Positions 1-64,000 of a DNA stretch of 64,000 nucleotides are shown one piece after another. A model generated the notes under the pieces. It made no database searches. It was not told the origin of the DNA and saw only the letters and a program-made list of their open reading frames with translations. Both the position numbers and the translations under genes were made by a program. The stretch spans positions 2,293 through 66,292 of the forward strand of contig JAUYPW010000013.1 in assembly GCA_030697525.1 (NCBI GenBank). The letters run 5' to 3'. This DNA comes from a bacterium (GTDB lineage: Bacteria > Patescibacteriota > Minisyncoccia > Sungbacterales > HO2-52-23). Within the stretch, counting starts at the first letter, position 1. Each line of letters starts with the position of its first letter.

Positions 1-158
1 GGCCGGTGGCAAGATGTATGGGTACGAGGTAAAAGGTGAATGGTACGATTGTGGCGACAAGCTTGGATATATGAAAGCCATGGTGAACTATGGAATTAAG
101 CACCCCGAACTAGGGGAAGGATTTAAAGAATACCTAAAAGGGTTTAGGGTTTAAAAGC
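1..158 (+). CDS. galU: UTP-glucose-1-phosphate uridylyltransferase (GalU), 3' partial
   Basis: Frame-1 translation ...YDCGDKLGYMKAMVNYGIKHPELGEGFKEYLKGFRV* matches the conserved GalU C-terminus (YDCG.KLGY..A.V.YG..H). It is followed by a rho-independent terminator. Confidence 0.6.
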
Positions 159-180
159 TTAAACACCCGAAGGATCTATC

Positions 181-210
181 AAAAAATCGAGCTGAATTGG
201 CTCGATTTTT
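181..210. terminator. palindromic rho-independent terminator (stem TCGAGC/GCTCGA with flanking A and T tracts); bidirectional
   Basis: AAAAAATCGAGC-tgaattg-GCTCGATTTTT lies directly after the galU stop. Confidence 0.6.
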
Positions 211-783
211 AGTTATCCACATTTGTAATACTTGCTTGACTGGCGAAGGTGTTTATAATAGGGTGTAGTTTGTTATATTTAGATAAATTTAAAAGGTCTA
301 GCGTTTTTCTGTGGATAACTGTCCCTTGCGGGCAGTTTGTGTAGAAGTATAATGAGTTGTAACGACGAGAGAAAGCCAGCTTTTTGGTTGCTTTGGTGCT
401 TAAGTAATGGGTATTGCAAGTCAGGTTCCAGTCTGTTATGTTTAATGGACTGAAATCTGCATTCCAATAATCATTCACTGAACCGAAAGAACTTTAAAAA
501 TTAAATAAAAACGCAAGAAATACGAGTTACTTTCGGTTTTGTTAAACTTTAATTCTTACTAAAGAAAAAGAATCGTTAAATTGTTAATTATAAAAACACT
601 TAAATTTTTACTTGTGGAAGGCCGGGCGACTGGCCAATAAAGTCGACAAGTTACCCCTAAAAAGGAAATGACCCGACTGGCGTCGGATCATAAAAAAATA
701 AGTGTCCCCAGTGGAAACTTCTCTTTACTTCTAAAACAATACGAAGTTAGGGTGGGTTTCCAAAACAATAATTATTAGACATT

Positions 784-3700
784 ATGATGAAAATTAAACT
801 AGAAGGTGGAGTAGGGTTGAAAGCCAAGCTTTTGACCGTTGCTACCACCATCGCTTTATCAGGAGTAGTTGCTTTTGTGCCTATGGCGGCGGTAGCCCAG
901 AGTTCATCTGATACTATCGCTCAACTGCAAGCACAGATTGCGGCTCTCAGCGCACAACTAGTTGCTTTATCTGGAGGCTCGGCAGCACCAGTGGTAGCTA
1001 GCGGCGCAAAATGTAGTTTCACCCGAAACCTAAAAGTAGGGGTCAAGGGTGATGATGTAAAATGCTTACAGCAATATCTAAACGGTGCTGGCTATGCCGT
1101 ATCGGCTAGCGGAGCAGGATCCCCCGGAAAAGAATCAACATATTTCGGAAACGCAACCAAAATGGCAGTATCAAAGTGGCAAGCGGCTATGAGTGTTAGC
1201 CCAGCAGTTGGATTCTTCGGCGCTCTTTCCAGAGCAAAGTTTGATTCAACAGTTGTGGCGGCTCCAGTAGCCCCTGCGGCTCCGGCAGTTCCCGGCACTC
1301 CTGCGGTAGCAGTACCAGCAGGATCCGGACTCACAGTAACGACAGTTGCTGATCAGCCAGCGGCGCAATTGGCTCCATTGAAAGCATCAAGACTTCCTTT
1401 CGTGAAAGCTATCTTTACAGCTTCTTCAGACGGAGACGTGACTGTTAAGTCGGTTACGGTAGAAAGACAGGGTATGGCTGACGATGATGCTTTTGATAGC
1501 ATCGTATTGCTTGATGAAGGCAATGTGCAGATCGGACTTTCCAAGACCTTAAATACCTTGCACCAAGTATTGCTTAACGAATCTTTTGTGGTAAAGGCAG
1601 GAACTTCAAAGGTTATGACAATCGGAGCAAACATGCTTTCTGCTGCCGGAACTACAAACTCTGGACAAGTAGCAAAATTATCGATTGTAAAAGTTGATGC
1701 CGGTACTACAGCAGTAAATGGCGCATTCCCAATAGTGGGTAACGGCATGACTATAAACGAAAGCTTGGACATTGGCGCGTTGGCATCTCCTTCCCGAGGC
1801 ACACTTGACCCAGGTTCTGCGAGAAGCTCTCTGGAGGTTGGTACCAAAGCATTCTATGCTTCTGGTGGCCGATGGTCAGTTGGTTCCCAAGAGCCGGTAT
1901 TGCTAGACCAAATGAGATGGTATCAATCAGGCTCGGCAGGATCTGGTGATCTTAAGAATGTAATGGTGGTAGTAAAAGACAAAGACTACCCAACAGAAGT
2001 TTCCTCGGACGGCAAATTCTATACAGCCAAATTTAATCCCGCGATTGAATTTGACAAAGGAGCTACCATGGAAATCTCTATCAAGACTGATATTGAGTCT
2101 GGTTCCGACCGAACCGTTGACTTTGATGTTCAGAAGAGGACCGATATAGTAGTTAAGGGCAAAACCTTCGGTTACTATATAATCGCAGCAAACGGAACTT
2201 CTGACCCAACGGATGACACCGGAGCATTCTCTAATGTAGAGCCTTACTACGACGCATATCAGCACACTATTTCCAAGGGTTCTCTACGATTTGAGAAAAA
2301 CAACGCAGTATCAGCTGGAAACGTTCCTATAGATGTAAATGGTGTAGAACTTGGCGCTTTTGGTCTTGAGGCCAAAGGAGAAGCGGTTCAGATTTCATCC
2401 TTTAAAGTTACCTTTACTCTGTCTGCAGGCGAGGATGGAACTCAGATGGATAATGTGGCTATCTATGATAGCAAAGGAGCCGTTGTCGCTGGTCCAAAAG
2501 ATGTTGGATCAGATGAAACAGTAACCTTTACTGACACTTGGACCGTACCGATTGGATACAACATATATAAACTCAAAGGTAAGCTGACAACTGATTTTGA
2601 GGATGCAGATACTTTGTCCGGAGCAGTTGATCCTGACGGCGATATAACAGCCAAGGGAGAGACAACCGGATTAACTCTGACAGCAAGCCCAGCCACCTCA
2701 CAGTCTATGAATACCATGACCGTAAGAGGTGCTAGCTTGAAAGTATCGGTTGCCGGAACACCATCATCCCAGAACGTAGTGCGTGGAATCACTGGATTTA
2801 CCTTTGCTAAAATTCAGTATGACGCTACTAACTCTGGTGAAGACGTGAAAGTAACTTCACAGGAATTGACAACTAGCGCCGGTAACTTAGCTATTGGTAA
2901 TAACCTAAACACTTGTCAGATGTTTGATGGAGCTACGGCTCTAAACACTGGTTCAAACATCGTAAACTTCGCGGGTACCGATTCAGACGCGGCGGATGAG
3001 GATGCGGAAGATACCTTTACTCTTGACAACAACCTCATCATTCCGAAAGGAACAGTTAAGACTGTAGATGTAAAATGTAATATAGGATCTAACGCTGTTG
3101 GTAGCGGCACATATGTAATCATGTTGTCCGACCACGATACGACCACAACCGCGTCAGCTGACACTGTAACAACCGGTAAAGATACGGGAGTAAGCATCAC
3201 TGAAACTGTAGTGGCAAGCGCTGGTCCTGTGATGACTATTCAGACCGGTGGCGAGTTGCGAGTTTCTAAAGATATTTCCAGCCCTACTGCACGACACGGA
3301 ATTGCTGGAAAGACTGATGTTGTACTGGCTATATTGAAACTTGAGTCTGATTATGAAGCTCTAAAACTTGATAGACTCGCTTTAACCTTGTCTTCCTCTA
3401 CGGCTTCCACAACCGACCTTTCCAAGGTTACGTTGTGGGACGGAGCAACTAAGGTTGGAGAGGCAGTATTTACCGGAACAGACACTAGAGCAACCTCAAC
3501 TCTTACCGCTGACTTCATAGTTCCGAAAGATTCTTACAAATTGCTCACCATTAAAGGTGACTTGGCAACACTAGGTCTAAACTTGCCAGGCACCAGAGGC
3601 GCTTTGGTAGGGGTAAACTATGACGGTGAAGCAACCACTACTACCAGAGCCACAGGTCAGGCATCAGGTATACAGGTCAATCCGGCAAATGGGAAAGATA

Positions 3701-4440
3701 CAGTGGCAGATGGAGTACGATTAGTAAGAACCCTGCCTACCCTTGAAAGACTTGCTGTTCCGTCAAATACCCTGTCCAACGGTACTATGACTATGTTTCG
3801 CTTCAAGGTAACGGCTGATGCCGCAGGCGATGTAGGGCTCTACAAATTCACGTTTATTGTATCGTCGTCATCACTGACAGGAACATCATCAAACTTCAGT
3901 TTGTATGGCTACTCTGATTCATCCTTCTCGGTAAACGCATACGCCTCCAACCCGCTAAACTCCAATGATGTTGACTGCGTAGGATCATCTTCGGTTGAGC
4001 TTGGTTCAGATACGAACGATACTTGTACGGCAGACAATCAGACAAGCACCCTAACGAGTCAGTCGGCCTCTACATCAGAGGTAGTTATCTACTTTGACCC
4101 GGTTAAGAACACAGGAGCAAATCCAACAGCAGAGGCGATAAACATTCCCGCTGGACAATCCAGATACTTTGAGCTCCGTGGTATATTCTCCTCTACTGTG
4201 GCTGGAGAATCTATCTCTGTGAACCTTGGCGGTGACGCCGGTCTAGATGTAGATACCAATCTTGTTGGAAGAGTAACAGCTGATACGGTTGATAAAGATG
4301 TTGCAACGAACTATGACAACTTCATCTGGTCGCCTAACACCACCACCACGGTTGCAACAACAACCAATGACTGGATAAACGGCTACCTGCTACCTGGACT
4401 ACCAACAACCGGAATGTCCTCACAGACCTTCTCGAAGTAA
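784..4440 (+). CDS. very large secreted surface (S-layer-like) protein with signal peptide, N-terminal coiled coil and a PG_binding_1-like domain, then about 1000 aa of Thr/Ser/Val/Ala/Gly-rich beta-rich sequence
   Basis: 1218-aa ORF. It has an N-terminal hydrophobic segment (LLTVATTIALSGVVAFVPMAAVA) and a coiled coil (IAQLQAQIAALSAQLVAL). The PG-binding-like motif is CLQQYLNGAGY...GNATKMAVSKWQ. The rest is a low-Cys, T/S/G-rich body. Terminators flank it on both sides. Confidence 0.8.
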   Translation: MMKIKLEGGVGLKAKLLTVATTIALSGVVAFVPMAAVAQSSSDTIAQLQAQIAALSAQLVALSGGSAAPVVASGAKCSFTRNLKVGVKGDDVKCLQQYLNGAGYAVSASGAGSPGKESTYFGNATKMAVSKWQAAMSVSPAVGFFGALSRAKFDSTVVAAPVAPAAPAVPGTPAVAVPAGSGLTVTTVADQPAAQLAPLKASRLPFVKAIFTASSDGDVTVKSVTVERQGMADDDAFDSIVLLDEGNVQIGLSKTLNTLHQVLLNESFVVKAGTSKVMTIGANMLSAAGTTNSGQVAKLSIVKVDAGTTAVNGAFPIVGNGMTINESLDIGALASPSRGTLDPGSARSSLEVGTKAFYASGGRWSVGSQEPVLLDQMRWYQSGSAGSGDLKNVMVVVKDKDYPTEVSSDGKFYTAKFNPAIEFDKGATMEISIKTDIESGSDRTVDFDVQKRTDIVVKGKTFGYYIIAANGTSDPTDDTGAFSNVEPYYDAYQHTISKGSLRFEKNNAVSAGNVPIDVNGVELGAFGLEAKGEAVQISSFKVTFTLSAGEDGTQMDNVAIYDSKGAVVAGPKDVGSDETVTFTDTWTVPIGYNIYKLKGKLTTDFEDADTLSGAVDPDGDITAKGETTGLTLTASPATSQSMNTMTVRGASLKVSVAGTPSSQNVVRGITGFTFAKIQYDATNSGEDVKVTSQELTTSAGNLAIGNNLNTCQMFDGATALNTGSNIVNFAGTDSDAADEDAEDTFTLDNNLIIPKGTVKTVDVKCNIGSNAVGSGTYVIMLSDHDTTTTASADTVTTGKDTGVSITETVVASAGPVMTIQTGGELRVSKDISSPTARHGIAGKTDVVLAILKLESDYEALKLDRLALTLSSSTASTTDLSKVTLWDGATKVGEAVFTGTDTRATSTLTADFIVPKDSYKLLTIKGDLATLGLNLPGTRGALVGVNYDGEATTTTRATGQASGIQVNPANGKDTVADGVRLVRTLPTLERLAVPSNTLSNGTMTMFRFKVTADAAGDVGLYKFTFIVSSSSLTGTSSNFSLYGYSDSSFSVNAYASNPLNSNDVDCVGSSSVELGSDTNDTCTADNQTSTLTSQSASTSEVVIYFDPVKNTGANPTAEAINIPAGQSRYFELRGIFSSTVAGESISVNLGGDAGLDVDTNLVGRVTADTVDKDVATNYDNFIWSPNTTTTVATTTNDWINGYLLPGLPTTGMSSQTFSK

Positions 4441-4464
4441 TAAGAATCATCCTTGTGGATTCGC

Positions 4465-4496
4465 AAAAGCCCCGTTTGAACGGGGCTTTTGTTTTG
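4465..4496. terminator. rho-independent terminator after the large surface protein gene
   Basis: AAAAGCCCCG-tttgaa-CGGGGCTTTTGTTTT. Confidence 0.7.
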
Positions 4497-4512
4497 ATAT
4501 TAGATGGTATTT

Positions 4513-4554
4513 ATAAACTTAAAATCCGGCATAGTGCCGGATTTTAAGTTATCC
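4513..4554. terminator. long palindromic bidirectional terminator element (conserved A/T arms ATAAACTTAAAA / TTTTAAGTTATCC)
   Basis: AACTTAAAATCCGGCA-tag-TGCCGGATTTTAAGTT is a perfect palindrome. A DnaA-box-like TTATCCCCA lies at 4549-4557. Confidence 0.55.
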
Positions 4555-4662
4555 CCAGCGTCGCAACAGCTCAACCAAGTGGACTCGCTGTTGCTCCCTA
4601 AAACCCCTCGGTTTTAGTATTTCCGCCACGGAAAACTCCCGTTTTCCGACCCTTTCCCAAAC

Positions 4663-4712
4663 CTGCAGATAACTTAAAACCCCGAATATTCGGGGTTTTA
4701 AGTTATCCACAG
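4663..4712. terminator. long palindromic bidirectional terminator element, 40-nt perfect palindrome
   Basis: GATAACTTAAAACCCCGAAT|ATTCGGGGTTTTAAGTTATC spans 4668-4707. A perfect DnaA box TTATCCACA lies at 4703-4711. Confidence 0.55.
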
Positions 4713-4854
4713 CTACTCCACTTTACTATTTGTAAGAGTAATATAGAATTGAAGTAAATAAAAAAACTTATCCACTGTAGTTACTAAAAACTACTGTGGC
4801 AATACAAATATGGTCATGTTTGTATTCGCTTAATTAATAATAAAAACAATATTT

Positions 4855-5808
4855 ATGAAAAAAAGGTTTCTATCAAGTCATTTTTCTTTTTTCTTGGCTT
4901 TGGTAATCGGTTTGGCATTAGCGGTGGGAGCGTCGGTTTGGGCTACCACTATCGGAACTAACATTTCCGGTACAGGCACTTTAGATATAACTGGCGCTAC
5001 AACCCTTAATGGAGCTGTAACTATAGGAGATGCGGCGGCGGATGCATTTACTATTAATAGCAATAGCGTGACTTTTGCTAATGCTGGTACTAGTACTATT
5101 CCATCAGCAAGCGCCGTTTCTTGGGCAATAGCAACCTCATCAGCAGACATGCCGTTCTTTAGATTTGATACTTCTAACACCAAAATCGGTATTGCAAGTG
5201 GTACGCCAATAGTTACCTTTTCTGTGGGCGGTGCTGGCAATATTTATGCAGCAGGAGGTTTAGGTGTCGGACAAGCAACTACTACCGCAGGTGTTATTGA
5301 AAATACTGGTAATGTTCTTTTTGGTGATGCCGCAGGAGACATAGTTAGGCTTAACTCTGCCAGTCTTATATTCAACAATGCAGGAACCACAACTATTCCT
5401 GCTGCCAGTGGCCCGAGTTGGGCAATTGCTACGTCGTCAGCAAATATTCCACTTGTTAGATATGATACCTCCAATAGCCGAATTGGTATCGCAAGTGGCA
5501 CGCCAATAACTACCCTTTCTATTGGCGGTGCCGGCAATGTTTATGCGGCAGGAGGTTTGGGTGTTGGGCAGGCTACAACAACAGCAGGAGTTATAGAGAC
5601 ATCTTCGGGACCATCACTTTTTGGTGGGGATGCGTTTGTTGTTGGCTCGTCAGGTACAACTACAATGAGAGTAGAATCAACAGCGAACGGCAGGGGAGGA
5701 TGTATTCAGATTGAGTCTCCCGGTGCTCTTGCTGGGGCTGGTTCATACTTTCATATGTACGCAACAACTACGGGTGCGGCCTACTGGCAGACAGGCGCTT
5801 GTAAATAA
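4855..5808 (+). CDS. secreted Gly/Thr/Ala-rich repeat protein (two ~101-aa internal tandem repeats; C-terminal Cys pair)
   Basis: It has a signal peptide/TM (FFLALVIGLALAVGASVWA). The repeat unit ...NAGT.TIP.AS..SWAIATSSA..P..R.DTSN..IGIASGTPI.T.S.GGAGN.YAAGGLGVGQATTTAGVIE... occurs twice, at about nt 5026-5328 and 5329-5635. The protein ends ...GGCIQIE...YWQTGACK. Confidence 0.7.
   Translation: MKKRFLSSHFSFFLALVIGLALAVGASVWATTIGTNISGTGTLDITGATTLNGAVTIGDAAADAFTINSNSVTFANAGTSTIPSASAVSWAIATSSADMPFFRFDTSNTKIGIASGTPIVTFSVGGAGNIYAAGGLGVGQATTTAGVIENTGNVLFGDAAGDIVRLNSASLIFNNAGTTTIPAASGPSWAIATSSANIPLVRYDTSNSRIGIASGTPITTLSIGGAGNVYAAGGLGVGQATTTAGVIETSSGPSLFGGDAFVVGSSGTTTMRVESTANGRGGCIQIESPGALAGAGSYFHMYATTTGAAYWQTGACK
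5026..5635 (+). repeat. in-frame ~303-nt tandem duplication (2 copies, ~80% nt identity) inside the 4855..5808 CDS
   Basis: GGAGGTTTAGGTGTCGGACAAGCAACTACTACCGCAGGTGTTATTGAAA (5255-5303) matches GGAGGTTTGGGTGTTGGGCAGGCTACAACAACAGCAGGAGTTATAGAGA (5552-5600). Confidence 0.6.
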
Positions 5809-5834
5809 TTCTCTTACTTAATTGTATTTAATTT

Positions 5835-6824
5835 ATGAAACGAATACTCACGTTTCTTATAACCGCCTTTTTACCCCTTACAGCTATGGCGGCAAATGAG
5901 GTAAGCTTAACTTCCAATGTAACTCTGGTACTGCCTTCAGATAGTTCGGAATACACTCTTTTAAATGGGAGCACGTTTGATTCTTTAATAGTCAATAATA
6001 CCAATTTCACTTTTGGAATGTCGGCTGGATCCAGCGTTGAGATAACGTCAGCCGATAAGAAGAAGCTTACTAACTCCTTATTAGCAACTATTCAATGTGA
6101 AAGTACTCAATCGAGAATATTTATGTCTAAGCCCTCGGGTGCTACGACTGAAGATATAACCGTTACCCCTTCTGGTACCTGTTCTTCGACCGGTGGAAGT
6201 GGCGGTGGTGGAGCTTCAAGCGGAGGTAGCAGTGGTAGTAGTGGAGGTGGGAGTAGTAGTGGCGGTAGTAGTGCGCCCGCGCCTTTGCCGGCCACGGAAA
6301 CAGTGGATAAGGTTGCCCAATTAAAAGCCCAAATAGCGAGCGTCCAGGCCGCTATAGCCCAAAAGCTTGCCCAAAAAGGAGTTCAAACAAAATATGTAGC
6401 GCCAGCCTTTGGTGTATTTGCCCGGAGTTTAGCTCCCGGGCAGAGGGATGATGAAATAAAAAGATTGCAAGAACTTCTGGCTACGGATAAAAGTATCTAT
6501 CCCGAAGGTAAGGTTACTGGATATTATGGGCCAGCCACACTCAATGCAGTTAAAAGATTTCAGAAGAAATATGGTATTTCTCAAGTTGGGAAAGTTGGAC
6601 CGCAGACCATTTCTAAACTAAACGAAGTTTTTGGGGGAACTATTCCAGTTGTTGTTCCCGAAACAAAACCAGCAACACAAGCTTCCGTTATTTCATCTCC
6701 AGCTTCCGCGGCGGTGAGCACTCAAGTCCAACAAATCCAAGAACAAATTAAAGCAATCCAGGCCAAACTGATTCAGGAGCAAATTAAACAAATTCAAGAA
6801 AAAATTAAATCCCTACAAAAATAA
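5835..6824 (+). CDS. secreted protein: signal peptide, N-terminal domain, Gly/Ser-rich linker, coiled coil, PG_binding_1 domain, C-terminal QEQIK coiled-coil motif
   Basis: The signal peptide is MKRILTFLITAFLPLTAMAA. A (GGS)n low-complexity linker lies at nt ~6175-6290. The PG-binding motif is DDEIKRLQELLA...VTGYYGPATLNAVKRFQKKYGI. The protein ends QQIQEQIKAIQAKLIQEQIKQIQEKIKSLQK*. Confidence 0.75.
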   Translation: MKRILTFLITAFLPLTAMAANEVSLTSNVTLVLPSDSSEYTLLNGSTFDSLIVNNTNFTFGMSAGSSVEITSADKKKLTNSLLATIQCESTQSRIFMSKPSGATTEDITVTPSGTCSSTGGSGGGGASSGGSSGSSGGGSSSGGSSAPAPLPATETVDKVAQLKAQIASVQAAIAQKLAQKGVQTKYVAPAFGVFARSLAPGQRDDEIKRLQELLATDKSIYPEGKVTGYYGPATLNAVKRFQKKYGISQVGKVGPQTISKLNEVFGGTIPVVVPETKPATQASVISSPASAAVSTQVQQIQEQIKAIQAKLIQEQIKQIQEKIKSLQK

Positions 6825-7516
6825 TGTCAAAAAAACTTTTAATGGTTTTGGGGGTCATAGTGGTGCTGGGGTTTGTTTCTTTTGCTACCGGACTTGCCAG
6901 CATATCTTCTATTCAGGAGCAATTAAAATCAGTACAAGTTAAACTGATAGGTGAGCAGATAAAGCTGTTGCAAGAAAAAATACTAGGTGTGGGTAAAGAA
7001 AAGCCCAAACCTGTGGTGGTGGAGGCCGAACCGGTAAAAAGCAAAGAAGAGCTGTCTAAAAGCCTGGAGGAGCAGATAAAACAGCTGGAGGGGGTAGTCA
7101 GAGCCTTGCGGCCAAAAGCTATGGACGAAGAGGTGCTAAGACTTGAGAAAAAAATCACAGAAATAAGTTTGGCCATCGGAGCCGCCGAGGGTGAAAAACT
7201 GGTGGATTTGCAGAAGGAATTTAACAAAGCGGTTACAGATTACAATAAGCTTAGTTCGGAAGTCAGAAAAGCCCTAGATGAGAACATAAAGGCTAAACAG
7301 GCAGACGCCATAAGGGAACAAATTAGGACTTTGAAGGAAAAAGTCAGCTTATTGCCAACACCCGGGTCTTATGACAAAGCGGCTGTAGCGAAAGATGAAA
7401 GCAAAAAGGCCAGCTTACAGATACTGCAAGAACAAATCAAATCTGTAAAAGCAAAACTACTAGCCGAACAGATTAAGGCAGTTCAGGAGAAAATAGATCA
7501 GTTGAAAACAAAGTAA
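6824..7516 (+). CDS. membrane-anchored coiled-coil protein sharing the QEQIK...EQIK..QEKI motif at both termini
   Basis: The start is coupled to the upstream stop as TAATG. The protein has an N-terminal TM (LLMVLGVIVVLGFVSFATGL) and is highly charged with heptad periodicity. The N-terminal motif is IQEQLKSVQVKLIGEQIKLLQEKI and the C-terminal motif is ILQEQIKSVKAKLLAEQIKAVQEKIDQLKTK*. A terminator follows. Confidence 0.7.
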   Translation: MSKKLLMVLGVIVVLGFVSFATGLASISSIQEQLKSVQVKLIGEQIKLLQEKILGVGKEKPKPVVVEAEPVKSKEELSKSLEEQIKQLEGVVRALRPKAMDEEVLRLEKKITEISLAIGAAEGEKLVDLQKEFNKAVTDYNKLSSEVRKALDENIKAKQADAIREQIRTLKEKVSLLPTPGSYDKAAVAKDESKKASLQILQEQIKSVKAKLLAEQIKAVQEKIDQLKTK

Positions 7517-7523
7517 TTTCTTT

Positions 7524-7550
7524 CAACACCCCGCCATCGGGGTGTTTTGG
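7524..7550 (+). terminator. rho-independent terminator
   Basis: AACACCCCG-ccatc-GGGGTGTTTTGG lies immediately after the 6824..7516 stop. Confidence 0.7.
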
Positions 7551-7573
7551 TATTGTAGTGATTTGTATTAAAG

Positions 7574-8611
7574 TTGTATAATGGTGATATGAGTAAAAAT
7601 CTGTTTAAGTTTTTATGTATAATTGCTGTATTATTTATCATACCATCAGTAAGTTTTGGGTTTTTCGAACGCGATCTCTATTTCGGACTCAAAAACAGCT
7701 CGGAGGTAAGTGGCCTGCAGGAATTTTTACAAAAACAGGGAGTTTATTCGGGGCCTGTCAATGGCAATTTCTTTTCTCTTACTCGTGAAGGGGTTAAAAA
7801 ATTTCAGATTAAGGAAAGCATAAAACCAGCCCTTGGTTATTTTGGGTCTATGACCCGAGCGGCTGCTAATCGCCTCGTTGTTGGGACGGGTGAGGCTACA
7901 AAAAAAGCTGATTTGATTGCTACGCTGCAAGTGCAGATCAAAGCCCTGAACGATCAATTACAGCAACTTCAGAAGCAACAGCAAAAAGAAAAGGAGGAGG
8001 AATTGGCAAAAACATCGGAGATTCCTGCCGTACCAGAAACACCTTCTCTCGCACCAGTTCCTCCACCACCAGCTTTGGAAATTAGCGGAGAAAAAAACCA
8101 GACCTTTCCTACTAGTTATACAAGTCCTCTTAAAATAGGCGATTTTACCATTGCAAATCGCACTGGCAATGATATCCTCTTTGCCCAGATTAAAATTAAG
8201 ATTACTGACCAGATGGATTCTTTTCTTAACCGCAACAAAGAAATACAGATTCTATTGAGAAAAGGTTCTTGGTTCTCCGACACCTTAATCTCAAAAACAG
8301 CGCATACTTTTAGTTCTTTGGTGGTTCCAGAAGGCTCATCGCATATCCAATTTGCGAACCTGTCTTATCCCATCTTAATAAAAAACGGAGAAGAAGTGAC
8401 CACTGGCCTGTGGATTGAAAATTTTGATTATGTTACCAGAGGTTCTCTTAAGTTTGAATTCTACGAAGCGCAAGCCACTACTGCTATAAGTCCTAAGGGA
8501 GGGTTTAACTTTACTTTGAGCAGGGTAAACACTACCGCATTAGGGGTGGTAAATAATTTAAGCAGTATACTGGGCTCACTTAATTCCTTACTTAAGCAGT
8601 TAGAAAAATGA
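7574..8611 (+). CDS. secreted protein with PG_binding_1-like domain, coiled coil, Pro-rich linker and C-terminal beta-rich domain
   Basis: It has a signal/TM segment (LFKFLCIIAVLFIIPSVSFG). The PG-binding-like motif is LQEFLQKQGVYSGPVNGNFFSLTREGVKKFQ. The coiled coil is ATLQVQIKALNDQLQQLQKQQQKEKEE, followed by the Pro-rich PAVPETPSLAPVPPPPA. Confidence 0.7.
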   Translation: MYNGDMSKNLFKFLCIIAVLFIIPSVSFGFFERDLYFGLKNSSEVSGLQEFLQKQGVYSGPVNGNFFSLTREGVKKFQIKESIKPALGYFGSMTRAAANRLVVGTGEATKKADLIATLQVQIKALNDQLQQLQKQQQKEKEEELAKTSEIPAVPETPSLAPVPPPPALEISGEKNQTFPTSYTSPLKIGDFTIANRTGNDILFAQIKIKITDQMDSFLNRNKEIQILLRKGSWFSDTLISKTAHTFSSLVVPEGSSHIQFANLSYPILIKNGEEVTTGLWIENFDYVTRGSLKFEFYEAQATTAISPKGGFNFTLSRVNTTALGVVNNLSSILGSLNSLLKQLEK

Positions 8612-8675
8612 TCTTCTCTTTGGAATTAAGGACCTATACTTGAAAAGTGTAGCCTTTTAGGCTAGTATAGTTTTT

Positions 8676-9476
8676 ATGGAAAAACTGAAGAATAGAAACA
8701 TCTTAATACTCCTTGGGGTAATCGTTGTTGCTGGCTTAGTTATACTGTTATTTAAGAAAAAAGAAGCTCTGGATACTACCCCGACCGTTGTCAATACCCC
8801 TGTAATTACTTCAACTGATTCAGTGCCCAAAAAACAGGACACAGTTACTGCCAGTGGCGCTTCTAATAATCCTAAGTATACTGGCCGTGATCCGGAAGAA
8901 GTTCATCCTAATCCTGACGATGTTAAAATTTTTTCTGAAAAAAGAAAAGAAGAAATTTATAGCGGTATTACCGTGCATGGGCGAAACGTAAAAGAAAATC
9001 CAGATTTTTTAAATGGCTGGTTGGAGCTTGGTATATTGAAAAAAGTGATTGGCGACTATGAAGGAGCACGGGACGCATGGGAATATGCAAATATTATAAG
9101 ACCGGGAAATTCAATTTCATTTTCCAATCTAGGGGAGCTTTATTGGCGATATCTGCCTAATTACACCAAGTCAGAAGCAAATTTTAAAACCTCTATTAAA
9201 AACAAATCAGACGATCCTTCTGTTTATATCTCCTTGTCCGACCTGTATTTCTACTCCTATGCGGAAAAAAAAGACTTTGCGGATGATATTCTTTTAGAAG
9301 GTACAAAAGCCAATCCCGAAGACACCAACCTTGTCCGAGCTTTAGCCGCTTTGTATGAGCGGCAAAAAGAATATACGAAAGCAAAAGAGTGGTGGACTAA
9401 GCTTCTGGAAAAAGAACCAAATGATGCGGAAATCACTGCCCACATCAAAGGGTTAGGGGAAAAGATTAATCCCTAG
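8676..9476 (+). CDS. membrane-anchored TPR-repeat protein
   Basis: It has an N-terminal TM (ILILLGVIVVAGLVILLF). The C-terminal half carries TPR-like helices (NGWLELGILKKVIGDYEGARDAWEYA...; LVRALAALYERQKEYTKAKEWWTKLLEKEPNDAE). Confidence 0.65.
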   Translation: MEKLKNRNILILLGVIVVAGLVILLFKKKEALDTTPTVVNTPVITSTDSVPKKQDTVTASGASNNPKYTGRDPEEVHPNPDDVKIFSEKRKEEIYSGITVHGRNVKENPDFLNGWLELGILKKVIGDYEGARDAWEYANIIRPGNSISFSNLGELYWRYLPNYTKSEANFKTSIKNKSDDPSVYISLSDLYFYSYAEKKDFADDILLEGTKANPEDTNLVRALAALYERQKEYTKAKEWWTKLLEKEPNDAEITAHIKGLGEKINP

Positions 9477-9477
9477 T

Positions 9478-10875
9478 ATGTCATATTATCGATTCTTGTT
9501 GCTGTTACCATTCCTCCTGCTTCCGGCAGGAGGAATTTTTGCGTCTGGCAACATACAGTTCAGTGAGGTTGTGTGGATGGGTATGTTGCCACGCGAGGGC
9601 GAATCAAGCCAGGCCGCGTCTAATAATGAATGGATAGAATTATATAATCCCACAGATCAGGAAATAAACTTGACCGGCTGGAAAATAACTTCGTCCGATG
9701 GATCACCAAATATCATTTTATCTGGCAGTATAAAGTCTCAAAGCTATTTTTTACTTGAAAGGGGAAATGACGATGTTTTGCCAAATTTCAAAGCTGATCA
9801 GATATACTCTTTTACAAACAATGCTCTTTCTAATTCTGGCGAGCACCTTTTCTTAAAAGATGCCGCTAGTAGCACGGTAGATGAAATAAATGCTTCATCC
9901 GGATGGCTGGCGGGTGATAACACCACTAAAGAGACTATGCAGAAATCCGGCAGTAATTGGGTGACGGCTCTAGCTACTCCAAAGTCGGGATGGGTTAACG
10001 CGATAACCAATTCTGAAAACAGCAGCACATCTCAAACCGCATCTACGCAATCTACTATCTCCCAGTCGTCTACTATCTACCCATCTATAAAAGCCTCCGC
10101 CGGAGAAGATAAAATAACAATTGCCGGATCGGAAGTTGATTTTGTTGGGCAGGCATGGAACTCAAACAAAGAACCCCTGGAAGATACCAGATTTTGGTGG
10201 AATTTTGGAGACGGAGAATCAAAAGAGGGGAAATCCATATCTCATATTTTCCAAATCCCAGGTAGATATACGGTTGGTTTGCATATCTCCAACGGTTCTT
10301 ATGCGGCTTCCGATTATGCTTATATAGAAGTAATAGCAAACAAGCTTAAGATTATAGACGTTTTACTAGGTGAGAAGGGTTATTTTAAACTGTATAACCC
10401 TTCTGATTTTCTCTTGGATATTGGCGGGTGGTTGGTGGAATCTGGGTCCGGAAAGCAGTTTGTAATTCCTACAAAAACCAAAATAGGACCAATGGCCGAA
10501 ATCGCTTTGGCCAATTCTCTTACCAAGATTTTTCTGGAAGAAAAAACGTTGGAAGCCAAAATGCGTTACCCCAATGGGCTTCTTGCTCTTGAATGGAAAA
10601 CAAATAATACGCCAGTTCAACATCCAGCCGGTACTATTATTCAAACTCCGGCGATCTATAATCAAACACCCAAAATTTCTAAAATTATCAGAGACGAATC
10701 TCTTCCCGAAGCTTATTTAACCCGAGTTGTATCAACTACTTCTGAAATTGCAGAGATAAATAAAACTACACCAGGAAAACTAAAGATATCTCCGTTTTGG
10801 TTGGCCGGAATTTTAAGTTTAATAACAGCTGTCGGATATATATTAGTAAGCAAATGGAAAAACCAAAAGTTATAA
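9478..10875 (+). CDS. surface protein with two lamin-tail (LTD) domains flanking a PKD-like domain; C-terminal TM anchor
   Basis: LTD signatures are SEVVWMG...NEWIELYNPTDQEINLTGWKITSSDG...YFLLERG and KGYFKLYNPSDFLLDIGGWLVESG. The PKD-like segment is FWWNFGDGESKEGKSISHIFQIPGRYTVGLHISNG. The C-terminal TM is ISPFWLAGILSLITAVGYILV. Confidence 0.7.
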   Translation: MSYYRFLLLLPFLLLPAGGIFASGNIQFSEVVWMGMLPREGESSQAASNNEWIELYNPTDQEINLTGWKITSSDGSPNIILSGSIKSQSYFLLERGNDDVLPNFKADQIYSFTNNALSNSGEHLFLKDAASSTVDEINASSGWLAGDNTTKETMQKSGSNWVTALATPKSGWVNAITNSENSSTSQTASTQSTISQSSTIYPSIKASAGEDKITIAGSEVDFVGQAWNSNKEPLEDTRFWWNFGDGESKEGKSISHIFQIPGRYTVGLHISNGSYAASDYAYIEVIANKLKIIDVLLGEKGYFKLYNPSDFLLDIGGWLVESGSGKQFVIPTKTKIGPMAEIALANSLTKIFLEEKTLEAKMRYPNGLLALEWKTNNTPVQHPAGTIIQTPAIYNQTPKISKIIRDESLPEAYLTRVVSTTSEIAEINKTTPGKLKISPFWLAGILSLITAVGYILVSKWKNQKL

Positions 10876-13100
10876 TATTTACCACGGCTTATTTTCCGTT
10901 TATTGGCGGAGCGGAAATAGCAATACAGGAGATTACAAAGCGGCTGAAGGACCGCTTTGATTTTTATATTATTACATCCCGCTTACGCCGTGATTTACCC
11001 CCAAAAGAAGTCAGACCAGAAGGTACTATCGTCAGAATTGGTTTTGGAACCAGATTTGATAAATGGTTACTTCCTTTTGCCCCTCTTTATTATAAAAATT
11101 CAGCCTCGATTATGTTGGGCGTGGATATATCTCAGGGGTCTCTGGCCGCCGCTTTTTATAAGTTGTTACATCCTAAATGTAAGTTTGTTTTTAATATTCA
11201 ATACGGATATGGAGAAGAAAGGCTAAGGAAAGGAAGGTTGGGCATGTTGGCTTTGGCTTTTCGTATTATTTTGAGGCAAGCAGACTGTGTCACTGCTATA
11301 TCCAAGCACCTGTCAGATGTTGCAAGAGAGTATAATTATAAAAGATCAATGGAAGTCATACCGAATGGGGTGGATTTTAACAGATTCCAAAACCCAAATT
11401 ACAAATTACAAATAAATTCCAATCCGCCAACTGGCGGACCGAATCCCAAAATAATTATAACCACCTCACGATTAGTACAAAAAAATGGAATTGATATCTT
11501 AATTAAAGCCATCGCTGAAATAAAAAAAGAAATTTCTGATGTCCAATGCTGGATTATTGGAGATGGGCCAGAGCGCAAGGCGCTCGAGCTACAAGCTACA
11601 AGCTACAAGCTACAAGCTAATATAAAATTCTTCGGAGAAATCCCGCATGAAAAGATCCCCGAACATCTTCACCAAGCCGATATATTTGTTCGTCCATCAA
11701 GGTCAGAGGGTATGGGTAATTCTTTTGTAGAGGCCCTATCCGCGGGACTTCCGATCATAGGCACTCCAGTAGGAGGTATCACGGATATTATTAAGGACAC
11801 GAAAACAGGTCTTTTTGCCCGCGCGGGCGACTCCAGTGATCTGGCTCAAAAAATAAAACTATTGTTGGCCAATGAAGAACTTAGGCAGACTATTGTTAAA
11901 AATGGGTATCAACTGATCAAAGAACATTTTGCTTGGGAGAAAATTTCTGGAGGATATGGAATAATTTTTGATGAACTGCAAACAAAAGAAAAACTGTGCT
12001 TGGTCATAGCTACTGGTTTGTTTCCTCCGGACATTGGCGGTCCGGCTACCTACAGCAAAACGCTTTCCGAAGAACTTCCCAAACGCGGATTTGATGTGAA
12101 GGTGGTTAGTTTTGGCTTGGTGCGACATCTCCCTAAATTCATCAGGCATTTGGCCTATTTTTTAAAAATCTGCAGAGCGGCATGGAAAAGTGATATAATT
12201 TTTGCCCAAGATCCTGTAAGTGTGGGTCTGCCGGCCATGCTAGCTGCTAAAATTTTGCGAAAGAAATTTATATTAAAAATAGTGGGGGATTATGCGTGGG
12301 AACAACATCAGACAACAAATACAAAAGTTATGTCTTTGGAGGAATTTCAAGAAAAGAAACTTGATTTTATCACTGAACTTCGGCGTTGGATAGAATTTTT
12401 AGTAGCCCGTCAGGCCAAGATTATTATAACTCCGAGCAATTATCTGAAAAAAATTGTATCTGGATGGGGTATTAAAGAAAACATCATAAAAGTTATTTAT
12501 AATTCATTTGATATTCCTCAAGTGGTTGAATCCAGAGAGGAGGCGAGAAAGAAATTAAATTTATCCGGTTTTGTAATAATTTCTGCCGGAAGATTGGTAC
12601 CCTGGAAAGGATTTGAAACAGTTATGGACGTTATACCGGAGGTACTCAGAGAAATACCGCAATTAAAACTCATTATTGTAGGATCCGGGCCAGACGAGAA
12701 AAAGTTAGAAGAAAGGATAAAAGAGCTAAAGCTAGAAAAGATAATTACCATGGTCGGCAGGATTAGTCACGATCAACTACTTACCTATCTTAGGGGAGGT
12801 GATGTATTTCTACTAAATACGGCCTATGAAGGTTTTTCGCACACTATACTGGAAGCTATGGCTGTAGAAATACCGGTAATTACTACGCGAGTCGGGGGTA
12901 ATCCAGAAGTTATTACTGACGGGTTATCTGGCTTGCTAATAGAGTATAATGAAAAAGAGGGAATGAGGACTGCCATATTGAGAATATACAATAATCCCGA
13001 ACTGCGTCTCCGTGTAAGCCAACATGCCTTACTTAAGGCAAGGGAATTTAATCAAGATAGAATGTTGAGCCAAGTAGCATCTGTTTTACAGCAGCTATGA
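10854..13100 (+). CDS. bifunctional glycosyltransferase, two tandem GT4 (GT-B) modules in one polypeptide
   Basis: I chose the ATG at 10854 (MEKPKVIIFTTAYFPFIGGAE) over the upstream in-frame ATG at 10797, which overlaps the previous gene by 79 nt. Module 1 has the EX7E region SRSEGMGNSFVEALSAGLPIIGTPVGG. Module 2 starts ~aa 400 (KLCLVIATGLFPPDIGGPATY) and has its own EX7E region YEGFSHTILEAMAVEIPVITTRVGG. Confidence 0.8.
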   Translation: MEKPKVIIFTTAYFPFIGGAEIAIQEITKRLKDRFDFYIITSRLRRDLPPKEVRPEGTIVRIGFGTRFDKWLLPFAPLYYKNSASIMLGVDISQGSLAAAFYKLLHPKCKFVFNIQYGYGEERLRKGRLGMLALAFRIILRQADCVTAISKHLSDVAREYNYKRSMEVIPNGVDFNRFQNPNYKLQINSNPPTGGPNPKIIITTSRLVQKNGIDILIKAIAEIKKEISDVQCWIIGDGPERKALELQATSYKLQANIKFFGEIPHEKIPEHLHQADIFVRPSRSEGMGNSFVEALSAGLPIIGTPVGGITDIIKDTKTGLFARAGDSSDLAQKIKLLLANEELRQTIVKNGYQLIKEHFAWEKISGGYGIIFDELQTKEKLCLVIATGLFPPDIGGPATYSKTLSEELPKRGFDVKVVSFGLVRHLPKFIRHLAYFLKICRAAWKSDIIFAQDPVSVGLPAMLAAKILRKKFILKIVGDYAWEQHQTTNTKVMSLEEFQEKKLDFITELRRWIEFLVARQAKIIITPSNYLKKIVSGWGIKENIIKVIYNSFDIPQVVESREEARKKLNLSGFVIISAGRLVPWKGFETVMDVIPEVLREIPQLKLIIVGSGPDEKKLEERIKELKLEKIITMVGRISHDQLLTYLRGGDVFLLNTAYEGFSHTILEAMAVEIPVITTRVGGNPEVITDGLSGLLIEYNEKEGMRTAILRIYNNPELRLRVSQHALLKAREFNQDRMLSQVASVLQQL
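11587..11621 (+). repeat. heptanucleotide tandem repeat (AGCTACA)x4 plus a degenerate fifth unit, inside the coding sequence of GT4 module 1
   Basis: The sequence reads cgctcg|agctaca|agctaca|agctaca|agctaca|agctaat. It translates in frame to ELQATSYKLQAN. Confidence 0.85.
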
Positions 13101-14215
13101 GAGTATTAATGATTAGCGAAGATTCGAATATTGCTTTCCAGGATTCTGAAGCGAGGGTGAGAATGAACGAGTATGCAGGGCTCTTTGAGGAGCTTCATAT
13201 TGTCGTGCCTTTTTCCAAGAAAATAAATGACGAGCAGATGGGCAATCTTTTTATTTATTATGCTCAGTCTTCGCATAAAATCTGGCAAAAACTAAAATTA
13301 TTTTTTAAGAGCAAAGATATCGCTAAAAAAATAAAGCCCGATGTTTTAACCGTGCAGAATCCAGCCGAACTAGGGGTCATGGGTTTACTACTCGCCAGAG
13401 TCTACAATATTCCTCTAGTGGTGCAGGTTCACACAGATGTATTCAGTCCTTGGTATCGCCACTCCTTCTTCACAGACCGTATTAGATATTGGTTAGCGCT
13501 TTTGATTATACCGCGCGCTAGTCGGACACGAGTTGTTTCGGATAGAATCAAAAAATCTATCGTTACTCGTGGACTTCTGCCTGCCGAGAAAATCACGGTT
13601 TTACCAATTTATACTGATATCTCCAAGTTTCTCAACACTATCAGTGATATACAAACAGAAGAACTATTTGGGCAACATTCTTTAAAAATGATTGCTGTTG
13701 GCCGTTTTGTGGACAAAGAAAAAAATTTCAGCATGCTGATTGAGGTAATGAAGGAATTGATAAAAACAAATCCGGAGGCAGTTTTAGTTATAGTAGGAGA
13801 TGGGCTGGATAAAGATAGTTACAAGCGACAAGTGACAAGATACAAGTTGGAGAAGAATGTAATTTTAGAACCATGGAGAAATGACCTGCCAAGTTTCTTA
13901 AAATCTTTTGATCTTTTTGTAATGCCTTCCAATTACGAAGGGTGGGGAAGGGTAGTAATAGAAGCTATGGCTTCTGGTCTGCCTATATTAATGACTGACG
14001 TGGGGGTTGCCGGAGAAATTGTGGGCCACGATCGAGAAGGTATAGTGGTTCCCGTCCAAGACAAAAAGGCCCTGTTAAGAGCGATAAAGGACTTGTATAA
14101 TAATAGAGGCAAACTGGAAAGAATGGGTGAGGCAGCTAAAAATAAAGTTATAGGACTAAACCCAAAGACCAAAAAGGAGTATTTAGAATTGTACAAAAAA
14201 AGTTTAGATATATGA
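13097..14215 (+). CDS. GT4 family glycosyltransferase
   Basis: The ATGA overlaps the upstream stop. The GT4 C-terminal motif is PSNYEGWGRVVIEAMASGLPILMTDVGVAGEIV. Confidence 0.8.
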   Translation: MRVLMISEDSNIAFQDSEARVRMNEYAGLFEELHIVVPFSKKINDEQMGNLFIYYAQSSHKIWQKLKLFFKSKDIAKKIKPDVLTVQNPAELGVMGLLLARVYNIPLVVQVHTDVFSPWYRHSFFTDRIRYWLALLIIPRASRTRVVSDRIKKSIVTRGLLPAEKITVLPIYTDISKFLNTISDIQTEELFGQHSLKMIAVGRFVDKEKNFSMLIEVMKELIKTNPEAVLVIVGDGLDKDSYKRQVTRYKLEKNVILEPWRNDLPSFLKSFDLFVMPSNYEGWGRVVIEAMASGLPILMTDVGVAGEIVGHDREGIVVPVQDKKALLRAIKDLYNNRGKLERMGEAAKNKVIGLNPKTKKEYLELYKKSLDI

Positions 14216-15294
14216 AATTGTTAATAGTAACTCAAAAGATAGACCACGCCGATGAAAATCTAGGCTTTTTTTGCAAATGGCTAGAGGAATTAAAAAATAA
14301 TTTTAGCGAGGTACGAGTCATAACTTCCTATTTAAATGAGAAAAATAAGCCTGATGGAATAAAAATTTTCTCTTTAGGCAAAGAGAGAGGTACGGGAAAG
14401 ACGAAGAGGGTTTGGAACTTCTGGAGTCTTTTTTCAGAGCACTATATTGATGCCGACGCTGTTTTTTTTCATATGGCGCCGGAGTTTGTAGTCGCTGCTT
14501 GGCCTTTTCTGTGGTCATTGAAAAAACCAACAGCTTTATGGTACACCCACAGAGTTGTTAATCCATACTTAAAAGTTGCTGAAAAAATAGTAGATAACAT
14601 TTTTACCGCCTCCGAATTAAGTTTTAGGCTGCCATCGCAAAAGGTATTGGTGATAGGACATGCCATTGATACAAACTATTTCAGACCAGTATTAGAAGAG
14701 TCTGCAAAACCAAAAGGAAATAAGACTATTAAATTACTTACTCTCGGCAGAATTTCGCCCATCAAAGACATAGAGACGATTTTATGGGCTAGCGAAATAT
14801 TAAAAAACCGCTGGAAAAGACCCTGGAAACTTTCCATCGTTGGCGGACCTCTATTACCCAGAGATCATAAATATCTACAAACCCTGAAAGATTTTGTAAA
14901 AGAGAAAGGTCTGGAGAATAAGGTTGATTTTATAGGTCCGGTTGACCATACAAAAGTGGCTGAAATTTATAACAACCATGATGTTTTTATCTCTATGTCC
15001 GGTACCGGCTCGATAGATAAATCTGTGTTGGAAGCCATGGCTTCTGGTCTTACGGTCATTACTTCCAACGAAGCTTTCAAAGACGCTCTTCCACCCCAAT
15101 ATTTTTTGGCAGAGAAGTCCGCGGACATACTTGCCGAACGCATAGAAATTCTAGCTGGGGAAACTTGTCCCAATTTGTCTCTTCGTCAAAGAGTGGTTGA
15201 TAAACATAGTCTTAAGACAACTATCGGTAAAATAAGCCAAAATCTTTTAAAAAATACTCATGACCTCGCACATCTACAAACTTCTAAGAGATAA
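14212..15294 (+). CDS. GT4 family glycosyltransferase
   Basis: ATGA start/stop overlap. The N-terminus is typical of GT4 (MKLLIVTQKIDHADENLGFF). The C-terminal motif is SMSGTGSIDKSVLEAMASGLTVITS. Confidence 0.8.
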   Translation: MKLLIVTQKIDHADENLGFFCKWLEELKNNFSEVRVITSYLNEKNKPDGIKIFSLGKERGTGKTKRVWNFWSLFSEHYIDADAVFFHMAPEFVVAAWPFLWSLKKPTALWYTHRVVNPYLKVAEKIVDNIFTASELSFRLPSQKVLVIGHAIDTNYFRPVLEESAKPKGNKTIKLLTLGRISPIKDIETILWASEILKNRWKRPWKLSIVGGPLLPRDHKYLQTLKDFVKEKGLENKVDFIGPVDHTKVAEIYNNHDVFISMSGTGSIDKSVLEAMASGLTVITSNEAFKDALPPQYFLAEKSADILAERIEILAGETCPNLSLRQRVVDKHSLKTTIGKISQNLLKNTHDLAHLQTSKR

Positions 15295-15730
15295 GACTGA
15301 AGGTTTTTTATTAGTAAACATTCCTTTTCTTCATAGACGTCTTCATCGTCACCGGCTAGGTTTAAAATATATTATAGCCGGCTCAACCGCGGCTGGGGTA
15401 GACCTGATCCTTCTTTTTCTTTTAACAGATATGGTGGGTATGTGGTATTTTTATTCAGCAATTATAGCCTATATATGCTCTTTTTTCACCAGCTTTTTTC
15501 TGCAAAAGTTCTGGACTTTTAGAGACAATGACCGGAGTAGAATAAAAAAGCAATTGGCTATATACATAGCTACTGCCGGAGTGAGCCTGACATTAAATTC
15601 ATTTTTTATGTTTGTTTTTGTGAGCTTCTTTCAAATCTGGTATCTGACGGCCCAGTTTATAACCTCTGCTCTGCTAGCTTTTGGCAGTTTTATACTCAAC
15701 AAAACAGTTACATTTAAAAAATTATCATAA
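15260..15730 (+). CDS. GtrA-like small polytopic membrane protein (putative polyprenyl-phosphate-sugar flippase)
   Basis: The GtrA signature is LKYIIAGSTAAGVDLILLFLLTDMVGMWYFYSAIIAYICSFFTSFFLQKFWTFRD, with four predicted TM segments. The only in-frame ATG (15260) overlaps the upstream GT by 35 nt, so the true start may be a non-ATG codon further downstream. Confidence 0.55.
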   Translation: MTSHIYKLLRDKTEGFLLVNIPFLHRRLHRHRLGLKYIIAGSTAAGVDLILLFLLTDMVGMWYFYSAIIAYICSFFTSFFLQKFWTFRDNDRSRIKKQLAIYIATAGVSLTLNSFFMFVFVSFFQIWYLTAQFITSALLAFGSFILNKTVTFKKLS

Positions 15731-17577
15731 TGTGTGGTATAAACGGATTCAATTTTTCAGACCAGGAATTAATCGGGCACATGAATAGTTCGGTAGCTCA
15801 TAGGGGTCCGGATAGTTTTGGTATATTTACGGAAGAAGGCATATCCCTAGGACACCGCCGACTTTCTATCTTAGATTTAAGCCCGGAGGCTAACCAGCCG
15901 ATGTATAGCCAAGACAAACGGTTGGTTATTGTTTTCAACGGCGAAATTTATAATTTCCGAGAGCTGCGAGACGAACTTAGTTTGTCTTACGACTTTAAAA
16001 CCAAAGGCGATACCGAAATTATCTTAGCGGCCTATCAAAAATGGGGAGAGACTTGCGTTAAAAAATTCAACGGTATTTTTGCTTTTGCTATCTGGGATAG
16101 GGATAAAAAAAAATTGTTTTTAACGCGCGATCACTTAGGAGTAAAGCCCCTCTATTATTACCACAATGGAGAAAAACTAATTTTTTCATCAGAAATTAAA
16201 AGTATTCTGGCTCATAATTTTTCAAAGAAGATTGATGAAGGAGCGGTTGGTTTATATTTTTATCTTTTGCATGTACCCGAACCGCTTACGATGGTGCGGA
16301 ATATTTACAAGTTGCCTCCGGCCCACTATGCTATTTTAAAAAATAATAAACTATCCCTACATCGTTATTGGAGTATTGATTCTTTTGATACGATTTCGGA
16401 TAAGAATGAGGCTAGGAGTAAAATCAAAAGCACTCTTAAGAGTGCGGTTAAAAAACAACTTATTTCTGATCGTCCGGTAGGCCTTTATTTAAGCGGAGGT
16501 ATAGACTCCACCGTGCTTCTGGGAATTATGTCTGAACTGACCAGTCATCCCGTACGTACATTCAGTGTTGGTTTTGATGTAAAAGAGCAGGCCGAAAAAT
16601 TCAATGCGGATTTTAATTTAGCCCAAAAGACAAGCCAATATTTTGGAAGTATACATGAAAAGGTTATTTTGTCTCCAAAAGATGTATTGAATAATTTTGA
16701 GAAAATTATCTGGCACGGAGATGATTTGGTGGCAAACCACACTCAACCGGCAATGTATGTGCTATCTGAATTGGCCAAGAAAAAAGTGGCTGTGGTTTTA
16801 GCCGGAGACGGAGGTGACGAACTCTTTGCTGGCTACGATAGATATTACCTGAACAGACAATTGGACCGGATTCAGATGATCCCTAATTTTTTACGTAGCA
16901 GTAATCTTCTCAGGCATTTTTTAGGCACAGACTTGTACAACAAGATTAATACAAAATCTGTTCTTGACCGCTGGCTCTCTTTTATGTCTCAAAAAGAAAA
17001 TGTAGTGAGCCGGTTTCTTAAGCCAGATTTTAATCATAAAAATACTGCTTTCGAATTTCTGAATCATAGACTTGCCGAAAGAAATTTTCCTGCTCTGAAT
17101 AAGGCAAGCTCTACCAAACTTTTCCAGTATTTAGACTTGCAAACTTGGCTTGTGGACGATGCGTTAAATAGGGTAGACCGGATGAGTATGGCGCACGGGA
17201 TTGAGGAGAGGGTTCCTATCTTGGATAAGGACTTGGTGGAGCTTGCTATGTCGGTACCCGCTGAATATAATCTGGATACGAGAATAGGAGGTAAGAAAGT
17301 TTTTAAAGAGGCTCTTAGAGAATATATACCGTCGCATGTGTATGATCAGCCCAAAAGGGGGTGGTTCTCACCTATGTCCAAGTGGTTGAGAGGAGATTTA
17401 AAAGACTGGGCTTATGACATTCTATCTCCTTCGTATAACCCAGACATGGCCGACTGGTTTGATTTCAAAGAAATAAATAATATTTTAGATAAACATATTA
17501 GTGGAGAAAAATATGCGCTAAATACGATTTGGTCTCTAATAAGTTTCCAAGTATGGAAGAAAAAAATGAAAATTTAA
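15730..17577 (+). CDS. asnB: asparagine synthetase B-like glutamine amidotransferase (class II GATase N-terminal Cys plus PP-loop synthetase)
   Basis: It has the N-terminal MCGI nucleophile and the PP-loop motif LSGGIDS. The overall AsnB architecture is about 615 aa. Confidence 0.85.
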   Translation: MCGINGFNFSDQELIGHMNSSVAHRGPDSFGIFTEEGISLGHRRLSILDLSPEANQPMYSQDKRLVIVFNGEIYNFRELRDELSLSYDFKTKGDTEIILAAYQKWGETCVKKFNGIFAFAIWDRDKKKLFLTRDHLGVKPLYYYHNGEKLIFSSEIKSILAHNFSKKIDEGAVGLYFYLLHVPEPLTMVRNIYKLPPAHYAILKNNKLSLHRYWSIDSFDTISDKNEARSKIKSTLKSAVKKQLISDRPVGLYLSGGIDSTVLLGIMSELTSHPVRTFSVGFDVKEQAEKFNADFNLAQKTSQYFGSIHEKVILSPKDVLNNFEKIIWHGDDLVANHTQPAMYVLSELAKKKVAVVLAGDGGDELFAGYDRYYLNRQLDRIQMIPNFLRSSNLLRHFLGTDLYNKINTKSVLDRWLSFMSQKENVVSRFLKPDFNHKNTAFEFLNHRLAERNFPALNKASSTKLFQYLDLQTWLVDDALNRVDRMSMAHGIEERVPILDKDLVELAMSVPAEYNLDTRIGGKKVFKEALREYIPSHVYDQPKRGWFSPMSKWLRGDLKDWAYDILSPSYNPDMADWFDFKEINNILDKHISGEKYALNTIWSLISFQVWKKKMKI

Positions 17578-18404
17578 ATAAGAAGGTTGCTGCTTGGTGG
17601 GATGATAATCCGTTTGTCTACAGCTTTGAGAAAAAAGAAGTTGCTCCGAATGTCGACTTTTTCAGAGAAGTTGATCGAAAGTTTATAAAGTGGACTCCGT
17701 GGGGACAAAGGGATATGCGGCCGCTGTCCGGGATGATTGATTATAATAAATTGCGGGATAAAAAGGTGCTGGATATTGCGGTGGGAACTGGATGGAGTAC
17801 GGAGCAGTTCGCAAGACACGGAGCTACAACCACAGCTATAGATATAAGTCCTAAAGCAATTGATCTTACTAAAAAAAGATTTAAGACTTTTGATTTGCCT
17901 GAACCGGAGGCTTTGGTGGCTGATGCGCAAAATATGCCTTTTGCGGACGGTACTTTTGATTTTGTTCTAGCCTGGGGGTGTCTTATGCATATGCCGGATA
18001 CAGAAAAAGCTATAAGAGAAATACACAGAGTGCTGAAACCAGGAGGCAGAATGGCGGCAATGATGTATAACAAGAATTCTCTTCATTGGTGGTATTACAT
18101 TTGGTTGAGCAAAGGAATTTTGAGAGGGAAACTGTTATCTATGAGTGCCCAACAATTAGCTAATCGCTATACTGACGGAGTTTATCAGGGAGGTAATCAA
18201 CTAACCAAGTTTTATAGCCGAAAAGACATTAAAAAAATGTTCTCAATGTTTAATTCTTGCAAAGTGCGGGTTTATGACACCACGACGCCGATTGATCACC
18301 TGCCACACCGCCGTGTTCCGATGGGGAGTATTTTGCCAATTAGATTTAAAAATTATTTAACTAAAAAACTGGGTCAAAGTTTATGGATAGAAGTTCAGAA
18401 ATAA
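17553..18404 (+). CDS. class I SAM-dependent methyltransferase
   Basis: Motif I is VLDIAVGTGWSTEQFARHG. Post-I is AIDISP. The VLKPGGRMAA motif is present. I chose the start at MEEKNENL (17553); the upstream in-frame ATG at 17529 is an alternative. Confidence 0.7.
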   Translation: MEEKNENLNKKVAAWWDDNPFVYSFEKKEVAPNVDFFREVDRKFIKWTPWGQRDMRPLSGMIDYNKLRDKKVLDIAVGTGWSTEQFARHGATTTAIDISPKAIDLTKKRFKTFDLPEPEALVADAQNMPFADGTFDFVLAWGCLMHMPDTEKAIREIHRVLKPGGRMAAMMYNKNSLHWWYYIWLSKGILRGKLLSMSAQQLANRYTDGVYQGGNQLTKFYSRKDIKKMFSMFNSCKVRVYDTTTPIDHLPHRRVPMGSILPIRFKNYLTKKLGQSLWIEVQK

Positions 18405-19171
18405 AACAAGCTCTCTTAGGGGCTTATAAATTATTGGAGCCTTGGTCAAAACCTCACCTACATGAGCGTAATTATTATGAAAAAGTAATGCGCTACGCGG
18501 TGGGTTGCTGTCCGGACAGAGATGGTTATATTGCTGATCTGGGAAGCGGGGTTGGTGTGCTTCCGCTTGCCCTAAGACTTATGGGATATAAGGTGGACGG
18601 TTTTGAAAAATATGTTTTTTCGGATGCCGAAAGCCCAATGTTCAAAGTTGCTGATGTCACCAGTCTTAAAGAAGTATGGAACAAAAATGGGCTGGAGGTA
18701 TTTGATTGTGATGTCTTGGCCGTTCCGGGAGAAAATCTTAAAAATAAATATAATGTGGTTATAAACACAGCCTTGATTGAACACGTGAAGAACCCAAAAT
18801 TGCTGCTAGGCAATATGCGGCTGCTTCTTAAAGATGGCGGGCATATAATTACCATGACCCCCAATTTGGCGGTATTTTATAAAAGACTTAGGTTTTTATT
18901 AGGTTTGTCTCCGCACTGGAATGTGGCCGATTTTTTTAATTTAGGAGAGCTTGGTTTTACAGGACATTGGCGGGAATATACATCAAAGGAGTTATGCTGG
19001 GTTCATAAACAGGCCGGTTTTGAAATAATTAAAGCCAACAATTGTGATATTTTTCCTCTAACTGATAAGAAAAACCTACGCAACTTTATACACCTTTTCG
19101 CTCGTTATATATCATATCCAATAGCCAATAGTCGGGAAGCCAATATTGTTATTGGTAAGAAAAATGGATGA
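18383..19171 (+). CDS. class I SAM-dependent methyltransferase
   Basis: Motif I is IADLGSGVGVLPLALRLMGYKVDGFE. The LLKDGGHIIT motif is present. Confidence 0.65.
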   Translation: MDRSSEIKQALLGAYKLLEPWSKPHLHERNYYEKVMRYAVGCCPDRDGYIADLGSGVGVLPLALRLMGYKVDGFEKYVFSDAESPMFKVADVTSLKEVWNKNGLEVFDCDVLAVPGENLKNKYNVVINTALIEHVKNPKLLLGNMRLLLKDGGHIITMTPNLAVFYKRLRFLLGLSPHWNVADFFNLGELGFTGHWREYTSKELCWVHKQAGFEIIKANNCDIFPLTDKKNLRNFIHLFARYISYPIANSREANIVIGKKNG

Positions 19172-20309
19172 AAAACTAAACATACTATATGTCGCCAATA
19201 GCAGAATTCCAACCGAAAAAGCCCATGGCAAACAAATAGCCGAAACTTGCCAGGCCCTAGCAGACAAAGGCTGTAATATACTTTTACTATTGCCGGCAAG
19301 AAAAAATTATATCACGGAGAATATTTTTGATTTTTATGGACTGCGTAGAAATTTCGCTGTTAAAAAGTTAACCTGCCTAGATCTTTTATTTTTACCTTTC
19401 GGTAAGTCCCTTTTCTTCTTTATCCAATCTGTGACATTCGCCCTGTCGACAATCTTTTTTTGTTTATGGACAAATAAAAAGTTCGACATCGTCTATACCA
19501 GAGATTTACTTTTGGCAGGTCTCCTTTCCTTTGGTAGGAGGGCAATCTTTGTTGAGATACACGATTTTCCGGCTAAATCAACTTTTATTCATCACATGAT
19601 GTGGCGAAAAGTAAAAGGCATAATTGTTATTAGCCAGGGCCTTAAAGAAGAGTTGGTTAAGCAGGGTATTACTGATGAAAAAATTCTGGTTGCCCGAGAC
19701 GGGGTAAGATTAGAGGAATTTGATATTGATATATCAAGAAAAGAGGCACGATTACGGCTTAACCTCGATCTTTATAAAAAGATTGTTCTATACACGGGCC
19801 ACCTTTATGACTGGAAGGGGGCTGATCTGCTTGCTGAGGCAGCCACAAATATGTCGCTGGATGTCCGGATTTATATTGTAGGAGGCACGGCTGAAGATGT
19901 TACTAATTTTAAAAGAAAATTTAAGGCCCCAAACTTATTTATTGTTGGCCACAGACCTCCTCAAGAAATTCCCATATGGCTCAAGGCAGCTGACTTGCTT
20001 GTACTTCCAAACAGGGCTGACAAAAAAATATCTTCTCACTATACTTCCCCACTCAAGCTTTTTGAATATATGGCGTCAGACACGCCAATGATTGTGTCTG
20101 ATCTGCCTTCTCTGCGAGAGGTTGTAGGTGACAATGAGGCTGTTTTTTTTACACCCGGCAACAAGAACGATTTGACACAAAAGATTATAACCGGCATAAA
20201 TAATAAAGAATCCTTGACGGCCGGCGCGCGCTTGGTGCAAACTACGGTTAGGCAATACAGTTGGGAAAACCGAAGCAAACTTATAAAGAAATTTATATTA
20301 GATCAATAA
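19164..20309 (+). CDS. GT4 family glycosyltransferase
   Basis: The N-terminus is GT4-like (MDEKLNILYVANSRIPTEKAHGKQIAE). The C-terminal region is YTSPLKLFEYMASDTPMIVSDLPSLREVV. Confidence 0.75.
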   Translation: MDEKLNILYVANSRIPTEKAHGKQIAETCQALADKGCNILLLLPARKNYITENIFDFYGLRRNFAVKKLTCLDLLFLPFGKSLFFFIQSVTFALSTIFFCLWTNKKFDIVYTRDLLLAGLLSFGRRAIFVEIHDFPAKSTFIHHMMWRKVKGIIVISQGLKEELVKQGITDEKILVARDGVRLEEFDIDISRKEARLRLNLDLYKKIVLYTGHLYDWKGADLLAEAATNMSLDVRIYIVGGTAEDVTNFKRKFKAPNLFIVGHRPPQEIPIWLKAADLLVLPNRADKKISSHYTSPLKLFEYMASDTPMIVSDLPSLREVVGDNEAVFFTPGNKNDLTQKIITGINNKESLTAGARLVQTTVRQYSWENRSKLIKKFILDQ

Positions 20310-20310
20310 C

Positions 20311-21027
20311 ATGCTATCATCTGTTTATCCAATCTCACGCGAGAAAGAAGATACTTATTGGTATTCTGCCGGTATGCGAAAACACATGAGTAGATTCTGT
20401 GGTAGATATGTTCGTGGCAAGATACTAGAAATTGGCTGCGGTACTGGGGGAAACATCCCGCTTTTAAAACAATACGGGCAGTATTACGGTGTGGATATAA
20501 ATATGGATGCGGTGGAACTGGCGCGTGGACGAGACTACAGTCTTACTATTACACAGGGTAATGTTGCCAGTCTGCCATACCCCGATCAATTTTTTGACAC
20601 GGTGTATTGCACCGATGTTTTATATCATCAATGGGTAAACAGTCCGGCCGTAGCGTTGCAAGAAATAAAACGAGTCCTAAAAAGCGGCGGTTTATTTGTT
20701 GTACGCGAAGCTGCCTATAATTGGTTGCGCTCCCGACACGATGATGCGGTTATGACCGGACGAAGATTTACTAAACAGTCGCTTGTTCGTCAGTTGGAGA
20801 AAGCCGATTTTTTTGTTTTGGAAGAAAGATATTTAAATTCGTTTATCTTGCCATTTGCTATTGCCGAGAGATTATTGCACAAATGGTATCAGGGAGATTC
20901 GGCAAAGGGCTTTATGGACACAACGCCATTTGATAGGTTGTTTGTGTTACTAATGACCTTGGAAAGGAAATTAGGCATTAAAATGCCTTTTGGTTTAGCT
21001 GTGGTGGCGGTGGCGAAAACAAAATAA
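20311..21027 (+). CDS. class I SAM-dependent methyltransferase
   Basis: Motif I is KILEIGCGTGGNIPLLKQYGQYYGVDIN. The VLKSGGLFVVRE motif is present. Confidence 0.75.
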   Translation: MLSSVYPISREKEDTYWYSAGMRKHMSRFCGRYVRGKILEIGCGTGGNIPLLKQYGQYYGVDINMDAVELARGRDYSLTITQGNVASLPYPDQFFDTVYCTDVLYHQWVNSPAVALQEIKRVLKSGGLFVVREAAYNWLRSRHDDAVMTGRRFTKQSLVRQLEKADFFVLEERYLNSFILPFAIAERLLHKWYQGDSAKGFMDTTPFDRLFVLLMTLERKLGIKMPFGLAVVAVAKTK

Positions 21028-21051
21028 TAACTTTTGTTTTTATAAAAAAAT

Positions 21052-21114
21052 AGTGACAAGTTTAGTACAAATAGAGTATTATATATATGGTGTGTGTTGA
21101 ATAACAACAATTTC
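21052..21114 (+). promoter_or_regulatory. sigma70-like promoter (TGACAA - 17 nt - TATTAT) with a conserved extended spacer; followed by a degenerate copy of the gmhA 5' end and the RBS AAGGAGG
   Basis: AGTGACAAGTTTAGTACAAATAGAGTATTATATATATGG...TTGAATAACAACAATTTCTAA is near-identical to the sequence at 22750-22800, which is the promoter plus start of the gmhA-like gene. Confidence 0.45.
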
Positions 21115-21150
21115 TAAAATCTTGTCAGTGCTAGAGAAAAGGAGGTAGTT

Positions 21151-22710
21151 ATGCGGACACCGAAAGTTCTTTTTATTTACCCACCGATACAGCTTACGGA
21201 TATAGAAACCCCTCGTCCTGATGGGTCACTAGGACCTCTTTACTTGGCTGGAGCTTTGCGAGAAATAGGAATTGAAGCAGACATAATAGACGCCAGCGTC
21301 GGCACTCCGGAAGATGATGTAAAAGATACTTTCCATAGAAGCGTATCACAGGAAAACGGTTTGATCCGTATTGGTATGTCTTGGGAACGTATAGAAGAGG
21401 TTCTGGGACAAAGGAATTATGATATTATAGGTATACATTCCAATTTTACTCCCCAGACCCGAATGGTTCTGAAGGTTGCCGAAATAGCCAAAAAAATCAA
21501 CCCGGAGACTTTAGTTATATCTGGCGGAGTAAACGCCCGTGCTATACCTAAATATCTTTTCCGCGATGGACTCGTGGATCTTGTCTGCACCACGGAAGGT
21601 GAAAAAGTAATGGTAGATATCGTTAATGGATGGACGAGAGACCAATCCATTAAAGGGTTGCAGGGAATACCCGGAACAATTTGCAGAAAAAGCGAAAGAA
21701 AGAATGCCGAAATTTTAGCTACTCCTCTGGGACTAAACACCGTGACTTCTGATTTGGATAAACTTCCCATTCCGGCTTGGGATAAACTGCCGTTTGAAAA
21801 GTACGATCAAATATCCGCAACCCCAGGAATATCCTTGATTGGCCATAACTTGCGCCACGCATCCATGATGACTTCCCGCGGTTGCCCTTTCCGCTGTCTT
21901 TATTGCCACATCTCCAGAGAAAAAGGAGATGGACTGGAAGATACTGGCGACATCGGTTCTTATCGCGTAAAATCGGTTGATAGGGTGTTTAAAGAAATAG
22001 AAATTCTTAAACATCTGGGGGTAAAAAGAGTTTTTCTAGAAGACGATAGTTTGCTTGCCAAGAAAAGCAGAGTGAAAGAAATTTTTAACGGCCTGCTGGG
22101 TGCTGGTCTTACCATGTTGGGAATAAATGGAGTAAATCTTGTACATTTTTTCCAAAGAAATAATGTAGGCAAGCTTGTGCCGGATGAAGACTATATGCAG
22201 CTCCTACAATCTTCCGGCTTTGGCCAAATTGTCTTTCCAATTGAGTCGGGTTCCCAAAGGATTCTGGATAAGTATGCTACCGCCAAATTAAAACTACCCA
22301 TAATGGATGTGGTGGGGCTAGTACAAGTCGCCAAGAAGGTTGGGATAGTCTGTCCCATAAATATGATGATTGGATTTCCGGATGAGAGCGAAGAGGAGAT
22401 GCTAATGTCAGTTGATCTTGCGCGTAAGTTGATTGATGCCGGAGCTCCTTACGTTACTTTCTTCATTCCTATCCCTTTCCCCGGATGCGATCTTTATGAT
22501 ATTGCTCTTGCGGGAGGGTATCTTAATCAAGAGTTTGACCCGGATATTTTCAATTGGAAGAAGCCGGTTATGGAAAACACCGTTGTCGCTCCGCAAAGGA
22601 TAGAAGAAATACGCGAGTGGGCTCAAGGAACTGTAAACACCAAAGAACACGTTGCCAATAGAATAAAAGAAAGCGCTGGAGCCAGAAGATGGGACTCCAA
22701 CGATTTATAA
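21151..22710 (+). CDS. B12-binding (cobalamin-dependent) radical SAM enzyme, class B radical SAM methyltransferase-like
   Basis: The N-terminal B12-binding Rossmann region is KVLFIYPP...LYLAGALREIGIEADIIDA...IIGIHSNF. The radical SAM CX3CX2C motif is MMTSRGCPFRCLYCH. A strong SD, AAGGAGGT, sits 6 nt upstream. Confidence 0.8.
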   Translation: MRTPKVLFIYPPIQLTDIETPRPDGSLGPLYLAGALREIGIEADIIDASVGTPEDDVKDTFHRSVSQENGLIRIGMSWERIEEVLGQRNYDIIGIHSNFTPQTRMVLKVAEIAKKINPETLVISGGVNARAIPKYLFRDGLVDLVCTTEGEKVMVDIVNGWTRDQSIKGLQGIPGTICRKSERKNAEILATPLGLNTVTSDLDKLPIPAWDKLPFEKYDQISATPGISLIGHNLRHASMMTSRGCPFRCLYCHISREKGDGLEDTGDIGSYRVKSVDRVFKEIEILKHLGVKRVFLEDDSLLAKKSRVKEIFNGLLGAGLTMLGINGVNLVHFFQRNNVGKLVPDEDYMQLLQSSGFGQIVFPIESGSQRILDKYATAKLKLPIMDVVGLVQVAKKVGIVCPINMMIGFPDESEEEMLMSVDLARKLIDAGAPYVTFFIPIPFPGCDLYDIALAGGYLNQEFDPDIFNWKKPVMENTVVAPQRIEEIREWAQGTVNTKEHVANRIKESAGARRWDSNDL

Positions 22711-22713
22711 CCC

Positions 22714-22739
22714 AATGAGGACCTCGGTCCTCATTTTTT
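22714..22739 (+). terminator. rho-independent terminator
   Basis: AATGAGGACC-tc-GGTCCTCATTTTTT. Confidence 0.7.
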
Positions 22740-22750
22740 AAAAGAAAACA

Positions 22751-22785
22751 GTGACAAGTTTAGCATAAACTAGGTAGTATATATT
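22751..22785 (+). promoter_or_regulatory. sigma70-like promoter (TGACAA - 17 nt - TAGTAT) ending about 6 nt before the ATG, which implies a leaderless or near-leaderless transcript
   Basis: GTGACAAGTTTAGCATAAACTAGGTAGTATATATT|ATG has no SD sequence. It is the same extended motif as at 21052 and 59269. Confidence 0.45.
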
Positions 22786-23421
22786 ATGAATAACAATAAT
22801 TCCTATGCTGAATCGTTTCTCCAGCAAATAAACGAGATTAGCACAGTTTTGAAGGTCTTATATGGCGCTAAGCTGGATCAGGCTGTAAACCTGCTTTTTG
22901 ATGCTTGGCGAGATGGTAGGTGGGTGTATATCATGGGTAACGGCGGTTCGGCCTCAACGGCCACGCATTTTGCCTCGGATTTGGCTAAAACGATTTGTGA
23001 TACCCCACAAGATTCAGGGCTAAAAGCCCTAGCTTTGGTTGATAATATTCCTCTGGTTAGCGCCCTGACCAATGATTGGGGTTGGGACAATCTTTATCTC
23101 AATCAATTAAAAAATTTTTATGTCCCCGGGGGCGTAGGTATTGGTATTAGTGTTCATGGGGGAAGCGGCAAAGAAATTGCTGGCCAGTGGTCGCAAAATC
23201 TGTTACGAGGACTGCAATTTATAAAAGACAAAGGCGGCAAGACCATAGGGTTAAGTGGTTTTGACGGCGGACCGATGAAAGATTTGGTAGATATCGGTAT
23301 TGTGGTGCCAGCCAATTCAACCCCGGTTGTAGAGGGCATGCATGTTGTTTTACACCACCTGCTAGTATTTGGCCTTAAAGAAAAAATTAATGAACACAAG
23401 AAAAATAGCCCTATTTATTGA
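22786..23421 (+). CDS. gmhA: D-sedoheptulose-7-phosphate isomerase (SIS domain), GmhA-like
   Basis: The SIS-domain motif is VYIMGNGGSASTATHFASDL. The length is ~210 aa, with about 50 aa before the GNGGS motif as in GmhA. Confidence 0.75.
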   Translation: MNNNNSYAESFLQQINEISTVLKVLYGAKLDQAVNLLFDAWRDGRWVYIMGNGGSASTATHFASDLAKTICDTPQDSGLKALALVDNIPLVSALTNDWGWDNLYLNQLKNFYVPGGVGIGISVHGGSGKEIAGQWSQNLLRGLQFIKDKGGKTIGLSGFDGGPMKDLVDIGIVVPANSTPVVEGMHVVLHHLLVFGLKEKINEHKKNSPIY

Positions 23422-23944
23422 CCGAGACGGGGTAATCAATGATACGGTTGATAGAGGCGAAGTTTTTTTTGTAAAAGGAAAGAAAGTGCGCTGGACAGCT
23501 CCTTTTAATCGCGAAGAATTTAAATTTAAACCCGGCGTGCATAATGCTCTGGCGGCAACAAAATCCTTAGGCTATATGAATATTTTAGTTACCAACCAGC
23601 CCGACGTTGGCTATGGCAATATGACCGTAGAAGAACATGACCACATGATGTTTCTGGTCAGACAACTGCCCTTGGATGATATTTATATATGTCTGCATAC
23701 CAGGTTTGATACTTGCGGTTGTAAAAAACCACTGCCGGGCATGATCACGGAAGCTGCTATAAAATGGGATATTGATTTGCCGCGCTCATTTGTGGTGGGG
23801 GATACCGCAAATGATGTGGGCGCTGGTAAGGCTGCTGGTTGCCGGACTATAATTTTAGATCATCCGTATAATCAAGATGTTGCGACTGATGTTAGATTAT
23901 TTGATTTGCAAGAGCTAGTAAGGTTTTTATCCAGAACACGCTAA
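23390..23944 (+). CDS. gmhB: HAD-IIIA phosphatase, D-glycero-D-manno-heptose-1,7-bisphosphate phosphatase GmhB-like
   Basis: The HAD motif I is IALFIDRDGVIN. It is followed by VTNQPDVGYG... and a Cys cluster CxxxxxC..C. The start is taken at MNTRK; an upstream in-frame ATG at 23369 is an alternative. Confidence 0.7.
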   Translation: MNTRKIALFIDRDGVINDTVDRGEVFFVKGKKVRWTAPFNREEFKFKPGVHNALAATKSLGYMNILVTNQPDVGYGNMTVEEHDHMMFLVRQLPLDDIYICLHTRFDTCGCKKPLPGMITEAAIKWDIDLPRSFVVGDTANDVGAGKAAGCRTIILDHPYNQDVATDVRLFDLQELVRFLSRTR

Positions 23945-23950
23945 TTAAAA

Positions 23951-23987
23951 AGCCAATCTTTACCACAGAGATTGGTCCTGTTTTTTA
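23951..23987 (+). terminator. rho-independent terminator
   Basis: CCAATCT-ttaccacag-AGATTGG followed by TTTTTT. Confidence 0.55.
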
Positions 23988-24044
23988 TCATAAGGTCGCT
24001 ATAAAAATGTACAAAATTGTTATAAATTGTTTAATAAAAAAATT

Positions 24045-24779
24045 ATGAAAATTTTTATTGATAGCGCCAATTTAACCGATATAGAAGAAGGTCTCAAACG
24101 CGGTTTTGCTCAAGGAGTGACCACCAACCCCTCGCTTCTGGCCAAAGAACCCAAATCCTCGTTTGAGGAACATGTAAAAAAGATAGTTGAACTGATAAAT
24201 CGATATCAGCCCGGGATGAGTTTAAGCATAGAAGTATTTTCAAAAGATCCGTCAGAAATACTTTCCCAAGCTCAGAGATTTGTAAAAGATTTTTCTTATC
24301 CCCAGCTAAGCATAAAAGTTCAGATCGGCTGGAACGAATTAGAAACTATAGCTAAGTTAAGCAAAATGGGAATTTCTGTTAATTGTACGGCGTGTATGAG
24401 CGTGACTCAAGCAGTAATGGCGGCGCGCGCCGGCGCCAAATATGTCAGTATTTTTTGGGGGCGTATACGGGACGGGGGTACAGAGCTGGAAACTGCTGCC
24501 CAACGAAATCATTTAAAAAGCAAAAAAACCTTTGATGATAAAGATTTTGACCCCGAATTTGTTGTCAACTCAACCAGAAAAATATTGGATAACGACAAGG
24601 TAGAGTCAGAAATAATAGTCGGCAGCATAAGAAGCCTTACGGATATCAGAGACGCGGGGATAGCCGGGGCTCATATAGTTACCATACCACCCAAGTTTTT
24701 CCCGGATATGACAAGTCATTTCAAAACCGACCAGGTGGTTAACCAATTTTTAAATGACTTTAAGAGCTGGCTAAGCTAA
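24045..24779 (+). CDS. transaldolase / fructose-6-phosphate aldolase family (TalC/FSA-type), plausible sedoheptulose-7-P supplier
   Basis: MKIFIDSANLTDIEEGLKRGFAQGVTTNPSLLAKE matches the short transaldolase N-terminus (FxDTAN...GVTTNPSL). Confidence 0.75.
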   Translation: MKIFIDSANLTDIEEGLKRGFAQGVTTNPSLLAKEPKSSFEEHVKKIVELINRYQPGMSLSIEVFSKDPSEILSQAQRFVKDFSYPQLSIKVQIGWNELETIAKLSKMGISVNCTACMSVTQAVMAARAGAKYVSIFWGRIRDGGTELETAAQRNHLKSKKTFDDKDFDPEFVVNSTRKILDNDKVESEIIVGSIRSLTDIRDAGIAGAHIVTIPPKFFPDMTSHFKTDQVVNQFLNDFKSWLS

Positions 24780-24793
24780 AATTTATAAAGCTG

Positions 24794-25903
24794 TTGATGA
24801 AAATTGAATTAGTGAATTTAAAAAGGCAATACAACCTGCATCGGAAAAAAATATCTTCTGCTGTTTTGAGAGTTCTTGGCAGTGGGAGATATATTCTGGG
24901 TTCTGAAGTAGAAAAATTTGAACGCGAGTTTGCTGATTTCTGTAGGGCCAAACATTGTATAGGTGTTGCTTCCGGCACAGACGCCCTGCACTTATCGCTA
25001 AAAGCTCTGGGAATCAAAAATGGCGATGAGATTATAACCGTCCCAAACTCTTTTGTCGCCACTGCTATGAGCATTTCCATGGTTGGCGCAAAACCTGTTT
25101 TTGTTGATATAGATCCAGAAACCTGCAATATGGATGTGAAGAAGATTACGGACAAGATTACGGCTAAAACCAAAGCTATTATCCCTGTACATCTTTACGG
25201 ACAGCCGGCGGATATGGACTCTATTTTAAAAATAGCGCGCAGACATAATCTGAAGATTATAGAAGACGCATGTCAAGCGCATGGCGCGCTATATAAAGGA
25301 AGGCGCGTAGGAACCCTAGGCGATATAGGAGCCTTTAGTTTTTATCCCAGTAAAAATTTGGGAGGATACGGGGATGGTGGTGCAGTAGTGACCAACAATG
25401 ATGAACTGGCAAAAAAAATCTTTTTATACAGAGTTTATGGCGGAAAGGATAGACATACTTATTTAGCACAGGGGTTGAATTCCAGGCTGGATGCCGTACA
25501 GGCCGCTGTCTTAAGGATCAAATTGAAGCATCTTGACCGATGGAACAAGCAAAGAGCGGCCAAGGTAAAAATGTATGATACTTTGCTCAAAAAAATGCCA
25601 ATAAAGACCATCTCGACCCAGCCTTATACACAATCAGTTCATCACCTCTACGTAATAAGAACCGCACACAGAGACAGCTTGAGAGAATATCTTGCGCATA
25701 AGGGAATTAGCACAGAAATCCATTATCCGGTTCCAATTCATCTTCAACCGTTATATAAAAATCTGGGGTATAGAATAGGAAATTTACCTGTTGCTGAAAC
25801 TGCCGCCAACGAGATTATATCTTTGCCCATATTTCCTGAGATGGAAAATAAAGAAATCAAATATATTACCGATATAATTAGAGAATTTTTCCAAAAACCA
25901 TGA
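24794..25903 (+). CDS. DegT/DnrJ/EryC1/StrS-family PLP-dependent sugar aminotransferase
   Basis: It has the characteristic N-terminus (..LKRQY....I..A...VL.SG.YILG.EVEKFE.EFA.F). The overall length is ~370 aa and it ends ...ISLPIFPEM. Confidence 0.8.
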   Translation: MMKIELVNLKRQYNLHRKKISSAVLRVLGSGRYILGSEVEKFEREFADFCRAKHCIGVASGTDALHLSLKALGIKNGDEIITVPNSFVATAMSISMVGAKPVFVDIDPETCNMDVKKITDKITAKTKAIIPVHLYGQPADMDSILKIARRHNLKIIEDACQAHGALYKGRRVGTLGDIGAFSFYPSKNLGGYGDGGAVVTNNDELAKKIFLYRVYGGKDRHTYLAQGLNSRLDAVQAAVLRIKLKHLDRWNKQRAAKVKMYDTLLKKMPIKTISTQPYTQSVHHLYVIRTAHRDSLREYLAHKGISTEIHYPVPIHLQPLYKNLGYRIGNLPVAETAANEIISLPIFPEMENKEIKYITDIIREFFQKP

Positions 25904-26577
25904 AAGCCGTAATTTTAGCTGCAGGGAGGGGAAAAAGAATGGGTCCTCTTACTCGTCACACCCCCAAACCCTTATTAGCCGTTGAGGGTAAACCTTTATT
26001 GGATTGTATTTTAAGCACACTTCCTTTGGATATAGATGAAGTTATTATTGTTGTGGGTTATTTGGGAGAGAAGATAATTAAACGGTATGGGGAACTTTAT
26101 TTTGGCAAAAAAATATCTTATGTGTATCAGAAAAAATTAAACGGAACTGCCCAAGCCCTTTTTCTAACCAAAAGATTTTTTAACAAAAACAAAGAACGTT
26201 TCGCCGTGATTTATGGAGATGAATTGCCAACCAAACGGCAAATGGAAAAATGCTTGTCATATAAATACAGCTGGTTGTGTCGGAAAACAAAAGACCCAAG
26301 CCAATCCGGCATAGCTACCTTGTCCAATAAGGGATACATAATAGACGCAGTGGAGAAACCAAAACACAGTAAGACCAACCTGGCGGTTGCCGGTCTTATG
26401 GTTATAGACACAGACATATTTAATTATAAAATGACCAAACACGAAAACAGTGAATATTATCTCGCCTCAGTTATGCAGGGGTTCGTAAAAGAACACAAAG
26501 TTTATCCTGTAAAAGGAGACCATTATGTTGATTTTGGTTCACCCGAAGATTTAAAAAGGAGTAATAACAATAAATAA
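25900..26577 (+). CDS. sugar-phosphate nucleotidyltransferase, HddC-like (heptose-1-P guanylyltransferase candidate)
   Basis: The NTP-transferase N-terminus is MKAVILAAGRGKRMGPLTRHTPKPLL. The protein is 225 aa. ATGA start/stop overlap. Confidence 0.7.
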   Translation: MKAVILAAGRGKRMGPLTRHTPKPLLAVEGKPLLDCILSTLPLDIDEVIIVVGYLGEKIIKRYGELYFGKKISYVYQKKLNGTAQALFLTKRFFNKNKERFAVIYGDELPTKRQMEKCLSYKYSWLCRKTKDPSQSGIATLSNKGYIIDAVEKPKHSKTNLAVAGLMVIDTDIFNYKMTKHENSEYYLASVMQGFVKEHKVYPVKGDHYVDFGSPEDLKRSNNNK

Positions 26578-26578
26578 C

Positions 26579-27517
26579 ATGATATCTATTGTAATACCCG
26601 TTTATAACGAAGAAGCGACTCTAAGAGAACTACACCAGCGCGTAGTGGAAGTCATGCTGAAACAAAATGACAGCTACGAAATAATTTTTATAAACGACGG
26701 TTCGACAGACAGAACTTATGAAGTGGCTAAAGATTTACGGCCTCTTAAAATGATTACACTGCAGAGGAATTACGGAGATACGCCAGCCCTCGATGTGGGC
26801 ATACAGGAGGCAAAAGGAGATATTATAATTTTTATGGATGCGGATCTGCAAGATGATCCGGGAGAATTGATTAAAATGCTACATAAACTTTCTGAAGGTT
26901 GTGACGTAATAGTCAGCTGGCGCAGAAAAAGGTATGATAGACCGTCTCGTATTATTTTTTCTCGTTTTGCCAATATGATTGTAAGTTATGTTCTCGGAGT
27001 AAATATACATGACTTTGGCTGCGGTTTAAAAATATATAAAAGTAAATTTATAAAAGATTTTAGATTATGGGGTGAGGCTCAGGTTTTTTTACCAGCTATT
27101 GCCAAAGAAAGAGGGGCAAGGATATGCGAGGTTGAAATAAGCCACTATCCGAGAAAGTACGGTAGTTCAAAGATCAAGATATCCAAAATGATAAAAGGAG
27201 GTTTCGATTTAATCAGTGTGGCTTTTTTTATAAAATATTTTTCTAAACCACTTAGATTTTTCGGGGGATGGGGCTTGTTCTCAATTGTTCTGTCGTTCAC
27301 TGCCTTTATTTCCTCTCTTTTGTTGCGTATATATAATACGCCCCTTACTACGACTCCTCTTCCTACAGTAGGCACCCTTTTTGCCTTAACCGGCGTTATA
27401 CTTTTTATGTTAGGCTTATTGGCGGAGATCGTGCTAAGGAACTATTACGCGGTAGTAGGTCGGTCCCCTTATTTTATTCGCGAAATCATAGACAATGGTC
27501 GGAGTGTTAAAGAATAA
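26579..27517 (+). CDS. GT2 polyprenyl-phosphate glycosyltransferase (GtrB/DPM1-like) with two C-terminal TM helices
   Basis: MISIVIPVYNEE...FINDGSTDRT...DADLQDDP carries the DxD motif. The C-terminal TM segments are WGLFSIVLSFTAFISSLLL and LFALTGVILFMLGLLAEIV. Confidence 0.8.
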   Translation: MISIVIPVYNEEATLRELHQRVVEVMLKQNDSYEIIFINDGSTDRTYEVAKDLRPLKMITLQRNYGDTPALDVGIQEAKGDIIIFMDADLQDDPGELIKMLHKLSEGCDVIVSWRRKRYDRPSRIIFSRFANMIVSYVLGVNIHDFGCGLKIYKSKFIKDFRLWGEAQVFLPAIAKERGARICEVEISHYPRKYGSSKIKISKMIKGGFDLISVAFFIKYFSKPLRFFGGWGLFSIVLSFTAFISSLLLRIYNTPLTTTPLPTVGTLFALTGVILFMLGLLAEIVLRNYYAVVGRSPYFIREIIDNGRSVKE

Positions 27518-28640
27518 AAAAAAATTGAGAATAGGAATCATAGGCGGTGGTATATTTGGGACCACCTGCGCTTTAGTTCTTGGAAAGAAGCACTCGGTAG
27601 TTTTATACGAACGCCATTCCGATATACTGACCGAGGCTTCTTATGCTAATCAATATAGACACCATATGGGTTATCACTATCCACGAAGTCCTGAAACAAT
27701 CGAGGAAATAAAAAGTTCCACAAAAGAATTCGAGACTTTTTATATAGATATGGTAGAAAACATACCCGCTTATTATTGTGTTTCCAAAAGTGATAGTCTT
27801 GTATCCTCTGACAAGTTCTTGCAAATATGCAACAGCAAAGACCTGCCCCACAAGAAGGAGTTTCCAGAAAGGTCTTTGTTAAATTCTTACAATATTTCTA
27901 TTTGTGTAAAAACACCGGAGGGAGTATATGATTATGAAAAATTGAAAAAAAATATTTGGCTAAGGCTCAAGCAAGAAAAAGGCATAAAATTAAAGCTGGG
28001 ATATAGTGTTATGGGTGGTAAGTTGGATGCTAAGGGGAAGAAACTTATTGTGGCCAGAAGTCCAAAAAACAGCCTCAGTGAAGAAATGTTTGACTGTGTA
28101 ATAAATGCCACCTATGCTAACTATAACAATTTTTGCGGCTGGTTTAATTTTAAAAAAAAACCGATTGATTTAAGGTTAAAGGAGGTCATTGTTTTAAAGA
28201 TCAAAAGTAGAAAGAAGTGCGCTATTACCATTGTGGACGGGCCATTTGCTACGCTTGTCCCTATTAGTGGCAGCGGAGATTTGTATACTTTCGGAGATGT
28301 TCCTCTCTCTGTACACCGCCATTTAGGTCTTGCTGAAAACATATCTATATATGATAACGCAGGCAATCTTCCATATTCAAAATGGGAATCAATGCGAGAA
28401 AGATGTGTCAAGTGGTTCCCTATCCTCCGGAAAGCTGAATATATAAAATCTATGTTTGTTATCCTGCCGGTTGAACTAGAAAACATAAAAAATGACGCCA
28501 GACCCACTGATATCACAGGCCATGGATCTGGTTGCTGGTCAATTTTGAGTGGTAAGATTATAACGTGTGTGTCTGCGGCCATGACCATACTTAAAGAAGT
28601 AGAGAGCTACACACAAACAAATGAAAAAAAAGATAACTAG
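27495..28640 (+). CDS. FAD/NAD(P)-binding oxidoreductase, function unknown
   Basis: The N-terminal Rossmann dinucleotide fold is KLRIGIIGGGIFGTTCALVLGKKHSVVLYER. No confident family assignment. Confidence 0.5.
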   Translation: MVGVLKNKKKLRIGIIGGGIFGTTCALVLGKKHSVVLYERHSDILTEASYANQYRHHMGYHYPRSPETIEEIKSSTKEFETFYIDMVENIPAYYCVSKSDSLVSSDKFLQICNSKDLPHKKEFPERSLLNSYNISICVKTPEGVYDYEKLKKNIWLRLKQEKGIKLKLGYSVMGGKLDAKGKKLIVARSPKNSLSEEMFDCVINATYANYNNFCGWFNFKKKPIDLRLKEVIVLKIKSRKKCAITIVDGPFATLVPISGSGDLYTFGDVPLSVHRHLGLAENISIYDNAGNLPYSKWESMRERCVKWFPILRKAEYIKSMFVILPVELENIKNDARPTDITGHGSGCWSILSGKIITCVSAAMTILKEVESYTQTNEKKDN

Positions 28641-28641
28641 A

Positions 28642-29619
28642 ATGATTATATTGAGTAAAACACCTTTTCGTCTGCCTCTGGGGGGCGGTTCTACAGACAT
28701 GCCGTCATATTACGAAAAATACAGCGGTTTTATATTTTCTGTAACAATAAATATGTATATGGATATTTTTATCAAGGAGCCAATTACAGACGACTTAGTT
28801 CATATGCACTATATGAGATATGAAGCTGAAGATTCTTCAGACAAAATTAAACACACACTGGGGAAGGAGGCATTAAAGATGATGAATATAAAAAACAAAA
28901 TTCTAGTTTCTTTTAATGCTGATACTCCGGCTGGGACAGGGCTCGGATCTTCCGGGGCTTGCGCGGTTGGTCTGCTCAAGGGCCTGGCTTTATATAAAGG
29001 GGGGACTCTAAGCAATATTGAGGCGGCGGAGAGATCTTTTATTATAACCCAAAATCTCGGATTGCCAGACGGCAAGCAAGATCCATATGTCTGCGCCTTA
29101 GGCGGTTTTGTGGTCTTGGAAATAGATAAAAATGGTAAAGTCAAAGTTACCAAACCAGCAATATCTAAAAATACCGCTGACCGATTTATAAACAATAGTC
29201 TTTTCTTTTACACAGGGATAAAACGTGATAGCGAACCCATTTTATCTGCTCAAAATACCTCCCAAGTCCTTGAGTTAAAACACCGGACCAAAGAGATTGG
29301 TAAAGAAATATATAAATGTTTTTTGAAGGGGGATCTTGATAAATTCGGAAAATTGCTAGATGAGCACTGGAGGGTAAAAAAAATGATGTCCGGCAGTATA
29401 AGTAACACTTGGCTGGATGAAATTTACCTGGTAGCCCAAAAAGCAGGGGCCCTGGGAGGTAAAATTATGGGTGCCGGAGGTGGAGGGTATTTTATGTTTT
29501 ACTGTCCTTCAGAAAAAATAAAGGCTAAGGTTAGAAAGACGTTGCAAAGGTTTAAACTTAGAGAGATGAATTTTGCTATTGATGAACATGGTGCTCGAGC
29601 CGACGCGGTTTATTTATAA
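28642..29619 (+). CDS. GHMP-family sugar kinase, HddA-like (D-glycero-D-manno-heptose 7-phosphate kinase candidate)
   Basis: The GHMP ATP-binding motif is PAGTGLGSSGACAVGLLKGL. The N-terminus is MIILSKTPFRLPLGGGSTD. The C-terminal segment KIMGAGGGGYFMFY is present. Confidence 0.7.
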   Translation: MIILSKTPFRLPLGGGSTDMPSYYEKYSGFIFSVTINMYMDIFIKEPITDDLVHMHYMRYEAEDSSDKIKHTLGKEALKMMNIKNKILVSFNADTPAGTGLGSSGACAVGLLKGLALYKGGTLSNIEAAERSFIITQNLGLPDGKQDPYVCALGGFVVLEIDKNGKVKVTKPAISKNTADRFINNSLFFYTGIKRDSEPILSAQNTSQVLELKHRTKEIGKEIYKCFLKGDLDKFGKLLDEHWRVKKMMSGSISNTWLDEIYLVAQKAGALGGKIMGAGGGGYFMFYCPSEKIKAKVRKTLQRFKLREMNFAIDEHGARADAVYL

Positions 29620-29628
29620 TTTGTAAAA

Positions 29629-30480
29629 ATGTCTAATAACAACATAGGCTACATATTAAGTTGCCCAAATTGTAAATCTAGACTTCTAATTGAGAAAGAT
29701 TTTTGTAAATGTAGCCAATGCGGCGCTTTGTATAAACACGAAAGCGGGATATTTTTTTTCCATGACTCGGGGGAATATAATACTGGTGCTGATAAATCCG
29801 ACAATCTTATTTTTCAAATAAAGTCTCTCATTAAGAAATCCCCTAAACTATTTTATTTTCTTAATCATACACTGGGTATTCATGCTGGAAAATCAGTCAA
29901 AGATTTCCTAAGAAATATACCAAAAGGAGCACTAATCATAAACTTAGGTTCCGGATCTAATATTATAAGAGATGACGTCATAAATCTTGATTCTTATCCT
30001 TACCCTGGAGTTAAGATAGTGTCGGATGTGCACAAGTTGCCCTTTAAGGACGCATCTGTAGACGTGGTCGTAGCCGAATCCTTGCTTGAGCATGTTAAGA
30101 ATCCGGAGGCAGTGGTAAAAGAGATTTATCGGGTATTGAAGCCCGGAGGAACAATCTATATTACGACCCCCTTCATCATAGGGTTCCATTCTTCTCCGGA
30201 TGATTATTATCGTTGGACCTACTCGGGCCTTAGGATTTTATTTAAAGATTTTAAAGAAATAGAATTGGGGTCAGCGGTAGGGCCTACTGTAGCCTTTACT
30301 TATATTCTAAGGGAATGGTTAGCGGTGTTTTTTTCTTTCAATTCGGCCTATATCTACCAATTGGTAACCCTATTCCTGATGTTCATCTTGGCCCCTCTTA
30401 ATTTATTAGATTTTATACTCATTAAATATAAAATTTCTAAAAACATAGCCCATATCTTCTATTTTGTCGGTAAAAAATAA
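29629..30480 (+). CDS. SAM-dependent methyltransferase with N-terminal Trm112-like zinc ribbon and C-terminal hydrophobic tail
   Basis: The zinc ribbon is CPNCKSRL...CKCSQCG. The MTase motifs are INLGSGSN, VVVAESLLEHV and VLKPGGTIYITTP. A TM-like C-terminus is present. Confidence 0.65.
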   Translation: MSNNNIGYILSCPNCKSRLLIEKDFCKCSQCGALYKHESGIFFFHDSGEYNTGADKSDNLIFQIKSLIKKSPKLFYFLNHTLGIHAGKSVKDFLRNIPKGALIINLGSGSNIIRDDVINLDSYPYPGVKIVSDVHKLPFKDASVDVVVAESLLEHVKNPEAVVKEIYRVLKPGGTIYITTPFIIGFHSSPDDYYRWTYSGLRILFKDFKEIELGSAVGPTVAFTYILREWLAVFFSFNSAYIYQLVTLFLMFILAPLNLLDFILIKYKISKNIAHIFYFVGKK

Positions 30481-30496
30481 CCTTCCTTGTTTTATT

Positions 30497-32314
30497 ATGT
30501 TTAGACGTCACTATATATGTATTGTTTGTGCGGTGCTAGTCGGGCTTATATATGTTTTGCCTAACCTTATTTTTATTAATTCTCTGGGCGAGGAATATAA
30601 AGGCATACCCATGTTGCAGACAGCCAATGAAGACGCTTATTTGGCTAGGATAAGAGAGATTGTAGATGGGCATTGGCTGGTTGGATCCTTTACCTCTTTT
30701 GAATATAAAAATTATTTGCCGCTAACTCCCCCGACTGGGGAATTTTTCTACGCTATTCCAAGCCTGCTATTCAATATTTCTCCAGTTAATACCCTGATCG
30801 CCAGCAAGCTATTTTTCCCAGCCATTTTATTTGTTTTGGTGTATTATTTGATTTATTTATTGATAGAATCAGGTGGTTCTGTATGGCAAAGAAAACTTAG
30901 TTCTTTAGCAGGAGCCTTTGTTGTAACTCTGGGTTACGACCTGGTAGATTATCGTAATTTGTGGGGCTTTCTTTCCGGTAAAATTGATTTGACGGACCAA
31001 TTTCTTCTATGGGCCAGACCAGTCAATCCTATCTTGGGGGCCATATTTTTATTTAGCTTCCTAATTATATTATGGGGGATACTTACAAAATCTGAAAATT
31101 CCTGTATAAGAATACTCACGGCGGGAATGTTTCTTGCTCTAATGATGGGTAGCTATTTTTTTAGCTGGGGAATAGCGGTTTCTATTTTAGGAACAGTAGT
31201 ACTAATATATCTTTCCCAAAAAAACTTTAAAATCGTCAAAAGGTTGGTCGGAGTTGTGTTGGTTGCTCTGGTTTTGTCGTCTCCATACTGGTACATGTCT
31301 TGGTTGGCCTCACAAAATCCGTGGTACAAGGACTCTATATTGAGAAGTGGCATTTTTTATACACACCACCCTATTTTAAATAAGTTTATTTTAGCATCTC
31401 TAGTTTTTTATTTCATCCTTATCTTTATAGACGCGTTTAAATTTCTTGGTGGCCATTTTCGATTGAGAGAGATAGCGTCCTTTCTCAAAAAAGAACAACT
31501 TAATGAACGGAATATTTTCTGTCTGGCTACTCTCCTTGGTTCTCTTTGGGCCTATAATCAACAGGTTGTAACCGGAGTGACCCTATGGCCTTATCACTTT
31601 GTCCAGTACTCTATCCCGCTGGTTTTTGTTTTTTTTATTACCCTGCTTCATAATATAATAAAAAAATGGTCAAAATTGATTTGGTTTTTTGTGGTATTTT
31701 TGATTATAATTTCATCTCTGGCATTTGGCATATACACACAGACAAGTGTTTTTTATAAACACTTTGGAGATTATAAAAAATTACAATTATATGATTCAGT
31801 TATATCCTGGCTCAACAATAAAGAAAAAGACTGTGTGGTGCTGATAAGCAATGATTCTGATTCAGCAATAAAGATAGAAAACTTGATACCATCCTTTACC
31901 CACTGCAACCTATATATTTCTAATGCCTTTTTGTCTCTAATGCCAAGCGATAGGATATATCATAACTATTTGATCTATTTGAGACTAAAAGGAATTTCTG
32001 CTAAGAGTATAGATAAATATCTAAATGAACACAAACCCGAAATCAGAAAATTTCTGCTCAATAATTGGAAAGAAGTATACCAAGTAAAGAACTTTCCAGA
32101 CTTCACCTATTCTAAATCAGAAAGCAGAATAGCTAACATAGCCAAAGATTATAAAGATTTTTCAACTCGCGATTTTCGATCAGAACTTAGCAGATATAAA
32201 CTTGATTTTATTCTTTCGGTTGGTGAACTTGACAAAAACATTCTAAAGCAATTACCCGGCACCAAATTAGATTTCAAGTCTGATAATACCTTTATCTATA
32301 AGTTCGCCAAATAA
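30497..32314 (+). CDS. large polytopic integral membrane protein (GT-C-like / polymerase-like candidate) with C-terminal soluble domain
   Basis: There are ≥10 predicted TM helices in the first ~420 aa and a ~190-aa hydrophilic C-terminal domain. No recognisable catalytic motif. The start is taken at MFRRHY; 30464 is an alternative. Confidence 0.55.
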   Translation: MFRRHYICIVCAVLVGLIYVLPNLIFINSLGEEYKGIPMLQTANEDAYLARIREIVDGHWLVGSFTSFEYKNYLPLTPPTGEFFYAIPSLLFNISPVNTLIASKLFFPAILFVLVYYLIYLLIESGGSVWQRKLSSLAGAFVVTLGYDLVDYRNLWGFLSGKIDLTDQFLLWARPVNPILGAIFLFSFLIILWGILTKSENSCIRILTAGMFLALMMGSYFFSWGIAVSILGTVVLIYLSQKNFKIVKRLVGVVLVALVLSSPYWYMSWLASQNPWYKDSILRSGIFYTHHPILNKFILASLVFYFILIFIDAFKFLGGHFRLREIASFLKKEQLNERNIFCLATLLGSLWAYNQQVVTGVTLWPYHFVQYSIPLVFVFFITLLHNIIKKWSKLIWFFVVFLIIISSLAFGIYTQTSVFYKHFGDYKKLQLYDSVISWLNNKEKDCVVLISNDSDSAIKIENLIPSFTHCNLYISNAFLSLMPSDRIYHNYLIYLRLKGISAKSIDKYLNEHKPEIRKFLLNNWKEVYQVKNFPDFTYSKSESRIANIAKDYKDFSTRDFRSELSRYKLDFILSVGELDKNILKQLPGTKLDFKSDNTFIYKFAK

Positions 32315-32399
32315 TTATAGGAATGTTTAAAAAATATCGGAAACAAACTCAAACAATAAGGTGTTATAAAACTATAAAAGCTTATTAAGTCAAACACTA

Positions 32400-33476
32400 A
32401 TGTCCAAAAAAGCATTAATAACTGGGGTAACCGGACAGGATGGCTCTTACCTTGCAGAGCTTTTGTTAAAAAAAGGTTACCGGGTATATGGTTTGCAAAG
32501 AGGGGCCAGTGTGCCCAACACTGCCCGGGTGGATCATTTAAACGGAGGATCCTCCCCAGCCAACTTTTTTATGGCCTATGCTGATTTATCCGACAGCTCC
32601 AGTTTAACAAACATTATAAACAGAATTAAGCCGGACGAAATTTATAATCTAGGCGCACAGAGCCATGTACAAATAAGTTTTGATATACCAGAATATACTG
32701 CCAATGTAGATGCGCTGGGCCCTCTGAGGATTTTAGAAATAATTCGTGGCCTGAATTTGCCCACTAGATATTATCAGGCTAGTTCGTCGGAGATGTTTGG
32801 AAAAGTTCTTGCCACACCGCAAAATGAAAAAACTCCTCTTAATCCGCAGTCTCCTTATGGACTCTCAAAGGTTTTTGCTTTCCATATCACTAAAATTTAC
32901 CGCGAAGGATACGGAATATTTGCATCTAATGGTATGCTCTTCAATCACGAATCTCCGCGGCGCGGATTGAATTTTGTAACTAGAAAAATTACCGTGGGCA
33001 TGGCCCGCATAAAACTTGGCCTGCAAAAAACGCTACAACTGGGCAATCTTGAATCCAAACGTGATTGGGGATATGCCAAGGATTATGCGGAAGCTGTTTG
33101 GATGATTCTTCAGCACAAGGAGCCGGATGATTTTGTAATAGCTACCGGTGAGACACACACAGTCCGTGAATTTGTCCAAGAAGTCGCTGGTCATTTGGAT
33201 TTTGACTTGGTTTGGAGAGGAAAGGGTCTTAAGGAGCACGGAATTGATAGAAAAAGCGGCAAAGTAATAATAGAAATAAGCCCGAAATATTTTCGTCCTA
33301 AAGAAGTAGATACCCTGATAGGTGATGCTTCAAAAGCTCGCAGGATTCTAGGGTGGAAACCAAAAACAAAATTTGTCCAATTAGCTAAACTTATGGCTTT
33401 AGCGGATCTTGAAAATGTTAAACGTGGGCAAGAATTGGGCCTTGCTATGGAGACATCCAGCAATAGAAATTCTTAA
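32400..33476 (+). CDS. gmd: GDP-mannose 4,6-dehydratase family (Gmd; possibly a GDP-heptose 4,6-dehydratase in this context)
   Basis: [37 protein letters not shown] is near-canonical for Gmd. The catalytic S..Y...K region is intact. Confidence 0.9.
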
Positions 33477-33515
33477 ACGATTCTCTAGACCCTTTTCCAC
33501 TATTATATATTCTAA

Positions 33516-34706
33516 ATGAGGATATATTTTATTACTACAAAACTAAACTTTGTTAATGCTGGCGGATCAGTCAGAGATATTGACCTGCGCGCTAAAGCCC
33601 TAGTAGAAATGGGGCATACGGTGACCGTTATAAGCGCCTTCCCCGAATCAAATATTATCACCGAATCTTTGCCATATCAGGTCAAAGAAGAATTTATTCG
33701 CTCGCGGGGCTTGTTAGGTATTCAAATAGGCGCCCACCGCATTATAAAAAAATATGAACAAAAAGCCGATGTTTTCCACGTTGATGGCCAAGTGTTTTTA
33801 TATGCTGCTGGTTGGTACCGTCTGATGGGTGGTCGCGTGCCGGTTCTAAGTCTTTTCAATCACTGGCTTAATGCCTGGGCGGACGAAACCCAAGCTGACG
33901 TCAAACCAGTTAAACCCTACTGGTGGTGGGCCAAATGGCTGAAGAAAAAACTGCGTTTTTTCTTGGAACGAAGGCTGGGAGTATTTATTGCCAACCGGGC
34001 CGATGCTTTTATTTTTGATACCCCACAGATAGAAAAAAAATTTATTAGTCTTGGTTTCAACGCACACAAGGGATTTGTTTTGCCAGATTTTGTTGATACT
34101 CAAGGATCGCTTGCAGGGGAGTCTATGACGATGGATAAGATTATATCCCATCAGCAACCACGCCGAGGTATAGTTACCATACTACTGACCGGCAGAATGT
34201 TGCCGGAGAAGGGTTTTGATATGGCAATTAAAGCTTTTGTCTCCCTACCCAATAAAGAGAATTATCGTGTTATTATGAGCGGTACTGGTCCGGAATTAAA
34301 TAATCTCCAGCGCCAAGTCTCCGAACTAAAGTTGCAGGATTTTTTTTATTTTCCTGGTTGGGTGGATAGGGAAGAATTGTTAAGTTTTTTCCAGCAAGCG
34401 CAGATTTTTATTTTTCCGAATTGGTGGCCAGAATATGGTTCAGTGACGTTTGAAGAGGCTATGTCTTTTGGATTAGCAAGTATTATACCAGACGGAGGGG
34501 CTTTAGAGTGGTTGTCGGGCGGTACGGCCTTCACGTTTAAAAGTAATAACGTAGCTGACCTTTCCCGTGCTATGCAGCAATTAGGCGAGGATACTAATCT
34601 CAGAATTAAGATAGCACAAAAAAGCTTGGAGCATATCGTCAAGCTCGATTATCGAATAGTCGGCAGAGAATTGGAAAGAATACTCAAATCTATTGTCCAG
34701 ATTTAA
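33516..34706 (+). CDS. GT4 family glycosyltransferase
   Basis: The GT-B C-terminal region is PNWWPEYGSVTFEEAMSFGLASIIPDGG. The N-terminus is MRIYFITTKLNFVNAGGS. Confidence 0.7.
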   Translation: MRIYFITTKLNFVNAGGSVRDIDLRAKALVEMGHTVTVISAFPESNIITESLPYQVKEEFIRSRGLLGIQIGAHRIIKKYEQKADVFHVDGQVFLYAAGWYRLMGGRVPVLSLFNHWLNAWADETQADVKPVKPYWWWAKWLKKKLRFFLERRLGVFIANRADAFIFDTPQIEKKFISLGFNAHKGFVLPDFVDTQGSLAGESMTMDKIISHQQPRRGIVTILLTGRMLPEKGFDMAIKAFVSLPNKENYRVIMSGTGPELNNLQRQVSELKLQDFFYFPGWVDREELLSFFQQAQIFIFPNWWPEYGSVTFEEAMSFGLASIIPDGGALEWLSGGTAFTFKSNNVADLSRAMQQLGEDTNLRIKIAQKSLEHIVKLDYRIVGRELERILKSIVQI

Positions 34707-36204
34707 TTTTTCGAAATATTAAGTCTGCTAAGTCTGTGAGTTGTTTTTTATTTTTTTCCTTGTTAACTTGTCTGCCATACTGCAATTGCCAGATACTTAC
34801 CATATCAACATCGGCACTCTCTTTATAAACAGCCGCAATAAGATCAAGTAACGCCTGCTCGTCGTGTGCGAAGTTTTCTAATTGTTCTTTAATTAAATAC
34901 GGCAGGTCTTCAATCGCCCGACAGTGCTTGACCATAGGCAGAATGTTATAGAAAACCCGACCGAAAGTAATTACCGGTTTTTTAAATAAAATTGCTTCCC
35001 AGCCAGCCGTACCGGTTGTAGTCACCACTAATTTAGCATTTTTTAATAATTCCGTACTGACCACTGAAGGATTAATAAGTTTAGCATTAGGTATTTTTTT
35101 AATTTGTTTGTAAAAATAACGTGGGCGAAAACCGAACATGGCTGGATGTTCTTTGATGTATAATTTATACCCGACAGGCAAAGAGCGCGCGATCTGTTTG
35201 ATAAGATAAAGCTGGTCTGTGTAAAAAGGAGCAAAAAGCAAACTGGCTATTTCCGGCTCAAGCTGTAAAGCGTAGAAAGCAAAGTTTTCTTGAAAATCAA
35301 CTTTGTCATAGAGGTCGTCAAAACCGATTAAAACTCGCAGTTTTCTCTTTAATTTATCCCAAACATGATGCCATGGTTTGATGTTGGAATAGTCATCTTT
35401 GTTTTTATCTTTAAGATATCTCCACCAACTGCGTCCCAGCCAACCTAGAGAACGAAAAATATGCCTAGGTGATAAGAATCTAAATTGTTTCTCCCTGTTG
35501 GTCGGTCTGTTTTGAGGCAGATCTATTGAGGAGGGCGGGAGCGGGTTGGAACGAAAACGGTTTAAGAATGCTTGTGAGGCAAGCACGTCCACATCATCAG
35601 ATCGGTGATTGACCCGTATCTTTTTATATGTTTTTTCTACGTCAGTAAGGGTATTATAGTCATCGGTAACGGAATATTTATGCTCAACTCGTGTTGACAT
35701 AATAACAAACGTTTTGATATTTCTTTTTTTAGCAATTTGGTAAAGGAGTAAACCGCCAAGTGGCCCGGCAACCACGAAAATAACAAAATCCGGTTTTTCT
35801 TTATCCAGGAAATTGATAATAGCCTTGGCGTTTACTTGCAATATCTTCAGCATCTCCTCATGGGTATAAGGTGGTGTGTTGTAAGGATACTCACGCAAAA
35901 ACATGCCGTGTCTTATAATGCGGTCAACTTCTATGTATGGCCATAGGTTTGGTAAGCCATATTCCATCTCAAGGTTTTTTAGATAAGCCATATCAAGAGC
36001 TTCACTTTTGTATCTTTTTTGCACATCCTCATCCAATAATAAAGAAGAATATTCTATCTCTTTTTGGTTTTTGAGAAACTCATAACTGTCCCGTGTCTGC
36101 ACATAGCCGCAGAAATCACGGATTCCATATTTTTTTTTCAAAATCACGGCCAATTCATGGCCGACGTAGGCAAAGCTTCTATGTAAAAAAAGGCCTATTT
36201 TCAT
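34690..36204 (-). CDS. capsule polysaccharide biosynthesis protein, Capsule_synth (KpsS/KpsC/LpsZ) family, putative ulosonic-acid (Kdo-like) transferase
   Basis: The motifs KLYIKEHPAMF and LVVTTTGTAGWEAILFKKPVITFG resemble the conserved HP and ...ST.GlEAl..gkPV... motifs of PF05159. Confidence 0.55.
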   Translation of the reverse strand: MKIGLFLHRSFAYVGHELAVILKKKYGIRDFCGYVQTRDSYEFLKNQKEIEYSSLLLDEDVQKRYKSEALDMAYLKNLEMEYGLPNLWPYIEVDRIIRHGMFLREYPYNTPPYTHEEMLKILQVNAKAIINFLDKEKPDFVIFVVAGPLGGLLLYQIAKKRNIKTFVIMSTRVEHKYSVTDDYNTLTDVEKTYKKIRVNHRSDDVDVLASQAFLNRFRSNPLPPSSIDLPQNRPTNREKQFRFLSPRHIFRSLGWLGRSWWRYLKDKNKDDYSNIKPWHHVWDKLKRKLRVLIGFDDLYDKVDFQENFAFYALQLEPEIASLLFAPFYTDQLYLIKQIARSLPVGYKLYIKEHPAMFGFRPRYFYKQIKKIPNAKLINPSVVSTELLKNAKLVVTTTGTAGWEAILFKKPVITFGRVFYNILPMVKHCRAIEDLPYLIKEQLENFAHDEQALLDLIAAVYKESADVDMVSIWQLQYGRQVNKEKNKKQLTDLADLIFRKIKSGQ

Positions 36205-37106
36205 AGCTTCTGCAAGAGAAGATTATAATATCCTGTTTTATACAATTTTCCTTCAGAAAGTTTATCTAAGGATTTAATCTCTCCATTTTCGGCTATCACA
36301 TTTATCATCAACCCAAAGCCCCTTAGTTTTTCAAGAAATAATTGGGGGTCTTCACCGGTTTTCTCCAAAACGCCAGGAAGAAACTCCATAATTACAGAAA
36401 TATCTTTTTGTTTTTGGAGGAACTCCAGCATTCCTCTAAAAGCTAGGGGTTCGCCACCCTCTATGTCTATTTTTAAGAAGTTAACTGCTGGCATACCGAC
36501 CTGTCTTAAGAAATGATCTATCGTAGTCGACTCAGTCGCTGTTTTCTTTGCTTCGACAGAAGCAAATATACTGTGGGATCCAGTACTGCCCGGAAGTATA
36601 AAAAAATCTATAGAGCCGATCTTGTCACTTACTGCCTTGTTGCATAGAGTAACGTTTCTAAGATGGTGGGTATTCTTTTTAAGAAGTTCAAAGTTTTCAA
36701 TATTGGGTTCAAATGCATATACTCTCCCTTCTTGCCCCACAAGCTTTGAAAATATTCTTGTATAGTATCCAATATGGGCTCCGATATCCATTACTACCAT
36801 TTTGGGCTTGATCAATTTTTTGCATATATGCACAGAGTCTCTTTCATATTTTTCCATTAACATTTCCAGCTTCCATTCCCAGTTGAATTTTTTTGGGAAA
36901 TAGAATCTATTCAATCTTGACAAAAATTGTGCGTAGATATCTAAAAACAAAACCACCCCCCTTTTTATAGGTATTGGAAGAATAGATGACGCTTTTTTAA
37001 TTCTGTCTAAAACTTCAGTGGTTTGAGCCATTGCAAAAATTGACCTTTCTCTTTCTTTCGCCTTCCAACTTGATATAAGTAACCTCCTTTTATAATAAAA
37101 CCCCAT
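36201..37106 (-). CDS. FkbM-family methyltransferase
   Basis: VVMDIGAHIGYYTRIFSKLVGQEGRVYAFEPNIENFELLKKN and NFLKIDIEGGEPLAF are FkbM hallmarks. The true start may be the internal Met at 37031 (MAQTTEV). Confidence 0.7.
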   Translation of the reverse strand: MGFYYKRRLLISSWKAKERERSIFAMAQTTEVLDRIKKASSILPIPIKRGVVLFLDIYAQFLSRLNRFYFPKKFNWEWKLEMLMEKYERDSVHICKKLIKPKMVVMDIGAHIGYYTRIFSKLVGQEGRVYAFEPNIENFELLKKNTHHLRNVTLCNKAVSDKIGSIDFFILPGSTGSHSIFASVEAKKTATESTTIDHFLRQVGMPAVNFLKIDIEGGEPLAFRGMLEFLQKQKDISVIMEFLPGVLEKTGEDPQLFLEKLRGFGLMINVIAENGEIKSLDKLSEGKLYKTGYYNLLLQKL

Positions 37107-37175
37107 TTTCTATACAGTATACATTATAAAACATCTAAGTAAGCCGTTTTGTTATAAGAAGGTATAGCCATTTTT

Positions 37176-39971
37176 ATGAATAAACCAAAGACAAAAATAA
37201 TAGTTACTTTGGGTCCTTCCACCAAAGAAGAGAACGATCTTCAAAGACTTAAAGACCGGGAAGTTGATTTTGTCAGAGTCAATATGTCCCACTCTAGTCT
37301 AGAAGATCTTTCTTATTTTTTGAAGTTGGCTAAAAAGGTTGGAATTCCTTTTATAATAGATACCGAGGGTTCGCAGATACGTAGCGGAGATTTGGCAGAG
37401 GACAATCTTTATATACCAGAAAATAAAACTATACAAATACATGCCGAACCGATAATAGGTGATGTAGAAAAAATATGTTTGCGCCCAGGAATTGTTGTAC
37501 AGCAACTTGAACCCGGAGATTTAATTTACATTGATTTTGATACGCTTATTTTGCGGGTGACAGACACTTCAACCTTGGCATCCGGCTTTATCACCGCCAA
37601 AGCCCTTGCTGGAGGATCGCTGGGAAGAAATAAGGGGGTAATTGTGGACTCTTCTTTGGGTAAAAAATTGGATCTTCCCACTCTATCTCCTAAAGACTAT
37701 CAATCAATTGAGCTTGGTTTGCAAGAGGGGGTTGAACATATTGCCGCCTCATTTATGAGGTCTGGGGAATCTGTAGAAGAAGTTCGCATAGCTACCCAGA
37801 ACAAGATGAAAATAATTTCTAAGATAGAATGTCTGGACTCTCTGAAAAATCTAGACAGTATTATTGAAAAATCTGACTATTTACTGATAGACAGAGGAGA
37901 TTTGAGCAAGGAAATCCCAATTGAAAAAATTCCGCTAACGCAAAAAATAATTCTTGCTAAGGCCAAGGAAAGAAATAAGGGAGTTTTTGTTGCCACTAAT
38001 TTACTGGAAACTATGGTTGGTAAGAAAAAGCCTACTAGGGCGGAAGCTCATGATGTAATAGCTACCATTCTTGATGGGGCGTCGGGTGTGGCTCTTTCTG
38101 CGGAAACAGCCATTGGTAAGTATCCATTGGAATGCGTGAATATGATGCACAAACTAATTAATCAAGCCTCACTTATTGAGTCGGATGGGTTGTTGGAAAA
38201 ACCCTCCTCACAAATTCTAAACCGTTTAAACCCAGAAAAATATTGGTTTGAAGGAAGCGCTTCATATTTGAACGACCCCCATGGGGGTGTTTTGGTGGAT
38301 AGGACTACCACAAAAAACTACTCTAAAGATTATCTCGCCTCTTTACCGGGAATACTTTTAAGCAATGAACTTCAAATGGATGTTGAGCAGATAGGAATAG
38401 GTACATACAGCCCACTGGAGGGATTTATGCTTGAAAAGGACTTTCTATCAGTACTAAACTCCATGAGGATCGCCAATGGTGTTATTTGGCCGTTACCGAT
38501 TATCCTTGGGGTTTCTCAAGAATTGGCCAATCAATTGACGGAGGGTGGGGACGTCTCCTTGCTTGATGCCAAAGGAGAAGTAATATCTATTTTACATCTA
38601 GAACAAAAATACACATTCAGTTGGCAGAATACCTGTTTGAAGTTGTATGGCACTATTGATCAAGAGCATCCGGGGGTCAGAATGATAAAGGACACGCCTC
38701 CGGTATTATTGGGCGGTAAAATTACTCTTCTGCGAAGAAGAAATTCTCCCACAAGTTCTTATGAACTAACTCCTCGCCAAGCCAGGCGCATTTTTGATGA
38801 GCGGGGCTGGAAAAGAGTGGTCGGTTTTCATACCAGAAATGTGTTGCACCGAAGTCACGAATATATACAAATGAAAGCGTTGGAGGATAGCAGGAGCGAT
38901 GGTCTTTTTGTTCATCCTGTTGTAGGCAAGAAAAAAATAGGCGACTTCAATGCCGAATACATTATGAAAGCCTACGAGATTATGAGCGAACTATTTTATC
39001 CTGAAAATAAAGTGGTGCTAGGAGCTTTCGCTACGTACTCCCGCTATGCGGGACCGCGGGAGGCTGTATTTACGGCTCTGTGCCGGAAAAATTTCGGCTG
39101 TACACATTTTATCGTAGGACGAGATCATACTGGGGTTGGAACATTTTATCATCCGCAGGCATCCCATGATATTTTTGATAGCCTTCCTAATCTCGGCATA
39201 TCCATAATAAAGTTTGATGAAATAATTTATTCTAAAAAGTACAATTCCCATTTATCTGACAGAGAGAGCAGTGATCACTCCGAGGAAGAGAAACTAAGAC
39301 TAAGCGGGACGGAAGCGAGGAAAATGCTTGAAAGAAATGTAGCCCCTCCCGAGTGGTTTATGAGAAAGGAGATATCACAGATGCTTATTGAAGCTCTGCA
39401 AAAGGGGGAAGAAGTTTTTGTAAAAGAAAAGTATGAACTAAAAAATTCAGGCAAAGTAATTTGGTTTACCGGTTTGAGCGGTTCAGGAAAGACGACACTT
39501 GCCGGGCTATTACAGAAATCTTTGGAAGCTTCCGGGAAAAAAGTTAAGGCCATCGATGGGGATGAAATACGCAACACTGTCGCCAAAAATTTAGGTTTTA
39601 CCAGGGAAGACATCAGGACCAATAACCGCCTAATTGCCGAACTTGCCAAAAAGGAAGGGGTTATCCATGACTATGTCTTGGTGTCAGTAATTTCTCCATT
39701 TGCGGAAGATAGGAGGCTCGCCCGTTCTATTGTTGGTGATAATTTTTTAGAGGTATATGTGAACTGTCCTCTACAGAAGTGTATGGATCGGGACCCTAAG
39801 GGTATTTATAAAAAAGCTCTGGCTGGAGAGCGAGAAAAACTCATTGGTATGCCAGATGCCCTACCTTATGAGATACCTACCTCTTCAGAGATAGAGGTGA
39901 AAACAGCGGAGTCGGGCATATATCAGAATTTAGGGATTATATTGGATTTCTTAAATAGTAAGAGTTATTAA
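37176..39971 (+). CDS. trifunctional fusion: pyruvate-kinase-like barrel domain + ATP sulfurylase (PUA-like and catalytic domains) + APS kinase; a PAPS synthase with an N-terminal PK-like domain
   Basis: aa 1-330 are PK-like (KTKIIVTLGPST...VRVNMSHSS...IDTEGSQIRSG; DRGDLSKEIPIEKIPLTQK; NLLETMV; DGASGVALSAETAIGKYPLE). aa ~360-700 are ATP sulfurylase (VVGFHTRNVLHRSHEYIQ; IVGRDHTGVG). aa ~760-931 are APS kinase (VIWFTGLSGSGKTTLAGLL). Confidence 0.85.
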   Translation: MNKPKTKIIVTLGPSTKEENDLQRLKDREVDFVRVNMSHSSLEDLSYFLKLAKKVGIPFIIDTEGSQIRSGDLAEDNLYIPENKTIQIHAEPIIGDVEKICLRPGIVVQQLEPGDLIYIDFDTLILRVTDTSTLASGFITAKALAGGSLGRNKGVIVDSSLGKKLDLPTLSPKDYQSIELGLQEGVEHIAASFMRSGESVEEVRIATQNKMKIISKIECLDSLKNLDSIIEKSDYLLIDRGDLSKEIPIEKIPLTQKIILAKAKERNKGVFVATNLLETMVGKKKPTRAEAHDVIATILDGASGVALSAETAIGKYPLECVNMMHKLINQASLIESDGLLEKPSSQILNRLNPEKYWFEGSASYLNDPHGGVLVDRTTTKNYSKDYLASLPGILLSNELQMDVEQIGIGTYSPLEGFMLEKDFLSVLNSMRIANGVIWPLPIILGVSQELANQLTEGGDVSLLDAKGEVISILHLEQKYTFSWQNTCLKLYGTIDQEHPGVRMIKDTPPVLLGGKITLLRRRNSPTSSYELTPRQARRIFDERGWKRVVGFHTRNVLHRSHEYIQMKALEDSRSDGLFVHPVVGKKKIGDFNAEYIMKAYEIMSELFYPENKVVLGAFATYSRYAGPREAVFTALCRKNFGCTHFIVGRDHTGVGTFYHPQASHDIFDSLPNLGISIIKFDEIIYSKKYNSHLSDRESSDHSEEEKLRLSGTEARKMLERNVAPPEWFMRKEISQMLIEALQKGEEVFVKEKYELKNSGKVIWFTGLSGSGKTTLAGLLQKSLEASGKKVKAIDGDEIRNTVAKNLGFTREDIRTNNRLIAELAKKEGVIHDYVLVSVISPFAEDRRLARSIVGDNFLEVYVNCPLQKCMDRDPKGIYKKALAGEREKLIGMPDALPYEIPTSSEIEVKTAESGIYQNLGIILDFLNSKSY

Positions 39972-39973
39972 AT

Positions 39974-40951
39974 ATGTCAAAAATTTCAGTCGGGAAGAGA
40001 AAATACTTGGTAGAGAATTTGCTTCTGCTTGATGGTATAACCAGATCGGGCAAATTTCTGCTCGCTAATATCATTTCATCTTTCTCAAATATTGAACCAG
40101 TCCAATATTATGGGCTGCTTGAACATATTCCTTTTTTTGAGAAATTCGGTTTGATGGATAAGGATACTTCTAAAGAACTACTACAATGTGAGATAGACTT
40201 TCATTGCTACGAAACGCTGATCGGTAGAAATCTCAATCACCGAAAAACAGACAAATCCTCCATCTATCATAATCCCCAGAGTCAGTCATATATACAAAGA
40301 TCGGGAGAGAAAAATATAGATCTACTCTTGAAAAATTTCCATAATAAAAAGCCATACAGTTTTTTCATAACCCACGAAATTCTGCCGCATATAAATATCT
40401 ATCTAGAAGCATTTCCTAAAATAAAAATTATCGTAATTGAGCGAAATGCCATAGATCTTGTTTATTCGTGGTGGAGGAGGGGTATTGGAACAAGAATTGG
40501 GAATGATCCTATTATGTTCCAAATACCACTTCGCAATAATAATGGTCCGGCAGCGCCTTGGTACGCGCAATCATGGGGTAAAAAATATCATTCGCTTTCA
40601 GAGGTAGACCGCATTATATTTTCTATCAAAACACTCAAAGAGTTATACCAAAAGGCTTATCGCAAATTGACTAGTGAACAAAGAAAAAAGATTTTATTTA
40701 TTGATTACGACAATTTACTTATAAATCCGGATAAGGTTACTGAGGCAATATCCAGTTTTTTACAATTGAAAAAAAGTTCGACAGAAATAAAAAATGTTCT
40801 AAAAAAAGAACATTTGCCCAATTCCGGATCAATTAAGACAAGATCGGCTAGAACCGAAGAGTTAAGGACCGTAGCATCAAAAAAATATCTCCTGTATCTA
40901 CTAAAATTAGAAAAGGAAAACGCTTCTTTGGAAAAATTTTATAATTTTTAG
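39974..40951 (+). CDS. putative PAPS-dependent sulfotransferase
   Basis: The 5'-PSB-like P-loop is LDGITRSGKFLLANII and the 3'-PB-like motif is IIVIERNAIDLVYSWW, comparable to sulfotransferase PKSGTT and RNP.D..VS motifs. It sits immediately after the PAPS synthase, 2 nt apart. Confidence 0.55.
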   Translation: MSKISVGKRKYLVENLLLLDGITRSGKFLLANIISSFSNIEPVQYYGLLEHIPFFEKFGLMDKDTSKELLQCEIDFHCYETLIGRNLNHRKTDKSSIYHNPQSQSYIQRSGEKNIDLLLKNFHNKKPYSFFITHEILPHINIYLEAFPKIKIIVIERNAIDLVYSWWRRGIGTRIGNDPIMFQIPLRNNNGPAAPWYAQSWGKKYHSLSEVDRIIFSIKTLKELYQKAYRKLTSEQRKKILFIDYDNLLINPDKVTEAISSFLQLKKSSTEIKNVLKKEHLPNSGSIKTRSARTEELRTVASKKYLLYLLKLEKENASLEKFYNF

Positions 40952-43503
40952 TTTTCCACCCAGTAAGGATTCTCTACCTGCTTGTTATTTAAGAGTTTTT
41001 TGGCAGATATCCTGCCTTGTTCTAGTAAAGATGGGTAGCTGAATTCAATCAAGTTTTTTCCGGCAGGTACTAGGACAGCCTGATACAAATAATTGGCGGT
41101 GTAGAGATTGGTTTCTTTGCCATTTATCGATGCGCGCCAAAACGGATATTTATTCTCGCTAAACACCACGAAACGGGCATTTTTGGTAACGGTCTCAACC
41201 CGCAATCTCCCCGCTGTGTAGTTTAAAAGTTTAAGAGAGTCGTTTTTATCCCCCTTTCCGTATTGTACTGGCAAGACATCATCTTTTTTCCTTTCTAGAA
41301 GAGTGGTCTCATTGAAATCATCAACAGTCTTAATTACATCCAGAGCTAATTTTTCATCCGACTCGGTCCATATTATTTCTTTGGCGAAATACCACCGAGG
41401 CATAAAATCCGGATTTTGATATATATAGATAGGAACCTTCCCGTCCAATATATGGGTAGTAAATATTTTCTTCCATTTGCCAGTGAGCTCAAAAGGGGAC
41501 AGAACATATTTTACATTTAGCATACCCAGAATAGTAGTTCCTTTTTCGCTGAAGTTTTTTATGTAAGCAGTGAATGGGGTAGTGAGAGTAAAATCTTGTT
41601 TTGTTTCAACACTTTGCTGGCGGGCCGTGTAGTATAGATTGATCATGCGGCGCAAGGCGAGGGCTTGATGATTATAAAAAGCATCGAGATCGTATAAGAC
41701 ATTAAGGTTGTCATCCATCATCTCATAATAAAACCACTGTTTATTATTCGGGTTTACAATGTCTGTATTATATTTTTCAGCAATCTCGGCAACATATTGG
41801 TCCGGAGTATAGAGAAATATTCTATAGGGTTGGATTGCTTGAGCGGTATACTGTGTTAGAGGTAGAGAATTGCTTCGATATGATTCTGTGGCATGGAGAA
41901 ATCTGGCAGTAGCCGGAGGATTCTTTATGAATTCCACAGGGGGACCCTTAAGAATATCTTTCCAGACCACAATCGAGCCGAGGAATGTGATAAATATAGA
42001 ACCCCACAGCCATTTTTGCCAAGAAATTAATCCATATTTTCCCAAGGTAAGAAATAGAATGGTTACTATCCAAAGAGTAAAAATAAAAATAGTTTGAGGT
42101 TCTGTAAAAGAGAATTTACTCACCACGCTTGTGGCAATGTTTTTTACAAGCCCTTTATAATAGATATCCGATCTCAAGAAAACCCTATCCGGGGTATTTT
42201 TAAAGTGTTCTACTCCATATTCAGTTAAAGCTGTAGTTATGGATTGCTGGTAAATAGTTACCACAACACTTGTTATGGTTATAGTGATAAGTACCCCCCA
42301 GAGAATTTTAAGCAAAACGGCGCTTCTCTTGGCTCGAAAAAATATTTTTATGTAATCCAGGGAGTGGGCCGCTGTAAGTGATAAGGAAAAAACAATTACA
42401 AAAGACCATTTCCATTGGCCGCCAAACCAGTTTAGTACTGGCAGTTGGTGAAGTAGCCAGAAAAGAGGTGAATATTTTATGGCAATAAGTAGGAACATTA
42501 CCCCCAGCCAAAAGAAGAATCTAAAAACCCCTTTATTTTTACGATAAGTAAAAATACTGACCAAAACCAATAGAAATGGCAGCGTACCGATATATAGCAC
42601 TATATCTTGATCGCCAAGCGCCAAAAAAGGCATAGTCTCGCCATAGTACACAAAAGAGTTGGGATGGATCATACGTAGGAAGTGAGAAAGAGTTATCGGC
42701 ATCATGGCCGCGTTTGATATACCCCCACTTCGGGCGGAGTAGGATATAAAATTCAATATAGAGAGGAACCATGGAAGGAGTATTACTATACTCATAATGA
42801 CCCCGCCTAGCAGGAGCAGTAAGTTTTTTAGTTTTTTCTTGGTTGCACCTCCGCTAAACAAGAGATACAGGGTGAATGATCCTGTTGCCACAAGAGCATA
42901 AACGGCCATCTCTGACCACCCCCCAACCCACACATAGAGCATTAAGGGTAACCACAACCAAAACCATCTTCTTCGGCCCTCCATTATTTTTTTACAAATC
43001 AAAAAAGAGAGCGGCAAAAAAGGCATGAGCGCGGCGATGCCTGTGACATCTAGGTATTTGATGGATACGCCGCTGAATGAATAGGCTAGGGTTCCGACCA
43101 AACTAGCTGGTTTACTTAGTCCCAGATTCCGAGCCAGAAAATAAAAACTTCCCGCGTTAGCCAAAAAGAAAAATAAAATAAGAAGGTTGTTGGCGGTGAA
43201 AGGATTTAAGAATCCGATAGTCGCGAGAAAAAGCGGATTTAAGAATCCATCCAAGGTAAGAGCAATTGGATAACCGGAGTTAAATGCTGGCCACCAATTT
43301 GGGAGTATGCCCAGATCATAGAAAAAAAATCGCATTACTTTAAGATATCCGTAGTGATAAGCGCCGATAAACTGCAAAGGAAAAATGTGTTTTCCGGAGA
43401 GTATTGGCCAAAACAAAAATAAAGCCCCAGTCGTTATAATAAGCGCTGGGCCAGCCTTAATTACAAAGTTTTTTATTCTATCTTTTACCACAATGTGCAT
43501 CAT
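40948..43503 (-). CDS. large polytopic membrane protein, YfhO-like (GT-C superfamily candidate; extracytoplasmic glycosyltransferase)
   Basis: It is 851 aa, with an N-terminal ~500 aa of multiple TM helices and a C-terminal ~300-aa soluble domain. The size and topology match the YfhO family; there is no direct motif proof. Confidence 0.5.
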   Translation of the reverse strand: MMHIVVKDRIKNFVIKAGPALIITTGALFLFWPILSGKHIFPLQFIGAYHYGYLKVMRFFFYDLGILPNWWPAFNSGYPIALTLDGFLNPLFLATIGFLNPFTANNLLILFFFLANAGSFYFLARNLGLSKPASLVGTLAYSFSGVSIKYLDVTGIAALMPFLPLSFLICKKIMEGRRRWFWLWLPLMLYVWVGGWSEMAVYALVATGSFTLYLLFSGGATKKKLKNLLLLLGGVIMSIVILLPWFLSILNFISYSARSGGISNAAMMPITLSHFLRMIHPNSFVYYGETMPFLALGDQDIVLYIGTLPFLLVLVSIFTYRKNKGVFRFFFWLGVMFLLIAIKYSPLFWLLHQLPVLNWFGGQWKWSFVIVFSLSLTAAHSLDYIKIFFRAKRSAVLLKILWGVLITITITSVVVTIYQQSITTALTEYGVEHFKNTPDRVFLRSDIYYKGLVKNIATSVVSKFSFTEPQTIFIFTLWIVTILFLTLGKYGLISWQKWLWGSIFITFLGSIVVWKDILKGPPVEFIKNPPATARFLHATESYRSNSLPLTQYTAQAIQPYRIFLYTPDQYVAEIAEKYNTDIVNPNNKQWFYYEMMDDNLNVLYDLDAFYNHQALALRRMINLYYTARQQSVETKQDFTLTTPFTAYIKNFSEKGTTILGMLNVKYVLSPFELTGKWKKIFTTHILDGKVPIYIYQNPDFMPRWYFAKEIIWTESDEKLALDVIKTVDDFNETTLLERKKDDVLPVQYGKGDKNDSLKLLNYTAGRLRVETVTKNARFVVFSENKYPFWRASINGKETNLYTANYLYQAVLVPAGKNLIEFSYPSLLEQGRISAKKLLNNKQVENPYWVEN

Positions 43504-43511
43504 ATACTAGT

Positions 43512-44300
43512 ATGCCCAAAAAACATTTACATGACAAGTTTTCAAATAAAAGAATTATCGCGCGACTGGACATAAAAGGTGGGAATGTAGTAAAGCCCGT
43601 GCATACCGAAGCCTTACGTATTGTTGGAAAACCTAGAGAACGAGCAGAACTTTACTATAAGCAAGGTATTGATGAGATTGTGTATATGGATATAGTGGCG
43701 AGTCTCTACGGTCGCAATCTGGATTTTGATCTTCTGCGGTCAGTGGCAGAAAATATTTTTGTTCCCCTAACGGTGGGAGGCGGTATAAGAACTATCAAAG
43801 ATATCAATGAAGCTCTTAGGTCTGGGGCGGATAAGGTAGCGATAAATACTTACGCCATTGGCAACCCGAATTTTTTAGAAAAGGCTATCCACGAGTTTGG
43901 CTCGCAATGCATTGTTCTATCTATCGAGGCAAAGAAACAGGCAAACGGGCATTGGGAGGCGTATACAGATGGTGGACGCGAAAGGACGGGTGTAGATGTG
44001 GTGGAATGGGCCAGGCAGGGAATAAAAAGGGGGGTGGGTGAATTACTCATAACTTCCATTGATCGTGATGGCACAAGACAGGGATACGACCTAGATTTGA
44101 TAAAACGCATATCTTCCCTTTCTCCTATTCCAGTTATCGCTTATGGAGGTGCCGGAAAGCCTGAAGATATGGGGGAAGTAATAAAAAAAGCTAGGGCTGA
44201 TGCGGTGGCTGCAGCTTCAATTTTTCATTATGATTTATGTTCTGTGCGGGAGATAAAGAAACATTTAAATAGTATTGGAGTATATACCAGGACCTTATGA
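43512..44300 (+). CDS. HisF-like cyclase subunit of imidazole-glycerol-phosphate-synthase family (WbuZ-type, glycan amidation-associated)
   Basis: IIARLDIKGGNVVKPVHTEAL...GIDEIVYMDIVAS...PLTVGGGIRT is HisF-like. It is adjacent to a HisH-like gene and a WbuX-like gene. Confidence 0.8.
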   Translation: MPKKHLHDKFSNKRIIARLDIKGGNVVKPVHTEALRIVGKPRERAELYYKQGIDEIVYMDIVASLYGRNLDFDLLRSVAENIFVPLTVGGGIRTIKDINEALRSGADKVAINTYAIGNPNFLEKAIHEFGSQCIVLSIEAKKQANGHWEAYTDGGRERTGVDVVEWARQGIKRGVGELLITSIDRDGTRQGYDLDLIKRISSLSPIPVIAYGGAGKPEDMGEVIKKARADAVAAASIFHYDLCSVREIKKHLNSIGVYTRTL

Positions 44301-44944
44301 GCAAAAAAAAAATATCTCCCAATATAGTAATCGTAGACTATGGTGTGGGTAATTTGCATAGTCTGTGTCAGGCTTTTAAGCATTCGGGTATTGTGCCGTT
44401 AGTTACATACGACCCAGAGACCATAAAAAGATCTGATGCCGTAGTGCTTCCGGGTGTTGGTTCATTTGAGGCTGGTATGTGTGGTTTAAAAAAACGAAAA
44501 CTAATCGATACAATTGTAACTGCGAGCATTAATCAAAAACCAATTTTGGGTATATGTCTTGGGGCTCAGGTAATGCTGGATGTAGGTTACGAGTTCGGAA
44601 CTTTTAATGGCCTTGGTCTTATACCCGGCAAAGTGATCCGTTTCCCAAAACTAAATAGTGAGAAGATACCTCATGTGGGATGGAATTCTGTATATAAACC
44701 CACTCACATCTCTTGGAAAGGTACTATATTGCAGGGACTGAAAAATGAATTCGAAACATATTTCGTACATTCTTATGTCCTGGTCCCTAGTGATAAAAAG
44801 TATATTTATGGACTGACTTCCTATGGCGGTCATGAATTTTGTTCTGTCATCAAAAAAGGCAACACATATGGCTGCCAATTCCATCCTGAAAAGAGCGGTC
44901 CTATGGGTCTATCCATCATTGATAGGTTTATTAAAAGTATCTAA
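44297..44944 (+). CDS. HisH-like class I glutamine amidotransferase (WbuY-type)
   Basis: IVIVDYGVGNLHSLCQAF...LPGVGSF...ILGICLGAQ contains the catalytic Cys and a downstream His. ATGA start/stop overlap. Confidence 0.8.
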   Translation: MSKKKISPNIVIVDYGVGNLHSLCQAFKHSGIVPLVTYDPETIKRSDAVVLPGVGSFEAGMCGLKKRKLIDTIVTASINQKPILGICLGAQVMLDVGYEFGTFNGLGLIPGKVIRFPKLNSEKIPHVGWNSVYKPTHISWKGTILQGLKNEFETYFVHSYVLVPSDKKYIYGLTSYGGHEFCSVIKKGNTYGCQFHPEKSGPMGLSIIDRFIKSI

Positions 44945-44954
44945 AAATATTTAA

Positions 44955-46139
44955 ATGATTAAAACCTTAGATAAACAACTAATCAGTCAACCGACCGATG
45001 TTCGTTTTTGCACAAAATGCGTTGTCTCCAATCAGAGACCAAGAATTACGTTTAACAAAGATGGAGTTTGCAGCGCTTGTGATTATGCTCATCGCAAGCA
45101 TTATGTAATTGATTGGAAAAAACGGGAGAAAGAACTGTCGGCACTTTGCGCAAGATACCGTTCCAAAAACGGCGAGTTTGATGTGGTGGTGCCTGGTAGC
45201 GGGGGTAAGGACAGTAGTTACACGGCTCATATATTGAAGACTAAGTACAATATGCATCCGCTTGTTGTTACTTGGGCTCCCTTTGCCTATACCGATATTG
45301 GTTGGAAAAATTTTGAGAATTTCATAAAGTCTGGATTCACGGTTTTAAATTGTTTTCCGGACGGCAAACTACACAGAAAACTTGCTCGGATTGCCTTTGA
45401 GCTCAAGGGTGATGCATGGGAACCATTTGCGTTTGGTCAAAAGGCATACGCATTTCATATAGCAGTAAAATGGGGTATTCCTTTGATTTTTTATGGAGAA
45501 AACGGCGAGGTGGAATATGGAGGATCTTTGAAAAATGCTGATGTACCCCATGAGTCTGTGTATGATTGGGATAAATTATATTATAAAGGTGCGGGTGTCG
45601 ACAGACTTCTTATGGAAGGAAAGAAAATGGGACTGATTACCCCCAAGGAGGTTAAAGATAGGTCTTTTGATTTTTATCGCCCGCCATCCAAAAAAGAGAT
45701 AGAAAAATTGGGCGTTCAGATGCATTGGTTATCATATTATAGAAAGTGGGTGCCACAAGAAAATTTTTATTATGCTCAAAAACACACCGGTTTTACTGCC
45801 AACGAGGAGGGCCGATCTGAAGGTACTTATTCCAAATATGCCAGTCTTGATGATCAGACCGATGGCTTTCATTTTTATATGGCCTTTATTAAGTTTGGTA
45901 TTGGACGGGCAACCTCTGACGCTGCTCACGAAATAAGAGATGGTCATATAACCAGAGAGGAGGGTGTTTCTTTGGTCAAAAGATATGATGGCGAATTTCC
46001 TAAAAAATATTTTAGAGAATTTCTTGCTTATCTAAATATCACTGAAAATCATTTCTGGAAGATGGTTGATTCGTATCGCAAACCTCATTTGTGGAAAAAG
46101 GTTGGTGGAGAATGGAAATTAAAGCACGGAATCAATTAA
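44955..46139 (+). CDS. N-acetyl sugar amidotransferase (WbuX/PseA-like, PP-loop ATP pyrophosphatase)
   Basis: The N-terminal zinc ribbon is CTKCVVSNQRP...CSACDY. The PP-loop is VVVPGSGGKDSSY. Confidence 0.75.
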   Translation: MIKTLDKQLISQPTDVRFCTKCVVSNQRPRITFNKDGVCSACDYAHRKHYVIDWKKREKELSALCARYRSKNGEFDVVVPGSGGKDSSYTAHILKTKYNMHPLVVTWAPFAYTDIGWKNFENFIKSGFTVLNCFPDGKLHRKLARIAFELKGDAWEPFAFGQKAYAFHIAVKWGIPLIFYGENGEVEYGGSLKNADVPHESVYDWDKLYYKGAGVDRLLMEGKKMGLITPKEVKDRSFDFYRPPSKKEIEKLGVQMHWLSYYRKWVPQENFYYAQKHTGFTANEEGRSEGTYSKYASLDDQTDGFHFYMAFIKFGIGRATSDAAHEIRDGHITREEGVSLVKRYDGEFPKKYFREFLAYLNITENHFWKMVDSYRKPHLWKKVGGEWKLKHGIN

Positions 46140-46868
46140 ATGAAAAAATTTACCCAAAAAGGTCTAGTCATAATTCCAGCTCGGGGCGGATCCAAAAGGA
46201 TAAAAAATAAAAATATAAAAAATTTTCTTGGCGATCCTCTTATTGCTTACACAATCAAGCAGGCAAAACAATTAAAAATGGCTGATAGGGTTATTGTTGA
46301 CACTGATTCACCCCAAATAGCCAAGGTAGCTAGGCGTTATGGTGCGGAAGTGCCATTTTTACGTCCGGCGAATCTTGCCCAAGATAATTCTTTAGTGATT
46401 AATAGTGTTATTTATATCCTGCAGAGATTAAAGAAAGAGGAAAATTATATACCAGATTATATTATTATACTTCAAACAACCTCACCACTTCGAGAGATGA
46501 AAGATATTGAGAGTTGTTGGAAATTATTTAAAGATACGGACGCAACGACAGTGCTTACGGTTTGCGAAACTCATCCGAGATCTTATCGGCTTACTCGCGA
46601 AAATAATTTAATTTTACTTAACGGCTCTGAGAAGTATTCCACCAATGTACAAGCTTGGAATAAGCGCTATATTCTCAACGGTTGTTTCGTATATTTTGTA
46701 GAAACAGCAGCTTTACTAAGAGAGAAGGTTATCATAACCAGAAAAACTAAGGCTGTTGTATGCGACAAGTGGCGTTCGGTTGATCTAGATAATCCGGAAG
46801 ATTGGGTAATCGCGGAATTGCTTTATAGAGAGAGAAAGTCTGTTACTAAGAAGATAAAATCCATATGA
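46140..46868 (+). CDS. CMP-nonulosonic acid synthetase (acylneuraminate cytidylyltransferase family; NeuA/LegF/PseF-like)
   Basis: LVIIPARGGSKRIKNKNIKNFLGDPLIAYTI matches the CMP-NeuAc synthetase N-terminal motif. Confidence 0.75.
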   Translation: MKKFTQKGLVIIPARGGSKRIKNKNIKNFLGDPLIAYTIKQAKQLKMADRVIVDTDSPQIAKVARRYGAEVPFLRPANLAQDNSLVINSVIYILQRLKKEENYIPDYIIILQTTSPLREMKDIESCWKLFKDTDATTVLTVCETHPRSYRLTRENNLILLNGSEKYSTNVQAWNKRYILNGCFVYFVETAALLREKVIITRKTKAVVCDKWRSVDLDNPEDWVIAELLYRERKSVTKKIKSI

Positions 46869-47842
46869 ATTTAAGATTTTTAATTGTCGGCCTCGGTTCT
46901 ATGGGAAAGCGGCGTATTCGTAACCTGCTTTTTAATGGTGAGAGTGCTATTACTGGTTTTGATATTTTGCCGGAAAGGTGTCATGAGGCAGAAAAAAAAT
47001 ATGGAATAAAAATAATAAACAGGTTTAAAAACATAGCACCAAAGGACTTTGATGTCATGATAATTTCTACATCCCCAGAATTCCACGGAAACTATATTCG
47101 GTACGCTCTTAAGCACAAAAAACATTTTTTTGTTGAGCATCCCACCAACGCTGATGGTTATAAAAATATTTTTGGAAACAAAGATTCTGATACGGTAAAA
47201 GCTCCTTCGTGCACTCTACGATTCTACCGACCTATTTTGGCGATAAAAAAAATAATTGAGGAAGGGAAGATCGGAAAAATATTATCATTCCAATATCACA
47301 TGGGGCAATATCTTCCCGATTGGCATCCGTGGGAAGATTATCGAAAAGTTTATTTCTCTAAGAAAGAAACTGGTGCGTGTCGTGAGATGCTTCCTTTCGA
47401 ATTAATTTGGCTGAATTGGGTTTTGGGTTCCAAAGTAAAAGAAGCTCGCGGTTTTATACGGAAAGTATCAGAGCTAGATATGAAAGCGGAAGATGTGGTG
47501 ACCGCCAGTGTGCTTTACGAAAATAACATAACAGGGAATATCATGATTGATGTTGTTTCCAGAAAACCTTTCAGAACCTTACGAATTATGGGTTCCAAAG
47601 GGGTTTTGGATTGGGAAAAATTTGATTCAAACTTAAGACTATACGATGCCAAATCCCAAGAAACCAAAACCATATCAGTGCCCAAAGGTCATCCCGAAAC
47701 AGGCTATGTAAATGAGGAGGAAATGTACCAAAAAGAGATAAAGGCTTTTCTTGACGCTGTTTACGGCAAGGCAAAATATCCTTTTACTTTTGAGGAAAAC
47801 TTATTGAATCTTAAGGTGCTTTTTGGGCTTCTGCGCAAGTAG
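46865..47842 (+). CDS. Gfo/Idh/MocA-family NAD(P)-dependent oxidoreductase
   Basis: The N-terminal Rossmann region is LRFLIVGLGSMGKRRIRNLL. The protein is 325 aa. Confidence 0.65.
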   Translation: MNLRFLIVGLGSMGKRRIRNLLFNGESAITGFDILPERCHEAEKKYGIKIINRFKNIAPKDFDVMIISTSPEFHGNYIRYALKHKKHFFVEHPTNADGYKNIFGNKDSDTVKAPSCTLRFYRPILAIKKIIEEGKIGKILSFQYHMGQYLPDWHPWEDYRKVYFSKKETGACREMLPFELIWLNWVLGSKVKEARGFIRKVSELDMKAEDVVTASVLYENNITGNIMIDVVSRKPFRTLRIMGSKGVLDWEKFDSNLRLYDAKSQETKTISVPKGHPETGYVNEEEMYQKEIKAFLDAVYGKAKYPFTFEENLLNLKVLFGLLRK

Positions 47843-47873
47843 TTACTTCCATTTTTAAGCAGGGGTTATAATA

Positions 47874-48145
47874 GGAGACCAGGATTCGAACTAACATCAA
47901 TTTAGTGAATCAATTCCCGTCCCAGATTCAAGGCGCGAGAAGCGAAGTGTATCTTTAGATACACGAGCGACGAGAAACGCAGAAGATGGGCGGGAATTGA
48001 TTCACCCGAAGGGAAGAGAGAATTTGGCCAATTTCTTCGTCACTCCTCGGAGAGGTGCTGGTCAGCACGATCTCCTTGTCGTTCCTAGAACTTGGCTCAA
48101 ATTCTCTCTTCTAAACTCTGATGCTAGTTCGAATCCTGGTCTCCA
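47874..48145. repeat. 272-nt nested perfect-palindrome element (22-bp terminal inverted repeats plus at least five internal perfect hairpins) directly abutting the neuB-like start codon
   Basis: The terminal inverted repeats are GGAGACCAGGATTCGAACTAAC and GCTAGTTCGAATCCTGGTCTCC. Internal perfect pairs are GTGAATCAATTCCCG/CGGGAATTGATTCAC, GTGTATCT-tt-AGATACAC, GAAGAGAGAATTTG/CAAATTCTCTCTTC, CCTC-gga-GAGG and GTGCTG-gt-CAGCAC. Confidence 0.6.
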
Positions 48146-48151
48146 AAGTAT

Positions 48152-49207
48152 ATGGCGCAAAGAGTCTTAAAGATAGGAAGAAAATTGGTTGGTTCAGGCC
48201 AGCCCGTTTTTATAATCGCCGAGGCTGGAGTAAATCACAACGGCAGATTGGATTTGGCTTTGCGGCTTGTAGATGCTGCGGCTGGTGCCGGAGCCGATGC
48301 TATAAAATTCCAGACCTTCAAAGCGGAGGGGGTTGTCACTAAAGGCGGAGAATTAGTTGCCTATCAAAAAAATAATATAAGAAAATTCAAAAATCAGCTT
48401 GACATGCTTAGAAGTTTGGAAATAAAAGAATCGTTCTACAAATCTATTATCAAGCGATGCGAGAAAAAAAATATAATTTTTTTATCTACACCGCACGGTG
48501 GTTTCCAGAGCGTTGATTTTTTAGAAAAGTTTAAGGTATCAGCATTCAAATTCGGATCAGGCGATATTACCAATCTTCCTCTTTTGGCGTATGCCGCGCA
48601 TTTTAAAAAACCGATAATATTGGGAACCGGTATGTCTAATATGCAGGAGGTGAGAGATGCCATCCGGTGCATCAAGAAAGCTGGTAATGACAAAATTGTA
48701 GTTCTACACTGTACCACCAGCTATCCCTGCCCACATGATGAAGTTAATCTTGCGGCTATGAGAAGTATGGCAAAAGAGCTGGATGTTCTGATCGGCTATT
48801 CAGATCACACCCATGGTATCCAGGCGGCGGTTATGGCTACTACCCTAGGCGCTAGTGTAATTGAAAAACATCTCACTTTGGATAAAAATTTTTCTGGACC
48901 TGATCATAAAGCCTCTGTTGAGCCAAAAGAATTTAAAGAGATGGTTGAATGGTTGCGTAATATACCAATCGTCTTGGGAAGTTCTTCTAAGAAGCCCACA
49001 GAACAGGAGTTGCTACACCGTCATCTGGTTAGAAAGAGTTTGGTTGCAGATAAAGATATTATGAAAGGAGAAATTTTTACGGAAAATAATTTAGCCATAA
49101 AACGTCCCGGAACAGGTATGATGCCGGAGCGATATTTTTCAATCATCGGTAAAAGGGCAAAAAGAAATATAAGTAAAGATACAATATTGAGACAAAATGA
49201 TTATTGA
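48152..49207 (+). CDS. N-acylneuraminate-9-phosphate / nonulosonic acid synthase (NeuB/LegI/PseI family) with C-terminal SAF domain
   Basis: VFIIAEAGVNHNGRLDLALRLVDAAAGAGADAIKFQTF is canonical NeuB. The C-terminal SAF/antifreeze-like domain is present. Confidence 0.85.
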   Translation: MAQRVLKIGRKLVGSGQPVFIIAEAGVNHNGRLDLALRLVDAAAGAGADAIKFQTFKAEGVVTKGGELVAYQKNNIRKFKNQLDMLRSLEIKESFYKSIIKRCEKKNIIFLSTPHGGFQSVDFLEKFKVSAFKFGSGDITNLPLLAYAAHFKKPIILGTGMSNMQEVRDAIRCIKKAGNDKIVVLHCTTSYPCPHDEVNLAAMRSMAKELDVLIGYSDHTHGIQAAVMATTLGASVIEKHLTLDKNFSGPDHKASVEPKEFKEMVEWLRNIPIVLGSSSKKPTEQELLHRHLVRKSLVADKDIMKGEIFTENNLAIKRPGTGMMPERYFSIIGKRAKRNISKDTILRQNDY

Positions 49208-50345
49208 TAAACAAAATAAAAAAAATATCGCCTATATCTCTGGCAGCAGGGCGGATTTTGGAATTATGACCCCCGTGCTACGTGCCATAAAAAATAGTAA
49301 AAAGTTAAATCTTCAACTATATGCTACCGGTATGCATCTTATGAATGATTTTGGCGGGACGATAAATGAAATAAAGAAAGAATTCAGTGGGGTAGTTCCG
49401 ATTAAAACTTGGTTTAAAGGAAATGAAAGAAAATATACAGCTCGTTTTATGGGTTCTTTCTTGGAGAAAGTGGTCACGGTATTAGAAAAATATAAACCCG
49501 ACTTTCTGCTTGTAATGGGGGATCGCCCGGAGATGTTTTGTGTTGCCTTAGCGGGTCTTTACATGGGGATTCCTGTGGCTCATGTCCATGGAGGGGAGCG
49601 CACTACAACTGTTGATGAGAGCGCTCGTCATGCCATAACTAGACTAGCGCATCTACATTTTCCCGCCACCAAAGAATCGGCAGAAAGAATTAGAAAAATG
49701 GGGGAGGAAAAGTGGAGGATAACAACAGTTGGGGCTCCTGCGCTGGATACCATCATAAAGGAAAAGCTACCGACACGTGACGAATTATTTAGGTCATTAA
49801 ATATAAACCCGGCAGAAAAAATTGCGTTAGTTACTTTTCATCCGGTTAGTGAAAAGTGGCGTCTGTCCGGTCAGCAAATGGGAGAAATTATGGCCGCAAT
49901 CAAAGGTCTAAATATGGTTACTGTGATTATCTATCCCAATACTGATGCGGGTAGTCATTTTATCATCAATGAAATAGAAAAAGAAAAAAATAACCCCAGA
50001 TTTAGAATATATAAAAACTTGCCGTACAAACATTTTCTTGCTCTGGAGCGGGAAGCAAGTGTTTGGATTGGTAACAGCAGTGCTGCCATGATAGAATCCG
50101 CTTACTTTGGCACCCCAGTTGTAAATGTGGGTGACCGCCAGCGCAACCGAGAAAGGGGTGATAATGTGATAGATGTAAGGTGTATAAAAAAAGATGTTGT
50201 TTCAGCAATTAGGAAAAGTATTTTCAAAGAAAAAAGATACGGTAAAAAAATATGGGGAGATGGACGGGCCAGTAAGCGCATCGTCAAAATCCTAGAGGAT
50301 CTAAAAATTACAAATCGTTTATTAGAAAAACAAATAACTTATTAA
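49197..50345 (+). CDS. hydrolysing UDP/GDP-N-acetylhexosamine 2-epimerase (NeuC/LegG family)
   Basis: AYISGSRADFGIMTPVL, GDRPEMF and HVHGGERTT are conserved motifs of the UDP-GlcNAc 2-epimerase family. Confidence 0.8.
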   Translation: MIIDKQNKKNIAYISGSRADFGIMTPVLRAIKNSKKLNLQLYATGMHLMNDFGGTINEIKKEFSGVVPIKTWFKGNERKYTARFMGSFLEKVVTVLEKYKPDFLLVMGDRPEMFCVALAGLYMGIPVAHVHGGERTTTVDESARHAITRLAHLHFPATKESAERIRKMGEEKWRITTVGAPALDTIIKEKLPTRDELFRSLNINPAEKIALVTFHPVSEKWRLSGQQMGEIMAAIKGLNMVTVIIYPNTDAGSHFIINEIEKEKNNPRFRIYKNLPYKHFLALEREASVWIGNSSAAMIESAYFGTPVVNVGDRQRNRERGDNVIDVRCIKKDVVSAIRKSIFKEKRYGKKIWGDGRASKRIVKILEDLKITNRLLEKQITY

Positions 50346-50350
50346 GTTAT

Positions 50351-50962
50351 ATGAAAGAAGTAATTATTATTGGGGCTGGGCAAAATGGTCAGGTCGTAAA
50401 AAATATTATTTCTCTGGATAAAAATACCAAAGTAATTGGTTTTCTTGATGATGCTAAACATGGCCGGGAAATTGTTGGCCTGGTGGCTGATTTTTTAAAG
50501 TTTAAAAAAAGAGGATGTGAATTTTTTATCTCCGTTGGGGATAACGAAGTAAGATCAAAAATTTTCCTAAAACTGCAAAAAAATAATGTAAAGTTTATAA
50601 ACGCAATTCATCCCTCTTCTTGTATAGAATCGTCAGCCAGCTTGGGCAGAAATATTATGATTGGCGCCTTTTCGTACCTTAATGTCAACTGCGTAGTGGG
50701 TGACAATACATTCATAAATAATGGTTGTATTATAGAGCACGATGTTAACATTGGGGCACATTGTCATCTAGCACCCGGGGTGGTTACGGCGGGCGAGACA
50801 GTAATTGGAGATAGGGTTTTTGTGGGTATAGGCGCTATGTTGCGGGATAGGATTAGAATTGGAAATAATTCTGTTATTGGTGCTGGTTCCAATGTTGTGT
50901 CTGATACTAAGGCCGGTGCAATGTATTATGGTAATCCGGCAAAATTTGTAAAAAAATTATGA
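50351..50962 (+). CDS. hexapeptide-repeat sugar N-acetyltransferase (NeuD/PglD/LegH-like)
   Basis: The N-terminal Rossmann-like region is VIIIGAGQNGQVVKNII...VIGFLDD, followed by LbH repeats (IGDRVFVGIGAMLRDRIRIGNNSVIGAGSNV). Confidence 0.7.
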   Translation: MKEVIIIGAGQNGQVVKNIISLDKNTKVIGFLDDAKHGREIVGLVADFLKFKKRGCEFFISVGDNEVRSKIFLKLQKNNVKFINAIHPSSCIESSASLGRNIMIGAFSYLNVNCVVGDNTFINNGCIIEHDVNIGAHCHLAPGVVTAGETVIGDRVFVGIGAMLRDRIRIGNNSVIGAGSNVVSDTKAGAMYYGNPAKFVKKL

Positions 50963-51456
50963 AGTACAAATATTGCTCGCTGTGCGGGAACACCCTGCGT
51001 CAGCGAAAAGACGGAAGGTTAGCCTGCACTAAATGCGATTTTGTTAATTATCAAAATCCTCGCCCGACAGTAACTGTTGTGGTTCTGCATAACAACAAAC
51101 TGCTTCTTACCAAAAGAGCCAGAGAGCCTTTCCAAGACTGGTGGGATTTGCCGGGTGGTTTTATTGAAAAGGGGGAGAGGCCGGAGGAAGCGGCATGTAG
51201 GGAATTGTGGGAAGAGACTCGACTCAAAATAAAAATAAAAAGTTTGTTTGGAATATACCCTGGAGTTTATCCCTCTAAGAAAGAACCTTTTTCAGTTTTA
51301 AGTATTGTTTATATCGCAGAGTGTAAAACCGCGAACTTAAAAGCTTTGGACGATGTTGCTGAAGGTAAATGGTTTGAGAAAGAAAAGATTCCCACAAAAA
51401 TTGCTTTTGACAGTAACCAAAAGGTTATTAAAGAATTCCTACGTTTATGGAAATAA
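50959..51456 (+). CDS. NUDIX hydrolase with N-terminal zinc ribbon
   Basis: The zinc ribbon is CSLCGN...CTKCDF. The Nudix box is GGFIEKGERPEEAACRELWEETRL. Confidence 0.7.
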   Translation: MKYKYCSLCGNTLRQRKDGRLACTKCDFVNYQNPRPTVTVVVLHNNKLLLTKRAREPFQDWWDLPGGFIEKGERPEEAACRELWEETRLKIKIKSLFGIYPGVYPSKKEPFSVLSIVYIAECKTANLKALDDVAEGKWFEKEKIPTKIAFDSNQKVIKEFLRLWK

Positions 51457-52124
51457 AGGATTTTGACTATTATTTTGACTTAAGTAAATTTGCGCATAAA
51501 AATCTTTTCGCTAACTGCGAATATGTATTTGATTTCTTAAAACATCTCGAAGGTTATATAAGGGCCAACCTGAATTCTGCCGTTTTGGGCAAGGTTTTAT
51601 CTGGAGCTATTGTTGAGGATAATGTGTATATAGGCAGGAACAGCGTGGTTCAACCCGGAGCTTGGGTACGAGGACCTTCTATAATTGGAGACAATTGTGA
51701 AATACGACATGGGGCTTATGTTGGGTCCAATACACTCACCGGTAACGGGGTTATTATTGGACACGCCTCGGAAGTGAGCAACTCTGTTTTTTTGGATAAT
51801 GCTCGGGCTCCGCATTTTGCGTTTGTGGGGCATAGTATATTGGGTAATCGAGTAAACTTAGGAGCTGGTACCAAGCTATCTAATCTTAAAATTACTGCAA
51901 AAGAAATAGAACTAGATAATATTAAAACCGGCCTTCTGAAGCTAGGAGCAATAATAGGGGACGACAGTTCTTTGGGGTGCAACACTGTTACCCAACCAGC
52001 GACGTTTCTTGGGAAAAAAGTTTTCAGTTATCCCGAAACTTTACTGCGAGGCTTTATCCCCTCCAGCACTATTATCAAACTTAGGCAGCAGCAGGAAATC
52101 ACACCATTTAATGAAAAGATCTAA
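51447..52124 (+). CDS. left-handed beta-helix (hexapeptide-repeat) protein, acyl/acetyltransferase-like
   Basis: Repeated [LIV]-G-x-x-x-x-[LIV] hexapeptides run through VYIGRNSVVQPGAWVRGPSIIGDNCEIRHGAYVGSNTLTGNGVIIGHASEV. There is no NTP-transferase domain. Confidence 0.5.
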   Translation: MEIKDFDYYFDLSKFAHKNLFANCEYVFDFLKHLEGYIRANLNSAVLGKVLSGAIVEDNVYIGRNSVVQPGAWVRGPSIIGDNCEIRHGAYVGSNTLTGNGVIIGHASEVSNSVFLDNARAPHFAFVGHSILGNRVNLGAGTKLSNLKITAKEIELDNIKTGLLKLGAIIGDDSSLGCNTVTQPATFLGKKVFSYPETLLRGFIPSSTIIKLRQQQEITPFNEKI

Positions 52125-53259
52125 TGGCAATAAAAAATATCCTCTGGCAAAGCCAAACATCGGCCGAGAAGAAATTGCCAATGTTACAAAAGTATTACAT
52201 TCCGGGATATTGAGTCTCGGAAATTTTGCAAAAAGATTTGAAAATGAATTTGCGAGAAAGATAGGAACCAAACATGCCTGTGCGGTGTCCAGCGGTACCG
52301 CCGGGTTACATTTGGCGCTACTTGCGGCAGGAATTAAAGATGGAGATGAAGTCATAACTACTCCTTTTTCTTTTGTGGCATCTGCCAATAGCATTCTCTA
52401 TGTTGGAGCAAAACCGGTGTTTGTGGATATTGAACCAGATACTTATAATATTGATCCTGAAAAAATTGAGAAAGTAATTACTCCAAAAACCAAAGCCATC
52501 TTGGTGGTTCATATATTTGGACAGGCCTGTAACATGACCCCCATACTAAGGATTGCCCAAAAACATAAACTGAAAATTATTGAAGATGCGTGTGAATCTT
52601 TGCTAGCTGAATACAAAAATAAAAAGACGGGTACTTTTGGGGAATCGGCTGTATTTGCTTTTTATCCTAATAAGCAAATTACCACCGGTGAGGGTGGCAT
52701 GATTATCACCAATAATCAATCAATAAACGCTCTGTGCCGATCTTTAAGAAACCAAGGCCGTTCTCCGGATATGAAGTGGCTAAACCACGAAAGATTGGGT
52801 TATAACTATAGGATGGACGAGATGAGCGCAGCTTTGGGACTTGCCCAGCTTGGCAAGGTGGACAAGATACTCAAAGAGCGAGCCAATGTAGCATACTTAT
52901 ATCACAAGCACCTGCTTCCGTATAAAAGTATTCTGTCAATTCCGAAAATTGCCGCACATAATACTCATACCTGGTTTGTATATGTGGTAAGAATATTAAA
53001 TCGCGATGTAGATAGGGATAAGGTGATTACTGATTTAGAAAAAATTGGTATAGAGACAAAACCATATTTACCATCTATACACCTGTTCAGTTTTTATAAA
53101 AATAAGTTTGGGTATAAAAAAGGCGATTTTCCGATAGCAGAGGAAGTAAGCCAGAATACCTTAGCGCTACCTTTTTATATAGGGATTAAAGAAAAGGATA
53201 TAATTAAAATAGTTGTAGCTTTGATTAAGGTTATCGAAAAAAATGGAAAAGGAATTTAA
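52111..53259 (+). CDS. DegT-family PLP-dependent aminotransferase (LegC/PglE/PseC-like)
   Basis: From MKRSNGNKKYPLAKPNIGREEIANVTKVLHSGILSLG.F...FE.EFA it shows typical aminotransferase class-V/DegT features. The ATG at 52111 overlaps the upstream stop by 14 nt. The longer ORF from 52009 is rejected because it lies wholly inside the upstream gene. Confidence 0.8.
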   Translation: MKRSNGNKKYPLAKPNIGREEIANVTKVLHSGILSLGNFAKRFENEFARKIGTKHACAVSSGTAGLHLALLAAGIKDGDEVITTPFSFVASANSILYVGAKPVFVDIEPDTYNIDPEKIEKVITPKTKAILVVHIFGQACNMTPILRIAQKHKLKIIEDACESLLAEYKNKKTGTFGESAVFAFYPNKQITTGEGGMIITNNQSINALCRSLRNQGRSPDMKWLNHERLGYNYRMDEMSAALGLAQLGKVDKILKERANVAYLYHKHLLPYKSILSIPKIAAHNTHTWFVYVVRILNRDVDRDKVITDLEKIGIETKPYLPSIHLFSFYKNKFGYKKGDFPIAEEVSQNTLALPFYIGIKEKDIIKIVVALIKVIEKNGKGI

Positions 53260-54262
53260 AGGAAAAAGAATTTTAGTCACCGGAGGAACGGGCTCTATTG
53301 GCTCGGCAATTGTAAAAGAGCTTTTGAGATATAAACCCTATCAAATTAGGGTTTATAGCCGTGACGAGACCAAACAGTTTGAGTTAAGCCACGAATTGGA
53401 TCCTAAAGCTCCAGTCAATTTTTTGATAGGCGATATTCGGGATAAAGAGCGTCTTAATATGGCTATGGAAAATATTGACATAGTCTTTCATGCCGCGGCC
53501 ATGAAGCATGTGGCTGCCTGCGAGAAAAATCCCTTTGAGGCGGTAAAGACCAATATCCAAGGTACGCAAAACGTCATTGATTGCGCTTTTACTAATGGGG
53601 TAGATAAAGTTATAGGTATTTCAACCGACAAGGCGGCCGATCCGACAAATGTCATGGGGTGTACTAAGTTACTAGCGGAGAAAATAATGTTGGCTACTTA
53701 TTTTTACAAAGGCAAGAAGAAAACTAGGTTTTGTTTCGTTCGTTTTGGCAATGTATTGGGATCACGGGGGTCGGTTGTGCCGCTTTTTATAAAGCAGGCA
53801 AAAAGTGGTGGGCCGGTAACAATTACTGACCCTGCCATGACCAGATTTTTTATGTCTGTGTCACAGGCCGTAAACCTGATTTTCAAGGCAACCAAACTAA
53901 TGAAAGATCGGGAAATTTTTGTTTTAAAAATGCCAGTAGCCAATATAAAAGATTTAGCTCTGGTAGTGGTGGATTCAATAAAAGCCAAAAATAATAGCGT
54001 AGACAAGAGAATAGAAATTAAGGTGATTGGTAAAAAAAACGGGGAGAGAGTGCATGAGAAGCTACTAACGAGAGAAGAATCGGAAGTTGCTTTAGAAACG
54101 GACGAAATGTTTGTAATAACCCCAGATTTAAGCGTGGAAAAAAACAGCGCAGGACACAATTCTTATTATAAATCAAAAAAAGCTAAAGTAAGGGAGTATT
54201 CTTCTAAAGATCAATCGCTTCTTTCTCCAGAGGCTATTAAAAAAATACTTCTTGAAATATGA
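53243..54262 (+). CDS. nucleotide-sugar (UDP/GDP-GlcNAc) 4,6-dehydratase, short PseB/LegB/CapD-like SDR
   Basis: KRILVTGGTGSIGSAIVKELLRY is the Gly-rich NAD(P) motif. The protein is ~340 aa, CapD/FlaA1-like. Confidence 0.8.
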   Translation: MEKEFKGKRILVTGGTGSIGSAIVKELLRYKPYQIRVYSRDETKQFELSHELDPKAPVNFLIGDIRDKERLNMAMENIDIVFHAAAMKHVAACEKNPFEAVKTNIQGTQNVIDCAFTNGVDKVIGISTDKAADPTNVMGCTKLLAEKIMLATYFYKGKKKTRFCFVRFGNVLGSRGSVVPLFIKQAKSGGPVTITDPAMTRFFMSVSQAVNLIFKATKLMKDREIFVLKMPVANIKDLALVVVDSIKAKNNSVDKRIEIKVIGKKNGERVHEKLLTREESEVALETDEMFVITPDLSVEKNSAGHNSYYKSKKAKVREYSSKDQSLLSPEAIKKILLEI

Positions 54263-55758
54263 ATGATCGGGTAGCTGACAACAAGGGCGCTTTAGCCAAA
54301 GCGATACACAGTGGCAAATGGATGTTATACGGCACAGCCACACAAAAAATCCTTAGTGTGGCCACTTTTTTTATATTGGCGCGTATTCTCACTCCAGAAC
54401 ACTACGGAATCATTGCTGTGGTATTGATGATTACCTCAACCACCAACCTAATGACTAGCCACGGGCTAGAGATGGCCATCGCTCAACGAGGTGTAGATGT
54501 AGAAAAATATTTGGACTCAATCTGGACCCTCAATATACTACGAGCTCTTGCGCTGGCCATTTTAATCTTTATATTGTCTAAGCCGTTGAGTATTTTTTTC
54601 CATATCCCGACCGCTGTAAATATTCTGCGAGTTGGTGGCCTGTTGTTAATTGCCATCCATTTGATTAATGTTCGTCAGATACACTTTGTTATAAATCTTG
54701 ATTTTAAAAAACTTTTTTGGAGAGATTTTGCCGGACAAATAGCTTACACAATTTCCGCCTTAAGCTGGGCTTTGTTTGTCCAGGCATCAGCCTGGGCGCT
54801 CTTGGTGGGGCATATGGCGCGCCAGATAGTGTCCGATGTGGTTACTTATATTGAATATCCTTGTTGGCCGCGGCTATCTTTCAAATTCCGCCCCCTTTTA
54901 AATTTTATAGGTTATAGCAAGTGGATTAGCGGCCAAGTTGTGCTGGACTACATAACTAATTTTATAGACCCAATTTTTGTGGGCCGTATGCTAGGACCGA
55001 GTAATTTGGGCTTGTACTCCAAAGCCAATGAGCTGGCTTCTACCGCTACCGCTACCCTTTTAAGCATTATGCGCAAAATAAGTTTTTACGCTTATAATAC
55101 TGTCCAGTCTGATCTGCAGAAAATTCAAAAAGGTTTTATCAAGAGTTTAGATGTTATCGGCTTAATAATGTTCCCGTTCAGTTTTTTAATTTTTATAGAA
55201 GGGGAGGCCATAGTCTCTATGTTATTGGGGCAAAGATGGTTATTGCTGGTTGTTCCGCTTAAAATTTTGGCTATAGCTAATTTTTTAGACTCAATATCAG
55301 GCATATTTAACCCAGTCTTTAATATTCTAGGAAAGCCAAAGATTAATGCTTATGCCACACTATTGAGATTAATATCGTCGTTGGCGCTTTTATATTTTGC
55401 CGCTAAATGGTGGGGCATGACGGGGGTTGCCGTAGCCATTCTGATTATGGCTTTTCTGGTTTTGTTGTATAATATTTGGGAATCAATGGCGCTCTTAAAG
55501 CTGGGGTGGCGAAAAGTAATGCCAAGTATTTTACAACCAGTGGTATCTCTCGTGCCGTTGTTTGTTTTATTTTTATTCCTACAAGAATCGATACACAAAA
55601 TAGAAAACGCTTATCTCACTGTTGTTTGGCTGATATTACTTCTTGCGATATACGCGATATCTTTTCTTTTATTGAGTAGATTTTTCAAGCAAGGGCCTCG
55701 TAACACAATAATAGATATACTGGCTGAATTTAAACACAAAGGAGATCTTATATCTTAA
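54259..55758 (+). CDS. wzx: Wzx-like oligosaccharide flippase (MOP superfamily polysaccharide biosynthesis protein)
   Basis: It has 12-14 predicted TM helices. The N-terminus (K..L...SGKWMLYGTATQKILSVATFFILARILTPEHYGIIAV) is typical of PF01943 flippases. Confidence 0.7.
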   Translation: MNDRVADNKGALAKAIHSGKWMLYGTATQKILSVATFFILARILTPEHYGIIAVVLMITSTTNLMTSHGLEMAIAQRGVDVEKYLDSIWTLNILRALALAILIFILSKPLSIFFHIPTAVNILRVGGLLLIAIHLINVRQIHFVINLDFKKLFWRDFAGQIAYTISALSWALFVQASAWALLVGHMARQIVSDVVTYIEYPCWPRLSFKFRPLLNFIGYSKWISGQVVLDYITNFIDPIFVGRMLGPSNLGLYSKANELASTATATLLSIMRKISFYAYNTVQSDLQKIQKGFIKSLDVIGLIMFPFSFLIFIEGEAIVSMLLGQRWLLLVVPLKILAIANFLDSISGIFNPVFNILGKPKINAYATLLRLISSLALLYFAAKWWGMTGVAVAILIMAFLVLLYNIWESMALLKLGWRKVMPSILQPVVSLVPLFVLFLFLQESIHKIENAYLTVVWLILLLAIYAISFLLLSRFFKQGPRNTIIDILAEFKHKGDLIS

Positions 55759-57182
55759 ACCGTAGTCACGTGTTTTTTAATCCGTAGCAAAGCATAGCCG
55801 GCCATTATAAGAACTAAAGAGTTTATAGGCTGCCGTACTCGGCCGGTAAGACCAATGCCCATAGTTGCTGCAGCGATTGAAAAATATACTACCACCAGCA
55901 AAATAAGCAGAATTTTTGCGTCGAGTTTGTTTTTAACCACATATTTAATTACTCCGCCAAGGGCCAGAACAGCAGCCGCTATCCACAGCAGACGGCTTAG
56001 AACTATAATTATGGCCGGACTGGCAAGATAAGAAACGATATGAGGTAGGTAGGAAAGTTTGGGGTGTGTGAGCATGGTAAATAGGGGAGGAGTGGGAAGT
56101 TTCAGGGTCTCGTAATCAGTTAGATAGCCGAGAAACTGCACAACCGTAATATAATTATCGTGGGTCCAGAATTGAAATACTCCTCCCAGCACGCTTAATA
56201 AAAATCCTTTCGGATGTTCTTTGATAGTTTGCCAAAGAATTCTGTTGTACTCCTTTTCCTTAGTTATATCTATATACGGCTGGGAGCCGTCGGGGGTTAT
56301 TTCTTTGAATAATTCGGTTTGGGCTTCGGCATAGGTGATATTTTTTCCCAGTGAAATTATAGAAGGAGCCCAGACAACAACACCTAAACCTGACCTGGCT
56401 GAAGTAAAACCCCAAACACCAAAAGTCTTATAGTTGCGGTAAATCCACGGCAAAATTGTTATATAGAATATGCTAGCCACTATAAATACCTGCACTATAA
56501 AAGTTTTCAAGGACAGATTCTTTGTTATTTTTTTCCATAAGGCAAACGCACAAAAAGCGTAAGGCAAATAAATAGTTATTGGTCTGACTAGCGTCGCCAG
56601 ACCAATAAACAACCCCAGCAATGCCAGTTGCCAAAAACTAGTTGATTTCTGCTCCCCATAATCAAGTAATTTTATAAACACAATTAAAAATAAGATGGTA
56701 AACAATGTTTCAGTGACCAGCTGGATTGATAAGAGAATAGATAGGGGTTCTAGAGCCAAAACAGTTCCTACGCCATAGGCTAATTTTTTATTTTGAGGAA
56801 ATAATTTAAGGCTTAGGAAATAGCTTAAAATTGGTATTATACTGCTGGCCAGTACCTGGATGAATAGAAATAATCCGATCGAATTACTAGCTATAAAAGG
56901 AGCCATTAACAGAGAATAACCCGGAGCCCTAAAACCATCATCCGAATAGATGTTGGTATCTTCGTCATAATGCGGCAAATCAAGCCCTTTAGCAAAATAT
57001 ATAGCTGACCTATAATAATCATCCAAGGCAATATTTTGGAGAAGATTATTTCCATAGTGAGCGTACGAAGCATAAAGAAAAACCAGCCGTAAAACTACGG
57101 CAATAATAAAGATTAAGACAAGCCATTTGTTTTTCAGTAAAGACTTTATTTTAATAAACATATTATTACTATAATATAACAT
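55755..57182 (-). CDS. GT-C fold membrane glycosyltransferase, ArnT/PMT (GT39/GT83)-like
   Basis: The N-terminal TM segment (WLVLIFIIAVVLRLVFLYASYAHYG) is followed by a periplasmic loop. A D-D-like loop is present (YDEDTNIYSDDGFRAPG). There are about 11 predicted TM helices. Confidence 0.55.
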   Translation of the reverse strand: MLYYSNNMFIKIKSLLKNKWLVLIFIIAVVLRLVFLYASYAHYGNNLLQNIALDDYYRSAIYFAKGLDLPHYDEDTNIYSDDGFRAPGYSLLMAPFIASNSIGLFLFIQVLASSIIPILSYFLSLKLFPQNKKLAYGVGTVLALEPLSILLSIQLVTETLFTILFLIVFIKLLDYGEQKSTSFWQLALLGLFIGLATLVRPITIYLPYAFCAFALWKKITKNLSLKTFIVQVFIVASIFYITILPWIYRNYKTFGVWGFTSARSGLGVVVWAPSIISLGKNITYAEAQTELFKEITPDGSQPYIDITKEKEYNRILWQTIKEHPKGFLLSVLGGVFQFWTHDNYITVVQFLGYLTDYETLKLPTPPLFTMLTHPKLSYLPHIVSYLASPAIIIVLSRLLWIAAAVLALGGVIKYVVKNKLDAKILLILLVVVYFSIAAATMGIGLTGRVRQPINSLVLIMAGYALLRIKKHVTTV

Positions 57183-57215
57183 TTCGCAAGGTGTTCAAGT
57201 TTTTTGTGGAAAATA

Positions 57216-57258
57216 AAAGCGATGCTAACCCCATAAGGTCACATCGCTTTTGTTTTTT
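57216..57258 (-). terminator. rho-independent terminator for the minus-strand TPP-enzyme operon
   Basis: On the minus strand: AAAAGCGATG-tgaccttatggggttag-CATCGCTTTTATTTT. Confidence 0.55.
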
Positions 57259-57271
57259 TAAAATTATTCTA

Positions 57272-58240
57272 TTAAGCCATCATGGCTCTGACCTCTTCTA
57301 TTATCTGCTCGGTGCTGGGGTGATAATTTTTTAGCAAATAAGGTGTGGCCGGAGCCGGAACTTCTGGAAGGGCGATTCGTTGGGGCTTTCTATCTAAATA
57401 CAGATTCTCGCATACCAGAGCAATGACTTCCGCAGAGACCCCGAAAGACCGCCACCCGGTATCGGCTACTATTAGCCGTCTTGTTTTAGCTACGGACTCA
57501 AGAATTACTCGACTATCCAAAGGACGAATAGAGCAGAGATCTATTACCTCAACACTTACTTCGTTTTCAAGTTGCTCGGCAACCTCCAATGCGTTTTGGA
57601 GCACAGCCGATACGGCAACGATAGTAATGTCACTTCCGACCCACGCCACCCTTGCTTGACCTAATGGAATCTCATAAAGCTCTTCTGGAACATGATCCTT
57701 TTGTTCAAACAAGGCTCGATGGTAAAGAACAATCACCGGATCGTCGTCGGCAATGGCTGAAAGCAACAATCCCTTCGCGTCGTAGGGCGTGGCTGGCATT
57801 ACTACCTTTAGACCCGGGATATGGGCAAATAAGGACTGAAGACTCTGGGAGTGCTGGGCTCCTTCGCCGGGTTTTCTAGCTATAAAACTCACCACAGTTA
57901 AAGGCACTTTATGGACACCAGCTGAAATATATCTGAATTTTGCCGCATTATTTACCAGCTGGTCCATGGTCAGCAACATAAAGTCATTACGCTGATGAAA
58001 AAGCACTGGGCGAAGACCGTCCATGGCAGCGCCTATGGCAATGCCGGTAAGCCCGTTTTCCGAAAGGGGGGTGTCAATCACCCTTTGGGGGCCAAAACGC
58101 TTAAAGGAAGGCAAGATCGTGCCATATATGCCGGTTATGTTATCAACCCCTTCACCCATAAGAAGTACTCTTGGGTCTTCCATGGCTTGGACCAGTCCAT
58201 CGGCTATGGCCTGAACGTAAGTCAATTGGCGATCTACCAT
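57272..58240 (-). CDS. thiamine-diphosphate enzyme beta subunit (transketolase C-terminal / 2-oxoacid dehydrogenase E1-beta-like)
   Basis: QLTYVQAIADGLVQAMEDPRVLLMGEGVD...RVIDTPLSENGLTGIAIGAAMDGLRPV is the typical E1-beta / transketolase Pyr domain. Confidence 0.8.
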   Translation of the reverse strand: MVDRQLTYVQAIADGLVQAMEDPRVLLMGEGVDNITGIYGTILPSFKRFGPQRVIDTPLSENGLTGIAIGAAMDGLRPVLFHQRNDFMLLTMDQLVNNAAKFRYISAGVHKVPLTVVSFIARKPGEGAQHSQSLQSLFAHIPGLKVVMPATPYDAKGLLLSAIADDDPVIVLYHRALFEQKDHVPEELYEIPLGQARVAWVGSDITIVAVSAVLQNALEVAEQLENEVSVEVIDLCSIRPLDSRVILESVAKTRRLIVADTGWRSFGVSAEVIALVCENLYLDRKPQRIALPEVPAPATPYLLKNYHPSTEQIIEEVRAMMA

Positions 58241-59184
58241 TGGTACAACTCCTTTTCTTCGGGCTCCGGGCTCGATTTAGCAAAATCAACCGCTTCCGCA
58301 ATTTCCGCGTTAATTTGTTCCGTCATCAGCGCAAAGTTTTTTTGGTTGATTAGGGCGCCTCCGAGCCTGTCGCTCAAACGCAGCAAAGGACATTTTTTTC
58401 GCCACATATCCCCTTCTGCTTCCCAGCGGTAGCCCAGATGCCAATCCTCTCCGGGTCCCCAATGTTCTTTTAGCCGGTAAGTCTTAGCTTCTAAAAACGA
58501 TGGTCCTTGGCCAGAAAGAGATCGGCCGATCATCTTCAAAGTCATCTCATATACACTCTCCACATCGTTTCCATCCACTGTCTCGGCGTAGACACCGTAA
58601 CCGGACAGGCGAGAAGCAATTTGGTCATTGGGTTGTCTTTTAATAATGTGAGAATGAGTTGCGTATAAATTATTCTCACACACAAAAATAACCGGCAGAT
58701 GATGTACTTGAGAAAAGTTTAGACTTTCCCAAAAAACACCTTCTTCAACTGCGCCATCTCCAAAGAAAGCAACAGTCACTCGTCTGATTCCTTTCAGTTG
58801 CGCGGAGAAAGCGGTACCCACAGCAATCGGAATACTTCCGGCAACTATAGGCAGAGACAAGAAAACGCCAGCAGAAGGTTCAAAAAGATGCATTGAACCG
58901 CCCTTTCCCCTGGAACAGCCACCTACTTTGCCCGCCAATTCGGCGTACATTTTCTTGAGACTTCCGCCCTTAGCCAGATAATGTGCGTGGCACCTGTGGG
59001 TTGAAACTATCAAGTCTTCTTCGGCCAGCGCCTGGCATACTCCCACAGCCACAGCTTCCTGACCGGTGGAGAGATGCATCAGCGAGCGTATTTCATTCGC
59101 GTGCCAAAGTTCAATCAATTTTTCTTCCGCTAGTCTGATTCGCAACATTTCGCGGTAAAACTGGCTAAGTAATTCTTCTGTCAT
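58234..59184 (-). CDS. thiamine-diphosphate enzyme alpha subunit (E1-alpha / transketolase N-terminal-like, TPP-binding)
   Basis: The TPP-binding region is HLSTGQEAVAVG...STHRCHAHYLAKGG...GKGGSMHLF, with GDGAVEEG. It overlaps the beta-subunit gene by 7 nt. Confidence 0.8.
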   Translation of the reverse strand: MTEELLSQFYREMLRIRLAEEKLIELWHANEIRSLMHLSTGQEAVAVGVCQALAEEDLIVSTHRCHAHYLAKGGSLKKMYAELAGKVGGCSRGKGGSMHLFEPSAGVFLSLPIVAGSIPIAVGTAFSAQLKGIRRVTVAFFGDGAVEEGVFWESLNFSQVHHLPVIFVCENNLYATHSHIIKRQPNDQIASRLSGYGVYAETVDGNDVESVYEMTLKMIGRSLSGQGPSFLEAKTYRLKEHWGPGEDWHLGYRWEAEGDMWRKKCPLLRLSDRLGGALINQKNFALMTEQINAEIAEAVDFAKSSPEPEEKELYQW

Positions 59185-59268
59185 AACCTTCTCCTTTCTC
59201 GCAGATTGTCAAAAAACCACCCCAATTATAGTTTTCTTAGAATACATTTTTTATCAAAATTTGTAAAC

Positions 59269-59297
59269 TTGACAACAATAGCATAAGCTAGTAGATT
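59269..59297 (+). promoter_or_regulatory. sigma70-like promoter TTGACA - 17 nt - TAGATT, third member of the extended promoter family
   Basis: TTGACAACAATAGCATAAGCTAGTAGATT matches TGACAAGTTTAGCATAAACTAGGTAGTAT (22752) at 22 of 29 positions. The SD GAAAGGAG lies ~50 nt downstream, before the ATG at 59358. Confidence 0.45.
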
Positions 59298-59357
59298 ATA
59301 AACAGGTCTAAGTAATTAAATATTGAGGGTTAATCCACCACTCTCTTAGAAAGGAGA

Positions 59358-59867
59358 TTGGTTATGGCACGAGAAGGGTTCTGGCAGGAAGTTGAGCAGG
59401 CTATCATTCTACAGGACTATGCTATTGCCCTAGAAGGGCAGCAAAAGATCGATGAGGTTGTGAAGAACAAGGCAGATGTGTGGCGCAAGGTTTTAATTGA
59501 ATTAATTCCAGAGATTCGAGATGGTCATACTAAGGTTTCTTCATATAAATTCGGTGAAGGATCGGAAGGGGATAGTGTAACATATGGCTATAAAATTCTT
59601 TCCAAAAATTACCGTTTTTATATCGAATGTTTTTATCCCCCAGGTAACTCGAAAGAACTTAGGCGTTTCAGCGTACATGTAAAAAGTGGTTTTTGGGGTT
59701 TATTCAGTAGGTGTATTGTGCGTTTTGATATCAACAAGCTTATTTGTTCGGGTCAGAAACTTAGCTCATTAGCCCAGATGCCAAACGCTTGCGTGCAGGT
59801 TCATAACATTCTTGATCAAATGTCCGCCAACAAAGAGGTAAATCAGATGTTCACTAGAAAGAGCTAG
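59358..59867 (+). CDS. hypothetical protein (169 aa), no recognisable domain
   Basis: It has a strong SD (AAAGGAGATTGGTT-ATG), a predicted promoter upstream and a bidirectional terminator downstream. Confidence 0.5.
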   Translation: MVMAREGFWQEVEQAIILQDYAIALEGQQKIDEVVKNKADVWRKVLIELIPEIRDGHTKVSSYKFGEGSEGDSVTYGYKILSKNYRFYIECFYPPGNSKELRRFSVHVKSGFWGLFSRCIVRFDINKLICSGQKLSSLAQMPNACVQVHNILDQMSANKEVNQMFTRKS

Positions 59868-59897
59868 ATGAAACTATAAAGTTAGAAAACTAAAAAA

Positions 59898-59932
59898 TAA
59901 ATCCACCAGCCTAGTGCCGGTGGATTTTTGTT
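59898..59932. terminator. bidirectional rho-independent terminator between convergent genes
   Basis: AAAAAATAAATCCACC-agcctagtgcc-GGTGGATTTTTGTTT. Confidence 0.7.
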
Positions 59933-59938
59933 TGAAAA

Positions 59939-61147
59939 TCAAATCACATTACCCCGATGAGGAAAGGGAAGAGTCTCCAATGTTACTAACTCGGCCTGTT
60001 GCTCCTCGGGAGACATTTGCTGGAATTTGAGGAGATACCTGTTTTCCTTGTCCGGATGGCAAGTCTTCCGGCAAACACTGATGTCAAAATCCTTCATAAA
60101 CTCCAGATGCTGACGACGTCGTTCCCCGAACCAAATTTCATTTATAGTTTGGGTGTTGATATTTCCTAGATGAAAGTCTGCGTTTGTCCAATGAGCTGAA
60201 CAGCTGATCCAAACTCCATCTGCCTGCACATACGACCAAAGGGTCGGTGTGGCCAAACATCTGGCGTAACCACGATCAGTTTCTTCATACTCTTTGAAAC
60301 GACTGAAGCGAAATATTACTTCAAAATCATCTGTTTGGTACCGATCTCGGAGCATGTCTCCGGTATCCATAATTTCGTCCATCATACCGGCATAGCTCAT
60401 GTCGCCATACAACTTCATGGTCTCGGTGCTATACGGATGCTGGCTATAGGGCTTGAAAGAAACATAATCAAGCCCCGTATCCCTGGCTTTCTGGGCGAGA
60501 TCTTCAACATTTGGCCAGTTGGGGGGAATACGTTTACCATCTTCAAGAACAGCTTCCTTGACCAAGATGGTCATGTTTGCGCCAATTTGGCAAGTGCTTC
60601 CCGACTCTCTTTTGATTCTGACCAGGTTTGCCAGATTCTTCCACAAACGTTCCCAATCGTGAGTGCCGGTTTTATGTATCAGAGCATAGCTTTCGGCAGT
60701 TCCTGCATTTATACTTATTTGGATATACACGTTGGTAAACGGCAATATTTCGTGAATACGTTTCTCTGTAAGTGCGACACCATTGCTCAACATGGCCACA
60801 TCAATTCCTGCCGATCGAGCATACCCAAATATTTTACCAAGTTTTGGGTGAAGCATGGGCTCGCCCTCACCGGCAAACTGAATGCTTTTAATTCCCAAAC
60901 CATCCGGATCTTTTTCGCGAAGCTCTTTTATTTCGGCAAATCGTTCGGCCAAAATAGAGTCTTTGAGATAGTTGGTTTTGTAGCCCAGCATTTCTGGCGC
61001 GCAGAAGGTGCATCGATGGTTGCACGCGCCGGCCGGTGACATTTCTATGTAAACAGGTGGCACTGAAAATGGATCATCATTCCAACGTTTGATCCAAACA
61101 GGGTGATACTTTATCTTTGCGCTTTCAATCCAGTCTCGGATTCTCAT
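59939..61147 (-). CDS. radical SAM enzyme with C-terminal Cys-rich (SPASM/twitch-like) extension
   Basis: The CX3CX2C motif is SPAGACNHRCTFCAPE and the GGEP-like SAM motif is IQFAGEGEPMLHP. C-terminal cysteines lie in ...WISCSAHW...DISVCRKTCHPD. Confidence 0.75.
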   Translation of the reverse strand: MRIRDWIESAKIKYHPVWIKRWNDDPFSVPPVYIEMSPAGACNHRCTFCAPEMLGYKTNYLKDSILAERFAEIKELREKDPDGLGIKSIQFAGEGEPMLHPKLGKIFGYARSAGIDVAMLSNGVALTEKRIHEILPFTNVYIQISINAGTAESYALIHKTGTHDWERLWKNLANLVRIKRESGSTCQIGANMTILVKEAVLEDGKRIPPNWPNVEDLAQKARDTGLDYVSFKPYSQHPYSTETMKLYGDMSYAGMMDEIMDTGDMLRDRYQTDDFEVIFRFSRFKEYEETDRGYARCLATPTLWSYVQADGVWISCSAHWTNADFHLGNINTQTINEIWFGERRRQHLEFMKDFDISVCRKTCHPDKENRYLLKFQQMSPEEQQAELVTLETLPFPHRGNVI

Positions 61148-61279
61148 AACAAGAACTCACTCCCTTTTCGGTTAGATTGTGGTTGTCAAATAGCAATCAA
61201 CTTGGAGAACCCACTCTCCTATAATTTTAACCAACAAAAACCGGAATAAGTTACTTATAACTGATTTAGGTAACCAACC

Positions 61280-62086
61280 CTATTTTTTAATTCTAAATAT
61301 GACGCTTGCTCTCCCCCCAACTTCTCTCTGCCAGTAGACAACATCCAAGACGGTACCAAAAAGATTTAGTAATTCATTTGGTCCACCTCGTAAACGTGAC
61401 ACCTTGTTAATTGGTTCGGATTTTTCAATTGGCGGGGGGATGCTGAATCCTATGGCAACAAGAGCGCCGTTTTTTGCAACTCGTATTATCTCAGAGATTG
61501 CCTTATCCAGGTTATAACAGTATGTTAAAACCCACGCGCAAATTATCGTATCAAAACTGTTATCTTCAAAAGACATACAATGAATATCCATAACTAAAAT
61601 TTTAGGACTATAAGAAAAAAGATCAATACCTACAGTATTTTTTAGTTTAAATCCATGCATCCACAACAGCAATAATTCTCCCTCGTTTCTTGGCCCGACA
61701 GAAAGCGTCCGACCTTCAAGTTTTGCTGGTATGATTTTTAATATGTAAATTAGGAATTCTATTCTATGTCTAGCAAAATTAAAAATATTGAGTTTTTTCC
61801 ACAAATTATGATTTATAACAAGAGTATTATGCCGACTCGTAGGGTTTATTTCAATCTGCTTACATCTGAACCCTTTCTTTGAAAGAAAATAGAACGCTCT
61901 CACCATCATCAATGAATAAATAAACCACCGCGAAAGTTTTATATATTCCCATAAGGTGCGGACAAAAAGAGGCCGGTGCGGATACAAAGCATATTGGGGC
62001 GGAAAATTATTTTTTAAATACCTAAAAATGTGAATCTTCGGTTGAGAAGAGATATCTTTTTCGGTTTTTTTTATACCATGTGGCAT
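61280..62086 (-). CDS. putative class I SAM-dependent methyltransferase
   Basis: It has the Rossmann-fold MTase-like core (TLSVGPRNEGELLLLWMHGF...FEDNSFDTIICAWVLTY...AKNGALVAIG). The motifs are degenerate. Confidence 0.5.
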   Translation of the reverse strand: MPHGIKKTEKDISSQPKIHIFRYLKNNFPPQYALYPHRPLFVRTLWEYIKLSRWFIYSLMMVRAFYFLSKKGFRCKQIEINPTSRHNTLVINHNLWKKLNIFNFARHRIEFLIYILKIIPAKLEGRTLSVGPRNEGELLLLWMHGFKLKNTVGIDLFSYSPKILVMDIHCMSFEDNSFDTIICAWVLTYCYNLDKAISEIIRVAKNGALVAIGFSIPPPIEKSEPINKVSRLRGGPNELLNLFGTVLDVVYWQREVGGRASVIFRIKK

Positions 62087-62091
62087 TTTAT

Positions 62092-62838
62092 CTATTTAAA
62101 TAATTCAAAATGGATATTTCTTTTAGGAATTTTCTTTCTTGATAAGAAAGCGGACATATCATGAACAAAATGTGAACCGCCACAGAGATAAAAATCAGCA
62201 GTTTTGTCAAAATTTACCTTGTTTAGGTGTGAGGCAAACTCTGAAGTAATGCCGGTTCCTGTTTCAGACTCCTTTAAGAAAATGGAGTAGTTAAAATTAT
62301 TATAGATCTTTCTTAGTGTAACTAACTCATCCTTTAAAAATAATTCTTTTTTGTTTTGGACAAAAAAGAAACACCATAGTTTCGTGCTAACTTTTTTTAC
62401 TTCAAGTAAATCATAGATCATTGACCTCAAAGGAGCAATTCCAGTACCGGAAGTTAAGAAAAAAATTGTGTGAGACAAAGTTTTTATCCTAAAAGAGCCC
62501 TTTGGGCCACAAAATTGAATTGGTGAGCCCAACTCTACTCGTTCAAAAAAATCTGAGGCTACACCACCGGCGGTTATTTTAACCAATAATTCTAAAAAAT
62601 AGGGTTCCTTTGGGGAAGAGGCTATAGAAAAAGGGCGGTCAACAAATATACTGCCAGCTGGGATTTTCAAAACAATATACTGCCCAGCACGAAAATTAAT
62701 TTTCTTACGATCGGCAAGATGTAAGCGTACTATAAGTACAGTTGGAGTAAGATGCCTTTTTTTTTCAATAATCGCGGTGAAATAACGTGTCCTCATAGCC
62801 CCCGTTTTAATCTCCTGAAAACATCTCTTATTAACCAC
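62092..62838 (-). CDS. ferredoxin-NADP+ reductase-like FAD/NAD(P)-binding oxidoreductase (no Fe-S domain)
   Basis: The FAD-binding motif is RPFSIASSP (RxYS-type) and the NAD(P) motif is LTSGTGIAPLRSM. It ends with CGGSHFV, an FNR-fold C-terminus. Confidence 0.7.
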   Translation of the reverse strand: MVNKRCFQEIKTGAMRTRYFTAIIEKKRHLTPTVLIVRLHLADRKKINFRAGQYIVLKIPAGSIFVDRPFSIASSPKEPYFLELLVKITAGGVASDFFERVELGSPIQFCGPKGSFRIKTLSHTIFFLTSGTGIAPLRSMIYDLLEVKKVSTKLWCFFFVQNKKELFLKDELVTLRKIYNNFNYSIFLKESETGTGITSEFASHLNKVNFDKTADFYLCGGSHFVHDMSAFLSRKKIPKRNIHFELFK

Positions 62839-63761
62839 ACAACATATAAGCCCGGAATCTTTGAGGCAAAAAAGTTAAACCAGTAGCGATTAGTGGCATA
62901 ACCTTTGGTAATACTTGCGGGTGGATTGGTATGTGTTCCAATAAGAATATCTCGTGATTTCCGATGGCAATGAAAAAACAGCGTGGGAAATGTATGACCG
63001 CGGTGATGTACTACTACACATCCACGGCTATCAGTTTCTTGTAGTAGTCTTACGCCGCGCTCTCCAAATATCTCATCAACATCAATAACAAATGTACCAT
63101 ATGGTCCCACTGATATCTCCGAACCAGGTACGCTTTTTCCACGCAAGTTGCGCAACTGCGGCCTAAGAGTAACCACATCGGCGTAGCCAGGCTCTGAAGA
63201 ATGATTGAAAAAGGTAATCAGGGTTTTTTTCTCCGGTGTGCTAATAACCGCGGGACAGTACATAAGATATTGCTGATTTTCTTTGCGACCACCCACATTG
63301 AGAATTTTTAACGCGCCCAATCCAATATGACAAGCGCTTTTTGTCACTGACGACGACCAGATACTGACGAAATCTCTCTGAGAGAGATCTTCGGTCATGA
63401 TGTCTATAGGATGGACGACGCAGAAGACGCTTCCTCGGAACTGAAAAATTCCAATTTTTTGAAGTTCACTCTTGACATTAAGTCTAACCGATTGACCCGG
63501 AGCTAGGGTATGTATCTCGGGTACAAAATTTGGCACCTCTTTTCCATCAAGATGAAACATAAGAAGAAGCACCTCTTCACGTCCCACGCTGGGATTCTGA
63601 TAAATAAATTCACAGTCCTGGTAGGGTTTTTCAAGGTGGACATAACTGGAGAATAAACATTTATGTTCTTGTTTGAGAAGAGGATCCAGCAACTGTTTAT
63701 AGTTAGAGTAACTCATAAATTCTTTAATTATTACCAAGAACTTGTCTCTAAAGATGTTCAC
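62793..63761 (-). CDS. hypothetical protein (322 aa), His/Cys-rich C-terminal segment
   Basis: It has no recognisable family. It overlaps the FNR-like gene by 46 nt, in the same operon as the radical SAM and MTase genes. Confidence 0.4.
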   Translation of the reverse strand: MNIFRDKFLVIIKEFMSYSNYKQLLDPLLKQEHKCLFSSYVHLEKPYQDCEFIYQNPSVGREEVLLLMFHLDGKEVPNFVPEIHTLAPGQSVRLNVKSELQKIGIFQFRGSVFCVVHPIDIMTEDLSQRDFVSIWSSSVTKSACHIGLGALKILNVGGRKENQQYLMYCPAVISTPEKKTLITFFNHSSEPGYADVVTLRPQLRNLRGKSVPGSEISVGPYGTFVIDVDEIFGERGVRLLQETDSRGCVVVHHRGHTFPTLFFHCHRKSRDILIGTHTNPPASITKGYATNRYWFNFFASKIPGLYVVWLIRDVFRRLKRGL

Positions 63762-63993
63762 CCATAATAGCCTCCCCGTTCGAAAATATTATAAACGGCT
63801 TAGAAAGAAAATTTTCTCCAACAACTTTAAGGCCAAATGGTTTATCTTGAATATGGTCTGCAAGAGAGGGGTAACTATCAAATAAATCAAGTAGGTGACA
63901 CTGTCCCGGCCTCATTGAGGGTACTTGATAAACCCGTTCATTATTTTCAAAATTGATAAACGTCAACGATGCCTTTGCACAGGAAGGGTGCAA
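63748..63993 (-). CDS. hypothetical protein; window-truncated ORF, no start within window
   Basis: The ORF continues to the window edge and overlaps the downstream gene by 14 nt. It could be a separate gene or the N-terminal part of the 62793..63761 protein (frameshift). Confidence 0.25.
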   Translation of the reverse strand: MHPSCAKASLTFINFENNERVYQVPSMRPGQCHLLDLFDSYPSLADHIQDKPFGLKVVGENFLSKPFIIFSNGEAIMGEHL

Positions 63994-64000
63994 GAAAGAA

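Follow-up and report, generated by a model that had tools for sequence, protein, structure and literature searches.

The bacteria of the CPR account for a large part of bacterial diversity, and the proteins that build their envelopes are essentially unknown. In Candidatus Sungbacteria (Parcubacteria, CPR), a conserved cluster of cell-envelope and glycan genes has as its head positions 784 to 10875 of a 64-kb stretch of DNA (here called the window), which raises the question of how the secreted proteins encoded there might be held on the wall and attached to one another. The coordinates of genes A to E and of all ORFs were verified. Synteny of the whole cluster, glycosyltransferases included, is kept across related loci: gene B lies directly 5' of gene C in every one of them, genes F and G are syntenic, and GT4 glycosyltransferases follow G on its 3' side. 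Our literature search found no description of proteins of the A-to-E type. The features that concern the wall-binding proteins and their neighbors are as follows.

784..4440, forward strand: gene A, 1218 aa, signal peptide at aa 1-38
910-972 (aa 43-63), forward strand: A/Q-rich heptad helix of A, DTIAQLQAQIAALSAQLVALS, before the PG_binding_1 domain
1048-1191 (aa 89-136), forward strand: PG_binding_1 domain of A
About aa 170 to 1218 of A: acidic, Ser/Thr-rich (21%) body of predicted tandem β-sandwich domains
4463..4492, forward strand: strong intrinsic terminator 3' of A, a 13-bp stem with seven G-C pairs and then a T run
4855..5808, forward strand: gene B, 317 aa, signal peptide; secreted, Gly/Thr/Ala-rich and internally duplicated, with a C-terminal Cys pair; no match in a Pfam search
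5835..6824, forward strand: gene C, 329 aa, signal peptide at aa 1-19
aa 20-119 of C: small β domain with a conserved Cys pair
aa 120-146 of C: Gly/Ser linker
aa 158-181 of C: A/Q-rich helix, DKVAQLKAQIASVQAAIAQKLAQK, before the PG_binding_1 domain
6447-6620 (aa 205-262), forward strand: PG_binding_1 domain of C, followed by a Pro-rich linker and the C-terminal helix
7589..8611, forward strand: gene E, 340 aa from the ATG at 7589, signal peptide, β-rich body
7697-7825, forward strand: PG_binding_1 domain of E, with a Q-rich helix, DLIATLQVQIKALNDQLQQLQKQ, after it at 7910-7984
8676..9476, forward strand: gene F, signal-anchored TPR protein
9478..10875, forward strand: gene G, signal peptide, Lamin-tail domain, PKD domain, and a C-terminal TM helix with a basic tail

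The element common to A, C, and E is PG_binding_1 (PF01471), which scores 30.1 bits in A (aa 89-136), 45.0 bits in C (aa 205-262), and 26.3 bits in E (aa 42-84), in each case above the Pfam gathering cutoff of 23 bits; iterative searching of the 148 ORFs of the window found it in these three proteins only. As a preliminary description of this DNA had proposed, each domain lies beside a short coiled coil, a heptad helix with hydrophobic residues at a regular spacing of 3 to 4 (at aa 113-137 in E). Other parts of that description need correction. The three proteins are not consecutive, since B (4855-5808) separates A from C and D separates C from E, and the claim that the domain is fused to unrelated C-terminal bodies fails for C, whose non-PGB body is N-terminal. 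The grouping of the three as a paralogous family is weak: identity between the helix-and-PGB modules of A and C is 30% (118 aa), that between A and E is 32% (81 aa), and the pairwise comparison of C with E gave no significant similarity.

A, C, and E would be secreted and held on the peptidoglycan via PG_binding_1, and the heptad helix beside the domain probably oligomerizes it, which would increase avidity. Non-covalent binding to peptidoglycan is the role to be expected here, the closest parallels being the known wall-targeting domains of this family (1lbu, phage phiKZ gp144, and SleB); the PGB modules of the Streptomyces albus Zn D-Ala-D-Ala carboxypeptidase (1lbu), 3bkh, and 5tv7 are matched by the profile of C. 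Unlike in known PG_binding_1 proteins, the domain in A, C, and E comes without a hydrolase, is flanked by short, probably oligomerizing helices, and is fused to structural β domains.

A different helix connects C to the gene that follows it. The features of this junction are as follows.

6735..6821 (aa 301-329), forward strand: C-terminal helix of C, two units, IQEQIKAIQAKL and IQEQIKQIQEKI, then KSLQK
6824..7516, forward strand: gene D, 230 aa, its start overlapping the stop codon of C (TAATG)
aa 5-25 of D: hydrophobic N-terminus ending in an invariant Ala, either a signal anchor or a cleavable signal peptide
6911..6991 (aa 30-56), forward strand: N-terminal helix copy in D, IQEQLKSVQVKLIGEQIKLLQEKILGV
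aa 77-177 of D: conserved helical core with invariant L95 and P97
7424..7513 (aa 201-230), forward strand: C-terminal helix copy in D, LQEQIKSVKAKLLAEQIKAVQEKIDQLKTK
7525..7546, forward strand: terminator-like hairpin at the end of the C-D (possibly B-C-D) unit
7567-7572, forward strand: TATAAT, after the hairpin and ahead of gene E

This terminal helix, 29 to 30 aa long, was found at all three sites at which it had been described, namely the C-terminus of C and both ends of D, where it frames the order N-terminal helix, Pro-rich linker, core, linker, and C-terminal helix. Its copies had been called nearly identical heptad repeats. They are indeed similar, but only 64 to 68% identical over 25 residues, in register, in this genome, and each is built from a pair of 12-residue units, the register skipping at positions 12/13 and hydrophobic residues falling at positions 1, 5, 8, 12, 13, 17, 20, 24, and 27. 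The DNA copies, with a unit of 36 nt, are only 67 to 76% identical, which places the conservation at the protein level; identity of only about 70% also argues against recent gene conversion.

Helices that are short and rich in Q, K, I, and E, as these are, could resemble one another through chance or composition, as low-complexity coiled coils. However, the matches are specific. Scanned for the motif in all six frames, the 64-kb window returned C and D only, plus one spurious antisense match, and phmmer with the last 34 aa of C against the 148 window ORFs found, besides C itself, only D (E = 9.7e-18), so that the motif does not behave as a low-complexity feature common to unrelated proteins. 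The search was extended to other CPR loci with a profile of the D family: across about 570 kb and 47 loci it hit only D orthologues and the C just upstream of them, at E values of 1e-10 to 5e-7, and the matches to C always ran through the terminal helix, with profile positions 180-231 covering the C tail. Further, the hydrophobic pattern and the 12/13 skip are common to all three helices in eight genomes, and helix position and register are kept in orthologues that are 34 to 47% identical overall. These specificity tests contradict the compositional explanation, which we now regard as scarcely credible.

Conservation within C leads to the same region. Mean identity is 68% in the tail, 61% in the PGB domain, and 27% in the adjacent linker, making the tail the most conserved segment of the protein, and D is found only directly downstream of a C with the two-unit tail; together, these observations bear out the view of the helix as a specific, selected feature linking both genes. 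The proposed translational coupling was likewise verified in the TAATG overlap of the C stop and the D start. Among 12 informative loci, eight have both the tail and D (the window, L002, L007, L008, L010, L011, L043, and L044), and in these the start of D lies -1 to +15 nt downstream of C; the other four have neither, and C there carries another tail or no tail (L005, L013, L026, and L045); none is discordant. An exact test by hand on the 8 versus 4 loci gave a p value of about 0.002, ignoring phylogeny, and the pattern may reflect no more than membership of a single clade.

Based on these sequence patterns, we favor, at a probability of roughly 0.5, the hypothesis that a docking helix joins C to D within a conserved Sungbacteria envelope and glycan operon. 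The evidence in its favor is that C and D are coupled, that a terminator-like hairpin closes the pair, that the tail is conserved, and that co-occurrence is strict. The tail of C is homologous to both terminal helices of D, and the three would associate in register as a mixed bundle of helices and so dock wall-bound C onto D; from the surface, C would then consist of the β domain, the Gly/Ser linker, the PGB domain, the Pro-rich linker, and the docking helix. The feature is real, undescribed, and clade-restricted; we only infer its function, and with it the physical contact of C and D, its stoichiometry, and its location.

Alternatively, each helix might homo-oligomerize its own protein, as is presumably the case for other Q-rich tails of PG-binding proteins in the CPR, with the likeness between C and D reflecting an old local duplication of a helix-coding segment between neighbors and no complex being formed. 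Ile-rich core positions favor self-assembling bundles, and the cores of these helices are Ile-rich. Further, 44 of 120 C-like proteins have another kind of short Q-rich helix at their end, with which no D family is associated, indicating that tails of this kind can work without a D-like partner. Nor are the helices more alike within than between genomes (identity of 0.46 versus 0.45, 0.48 versus 0.47, and 0.38 versus 0.34 for same-genome and different-genome pairs), the lineage of the window excepted, and hence they give no signal of co-evolution. However, independent self-association fits poorly with the strict co-occurrence of D and the two-unit tail, with a tail that is more conserved than the PGB domain, with translational coupling, and with the retention of the unusual 12/13 skip in all three helices, and we consider it unlikely.

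The D proteins themselves, judged from their sequences, are a small, unannotated, and unnamed new family. D has no match in Pfam or NCBIfam and no relative in the PDB. We identified 33 representatives (about 30 clusters) among 1.84e9 proteins, of which 25 are full length at 222 to 245 aa, and a metagenome scan with a narrower D alignment added two 1.2-kb contigs only. Members have a hydrophobic N-terminus ending in Ala, the two-unit helix at both ends, and a central invariant L..P motif, and they are encoded directly 3' of a C-type PGB protein with a matching helix. Kinship with the bitopic leucine-zipper proteins DivIC, FtsB, and FtsL finds no backing in the Pfam and NCBIfam models, which D does not match, or in the gene context of envelope and glycan genes. 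The AF2 model of D alone (7-sequence alignment; pLDDT 48.9) has an unreliable tertiary fold and usable secondary structure only; it lends a heteromer no structural support, and the 12/13 register skip, which is atypical of a continuous coiled coil, speaks against docking.

How D is placed in the envelope depends on its N-terminus, which reads xGFA and then xIS, the invariant Ala closing the hydrophobic segment and polar residues coming next. By its sequence, this Ala could be a signal-peptidase site, in which case the presumed membrane anchor would be a signal peptide that is removed, leaving D secreted with a helix at both mature termini. D might then be a bivalent connector or a head-to-tail polymer, chaining N-terminal to C-terminal helices or bridging two C proteins in a wall-zone mesh pinned by C. 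Such processing would agree with the Ala and the polar residues behind it, with the Gly at -3 in most D members, with the AXA-like cleavage sites of all the neighbors A, B, C, and E, and with the lack of Cys in D, which is therefore not a lipoprotein. However, 4 of 27 members break the -3/-1 rule with E, N, Q, or D at position -3, and a hydrophobic run of 16 to 18 residues could span the membrane; we regard a secreted connector or polymer as improbable. The docking hypothesis accommodates either state: with an uncleaved N-terminus, the module would tie together membrane, wall, and surface domain, and with a cleaved one, D would act in the wall zone as a soluble, bivalent connector. Its most specific version, in which the helix of C and the two of D form, around their Ile-rich core, a 1:1 parallel three-helix bundle on the outer face of the membrane, giving a monoderm CPR cell a membrane-peptidoglycan-surface tether functionally analogous to Lpp or OmpM and derived from a split, triplicated helix, is a long shot.

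Known envelope tethers provide partial parallels. OmpM, Deinococcus SlpA, and Thermotoga Ompα combine SLH and coiled-coil elements, and the logic of a wall-binding domain beside a coiled coil that links the wall to another envelope layer is the same. Unlike in those systems, whose stalks run to 100 residues or more, the helices here span 20 to 30, anchor and wall binder are separate polypeptides with a helix in common, and the host is presumed monoderm. Pfam found no SLH domain in A to G, and the sequences show no long continuous coiled-coil stalk on a TM or β-barrel chain, the predicted helices of D being broken by Pro-rich linkers. The Braun lipoprotein Lpp is a small helical envelope protein that links the membrane to peptidoglycan, and D is likewise small and helical and would link membrane to wall. 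Covalent attachment of the Lpp type was rejected, as D lacks a Cys/lipobox and its C-terminal residue is not a fixed Lys, varying among K, R, P, and Q; unlike in Lpp, wall binding would be left to the PGB domain of C. In comparison with cohesin-dockerin pairs, the docking element would be an α-helix on both partners rather than a Ca-binding dockerin, and no dockerin or cohesin Pfam domains were found. If the docking is real, it would be a simple two-component coupling of envelope layers and would supply protein engineering with a compact heterospecific helix pair; otherwise, the annotation of this region as a surface and glycan island of Sungbacteria is still of use.

The largest protein, A, raises the separate possibility of an S-layer role. 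It has at least 736 full-length homologues (41 to 62% identity, 1150 to 1260 aa), which occur in Candidatus Sungbacteria MAGs and are named only "peptidoglycan-binding protein." AF2 modeled aa 170-1218 as all β (pLDDT 87.5), with generic fold matches only (Ig-like, cohesin, and Calx-β), among which Foldseek listed the archaeal S-layer protein 8c8o; on this model, A is a string of β-sandwich domains anchored to peptidoglycan. We considered whether A serves as the cell's S-layer protein, with B to G as accessory or anchoring subunits and the C-D helix pair serving attachment. Like S-layer proteins, A is large, secreted (with a signal peptide), acidic (124 D+E versus 89 K+R), rich in Ser and Thr (21%), Cys-poor, and built of multiple β domains behind a wall-binding N-terminus. 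The uniform length of its homologues, the all-β multidomain model with 8c8o among its matches, and the strong terminator that A has to itself (found downstream at 4463-4492, as the preliminary description had indicated) also point in this direction. Codon bias is raised only mildly, with an ENC of 49.4 for A and 45.5 for B, the lowest in the window, versus 54.6 ± 3.1 in 47 other genes. In addition, A heads a large glycan cluster that includes a flippase and GT-C enzymes, and S-layer proteins have been predicted in Patescibacteria in one preprint (10.1101/2024.05.28.596244). The YfhO-like, PMT_2-like, and flippase genes in its context permit glycosylation of A, making it a candidate substrate only. 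A shows no clear homology to a known S-layer protein, and Pfam finds in it PG_binding_1 only and no known S-layer anchor (SLH, CWB2, or similar). An S-layer role is possible, and the full arrangement with B to G as its subunits is rather doubtful. As a widely conserved, probably peptidoglycan-anchored surface protein of 1200 aa, A is nevertheless an envelope candidate, and with family D and the C-D pairing helix it is among the testable candidates that this cluster supplies.

Some smaller features complete the picture. The TTATCCACA boxes adjoining gene A were considered as an oriC and rejected, as GC skew rises monotonically and related loci carry the motif in many of their intergenic regions. 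Rfam and tRNA scans found no RNA genes in the 64-kb window. Gene E is missing from several loci that contain D, and its start is more likely the ATG at 7589 than the TTG at 7574 chosen by the ORF lister; it has also been called as a protein of 340 aa.

Seven genes, all in the same direction, lie within 784-10875 at the head of the window, and their order, A-B-C-D-(E)-F-G-glycosyltransferases, is repeated in diverged relatives. No published description of the A-G proteins was found in the literature.

Genes at the head of the window
784-4440, +, A, 1218 aa, PG_binding_1 (PGB) protein
4855-5808, +, B, 317 aa
5835-6824, +, C, 329 aa, PGB protein
6824-7516, +, D, 230 aa, small unannotated protein
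7574 or, more likely, 7589 to 8611, +, E, PGB protein
8676-9476, +, F, TPR repeats (Pfam)
9478-10875, +, G, Lamin-tail and PKD domains (Pfam)

Signal-peptide-like N-termini with AXA-type ends were observed in A, B, C, and E. A has its own strong terminator, and a terminator-like hairpin (7525-7546) lies 3' of D. The longest E open reading frame begins at TTG 7574, 2 nt past a TATAAT box (7567-7572); the more likely start is ATG 7589 (MSKNLFKF...), and the Logan assembly gene call, of 340 aa, agrees with it. At their C-termini, G (10780-10875 in the window) and its orthologues in four related loci (L002, L008, L010, and L011) carry a hydrophobic helix with a short basic tail behind it. This arrangement looks like a sorting signal, but none of them showed a conserved motif of the LPXTG, PEP, or PGF type ahead of the helix.

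PG_binding_1 scored above the Pfam gathering threshold in A, C, and E, and an iterated search confined the domain to these three among the 148 window ORFs; B and D have no Pfam domain, and NCBIfam contributed nothing further. Each PGB domain adjoins a helix of some 20 residues that is rich in A/Q and has its hydrophobic residues at a regular 3-4 spacing; this helix precedes the domain in A (aa 43-63) and C (aa 158-181) and follows it in E (aa 113-137), and its positions are at least 90% conserved in the A family. The module shared by these proteins according to the preliminary description is present as domain plus helix, but the three copies are only loosely related: A matches C at 30% identity over 118 aa and E at 32% over 81 aa, and the C-E similarity is not significant. 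The PGB domains themselves are ordinary members of PF01471.

C and D are linked by a helix of 29 to 30 residues, built of two 12-residue units (36-nt spacing) and present in three copies.

Copies of the shared helix
6735-6821, +, extreme C-terminus of C, IQEQIKAIQAKLIQEQIKQIQEKIKSLQK
6911-6991, +, directly after the hydrophobic N-terminus of D
7424-7513, +, extreme C-terminus of D

In this genome the copies are 64-68% identical in register and their DNA is just 67-76% identical, so it is the protein sequence that has been kept. The hydrophobic positions (1, 5, 8, 12, 13, 17, 20, 24, and 27) define two short heptad-like segments, separated by a skip of one residue at 12/13; the motif was correctly placed at the ends of C and D in the preliminary description, but it is not one continuous heptad repeat. 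Position 14 of the N-terminal D copy is Gly, with Arg in three of eight genomes compared. The proposed translational coupling is borne out by a TAATG overlap of the C stop and D start.

The shared helix is more than low complexity. A six-frame motif scan of the window matched C and D only, and phmmer with the last 34 residues of C against the 148 window ORFs returned only D (E = 9.7e-18) and C itself, which contradicts a common low-complexity feature within the window. Further, a profile built from 27 D-family proteins and run against all ORFs of at least 60 aa on both strands of 47 loci (ca. 570 kb) matched D orthologues and C proteins immediately upstream of a D, and no others; its positions 180-231 always fell on the last ca. 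50 residues of C (E = 1e-10 to 5e-7), and C-like proteins from D-less loci were unmatched.

The C tail and D also occur together. In eight independent loci (the window, L002, L007, L008, L010, L011, L043, and L044) a C with the two-unit tail is followed at -1 to +15 nt by the start of a D, and in four (L005, with one unit only, L013, L026, and L045) a C-like gene with a different or no tail lacks D, leaving none of the 12 judged loci discordant; L012 (D present, C tail masked by N runs) and L023 and L046 (which end too early) were left out. Among 120 C-family proteins, 40 have the two-unit tail, 44 end in a different short Q-rich helix, and 13 have an 'LPxW/F[LM]RLT' tail, while at least 7 end after the PGB domain and 16 are unclassified. 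In proteins of the two-unit group, no region of C is better conserved than the tail: identity to the window C averages 68% there, 61% in the PGB domain, 41% in the N-terminal domain, and 27% in the adjacent linker. In the 13 proteins (P0197, P0199, P0205, P0210, P0213, P0214, P0216, P0218, P0226, and others) the terminal helix is replaced by 'S(S/T)xxELPWFLRLTPAPAPR' or the variants LPFWMRLTP and LPAWMRLTP, and another group has 'GLTPDPETTGGFKYR...C..C' at its end; such tails may be other docking or sorting peptides.

Because of this helix specificity, co-occurrence, conservation, and translational coupling, we propose, at roughly even odds, that C and D form a module in which the terminal helix of C would pack in register with the homologous helices of D, thereby docking wall-bound C onto D. 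Against a C-D heteromer stand the lack of a within-genome co-evolution signal between the helices, the solitary Q-rich tails of many related proteins, and the consideration that tail and D may co-occur as a single clade character. The C-D feature itself is real, specific, conserved, and restricted to a Sungbacteria sub-lineage. The overall logic of the proposed docking resembles that of the SLH-coiled-coil tethers (OmpM, SlpA, and Ompα) and of Lpp, although C-D has neither SLH domain nor long stalk, and neither lipobox nor invariant terminal Lys; a new, docking-helix variant of envelope tethering is plausible.

D represents a new small protein family, without relatives in Pfam, NCBIfam, or PDB, and does not belong to FtsB/FtsL/DivIC. 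When 1.84 billion representative proteins were searched exhaustively with HMMER, 33 matched, 25 of them at full length (222-245 aa), which makes D much rarer than the A family. The family alignment opens with a hydrophobic N-terminus whose last residue is an invariant Ala; after it come the N helix, a linker rich in Pro, a conserved helical core in which Leu95 and Pro97 are invariant, another linker, and the C helix. An AF2 model of D alone, reliable for secondary structure only, predicts helices at 27-53, 74-95, 98-120, 124-175, and 192-229. The hydrophobic N-terminus may be the membrane anchor earlier ascribed to D. The invariant Ala resembles a signal-peptidase site, most members having Gly at -3, but 4 of 27 members have E, N, Q, or D there.

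A is acidic, with 21% Ser+Thr, and belongs to a family of uniform length (1150-1260 aa; 41-62% identical), with at least 736 members named, where a name is given, 'peptidoglycan-binding protein' of Candidatus Sungbacteria/Sungiibacteriota. Its acidic Ser/Thr-rich body, terminator, and codon bias (ENC of 49.4, and 45.5 for B, versus 54.6 ± 3.1 for other genes; lower is stronger) fit an abundant surface protein; these features do not separate the S-layer protein suggested earlier from a wall-anchored fibril or adhesin. In one preprint, S-layer proteins are predicted for Patescibacteria, without detail for comparison (10.1101/2024.05.28.596244). No gene of the window shows stronger codon bias than B, whose product may match A in abundance; B is secreted, internally duplicated, and Gly/Thr/Ala-rich, with a conserved two-Cys C-terminal segment, 'GGCIQ...YAT...G.C'. 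Its orthologues (ca. 300 to ca. 580 aa) have two different C-terminal types, and B directly precedes C in every case.

A very large glycan island takes up the remainder of the window; it also encodes GT4 and GT2 transferases, GtrA, methyltransferases, a radical SAM enzyme, GDP-mannose dehydratase, and a YfhO-like GT-C-type membrane enzyme.

Selected features of the glycan island
37176-39971, PAPS-synthesis fusion, 931 aa (pyruvate-kinase barrel, PUA-like domain, ATP sulfurylase, APS kinase)
39974-40951, sulfotransferase gene, next to the fusion
46140-54262, complete-looking nonulosonic-acid (legionaminic or pseudaminic-type) pathway: cytidylyltransferase, NeuB, UDP-GlcNAc 2-epimerase, PglD-like acetyltransferase, DegT aminotransferase, PseB/PglF-like dehydratase
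54259-55758, Wzx-type flippase
55755-57182, -, PMT_2-like GT-C-type membrane enzyme

With such genes, the flippase and GT-C-type enzymes among them, a wall polymer or the Ser/Thr-rich proteins described above could possibly undergo extracytoplasmic glycosylation, and the sulfurylase/kinase fusion with its sulfotransferase suggests that this CPR bacterium sulfates a surface glycan.

The motif AGTTATCCACA, which includes the DnaA-box consensus TTATCCACA, has four copies in the window, where about one would be expected; all four are intergenic and lie in the two regions on either side of A.

Window sites of AGTTATCCACA
211-221, +
310-320, -
4547-4557, +
4701-4711, +

Related loci have it at 2599 (L002), 14430 (L005), 9428 (L007), 4510/4566 (L012), 4680/4736 (L043), and 4375 (L044), and at seven sites in L026. 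Copies of GTTATCCACA in related Parcubacteria loci are intergenic in 28 of 30 cases, and motif copies often follow directly on a terminator hairpin and precede a -35/-10-like pair; with this placement, an origin of replication is disfavoured, and AGTTATCCACA looks more like an element that serves, across the clade, upstream of promoters or in regulator binding.

What the first reader, a model, noticed from the sequence alone, without database searches (positions are those of the whole stretch)
11587..11621. Heptanucleotide tandem repeat (AGCTACA)x4-5 inside a tandem-GT4 glycosyltransferase gene: candidate slipped-strand phase-variation switch
Four perfect copies plus one degenerate copy of a 7-nt unit lie in frame within GT4 module 1 (translated ELQATSYKLQAN). 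The unit length is not a multiple of 3, so gain or loss of one unit frameshifts the 767-aa bifunctional glycosyltransferase and truncates it before the EX7E motif of module 1. Four exact tandem heptamers are essentially impossible by chance (about 4^-21). This is the classic architecture of phase-variable surface-glycan genes (tetra-, penta- and heptanucleotide repeats in LOS/capsule genes of host-associated bacteria). It is unexpected in a CPR-like genome.
Basis: seen in the sequence. Interest (0 to 1): 0.7.

Follow-up and report, generated by a model that had tools for sequence, protein, structure and literature searches.

The report
Heptamer microsatellite in a glycosyltransferase gene
A perfect 7-base repeat sits in frame inside a sugar-transferase gene of an ultra-small (CPR/Patescibacteria) bacterium; it is real, kept perfect by ongoing repeat turnover, and could switch the gene off by slipping, but the same kind of repeat occurs in many related genes, including essential ones, always in frame, so a dedicated on/off switch is possible but unproven.

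Summary
Window 11587-11619 is (AGCTACA)x4.7, 100% perfect. It lies in frame in module 1 of a two-module GT4 glycosyltransferase, and gain or loss of 1-2 units gives a stop within two codons.

It is not an oddity. In 81 Patescibacteria loci (836 kb), perfect period-7 arrays far outnumber every other period. With a threshold of at least 10 lag matches, 42 lie in GT4 genes, 1 in other coding DNA and 2 in non-coding DNA. They recur at the same few sites of the GT4 fold with different units, have 2.4-5.3 copies, and are never frameshifted.

The orthologous array is 33/33 identical in a genome whose synonymous sites are saturated. In a third genome it carries the same A->G change in every unit, which is concerted evolution. 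In a fourth it is exactly three units shorter.

Arrays with the same unit also sit in frame in unrelated housekeeping genes of metagenome contigs: LeuRS (shown to be patescibacterial), TrmD, MurB, Pth and Fmt.

Best reading: this is an evolutionarily active coding heptamer microsatellite, tolerated because three units encode one 7-residue helical heptad. Its length is fixed by selection on the reading frame and on helix length. Phase variation is mechanically possible but not shown.

The parts
11587..11619 (+). Perfect heptanucleotide array (AGCTACA)x4.7. It encodes residues 245-255 (ELQATSYKLQA) of the 748-aa protein.
   Evidence: The AF2 model places it in the C-terminal half of helix 241-250 plus the loop before strand 257-261, with pLDDT 94-95.
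11618..11625 (+). Two out-of-frame TAA codons (11618-11620 and 11623-11625) at and just 3' of the array end. They stop translation in both shifted frames.
   Evidence: Sequence. Simulated +/-1 and +/-2 unit alleles end at residues 250-261.
10854..13100 (+). Two-module GT4 glycosyltransferase gene (748 aa from ATG 10854; the longest ORF starts at TTG 10797).
   Evidence: Pfam Glycos_transf_1 and Glyco_transf_4, each matched twice. Identical to P0001. Fold matches BshA, MshA, PimA and PglA. EX7E is invariant.
11395..11413 (+). Second, short heptamer array (CAAATTA)x2.7 in the same gene. It encodes (P)NYKLQI in the interdomain linker after NGVD ('site B').
   Evidence: The same site carries heptamer arrays with other units in L001, L004, L010, L020, L022 and L025. 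It lies in the low-confidence linker 185-195 of the model.
13817..13847 (+). Decayed heptamer array AGTTACA AGCGACA AGTGACA AGATACA AGTTG at the homologous GDG-helix site of the next GT4 gene. It encodes SYKRQVTRYKL.
   Evidence: Orthologues of this gene carry perfect arrays at this site: L008 (AATTACA)x4.9, L002 (ATTATCA)x4.6 and L021 (AGCTACA)x5.3.
13097..14215 (+). Downstream single-module GT4 gene (372 aa) that holds the decayed array.
   Evidence: Pfam.

Best explanation
The feature is an evolutionarily active coding microsatellite. It is not a one-off duplication and is probably not a purpose-built switch.

A 7-nt unit has overwritten, with no net change in length, the second half of the first alpha-helix of the C-terminal Rossmann domain of GT4 module 1. 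Because 3 x 7 nt = 21 nt = 7 codons, the array is read in all three unit phases. It therefore encodes a 7-residue periodic peptide (SYKLQAT) that fits an amphipathic surface helix, so the protein tolerates it.

Repeated unit turnover keeps the array perfect and homogenises the units. This turnover could be slipped-strand gain and loss, or length-neutral intra-array conversion. Selection for the reading frame and for helix length fixes the total at 4.7 units.

Gain or loss of one or two units puts a TAA in frame within two codons. That gives a 250-261-aa product lacking EX7E and all of module 2. The array is thus a reversible ON->OFF mutational hot spot.

The array is one member of a large class of short (about 2.5-5 unit) in-frame heptamer arrays. 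In this lineage they are concentrated in GT4 genes. Arrays of the same kind also occur in housekeeping genes of metagenome contigs, at least one of which (the L238 LeuRS contig) is patescibacterial.

Shown: the array and its position; the consequences of slips; its recurrence; GT4 enrichment; concerted evolution; a 3-unit contraction; the absence of out-of-frame alleles in consensus sequences.

Inferred: the turnover mechanism; the heptad-tolerance argument; and that any phase variation is a by-product rather than the reason the array exists.
For: Recurrence and period specificity:
- In 836 kb, perfect arrays with at least 14 lag matches number 21 for period 7 and 3 for period 14 (alternating heptamers). 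All other periods from 2 to 15 together give 5.
- At a threshold of at least 10 lag matches, 42 arrays lie in GT4 coding DNA (362 kb), 1 in other coding DNA (435 kb) and 2 in non-coding DNA.
- Arrays recur at the same fold sites with different units: AGCTACA, AATTACA, ATTATCA, AATTTCA, AACTACA and others.

No net insertion: the GDG..FxG segment has the same length in 114 of 120 homologues.

Active turnover:
- Between the window and L021, the array is 33/33 identical. Third-position identity at conserved residues in the flanks is about 0.4, i.e. saturated, so 0.4^11 is about 4e-5.
- In P0006 all four units are AGCTGCA. P0015 is exactly 3 units shorter. P0003, P0052 and P0002 have decayed arrays of the same length.

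Structure: the array sits in a helix plus loop modelled with high confidence.

Not switch-specific:
- Arrays of the same style occur in LeuRS (two per gene), TrmD (two), MurB (two), Pth, Fmt, KsgA, AspRS and others.
- The LeuRS of L238 is patescibacterial by its homologues.
- AATTAC[CT] arrays persist at one LeuRS site in five diverged orthologues.
- 7-aa periodic peptides are common at two LeuRS sites.

No frameshifted array was found among 115 ORF-borne arrays.
Against: - The 42:1 concentration in GT4 genes, within genomes whose neighbouring genes lack arrays, is the classical signature of contingency loci. Tolerance alone does not fully explain it.
- Homogenisation by single-unit slippage would pass through OFF alleles. 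That is phase variation in practice.
- The mechanism that would make or maintain arrays in essential genes without lethal intermediates is unknown.
- MAG consensus sequences hide minority alleles, so the lack of OFF alleles is weak evidence against low-frequency switching.
- Three independent k=31 assemblies of one species break inside such an array. Length heterogeneity could cause this.
- Apart from the L238 LeuRS contig, the taxonomy of the housekeeping-gene contigs was not established.
Confidence: 0.55

Rival explanations
1. Dedicated contingency locus. Second-order selection maintains the array because slipped-strand gain or loss of a unit reversibly switches the bifunctional GT4 ON and OFF. 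This would diversify the surface glycan of an episymbiotic CPR cell against hosts or phages, as in NeuO, pglE and the Haemophilus LOS genes.
For: - It is a non-triplet perfect repeat in a surface-glycan cluster.
- Both shifted frames reach an immediate stop.
- It has at least 3 units, the nomination threshold of PMC2651432.
- Heptamer arrays are about 40-fold enriched in GT4 genes across 81 genomes, and only for the frameshifting period 7.
- The adjacent GT4 gene has its own array at the same site, like multi-gene phasotype modules.
- The perfect array is conserved across saturated divergence, and units evolve in concert.
- Assemblies break inside a sister array.
Against: - None of 45 arrays in 81 consensus genomes is out of frame. 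If 20% or more were OFF, the probability of this is below 1e-4.
- Copy number never exceeds 5.3 and is the same in orthologues, apart from one in-frame loss of 3 units. Proven heptanucleotide switches reach 8-93 units (NeuO ranges 2-93) and vary between strains.
- Arrays with the same units and the same length occur in essential genes.
- Several arrays occur per gene (L050, L021), which is redundant for a switch.
- No population data are available.
Confidence: 0.3
2. The repeat is conserved for a direct sequence-level function of the DNA, the RNA or the peptide. Examples are phased AGCT or AATT palindromes as methylation or protein-binding sites, or a specifically selected SYKLQAT helix. Slippage would then be irrelevant.
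For: - The array is 33/33 identical between the window and L021 despite saturated flanks.
- The same unit occurs at three sites in L021, one of them non-homologous.
- The same unit occurs in many unrelated genes.
- NYKLQITNYKLEKN is conserved in many orthologues of the downstream gene.
Against: - Units differ freely between genomes at the same site.
- P0006 changed the unit in all copies, and three orthologues let the array decay with no change in length.
- The canonical GT4 helix at this site has no such motif.
- In a homogenised array every unit position is a non-synonymous position in one of the three phases. Ordinary protein-level constraint together with homogenisation therefore already explains why the unit is conserved.
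Confidence: 0.08
3. Recent chance in-frame duplication, or an assembly artefact, with no history or dynamics.
For: Only one assembly of this species exists.
Against: - There is no net insertion relative to 114 of 120 homologues.
- An identical array is present in the independently assembled L021, with unit-variant, contracted and decayed forms in other orthologues from NCBI and Logan assemblies.
- Many analogous arrays occur in independent studies.
Confidence: 0.02

Closest known systems
NeuO poly-psi VNTR (E. coli K1 prophage CUS-3 polysialate O-acetyltransferase; PMC3046976)
   Same: It is a heptanucleotide unit (AAGACTC) repeated inside the coding region of a surface-glycan-modifying enzyme. 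Every three units are translated as one 7-residue heptad (RLKTQDS). Unit counts that shift the frame truncate the protein.
   Different: NeuO's array starts 2 nt after the start codon and encodes a disordered N-terminal extension. Its copy number varies from 2 to 93, with a single-unit change the most frequent event, and enzyme activity rises with the number of heptads. Here the array is mid-gene in a structured Rossmann helix. It is fixed at 4.7 units with no net insertion, and no length polymorphism has been observed.
Neisseria pglE and Haemophilus influenzae heptanucleotide repeats (PMC7157529, PMC2651432)
   Same: Both involve frameshifting heptanucleotide repeats in or near surface-structure genes. 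pglE is a pilin-glycan glycosyltransferase whose phase variation is controlled by a heptanucleotide repeat. The candidate threshold of at least 3 units is met here.
   Different: Those loci show copy-number differences between strains and OFF alleles (for example AACAACC x13 versus x8, and AATTTTG x14 with a frameshift). Neither was found here. Those organisms are host-adapted pathogens with few such loci, not a phylum-wide pattern at fixed sites in a protein fold.
Genome-wide heptamer repeats of bacteria: Calothrix tandem heptanucleotides, GGGNATC in Xanthomonas and Nostoc (PMC4692102), TAACTGA in Beggiatoaceae (PMC4679880)
   Same: Period-7 tandem repeats are over-represented among bacterial simple sequence repeats. 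There is a marked preference for about four units.
   Different: Those repeats are mainly intergenic and under-represented in coding DNA, and they are explained by G-quadruplex or regulatory roles. The arrays here are A/T-rich, lie on the sense strand in frame inside genes, and in this lineage are nearly confined to GT4 genes.
Ordinary coding microsatellite life cycle (birth, slippage-driven homogenisation, interruption and decay)
   Same: Orthologues show perfect, unit-substituted, contracted and decayed states of one array.
   Different: The unit length is not a multiple of three, yet the array persists in frame at constant length across saturated divergence. Arrays also recur independently at the same structural sites.

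Membership tests
Repeat-mediated phase-variable (contingency) locus | Perfect tandem repeat whose unit is not a multiple of 3, located in the ORF (or promoter), so that unit gain or loss shifts the frame | tested here: met
   (AGCTACA)x4.7 in frame. +/-1 or +/-2 units gives a stop within 2 codons.
Repeat-mediated phase-variable (contingency) locus | Repeat number above the level at which slippage is appreciable (nomination threshold of at least 3 units for heptanucleotides in PMC2651432) | tested here: met
   4.7 units; threshold text. However, the proven heptanucleotide switches cited there and mostly have 8-93 units.
Repeat-mediated phase-variable (contingency) locus | Copy-number polymorphism between strains or within populations, including out-of-frame alleles | tested here: inconclusive
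   No same-species sequence is available. Orthologues have the same length or exactly 3 units fewer. No array is out of frame among 45 arrays in 81 genomes or among 115 ORF-borne arrays. Assembly breaks inside a sister array are ambiguous. Read-level data cannot be reached with these tools.
Repeat-mediated phase-variable (contingency) locus | Reversible switching of a phenotype at high frequency | not testable with these tools
   The organism is uncultured, and there are no reads and no experiments.
NeuO-type heptanucleotide coding VNTR | Heptanucleotide units translated three at a time into a 7-residue repeat | tested here: met
   AGC TAC AAG CTA CAA GCT ACA translates as SYKLQAT.
NeuO-type heptanucleotide coding VNTR | 5'-terminal location, with a freely variable copy number forming a dispensable extension | tested here: not met
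   The array is at residues 245-255 of 748, inside a modelled helix. The segment length is constant in 114 of 120 homologues.
GT4 (GT-B fold) glycosyltransferase (host gene) | Pfam Glyco_transf_4 plus Glycos_transf_1 domains, the EX7E motif and a GT-B fold | tested here: met
   Pfam E-values of 2e-88 and 3e-28, each domain matched twice. E285 and E293 are invariant. Foldseek matches BshA, MshA, PimA and PglA at E of about 1e-19.
Genome-wide intergenic heptamer repeats (Calothrix-type and GGGNATC-type) | Dispersed over the genome, over-represented in non-coding DNA | tested here: not met
   In the window and in 80 related loci, 42 of 45 arrays are inside GT4 ORFs and only 2 are non-coding.

The most novel reading that the evidence does not exclude
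Patescibacteria may carry a previously undescribed system of short heptanucleotide arrays. These would be written and kept perfect at a fixed set of tolerant helices and loops. In many lineages they are concentrated in GT4 surface-glycan genes. They would act as a phylum-wide set of contingency switches, fixed at a single ON length, that toggle individual glycosyltransferase modules. The underlying mechanism would be a lineage-specific, length-neutral process of repeat writing or homogenisation.
Probability: 0.25. Interest if true: 0.8.

Novelty: new variant of a known kind. Interest (0 to 1): 0.6.

Why it matters
CPR/Patescibacteria are uncultured episymbionts whose surface biology is almost unknown. 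I found no paper on repeat-mediated variation or heptamer repeats in them.

The comparison shows that frameshift-capable heptamer arrays are the dominant tandem repeat in their GT4 gene clusters. They recur at defined positions of the fold and are conserved perfectly across saturated divergence.

If they switch, CPR cells would have combinatorial glycan phase variation, and this is directly testable from existing read sets.

If they do not switch, they reveal a mutational and structural rule: 7 nt x 3 = one helical heptad. That rule would let non-triplet microsatellites live inside essential proteins. This matters for annotation, for assembly breaks, and for models of how coding repeats evolve.

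Tried and rejected
1. Same-species variants. An exact 24-nt flank scan of the metagenome contigs gave 0 hits. The protein cluster has a single member and the next homologue is 58% identical. P0001 is not in the contig index. No population test was therefore possible.

It was not used on the metagenomes.

3. An apparent split GT4 gene (P0123, 499 aa) looked like a frameshift at the helix. It is a scaffold N-gap artefact.

4. Members of the 90% clusters of array-bearing orthologues showed no length variants of 7 aa.

5. A search with the gene-2 protein of the L008 species, for variant fragments around the array where assemblies break, found none.

6. A screen for frameshifted arrays gave 6 candidates. 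All are intergenic arrays or have stop-containing orientations.

7. 'Recent duplication fixed by chance' is rejected.

8. 'A genome-wide mutational quirk with no gene preference' is rejected for this lineage (42 arrays against 1). It holds better for the metagenome contigs with arrays in housekeeping genes.

9. A restart codon with a Shine-Dalgarno-like sequence between the array and module 2, which could rescue module 2 after a frameshift, was not found.
Full report
**1. The observation**

Window 11587-11619 is AGCTACA repeated 4.7 times without a mismatch. It is the highest-scoring tandem repeat in the 64-kb window. A two-unit probe with up to 2 mismatches hits 5 times against 0.36 expected from shuffles.

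The array lies in ORF 10797-13100. The probable start is ATG 10854, which gives the 748-aa protein deposited as a 'glycosyltransferase family 4 protein' of an uncultured bacterium (P0001).

Pfam finds two complete GT4 modules. An AlphaFold model (pLDDT 86) matches solved GT4 enzymes such as BshA, MshA, PimA and PglA.

The array encodes residues 245-255 (ELQATSYKLQA). These form the C-terminal half of the first helix after the GDG strand of the C-terminal Rossmann domain, plus the loop to the next strand (pLDDT 94-95).

Adding or removing one or two units brings a TAA into frame within two codons. The products are 250-261 aa long, upstream of the EX7E motif at E285/E293. Changes of +/-3 units stay in frame.

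The gene sits in a surface-glycan cluster: peptidoglycan-binding proteins, TPR, LTD/PKD, the tandem GT4, two more GT4-like genes, GtrA, asparagine synthase, two methyltransferases and another GT4. The order TPR - LTD/PKD - tandem GT4 - GT4 is conserved in relatives.

**2. It is not unique**

The next GT4 gene has a decayed heptamer array at the homologous place: 13817-13847, AGTTACA AGCGACA AGTGACA AGATACA AGTTG. The tandem gene also holds a short (CAAATTA)x2.7 array in its interdomain linker at 11395-11413.

A protein alignment of 120 homologues (46-58% identical, all Patescibacteria where named) shows that the GDG..FxG segment has the same length in 114 of them. Many carry 7-residue-periodic peptides there, such as NYKLQITNYKL and SYKLKTKSYKL. 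One homologue (P0015) lacks exactly 7 residues.

I fetched 80 related loci from species-representative genomes and mapped the DNA of this segment. Perfect heptamer arrays occur at the same site, in module 1, module 2 or the downstream GT4 gene, in many genomes and with different units:
- (AGCTACA)x4.7 and x5.3 in L021
- (AATTACA)x4.3-4.9 in L003, L008 and L012
- (ATTATCA)x4.6 in L002
- (AATTTCA) in L006
- (AACTACA) in L007

**3. Period and gene specificity**

In the 836 kb of these loci plus the window, perfect arrays with at least 14 lag matches number 21 for period 7 and 3 for period 14 (alternating heptamers). All other periods from 2 to 15 together give 5.

I labelled ORFs with a GT4 HMM. 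GT4 coding DNA is 362 kb and other coding DNA is 435 kb. With at least 10 lag matches, 42 period-7 arrays lie in GT4 genes, 1 in other genes and 2 in non-coding DNA.

The arrays recur at a handful of positions of the fold:
- the GDG helix
- the NGVD linker
- the VGDYAWEQ loop
- an N-domain helix of the downstream gene
- a few other positions

Copy number ranges from 2.4 to 5.3. Some genes carry three arrays (L050, L021). Every ORF-borne array is in frame in a long ORF.

**4. Dynamics of this particular array**

The L021 orthologue is 47% identical overall. In conserved residues flanking the array, third codon positions agree only about 40% of the time, i.e. they are saturated. Yet all 11 array codons (33 of 33 nt) are identical.

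DNA of five further orthologues shows the following:
- P0006: AGCTGCA in all four units, the same A->G change everywhere, which is concerted evolution.
- P0015: G AGCTACA AGCTA AC, exactly three units shorter.
- P0003, P0052 and P0002: decayed arrays of unchanged length.

The array is therefore old. Its units turn over, and its total length is held constant or changes by 21 nt. In a homogenised heptamer array every unit position is a first, a second and a third codon position in turn. No unit-level change is fully silent, which explains why the unit itself is conserved.

**5. The same arrays in housekeeping genes**

About 45 arrays lie in ORFs of at least 200 aa with 3.3-5.6 copies, and only 2 of those ORFs are GT4. 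The rest include:
- LeuRS (L238, two arrays; L222)
- TrmD (two arrays)
- MurB (two arrays)
- a class-V aminotransferase (two arrays)
- Pth, Fmt, KsgA, AspRS, an acyl transferase, an ATP-dependent ligase and FemAB

The best homologues of the L238 LeuRS are Patescibacteria (Falkow- and Kuenenbacteria). L222's LeuRS is about 50% identical to that set. The taxonomy of the other contigs was not established.

Among 120 LeuRS homologues, many carry heptad-periodic peptides at the same two sites. DNA of four of them shows AATTAC[CT] arrays at one site. L222 has this array perfect at x4.7, and L238 has AGCTACA x3.3 at the same site.

In Pth and Fmt the array replaces a helix with no change in length. 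In TrmD it is an insertion. I made these comparisons from remembered E. coli sequences, so they are weaker than tool results.

The long arrays (6-18 units) in that scan are in non-coding contexts of other organisms.

**6. Search for OFF alleles**

None was found.
- A 'split' gene was a scaffold-gap artefact.
- Cluster members show no 7-aa variants.
- A screen of 242 perfect heptamer arrays gave 115 in long ORFs and no genuine frameshift.
- Three independent k=31 assemblies of the L008 species end inside its (AATTACA)x4.9 array. A 34-nt array cannot by itself create a repeated 31-mer. The cause must be either other loci that share the array or length variants, and the data cannot separate these.
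- A protein search for variant fragments found nothing.

**7. Interpretation**

By the usual bioinformatic criteria (PMC2651432), this is a candidate phase-variable repeat.

The comparative data point in two directions.

For a switch:
- the enrichment in GT4 genes is extreme
- only the frameshifting period 7 is enriched
- the arrays are kept perfect

Against a dedicated switch:
- no out-of-frame allele was found in any consensus sequence
- copy number is low and invariant
- several arrays occur per gene
- the same arrays occur in genes that cannot be switched off

I therefore favour an evolutionarily active, tolerated microsatellite. Three heptamers make one helical heptad, which explains why period 7 survives inside helices. 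Its ON->OFF slippage would be a by-product (about 0.55). A selected contingency locus is the main rival (about 0.3).

The closest precedent is NeuO of E. coli K1, where (AAGACTC)n is translated into RLKTQDS heptads and only counts that are multiples of three are ON (PMC3046976). NeuO's array is 5'-terminal and ranges from 2 to 93 units.

I found no literature on heptamer repeats or repeat-mediated phase variation in CPR bacteria.

**8. Limits**

- No reads were available.
- Taxonomy was confirmed only for the L238 LeuRS contig.
- The 80 loci were chosen by similarity to the tandem GT4 gene, so their 'other coding' DNA is neighbourhood DNA, not a genome-wide sample.
- The mechanism of length-neutral homogenisation is inferred, not shown.

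Noticed in passing
window 13817-13847: A decayed heptamer array (AGTTACA AGCGACA AGTGACA AGATACA AGTTG) lies at the homologous GDG-helix site of the downstream GT4 gene. Orthologues of that gene often encode NYKLQITNYKLEKN there. Of 129 such segments, 20 show at least 4 of 7 identities between residues i and i+7, against 0 of 297 shuffled controls.
   Followed up: yes
window 11395-11413: A short (CAAATTA)x2.7 array lies in the interdomain linker of the same gene. Six other genomes carry heptamer arrays with different units at this same linker site.
   Followed up: yes
L021 4755-4787, 5700-5735, 7006-7042: One fused 1140-aa GT4 ORF carries three AGCTACA-type arrays, one of them at a non-homologous site. 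Two of them end in AGCTAAT, as the window array does. This suggests ectopic copying of arrays or a strongly preferred unit.
   Followed up: partly
L222 5121-5159 and 3204-3242: The LeuRS site-1 heptamer array (AATTTCC) is interrupted in frame by a GC-rich hairpin, CCTGCCCGTCCGGCAGGCGGG, which encodes SCPSGRR. An inverted copy of the array plus hairpin lies 1.9 kb upstream. It looks like a small palindromic mobile element associated with heptamer repeats.
   Followed up: no
LeuRS homologues P0143, P0153, P0158, P0181, P0186, P0202, P0251 (site before FTTRPDT); DNA in L324: Many patescibacterial LeuRS carry an in-frame insert, VVIASEAKQSH..GIAASPSAPRND, whose DNA is a long palindrome (GTCATTGCGAG...CTCGCAATGAC). 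The same loop also hosts whole inserted domains: a hydrolase, NUDIX and PD-(D/E)XK.
   Followed up: no
L218 4440-4464: A class-V aminotransferase gene holds (TCAAGAC)x3.6. This is the same unit as NeuO's AAGACTC and gives the same RLKTQDS-type peptide (IQDSRLKTQ).
   Followed up: no
L327, L328, L329 (contig ends) compared with L326 5586-5619: Three independent Logan (k=31) assemblies of one species end inside the (AATTACA)x4.9 array of the downstream GT4 gene. The SRC fragment P0130 likewise ends at the module-2 array of P0030.
   Followed up: partly
L321 2985-2994: A run of N in a scaffold creates a false split of the tandem GT4 gene (P0123). This is an annotation artefact, not a frameshift.
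   Followed up: yes
L051 446-475: An intergenic (CTAGCGC)x4.3 array has stop codons in every frame on both strands. It was the only array of at least 14 lag matches outside an ORF in the 81 loci.
   Followed up: no
L201-L320 (for example L212, L234, L241, L268, L305, L316): Contigs that carry AGCTACA arrays hold 68 further perfect heptamer arrays of other units, many sharing a CAAGC/GCTTG core. Long non-coding arrays of up to 18 units occur in organisms with 27-66% GC. Genomes rich in heptamer repeats therefore seem widespread.
   Followed up: partly
window 6232-6273: A period-15 repeat (GTGGTAGTAGTGGAG x2.8, 77% match) lies inside ORF 5835-6824, a protein with a peptidoglycan-binding domain.
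   Followed up: no
window 10797-10875: The longest ORF of the GT4 gene starts at TTG 10797 and overlaps the end of the LTD/PKD gene by 79 nt. ATG 10854 (MEKPKVIIF) matches the deposited protein and the homologues.
   Followed up: partly

Follow-up and report, generated by a model that had tools for sequence, protein, structure and literature searches.

A Patescibacteria surface-glycan island with a GtrA-like protein, a GtrB-type GT2 and three GT-C-type membrane proteins of separate families

Gene content of the island

About 47 kb of the 64-kb window, by which we mean the whole stretch of DNA analysed, is a surface-glycan island from a Patescibacteria (CPR) MAG (Table 1). An earlier note had named five open reading frames here, all of which an ORF check found in place, as a GtrA-like protein, a GtrB/CsbB/ArnC-type GT2 and three GT-C-type membrane proteins. 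That description is borne out by family matches, by the folds of two of the large proteins (M616 and M475, named for their lengths) and, for the third (M851), by the literature on the YfhO family. The note's tally of six GT4s plus Wzx also agrees with the DNA, in which six GT4 modules are carried on five proteins (starting at 10797, 13097, 14212, 19146 and 33516) and a Wzx/MOP flippase is encoded near M475. From their family matches, the GT4s at 10797..15294 are cytoplasmic Leloir transferases, and the supply genes at 22786..26577 together with the HddA-like kinase are, by gene content, an NDP-heptose-type route. Just upstream of the island (784-10875) are genes for secreted proteins with Ser/Thr-rich stretches. 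The Wzx-dependent route proposed earlier is incomplete in the window: its flippase and its GT4s are present, but no initiating phosphoglycosyltransferase (Bac_transf or MraY-type), Wzy, Wzy_C ligase, LCP or STT3 was found within the 64-kb window.

Table 1. Features of the island, with positions in the window, strand and basis of assignment.
Feature	Position	Strand	Basis or remark
Three GT4 genes, four modules	10797-13100 (double), 13097-14215, 14212-15294	+	PF00534, PF13439
GtrA-family small membrane protein, 156 aa	15260..15730	+	PF04138
GT4 (GT4_c), upstream member of M616 cassette	19146..20309	+	upstream, same strand in 27/27 loci having it
Sugar-nucleotide supply: GmhA, GmhB, transaldolase, DegT aminotransferase, NDP-sugar pyrophosphorylase	22786..26577	+	directly 5' of GT2
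GtrB/ArnC/CsbB-type GT2, 312 aa	26579..27517	+	PF00535 3e-32
FAD-dependent (DAO-type) oxidoreductase	27495..28640	+	PF01266 2.8e-9; overlaps GT2 stop by 23 nt
HddA-like kinase	28621-29619		
SAM-dependent methyltransferase, 283 aa, conserved upstream neighbour of M616	29629..30480	+	PF08241 3.4e-16
M616, GT-C-fold membrane glycosyltransferase, unnamed Patescibacteria family, 616 aa	30497..32314	+	predicted fold, topology
GDP-mannose 4,6-dehydratase (GMD)	32400-33476	+	TIGR01472 486 bits; downstream of M616 in 24/31 loci
GT4_d	33516-34706	+	PF00534; downstream of M616 in 23/26 loci
Capsule_synth (KpsC/KpsS-like)	34690..36204	-	PF05159 6.9e-12; BFO_1060 family match weak
Pyruvate-kinase barrel/PAPS synthase fusion and sulfotransferase, glycan sulfation	37176..40951	+	
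M851, divergent YfhO-family GT-C, 851 aa	40948..43503	-	PF09586 2.5e-9, 36.5 bits vs cut-off 28.5
Nonulosonic-acid (Leg/Pse-type) biosynthesis and acetamidino-forming HisF/HisH/WbuX set	43512..54262	+	
MOP-family (Wzx-type) flippase	54259..55758	+	PF13440 4e-62; NCBIfam MOP flippase 1.7e-44
M475, PMT_2-like GT-C, 475 aa	55755..57182	-	PF13231 PMT_2 26.1 bits, exactly the cut-off

The GtrA-like protein and the GT2 synthase

The GtrA-like protein matches PF04138 over the entire model (positions 1-117 of 117; 1.1e-21, 77.6 bits against a cut-off of 26.1) and shows four hydrophobic segments by hydropathy, in line with the three to four TM helices of the family. That its frame might lack a start codon and go untranslated, as the note had allowed, is rejected, as the sole in-frame start is an ATG at 15260, within a 35-nt overlap with the upstream GT4. 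The gene lies inside the GT4 block, 11 kb from the GT2. By analogy with its family, the protein is a candidate flippase for a polyprenyl-P-sugar, a translocation that is presumed even for characterised GtrA members (PMC8035078).

The GT2 aligns along its full length with both ArnC (NF007986, 1.8e-46) and PgfS (NF047588, 5.6e-38), and also with the solved structures of ArnC (9bhc, 9e-39, aa 2-304 to 10-314) and of GtrB (sll0501, 5ekp, 4e-27, aa 2-302). It has the architecture of a GtrB/ArnC/CsbB-type enzyme, with a GT-A domain containing a DxD motif (DAD, 87-89) and a C-terminal pair of TM helices (224-252 and 259-289). Its scores fall below the equivalog cut-offs (158.6 against 529 bits for ArnC, 130.9 against 500 bits for PgfS), so that sequence places it in the same subfamily as ArnC and PgfS, with a specificity that the equivalog score does not assign. 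Further matches are to AglJ (TIGR04182, 1.2e-20) and to the haloarchaeal Dol-P hexose transferase. By homology, the GT2 is a polyprenyl-phosphate monosaccharide synthase.

Three large membrane proteins of separate families

Comparison of the three family alignments by hhalign gave no significant mutual relation among M616, M851 and M475, which are therefore three separate families and not paralogues; sequence-profile searches of the same alignments against the PDB returned nothing relevant. Structures were predicted for two of the three, M616 and M475, and the sole strong neighbours of both are GT-C glycosyltransferases. The note had held that none of the three could be assigned from sequence, a statement that stands for M616 only, M851 being a YfhO protein and M475 a borderline PMT_2 protein.

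M616 gave a confident GT-C model, a multi-TM core whose nearest structural neighbours are catalytic GT-Cs, with a predicted topology of about 11 TM helices, the N-terminus inside, conserved acidic residues in a long first outer loop and a 185-aa C-terminal alpha/beta domain outside. Its family comprises at least 554 clusters at 50% identity, has no Pfam, NCBIfam or PDB relative and is apparently specific to Patescibacteria, all named matches being patescibacterial. In an alignment of 127 representatives (24-44% identity), R174 is invariant and E45 (E/D 93%), D57 (D/E 97%), E69 (E/D 98%) and H367 (99%) are strongly conserved. All five fall in predicted extracytoplasmic loops and are candidate catalytic residues. 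Assignments to known families were tried and set aside. For an oligosaccharyltransferase (OST) of the STT3/AglB/PglB type, the WWDYG-type motif is missing from M616 and from 126 of the 127 representatives, no STT3 match (PF02516) appears even at E up to 1, and a PDB sequence search shows no relation to solved OSTs. For PMT, PMT_2 or ArnT (GT39/GT83), Pfam at the same threshold gives neither PF02366 nor PF13231, nor any other match, and hhalign against the M475/PMT_2 alignment gives a probability of 0.3%. For the YfhO family, hhalign against PF09586-bearing proteins gives 1.6% and 15%.

M851 has an N-terminal TM domain followed by an extracytoplasmic C-terminal domain of about 330 aa. Its best PF09586 stretch spans only aa 753-823; hhalign against PF09586-bearing proteins, however, covers residues 15-844 (probability 100%, E 3.8e-79), and 24 of 33 close homologues carry PF09586. 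On these profile comparisons, M851 is a true, divergent YfhO-family member over its full length, and its status as a putative GT-C follows the classification of the YfhO family as GT-C (PMC8035078).

The evidence that M475 is PMT_2-like is its Pfam match at the cut-off together with the GT-C fold of its model, which was built from an alignment of 7 sequences and is of moderate confidence (pLDDT 74.6). The label "ArnT-like" given earlier is too specific, since AglB, ALG12, PIG-M and ArnT score alike with no ArnT-specific similarity above the others. A PMT (GT39) assignment was likewise rejected, the protein matching neither PF02366 nor a MIR domain and being just 475 aa long.

Conserved neighbourhood of M616

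We collected 61 loci related to that of M616, and in 49 of them the upstream flank extends over 6 kb or more. Within 10 kb of M616, 46 of these 49 encode an ArnC/GtrB/DPM1-like GT2 (full-length and GtrB-like in 32, short and ArnC/PpgS/DPM1-like in 14), a count that overstates independence, as the loci share ancestry. Over all 61 loci the GT2 is likewise present in 46, and in 41 of them it is upstream and on the same strand. Of the 61 loci, 44 encode a homologue of the SAM methyltransferase no more than 10 kb from M616; it is upstream in 42 of these and abuts the start of M616 in 25. In the window itself, the stretch between 24794 and 32314 is tightly packed with genes whose stops and starts overlap or nearly touch. 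With a conserved GT2 upstream and the methyltransferase at the start of M616, GT2 and M616 are the best-supported donor-transferase pair. The link runs one way, since a reciprocal search starting from the GT2 in JGI metagenomes gave 80 loci, with no M616 homologue in the 41 of at least 8 kb; the GT2s there are 27-65% identical and probably from other lineages.

M616 occupies the middle of a conserved cassette, whose other members include GT4s, AsnB, GMD and Capsule_synth. The last of these, a candidate CMP-ulosonic-acid transferase, is downstream of M616 in 28 of 29 loci and immediately follows YfhO in two (L150 and L151). The FAD-dependent oxidoreductase, which has no NCBIfam match and has homologues in 7 of 61 loci, may act on the sugar or the lipid-linked sugar. 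Only 6 of the 61 loci have a GtrA homologue near M616; in others the role of flippase may fall to ABC exporters (12 loci) or Wzx (8-9 loci).

The other two GT-Cs keep different company. Homologues of M851 and M475 are found near M616 in 3 and 2 of 61 loci, respectively. M851 homologues adjoin Capsule_synth, NulO and PAPS genes, and M475, which is convergent with the Wzx gene (4-nt overlap), has a close homologue accompanied by Wzx and NulO genes, a pairing seen in that one close relative only; the surroundings of a 43%-identical homologue are different and incompletely covered. Of the single toolkit that the note had envisaged, the part that survives is the tie between M616 and the GtrB-like GT2 by comparative synteny, while M851 and M475 are accompanied by nonulosonic-acid, sulfation and Wzx genes. 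Since synteny links only M616 to the GT2, the island probably contains two or three sub-systems instead of one.

Proposed mechanism and alternatives

The reading we favour, at a probability of roughly 0.6, is a multi-component transmembrane ("three-component") system running from GT2 to flippase to GT-C, with M616 as the likely partner of the GT2. Within it, we infer that flipping takes place, what the donor sugar and its acceptor are, and how GT-Cs and donors pair. At the cytoplasmic face the GT2 would transfer a monosaccharide from a nucleotide sugar, probably supplied by the co-transcribed NDP-heptose and amino-sugar genes, to undecaprenyl phosphate. The adjacent SAM methyltransferase might methylate this sugar, or the FAD enzyme might oxidise it. 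The lipid-linked sugar would then be flipped, the in-window candidate being the GtrA-family protein, and a GT-C with outward catalytic loops, most plausibly M616, would pass it to an extracytoplasmic acceptor, likely either the glycan exported by Wzx or the secreted Ser/Thr-rich proteins. M851 and M475 most likely perform separate steps connected with the part of the island that holds the nonulosonic-acid, sulfation and Wzx genes; their donor might be this Und-P-sugar too, or might come from elsewhere. Against the scheme count the scarcity of GtrA near M616, the one-way link between M616 and the GT2, and the gene ratio: known systems usually pair GT2s with GT-Cs, whereas here a single GT2 faces three GT-Cs and no GT-A gene adjoins a GT-C gene.

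In a rather unlikely alternative, there is no single toolkit: GT2, methyltransferase and M616 would be the sole unit, M851 and M475 would use donors from GT2s encoded outside, GtrA would belong to another pathway, and the island would be a pile-up of glycan genes. The scarcity of YfhO and M475 homologues near M616, the company that both keep and the 11 kb between GtrA and the GT2 all favour it. However, the 64-kb window holds no second GtrB-like GT2, and sharing is documented in known systems, where one GtrA can serve several GT-A/GT-C pairs and a single GT-A is able to feed two GT-Cs (PMC8035078). We consider it very improbable that any of the large membrane proteins is something other than a glycosyltransferase (a transporter, as the note had considered, a Wzy/WaaL-type polymerase or ligase, or a scaffold like PIG-U). 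Transporters reach Foldseek probabilities below 0.2, against top matches that are catalytic GT-Cs, which led us to reject that identity for M616; no Wzy_C or O-antigen polymerase Pfam matches the large proteins, and the M616 family retains its acidic first outer loop and invariant Arg.

A different role for M616 follows if the glycan is transferred en bloc in archaeal style, which strikes us as quite improbable. The GT2 would initiate on polyprenyl monophosphate, GT4s and Capsule_synth would extend the glycan in the cytoplasm, Wzx, an ABC exporter or GtrA would flip it, and M616 would be the oligosaccharyltransferase that delivers it whole to surface proteins or wall polymers. A start on polyprenyl monophosphate would make a phosphoglycosyltransferase unnecessary, and none was found in the window, in seven homologous neighbourhoods or among gene clusters that recur in the 61 M616 loci, although one may be encoded outside the roughly 64 kb covered. 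The AglJ match of the GT2 and the central place of M616 in its cassette also fit, whereas the missing WWDYG-type motif and STT3 match speak against it, as does the established role of bacterial GtrB/ArnC/CsbB enzymes in making monosaccharide donors. Taken further, the M616 family could be a new type of OST without WWDYG, in a Patescibacteria-specific pathway in which the AglJ/GtrB-like GT2 starts a glycan that is assembled by GT4s, a KpsC-like transferase and methyltransferases and then moved en bloc to surface proteins by M616; we offer this as a long shot.

Significance

Patescibacteria are ultra-small, mostly uncultured bacteria whose surface chemistry is almost unknown. As they presumably live attached to other cells, this chemistry is central to their biology, and our literature search found nothing specific on GT-C enzymes or glycosylation in the group. 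Here, one such genome spends about 47 kb on a heavily decorated glycan, whose decorations, as read from the genes, would include a heptose-type sugar, an acetamidino nonulosonic acid, sulfate and many methyl groups, and whose extracytoplasmic steps we assign to three GT-C enzymes. The M616 family becomes a defined and testable one, with a GT-C model, candidate residues and conserved GT2 and methyltransferase partners. It might become the founder of a new family in CAZy or Pfam, and heterologous reconstitution is conceivable.

Comparison with known systems

The GtrA/GtrB/GtrX systems of phage and Shigella are three-component systems of the same kind as those of Gram-positive bacteria. The latter combine a GT-A enzyme (CsbB/GtlA), GtcA of the GtrA family and a GT-C (YfhO/GtlB), and some of their GT-Cs have no Pfam domain (PMC8035078). 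The island resembles them in its membrane-anchored GtrB/ArnC-homologous GT2, its GtrA-family small protein, its monoderm-type host and its mix of GT-Cs (YfhO, PMT_2 and one without Pfam), which is that of Listeria, Bacillus and Lactococcus (PMC8035078). It differs in its ratio of GT2 to GT-Cs and their separation, in its Patescibacteria MAG host, in that the best-linked GT-C, M616, comes from an unnamed family with a conserved SAM methyltransferase neighbour, in the rare linkage of GtrA to M616, and in that no teichoic acid genes were seen.

ArnC and ArnT are the undecaprenyl-phosphate Ara4FN transferase and the lipid A Ara4N transferase. Lipid A is not known from this lineage. Unlike that system, the island has a GT2 far under the ArnC cut-off and no ArnA, ArnB or ArnD genes, and ArnT is not the nearest fold of either M616 or M475. 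The streptococcal Pgf system, in which PgfS (GT2) and the GT-Cs PgfM1 and PgfM2 O-glycosylate Ser/Thr-rich regions of surface proteins, is similar in having one such GT2 with several GT-Cs, and Ser/Thr-rich secreted proteins are encoded beside the island. However, our GT2 is under the PgfS equivalog cut-off, there is no PgfE-type arrangement, and its protein acceptors are putative. With archaeal AglJ/AglB and bacterial PglB the island shares an AglJ-like GT2 and, in M616, a GT-C fold plus an extracytoplasmic globular domain at the C-terminus, but not WWDYG, an STT3 Pfam match or a sequence relation to solved OSTs. Finally, the pentofuranose systems of GT136, a recently founded GT-C family, use a polyprenyl-phosphoribose synthase, a MATE flippase and a GT-C with a C-terminal binding domain (PMC11127046). 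There the synthase is PRPP-dependent and UbiA-type where ours is a GT2, and the flippase is MATE where our candidate is GtrA or Wzx, yet the logic of lipid-linked monosaccharide donor, flippase and GT-C is the same. We conclude that the island is a further instance of the known multi-component transmembrane glycosylation systems, one that includes an unnamed GT-C family.

Contents of the island

ORF mapping together with Pfam and NCBIfam scans of the window showed positions 10797-57182 to be a single dense glycan-biosynthesis island. The five ORFs that the earlier note had combined into a three-component glycosylation toolkit (a GtrA-like protein, a GtrB-like GT2 and three GT-C-type proteins) are all present in it, at the positions that the note gave. 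The island also encodes five GT4 proteins (six GT4 modules in total), many SAM methyltransferases, a B12-radical-SAM enzyme, AsnB, a GDP-mannose dehydratase, a KpsC/KpsS-like Capsule_synth protein, a PAPS synthase and sulfotransferase, a Wzx-type flippase, an NDP-heptose-type route (transaldolase, GmhA, GmhB, HddA-like kinase and pyrophosphorylase) and a full nonulosonic-acid pathway that includes the HisF/HisH/WbuX acetamidino set. The same scans found no initiating phosphoglycosyltransferase, Wzy, Wzy_C ligase, LCP or STT3 in the 64-kb window, and thus neither a Wzy_C ligase nor an STT3 oligosaccharyltransferase that could complete the Wzx pathway. A run of seven genes directly upstream of the island encodes proteins that are secreted or membrane-anchored, all with signal-like N-termini; three carry PG_binding_1, one carries LTD and PKD, and several have Ser/Thr-rich stretches (up to 47% S+T over 40 aa).

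Table. Positions of the features discussed
Feature	Positions	Strand	Description
Secreted proteins	784-10875	+	seven genes
GtrA-like ORF	15260-15730	+	
GT4_c	19146-20309	+	GT4 protein
B12-rSAM	21151-22710	+	B12-binding radical-SAM enzyme, inside or beside island
Heptose set	22786-29619	+	transaldolase, GmhA, GmhB, HddA-like GHMP kinase, sugar-1-P nucleotidyltransferase, interleaved with GT2
GT2	26579-27517	+	GtrB/ArnC/CsbB-type
DAO-type	27495-28640	+	FAD oxidoreductase
MT	29629-30480	+	SAM methyltransferase
M616	30497-32314	+	616-aa membrane protein
GMD	32400-33476	+	GDP-mannose 4,6-dehydratase
GT4_d	33516-34706	+	GT4 protein
Capsule_synth	34690-36204	-	
PK-PAPS-synthase fusion	37176-39971	+	931 aa
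Sulfotransferase	39974-40951		
M851	40948-43503	-	851 aa, YfhO-like
HisF-like, HisH-like, WbuX	43512-46139	+	
Wzx	54259-55758	+	flippase
M475	55755-57182	-	475 aa, PMT_2-like
SPASM	59939-61147	-	radical-SAM/SPASM enzyme, inside or beside island

M616 represents an unnamed, predicted GT-C family

Sequence searches of M616 against Pfam, NCBIfam and the PDB gave no match, and relaxing the Pfam threshold to E = 1 revealed no family shared among its 39 aligned relatives. An AF2 model built with 39 homologues was confident (pLDDT 87.4, pTM 0.90), and its top 17 Foldseek matches were all GT-C (probability 0.98-1.00), in line with the GT-C reading of the earlier note. A transporter was rejected, with Foldseek probability below 0.2, as was an STT3-type oligosaccharyltransferase, because the WWDYG motif is absent. 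The model predicts about 11 TM helices, an inside N-terminus and a 185-aa alpha/beta domain outside. Across 127 family representatives (24-44% identity), the predicted outer loops hold conserved acidic residues at E45 (E/D 93%), D57 (D/E 97%) and E69 (E/D 98%), invariant G58, R174 and P178, and H367 at 99%; on the modelled topology this pattern is as expected of a GT-C active site. The family comprises 554 clusters at 50% identity (E up to 1e-30) or 1264 (E up to 1e-10), and all its named homologues belong to Patescibacteria/Parcubacteria lineages or to entries identified just as 'bacterium'.

The families of M616, M851 and M475 showed no relation to one another at the profile level. M851 scores above the YfhO Pfam threshold, with its best-matching stretch C-terminal only (aa 753-823), and profile-profile alignment of its family with distant PF09586-bearing proteins gave a probability of 100% over residues 15-844; judged by sequence, M851 is a divergent YfhO, as had been proposed, and the YfhO family is classed as GT-C (PMC8035078). 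M475 has only seven detectable homologues and matches PMT_2 exactly at the cut-off, which makes the previous label of 'ArnT-like' too specific.

GT2 and the GtrA-like protein

GT2 aligns over its whole length, C-terminal membrane part included, with solved ArnC (9e-39, aa 2-304) and Synechocystis GtrB (4e-27); residues 87-89 form a DAD motif, and TM helices span 224-252 and 259-289. Its best NCBIfam matches (ArnC, PgfS and AglJ) all fall far under the equivalog cut-offs; thus alignment makes the GtrB/ArnC-type class firm, and sugar specificity is not assignable from family matches. The GtrA-like ORF matches PF04138 end to end, with four hydrophobic segments, and has an ATG, its sole in-frame start, in a 35-nt overlap with the preceding GT4, so that the suspicion of a missing start codon does not apply. 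For this protein, as for characterised members of the GtrA family, flippase activity is presumed (PMC8035078).

Gene neighbourhoods separate M616 from M851 and M475

We collected 61 M616 loci from GTDB species representatives and compared each protein of the window with the ORFs found there. All 61 are from patescibacterial MAGs, some with wrong automatic labels, and they come from related species, so that the counts that follow are not independent. In 49 of the loci the upstream flank was 6 kb or longer. Of these, 32 had a full-length GtrB-like GT2 that scored 200 bits or more and kept the TM tail, 14 had a short GT2 (~235 aa, best matching ArnC, PgfS, PpgS and Dol-P-hexose transferase), and only three had no such GT2; the GT2 lay upstream on the same strand as M616 in 41 of 46. 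Homologues of MT were found in 44 of the 61 loci, abutting the M616 start in 25. The conserved patescibacterial order, which the window shares, is GT4_c, AsnB, GT2, MT, M616, GMD and GT4_d, followed by Capsule_synth, which is encoded on the other strand; 29 loci have a Capsule_synth gene, and in 28 of them it lies downstream of M616. The link between GT2 and M616 is one-way, as an M616 homologue was absent from all 41 metagenomic loci of 8 kb or more that had a related GT2. GtrA lay near M616 in 6 of the 61 loci, Wzx in 9, YfhO in 3 and M475 in 2. A Zn-ribbon C-methyltransferase (22 loci) and an MsbA/PglK-type ABC exporter (12 loci) were frequent additional neighbours, and as many as 16 loci had other PMT_2 GT-Cs.

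In two other Patescibacteria, Capsule_synth (L150, 11541-13070; L151, 8133-9626) comes immediately after a YfhO homologue. The L150 homologue is also beside a sulfotransferase, HisF/HisH/WbuX, nonulosonic-acid genes and, adjoining it, the same PK-PAPS-synthase fusion (903 aa), while L151 has only the nonulosonic-acid genes NeuB and CMP-transferase. A 73%-identical M475 homologue is likewise convergent with Wzx, after nonulosonic-acid genes. These neighbourhoods argue that M851 and M475 both belong to the nonulosonic-acid/sulfate/Wzx half of the island and not to the GT2 module. Separately, a 21-kb patescibacterial contig (L009, JBBTVC010000037.1) carries two tandem YfhO paralogues (P0125, P0144) and an M616 homologue (P0024).

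Sugar supply and modification genes

The heptose set is an NDP-glycero-manno-heptose-type route with its own sedoheptulose-7-P supply. The DAO-type oxidoreductase, whose gene shares 23 nt with the end of GT2, stop codon included, lacks an NCBIfam match and has homologues in only 7 of the 61 M616 loci; by analogy with DprE1, the lipid-linked sugar is a speculative substrate for it. The best NCBIfam match of the B12-rSAM is a P-methyltransferase-like family, well under cut-off, and recurrence of its homologues in 12 of the 61 loci suggests that the glycan is C- or P-methylated in an unusual way. The PK-PAPS-synthase fusion is of unusual architecture, joining a pyruvate-kinase barrel (aa 5-321, PK C-terminal domain absent) to PUA_2, ATP-sulfurylase and APS kinase, with the sulfotransferase right after it, and may link PAPS synthesis to the regeneration of ATP from PEP. 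WbuX (N-acetyl sugar amidotransferase, TIGR03573, 365 bits) and the HisF-like and HisH-like genes adjoin NeuB, NeuC-like, PglD, DegT and CMP-transferase genes, which implies an acetamidino-substituted nonulosonic acid of Leg/Pse type. Capsule_synth weakly matches the BFO_1060 glycosyltransferase family and is a candidate CMP-ulosonic-acid transferase.

Proposed mechanism and comparison with known systems

Alongside the families, folds, topology and synteny observed, we infer a scheme of donors, flipping, GT2/GT-C pairing and acceptors. GT2 would use a nucleotide sugar to make an Und-P-monosaccharide. The co-transcribed genes at 24794-30480 would probably supply the donor sugar and perhaps methylate or oxidise it. 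GtrA or another flippase would put the lipid-linked sugar on the outer face, where M616 would move the sugar onto an extracytoplasmic acceptor. YfhO and M475 would carry out further outside transfers tied to the Wzx-exported glycan. The acceptor could be either this exported glycan or the secreted proteins of the seven upstream genes. Because the window has no phosphoglycosyltransferase and no recurrent cluster of one surrounds M616 among the 61 loci, two options are left. The initiating enzyme may be encoded elsewhere in the genome; less likely, GT2 is the initiator of a polyprenyl-monophosphate-linked glycan of archaeal type, for M616 to transfer en bloc.

We found no paper in the searchable literature on GT-C enzymes or multi-component transmembrane glycosylation systems in Patescibacteria. 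The overall system type is already known: the island follows the logic of the Gram-positive systems (CsbB/GtcA/YfhO, GtlA/GtlB, Csd and Pgf) and of GtrABX, and flippases or GT-A enzymes used in common, as well as GT-Cs that match no Pfam domain, have been documented in such systems before (PMC8035078). The naming of new GT-C families of this kind continues, as the recent founding of GT136 shows (PMC11127046). To these the present analysis adds M616, a large, unnamed GT-C family, structurally validated at the level of a predicted model, with a conserved GT2 and methyltransferase partnership.
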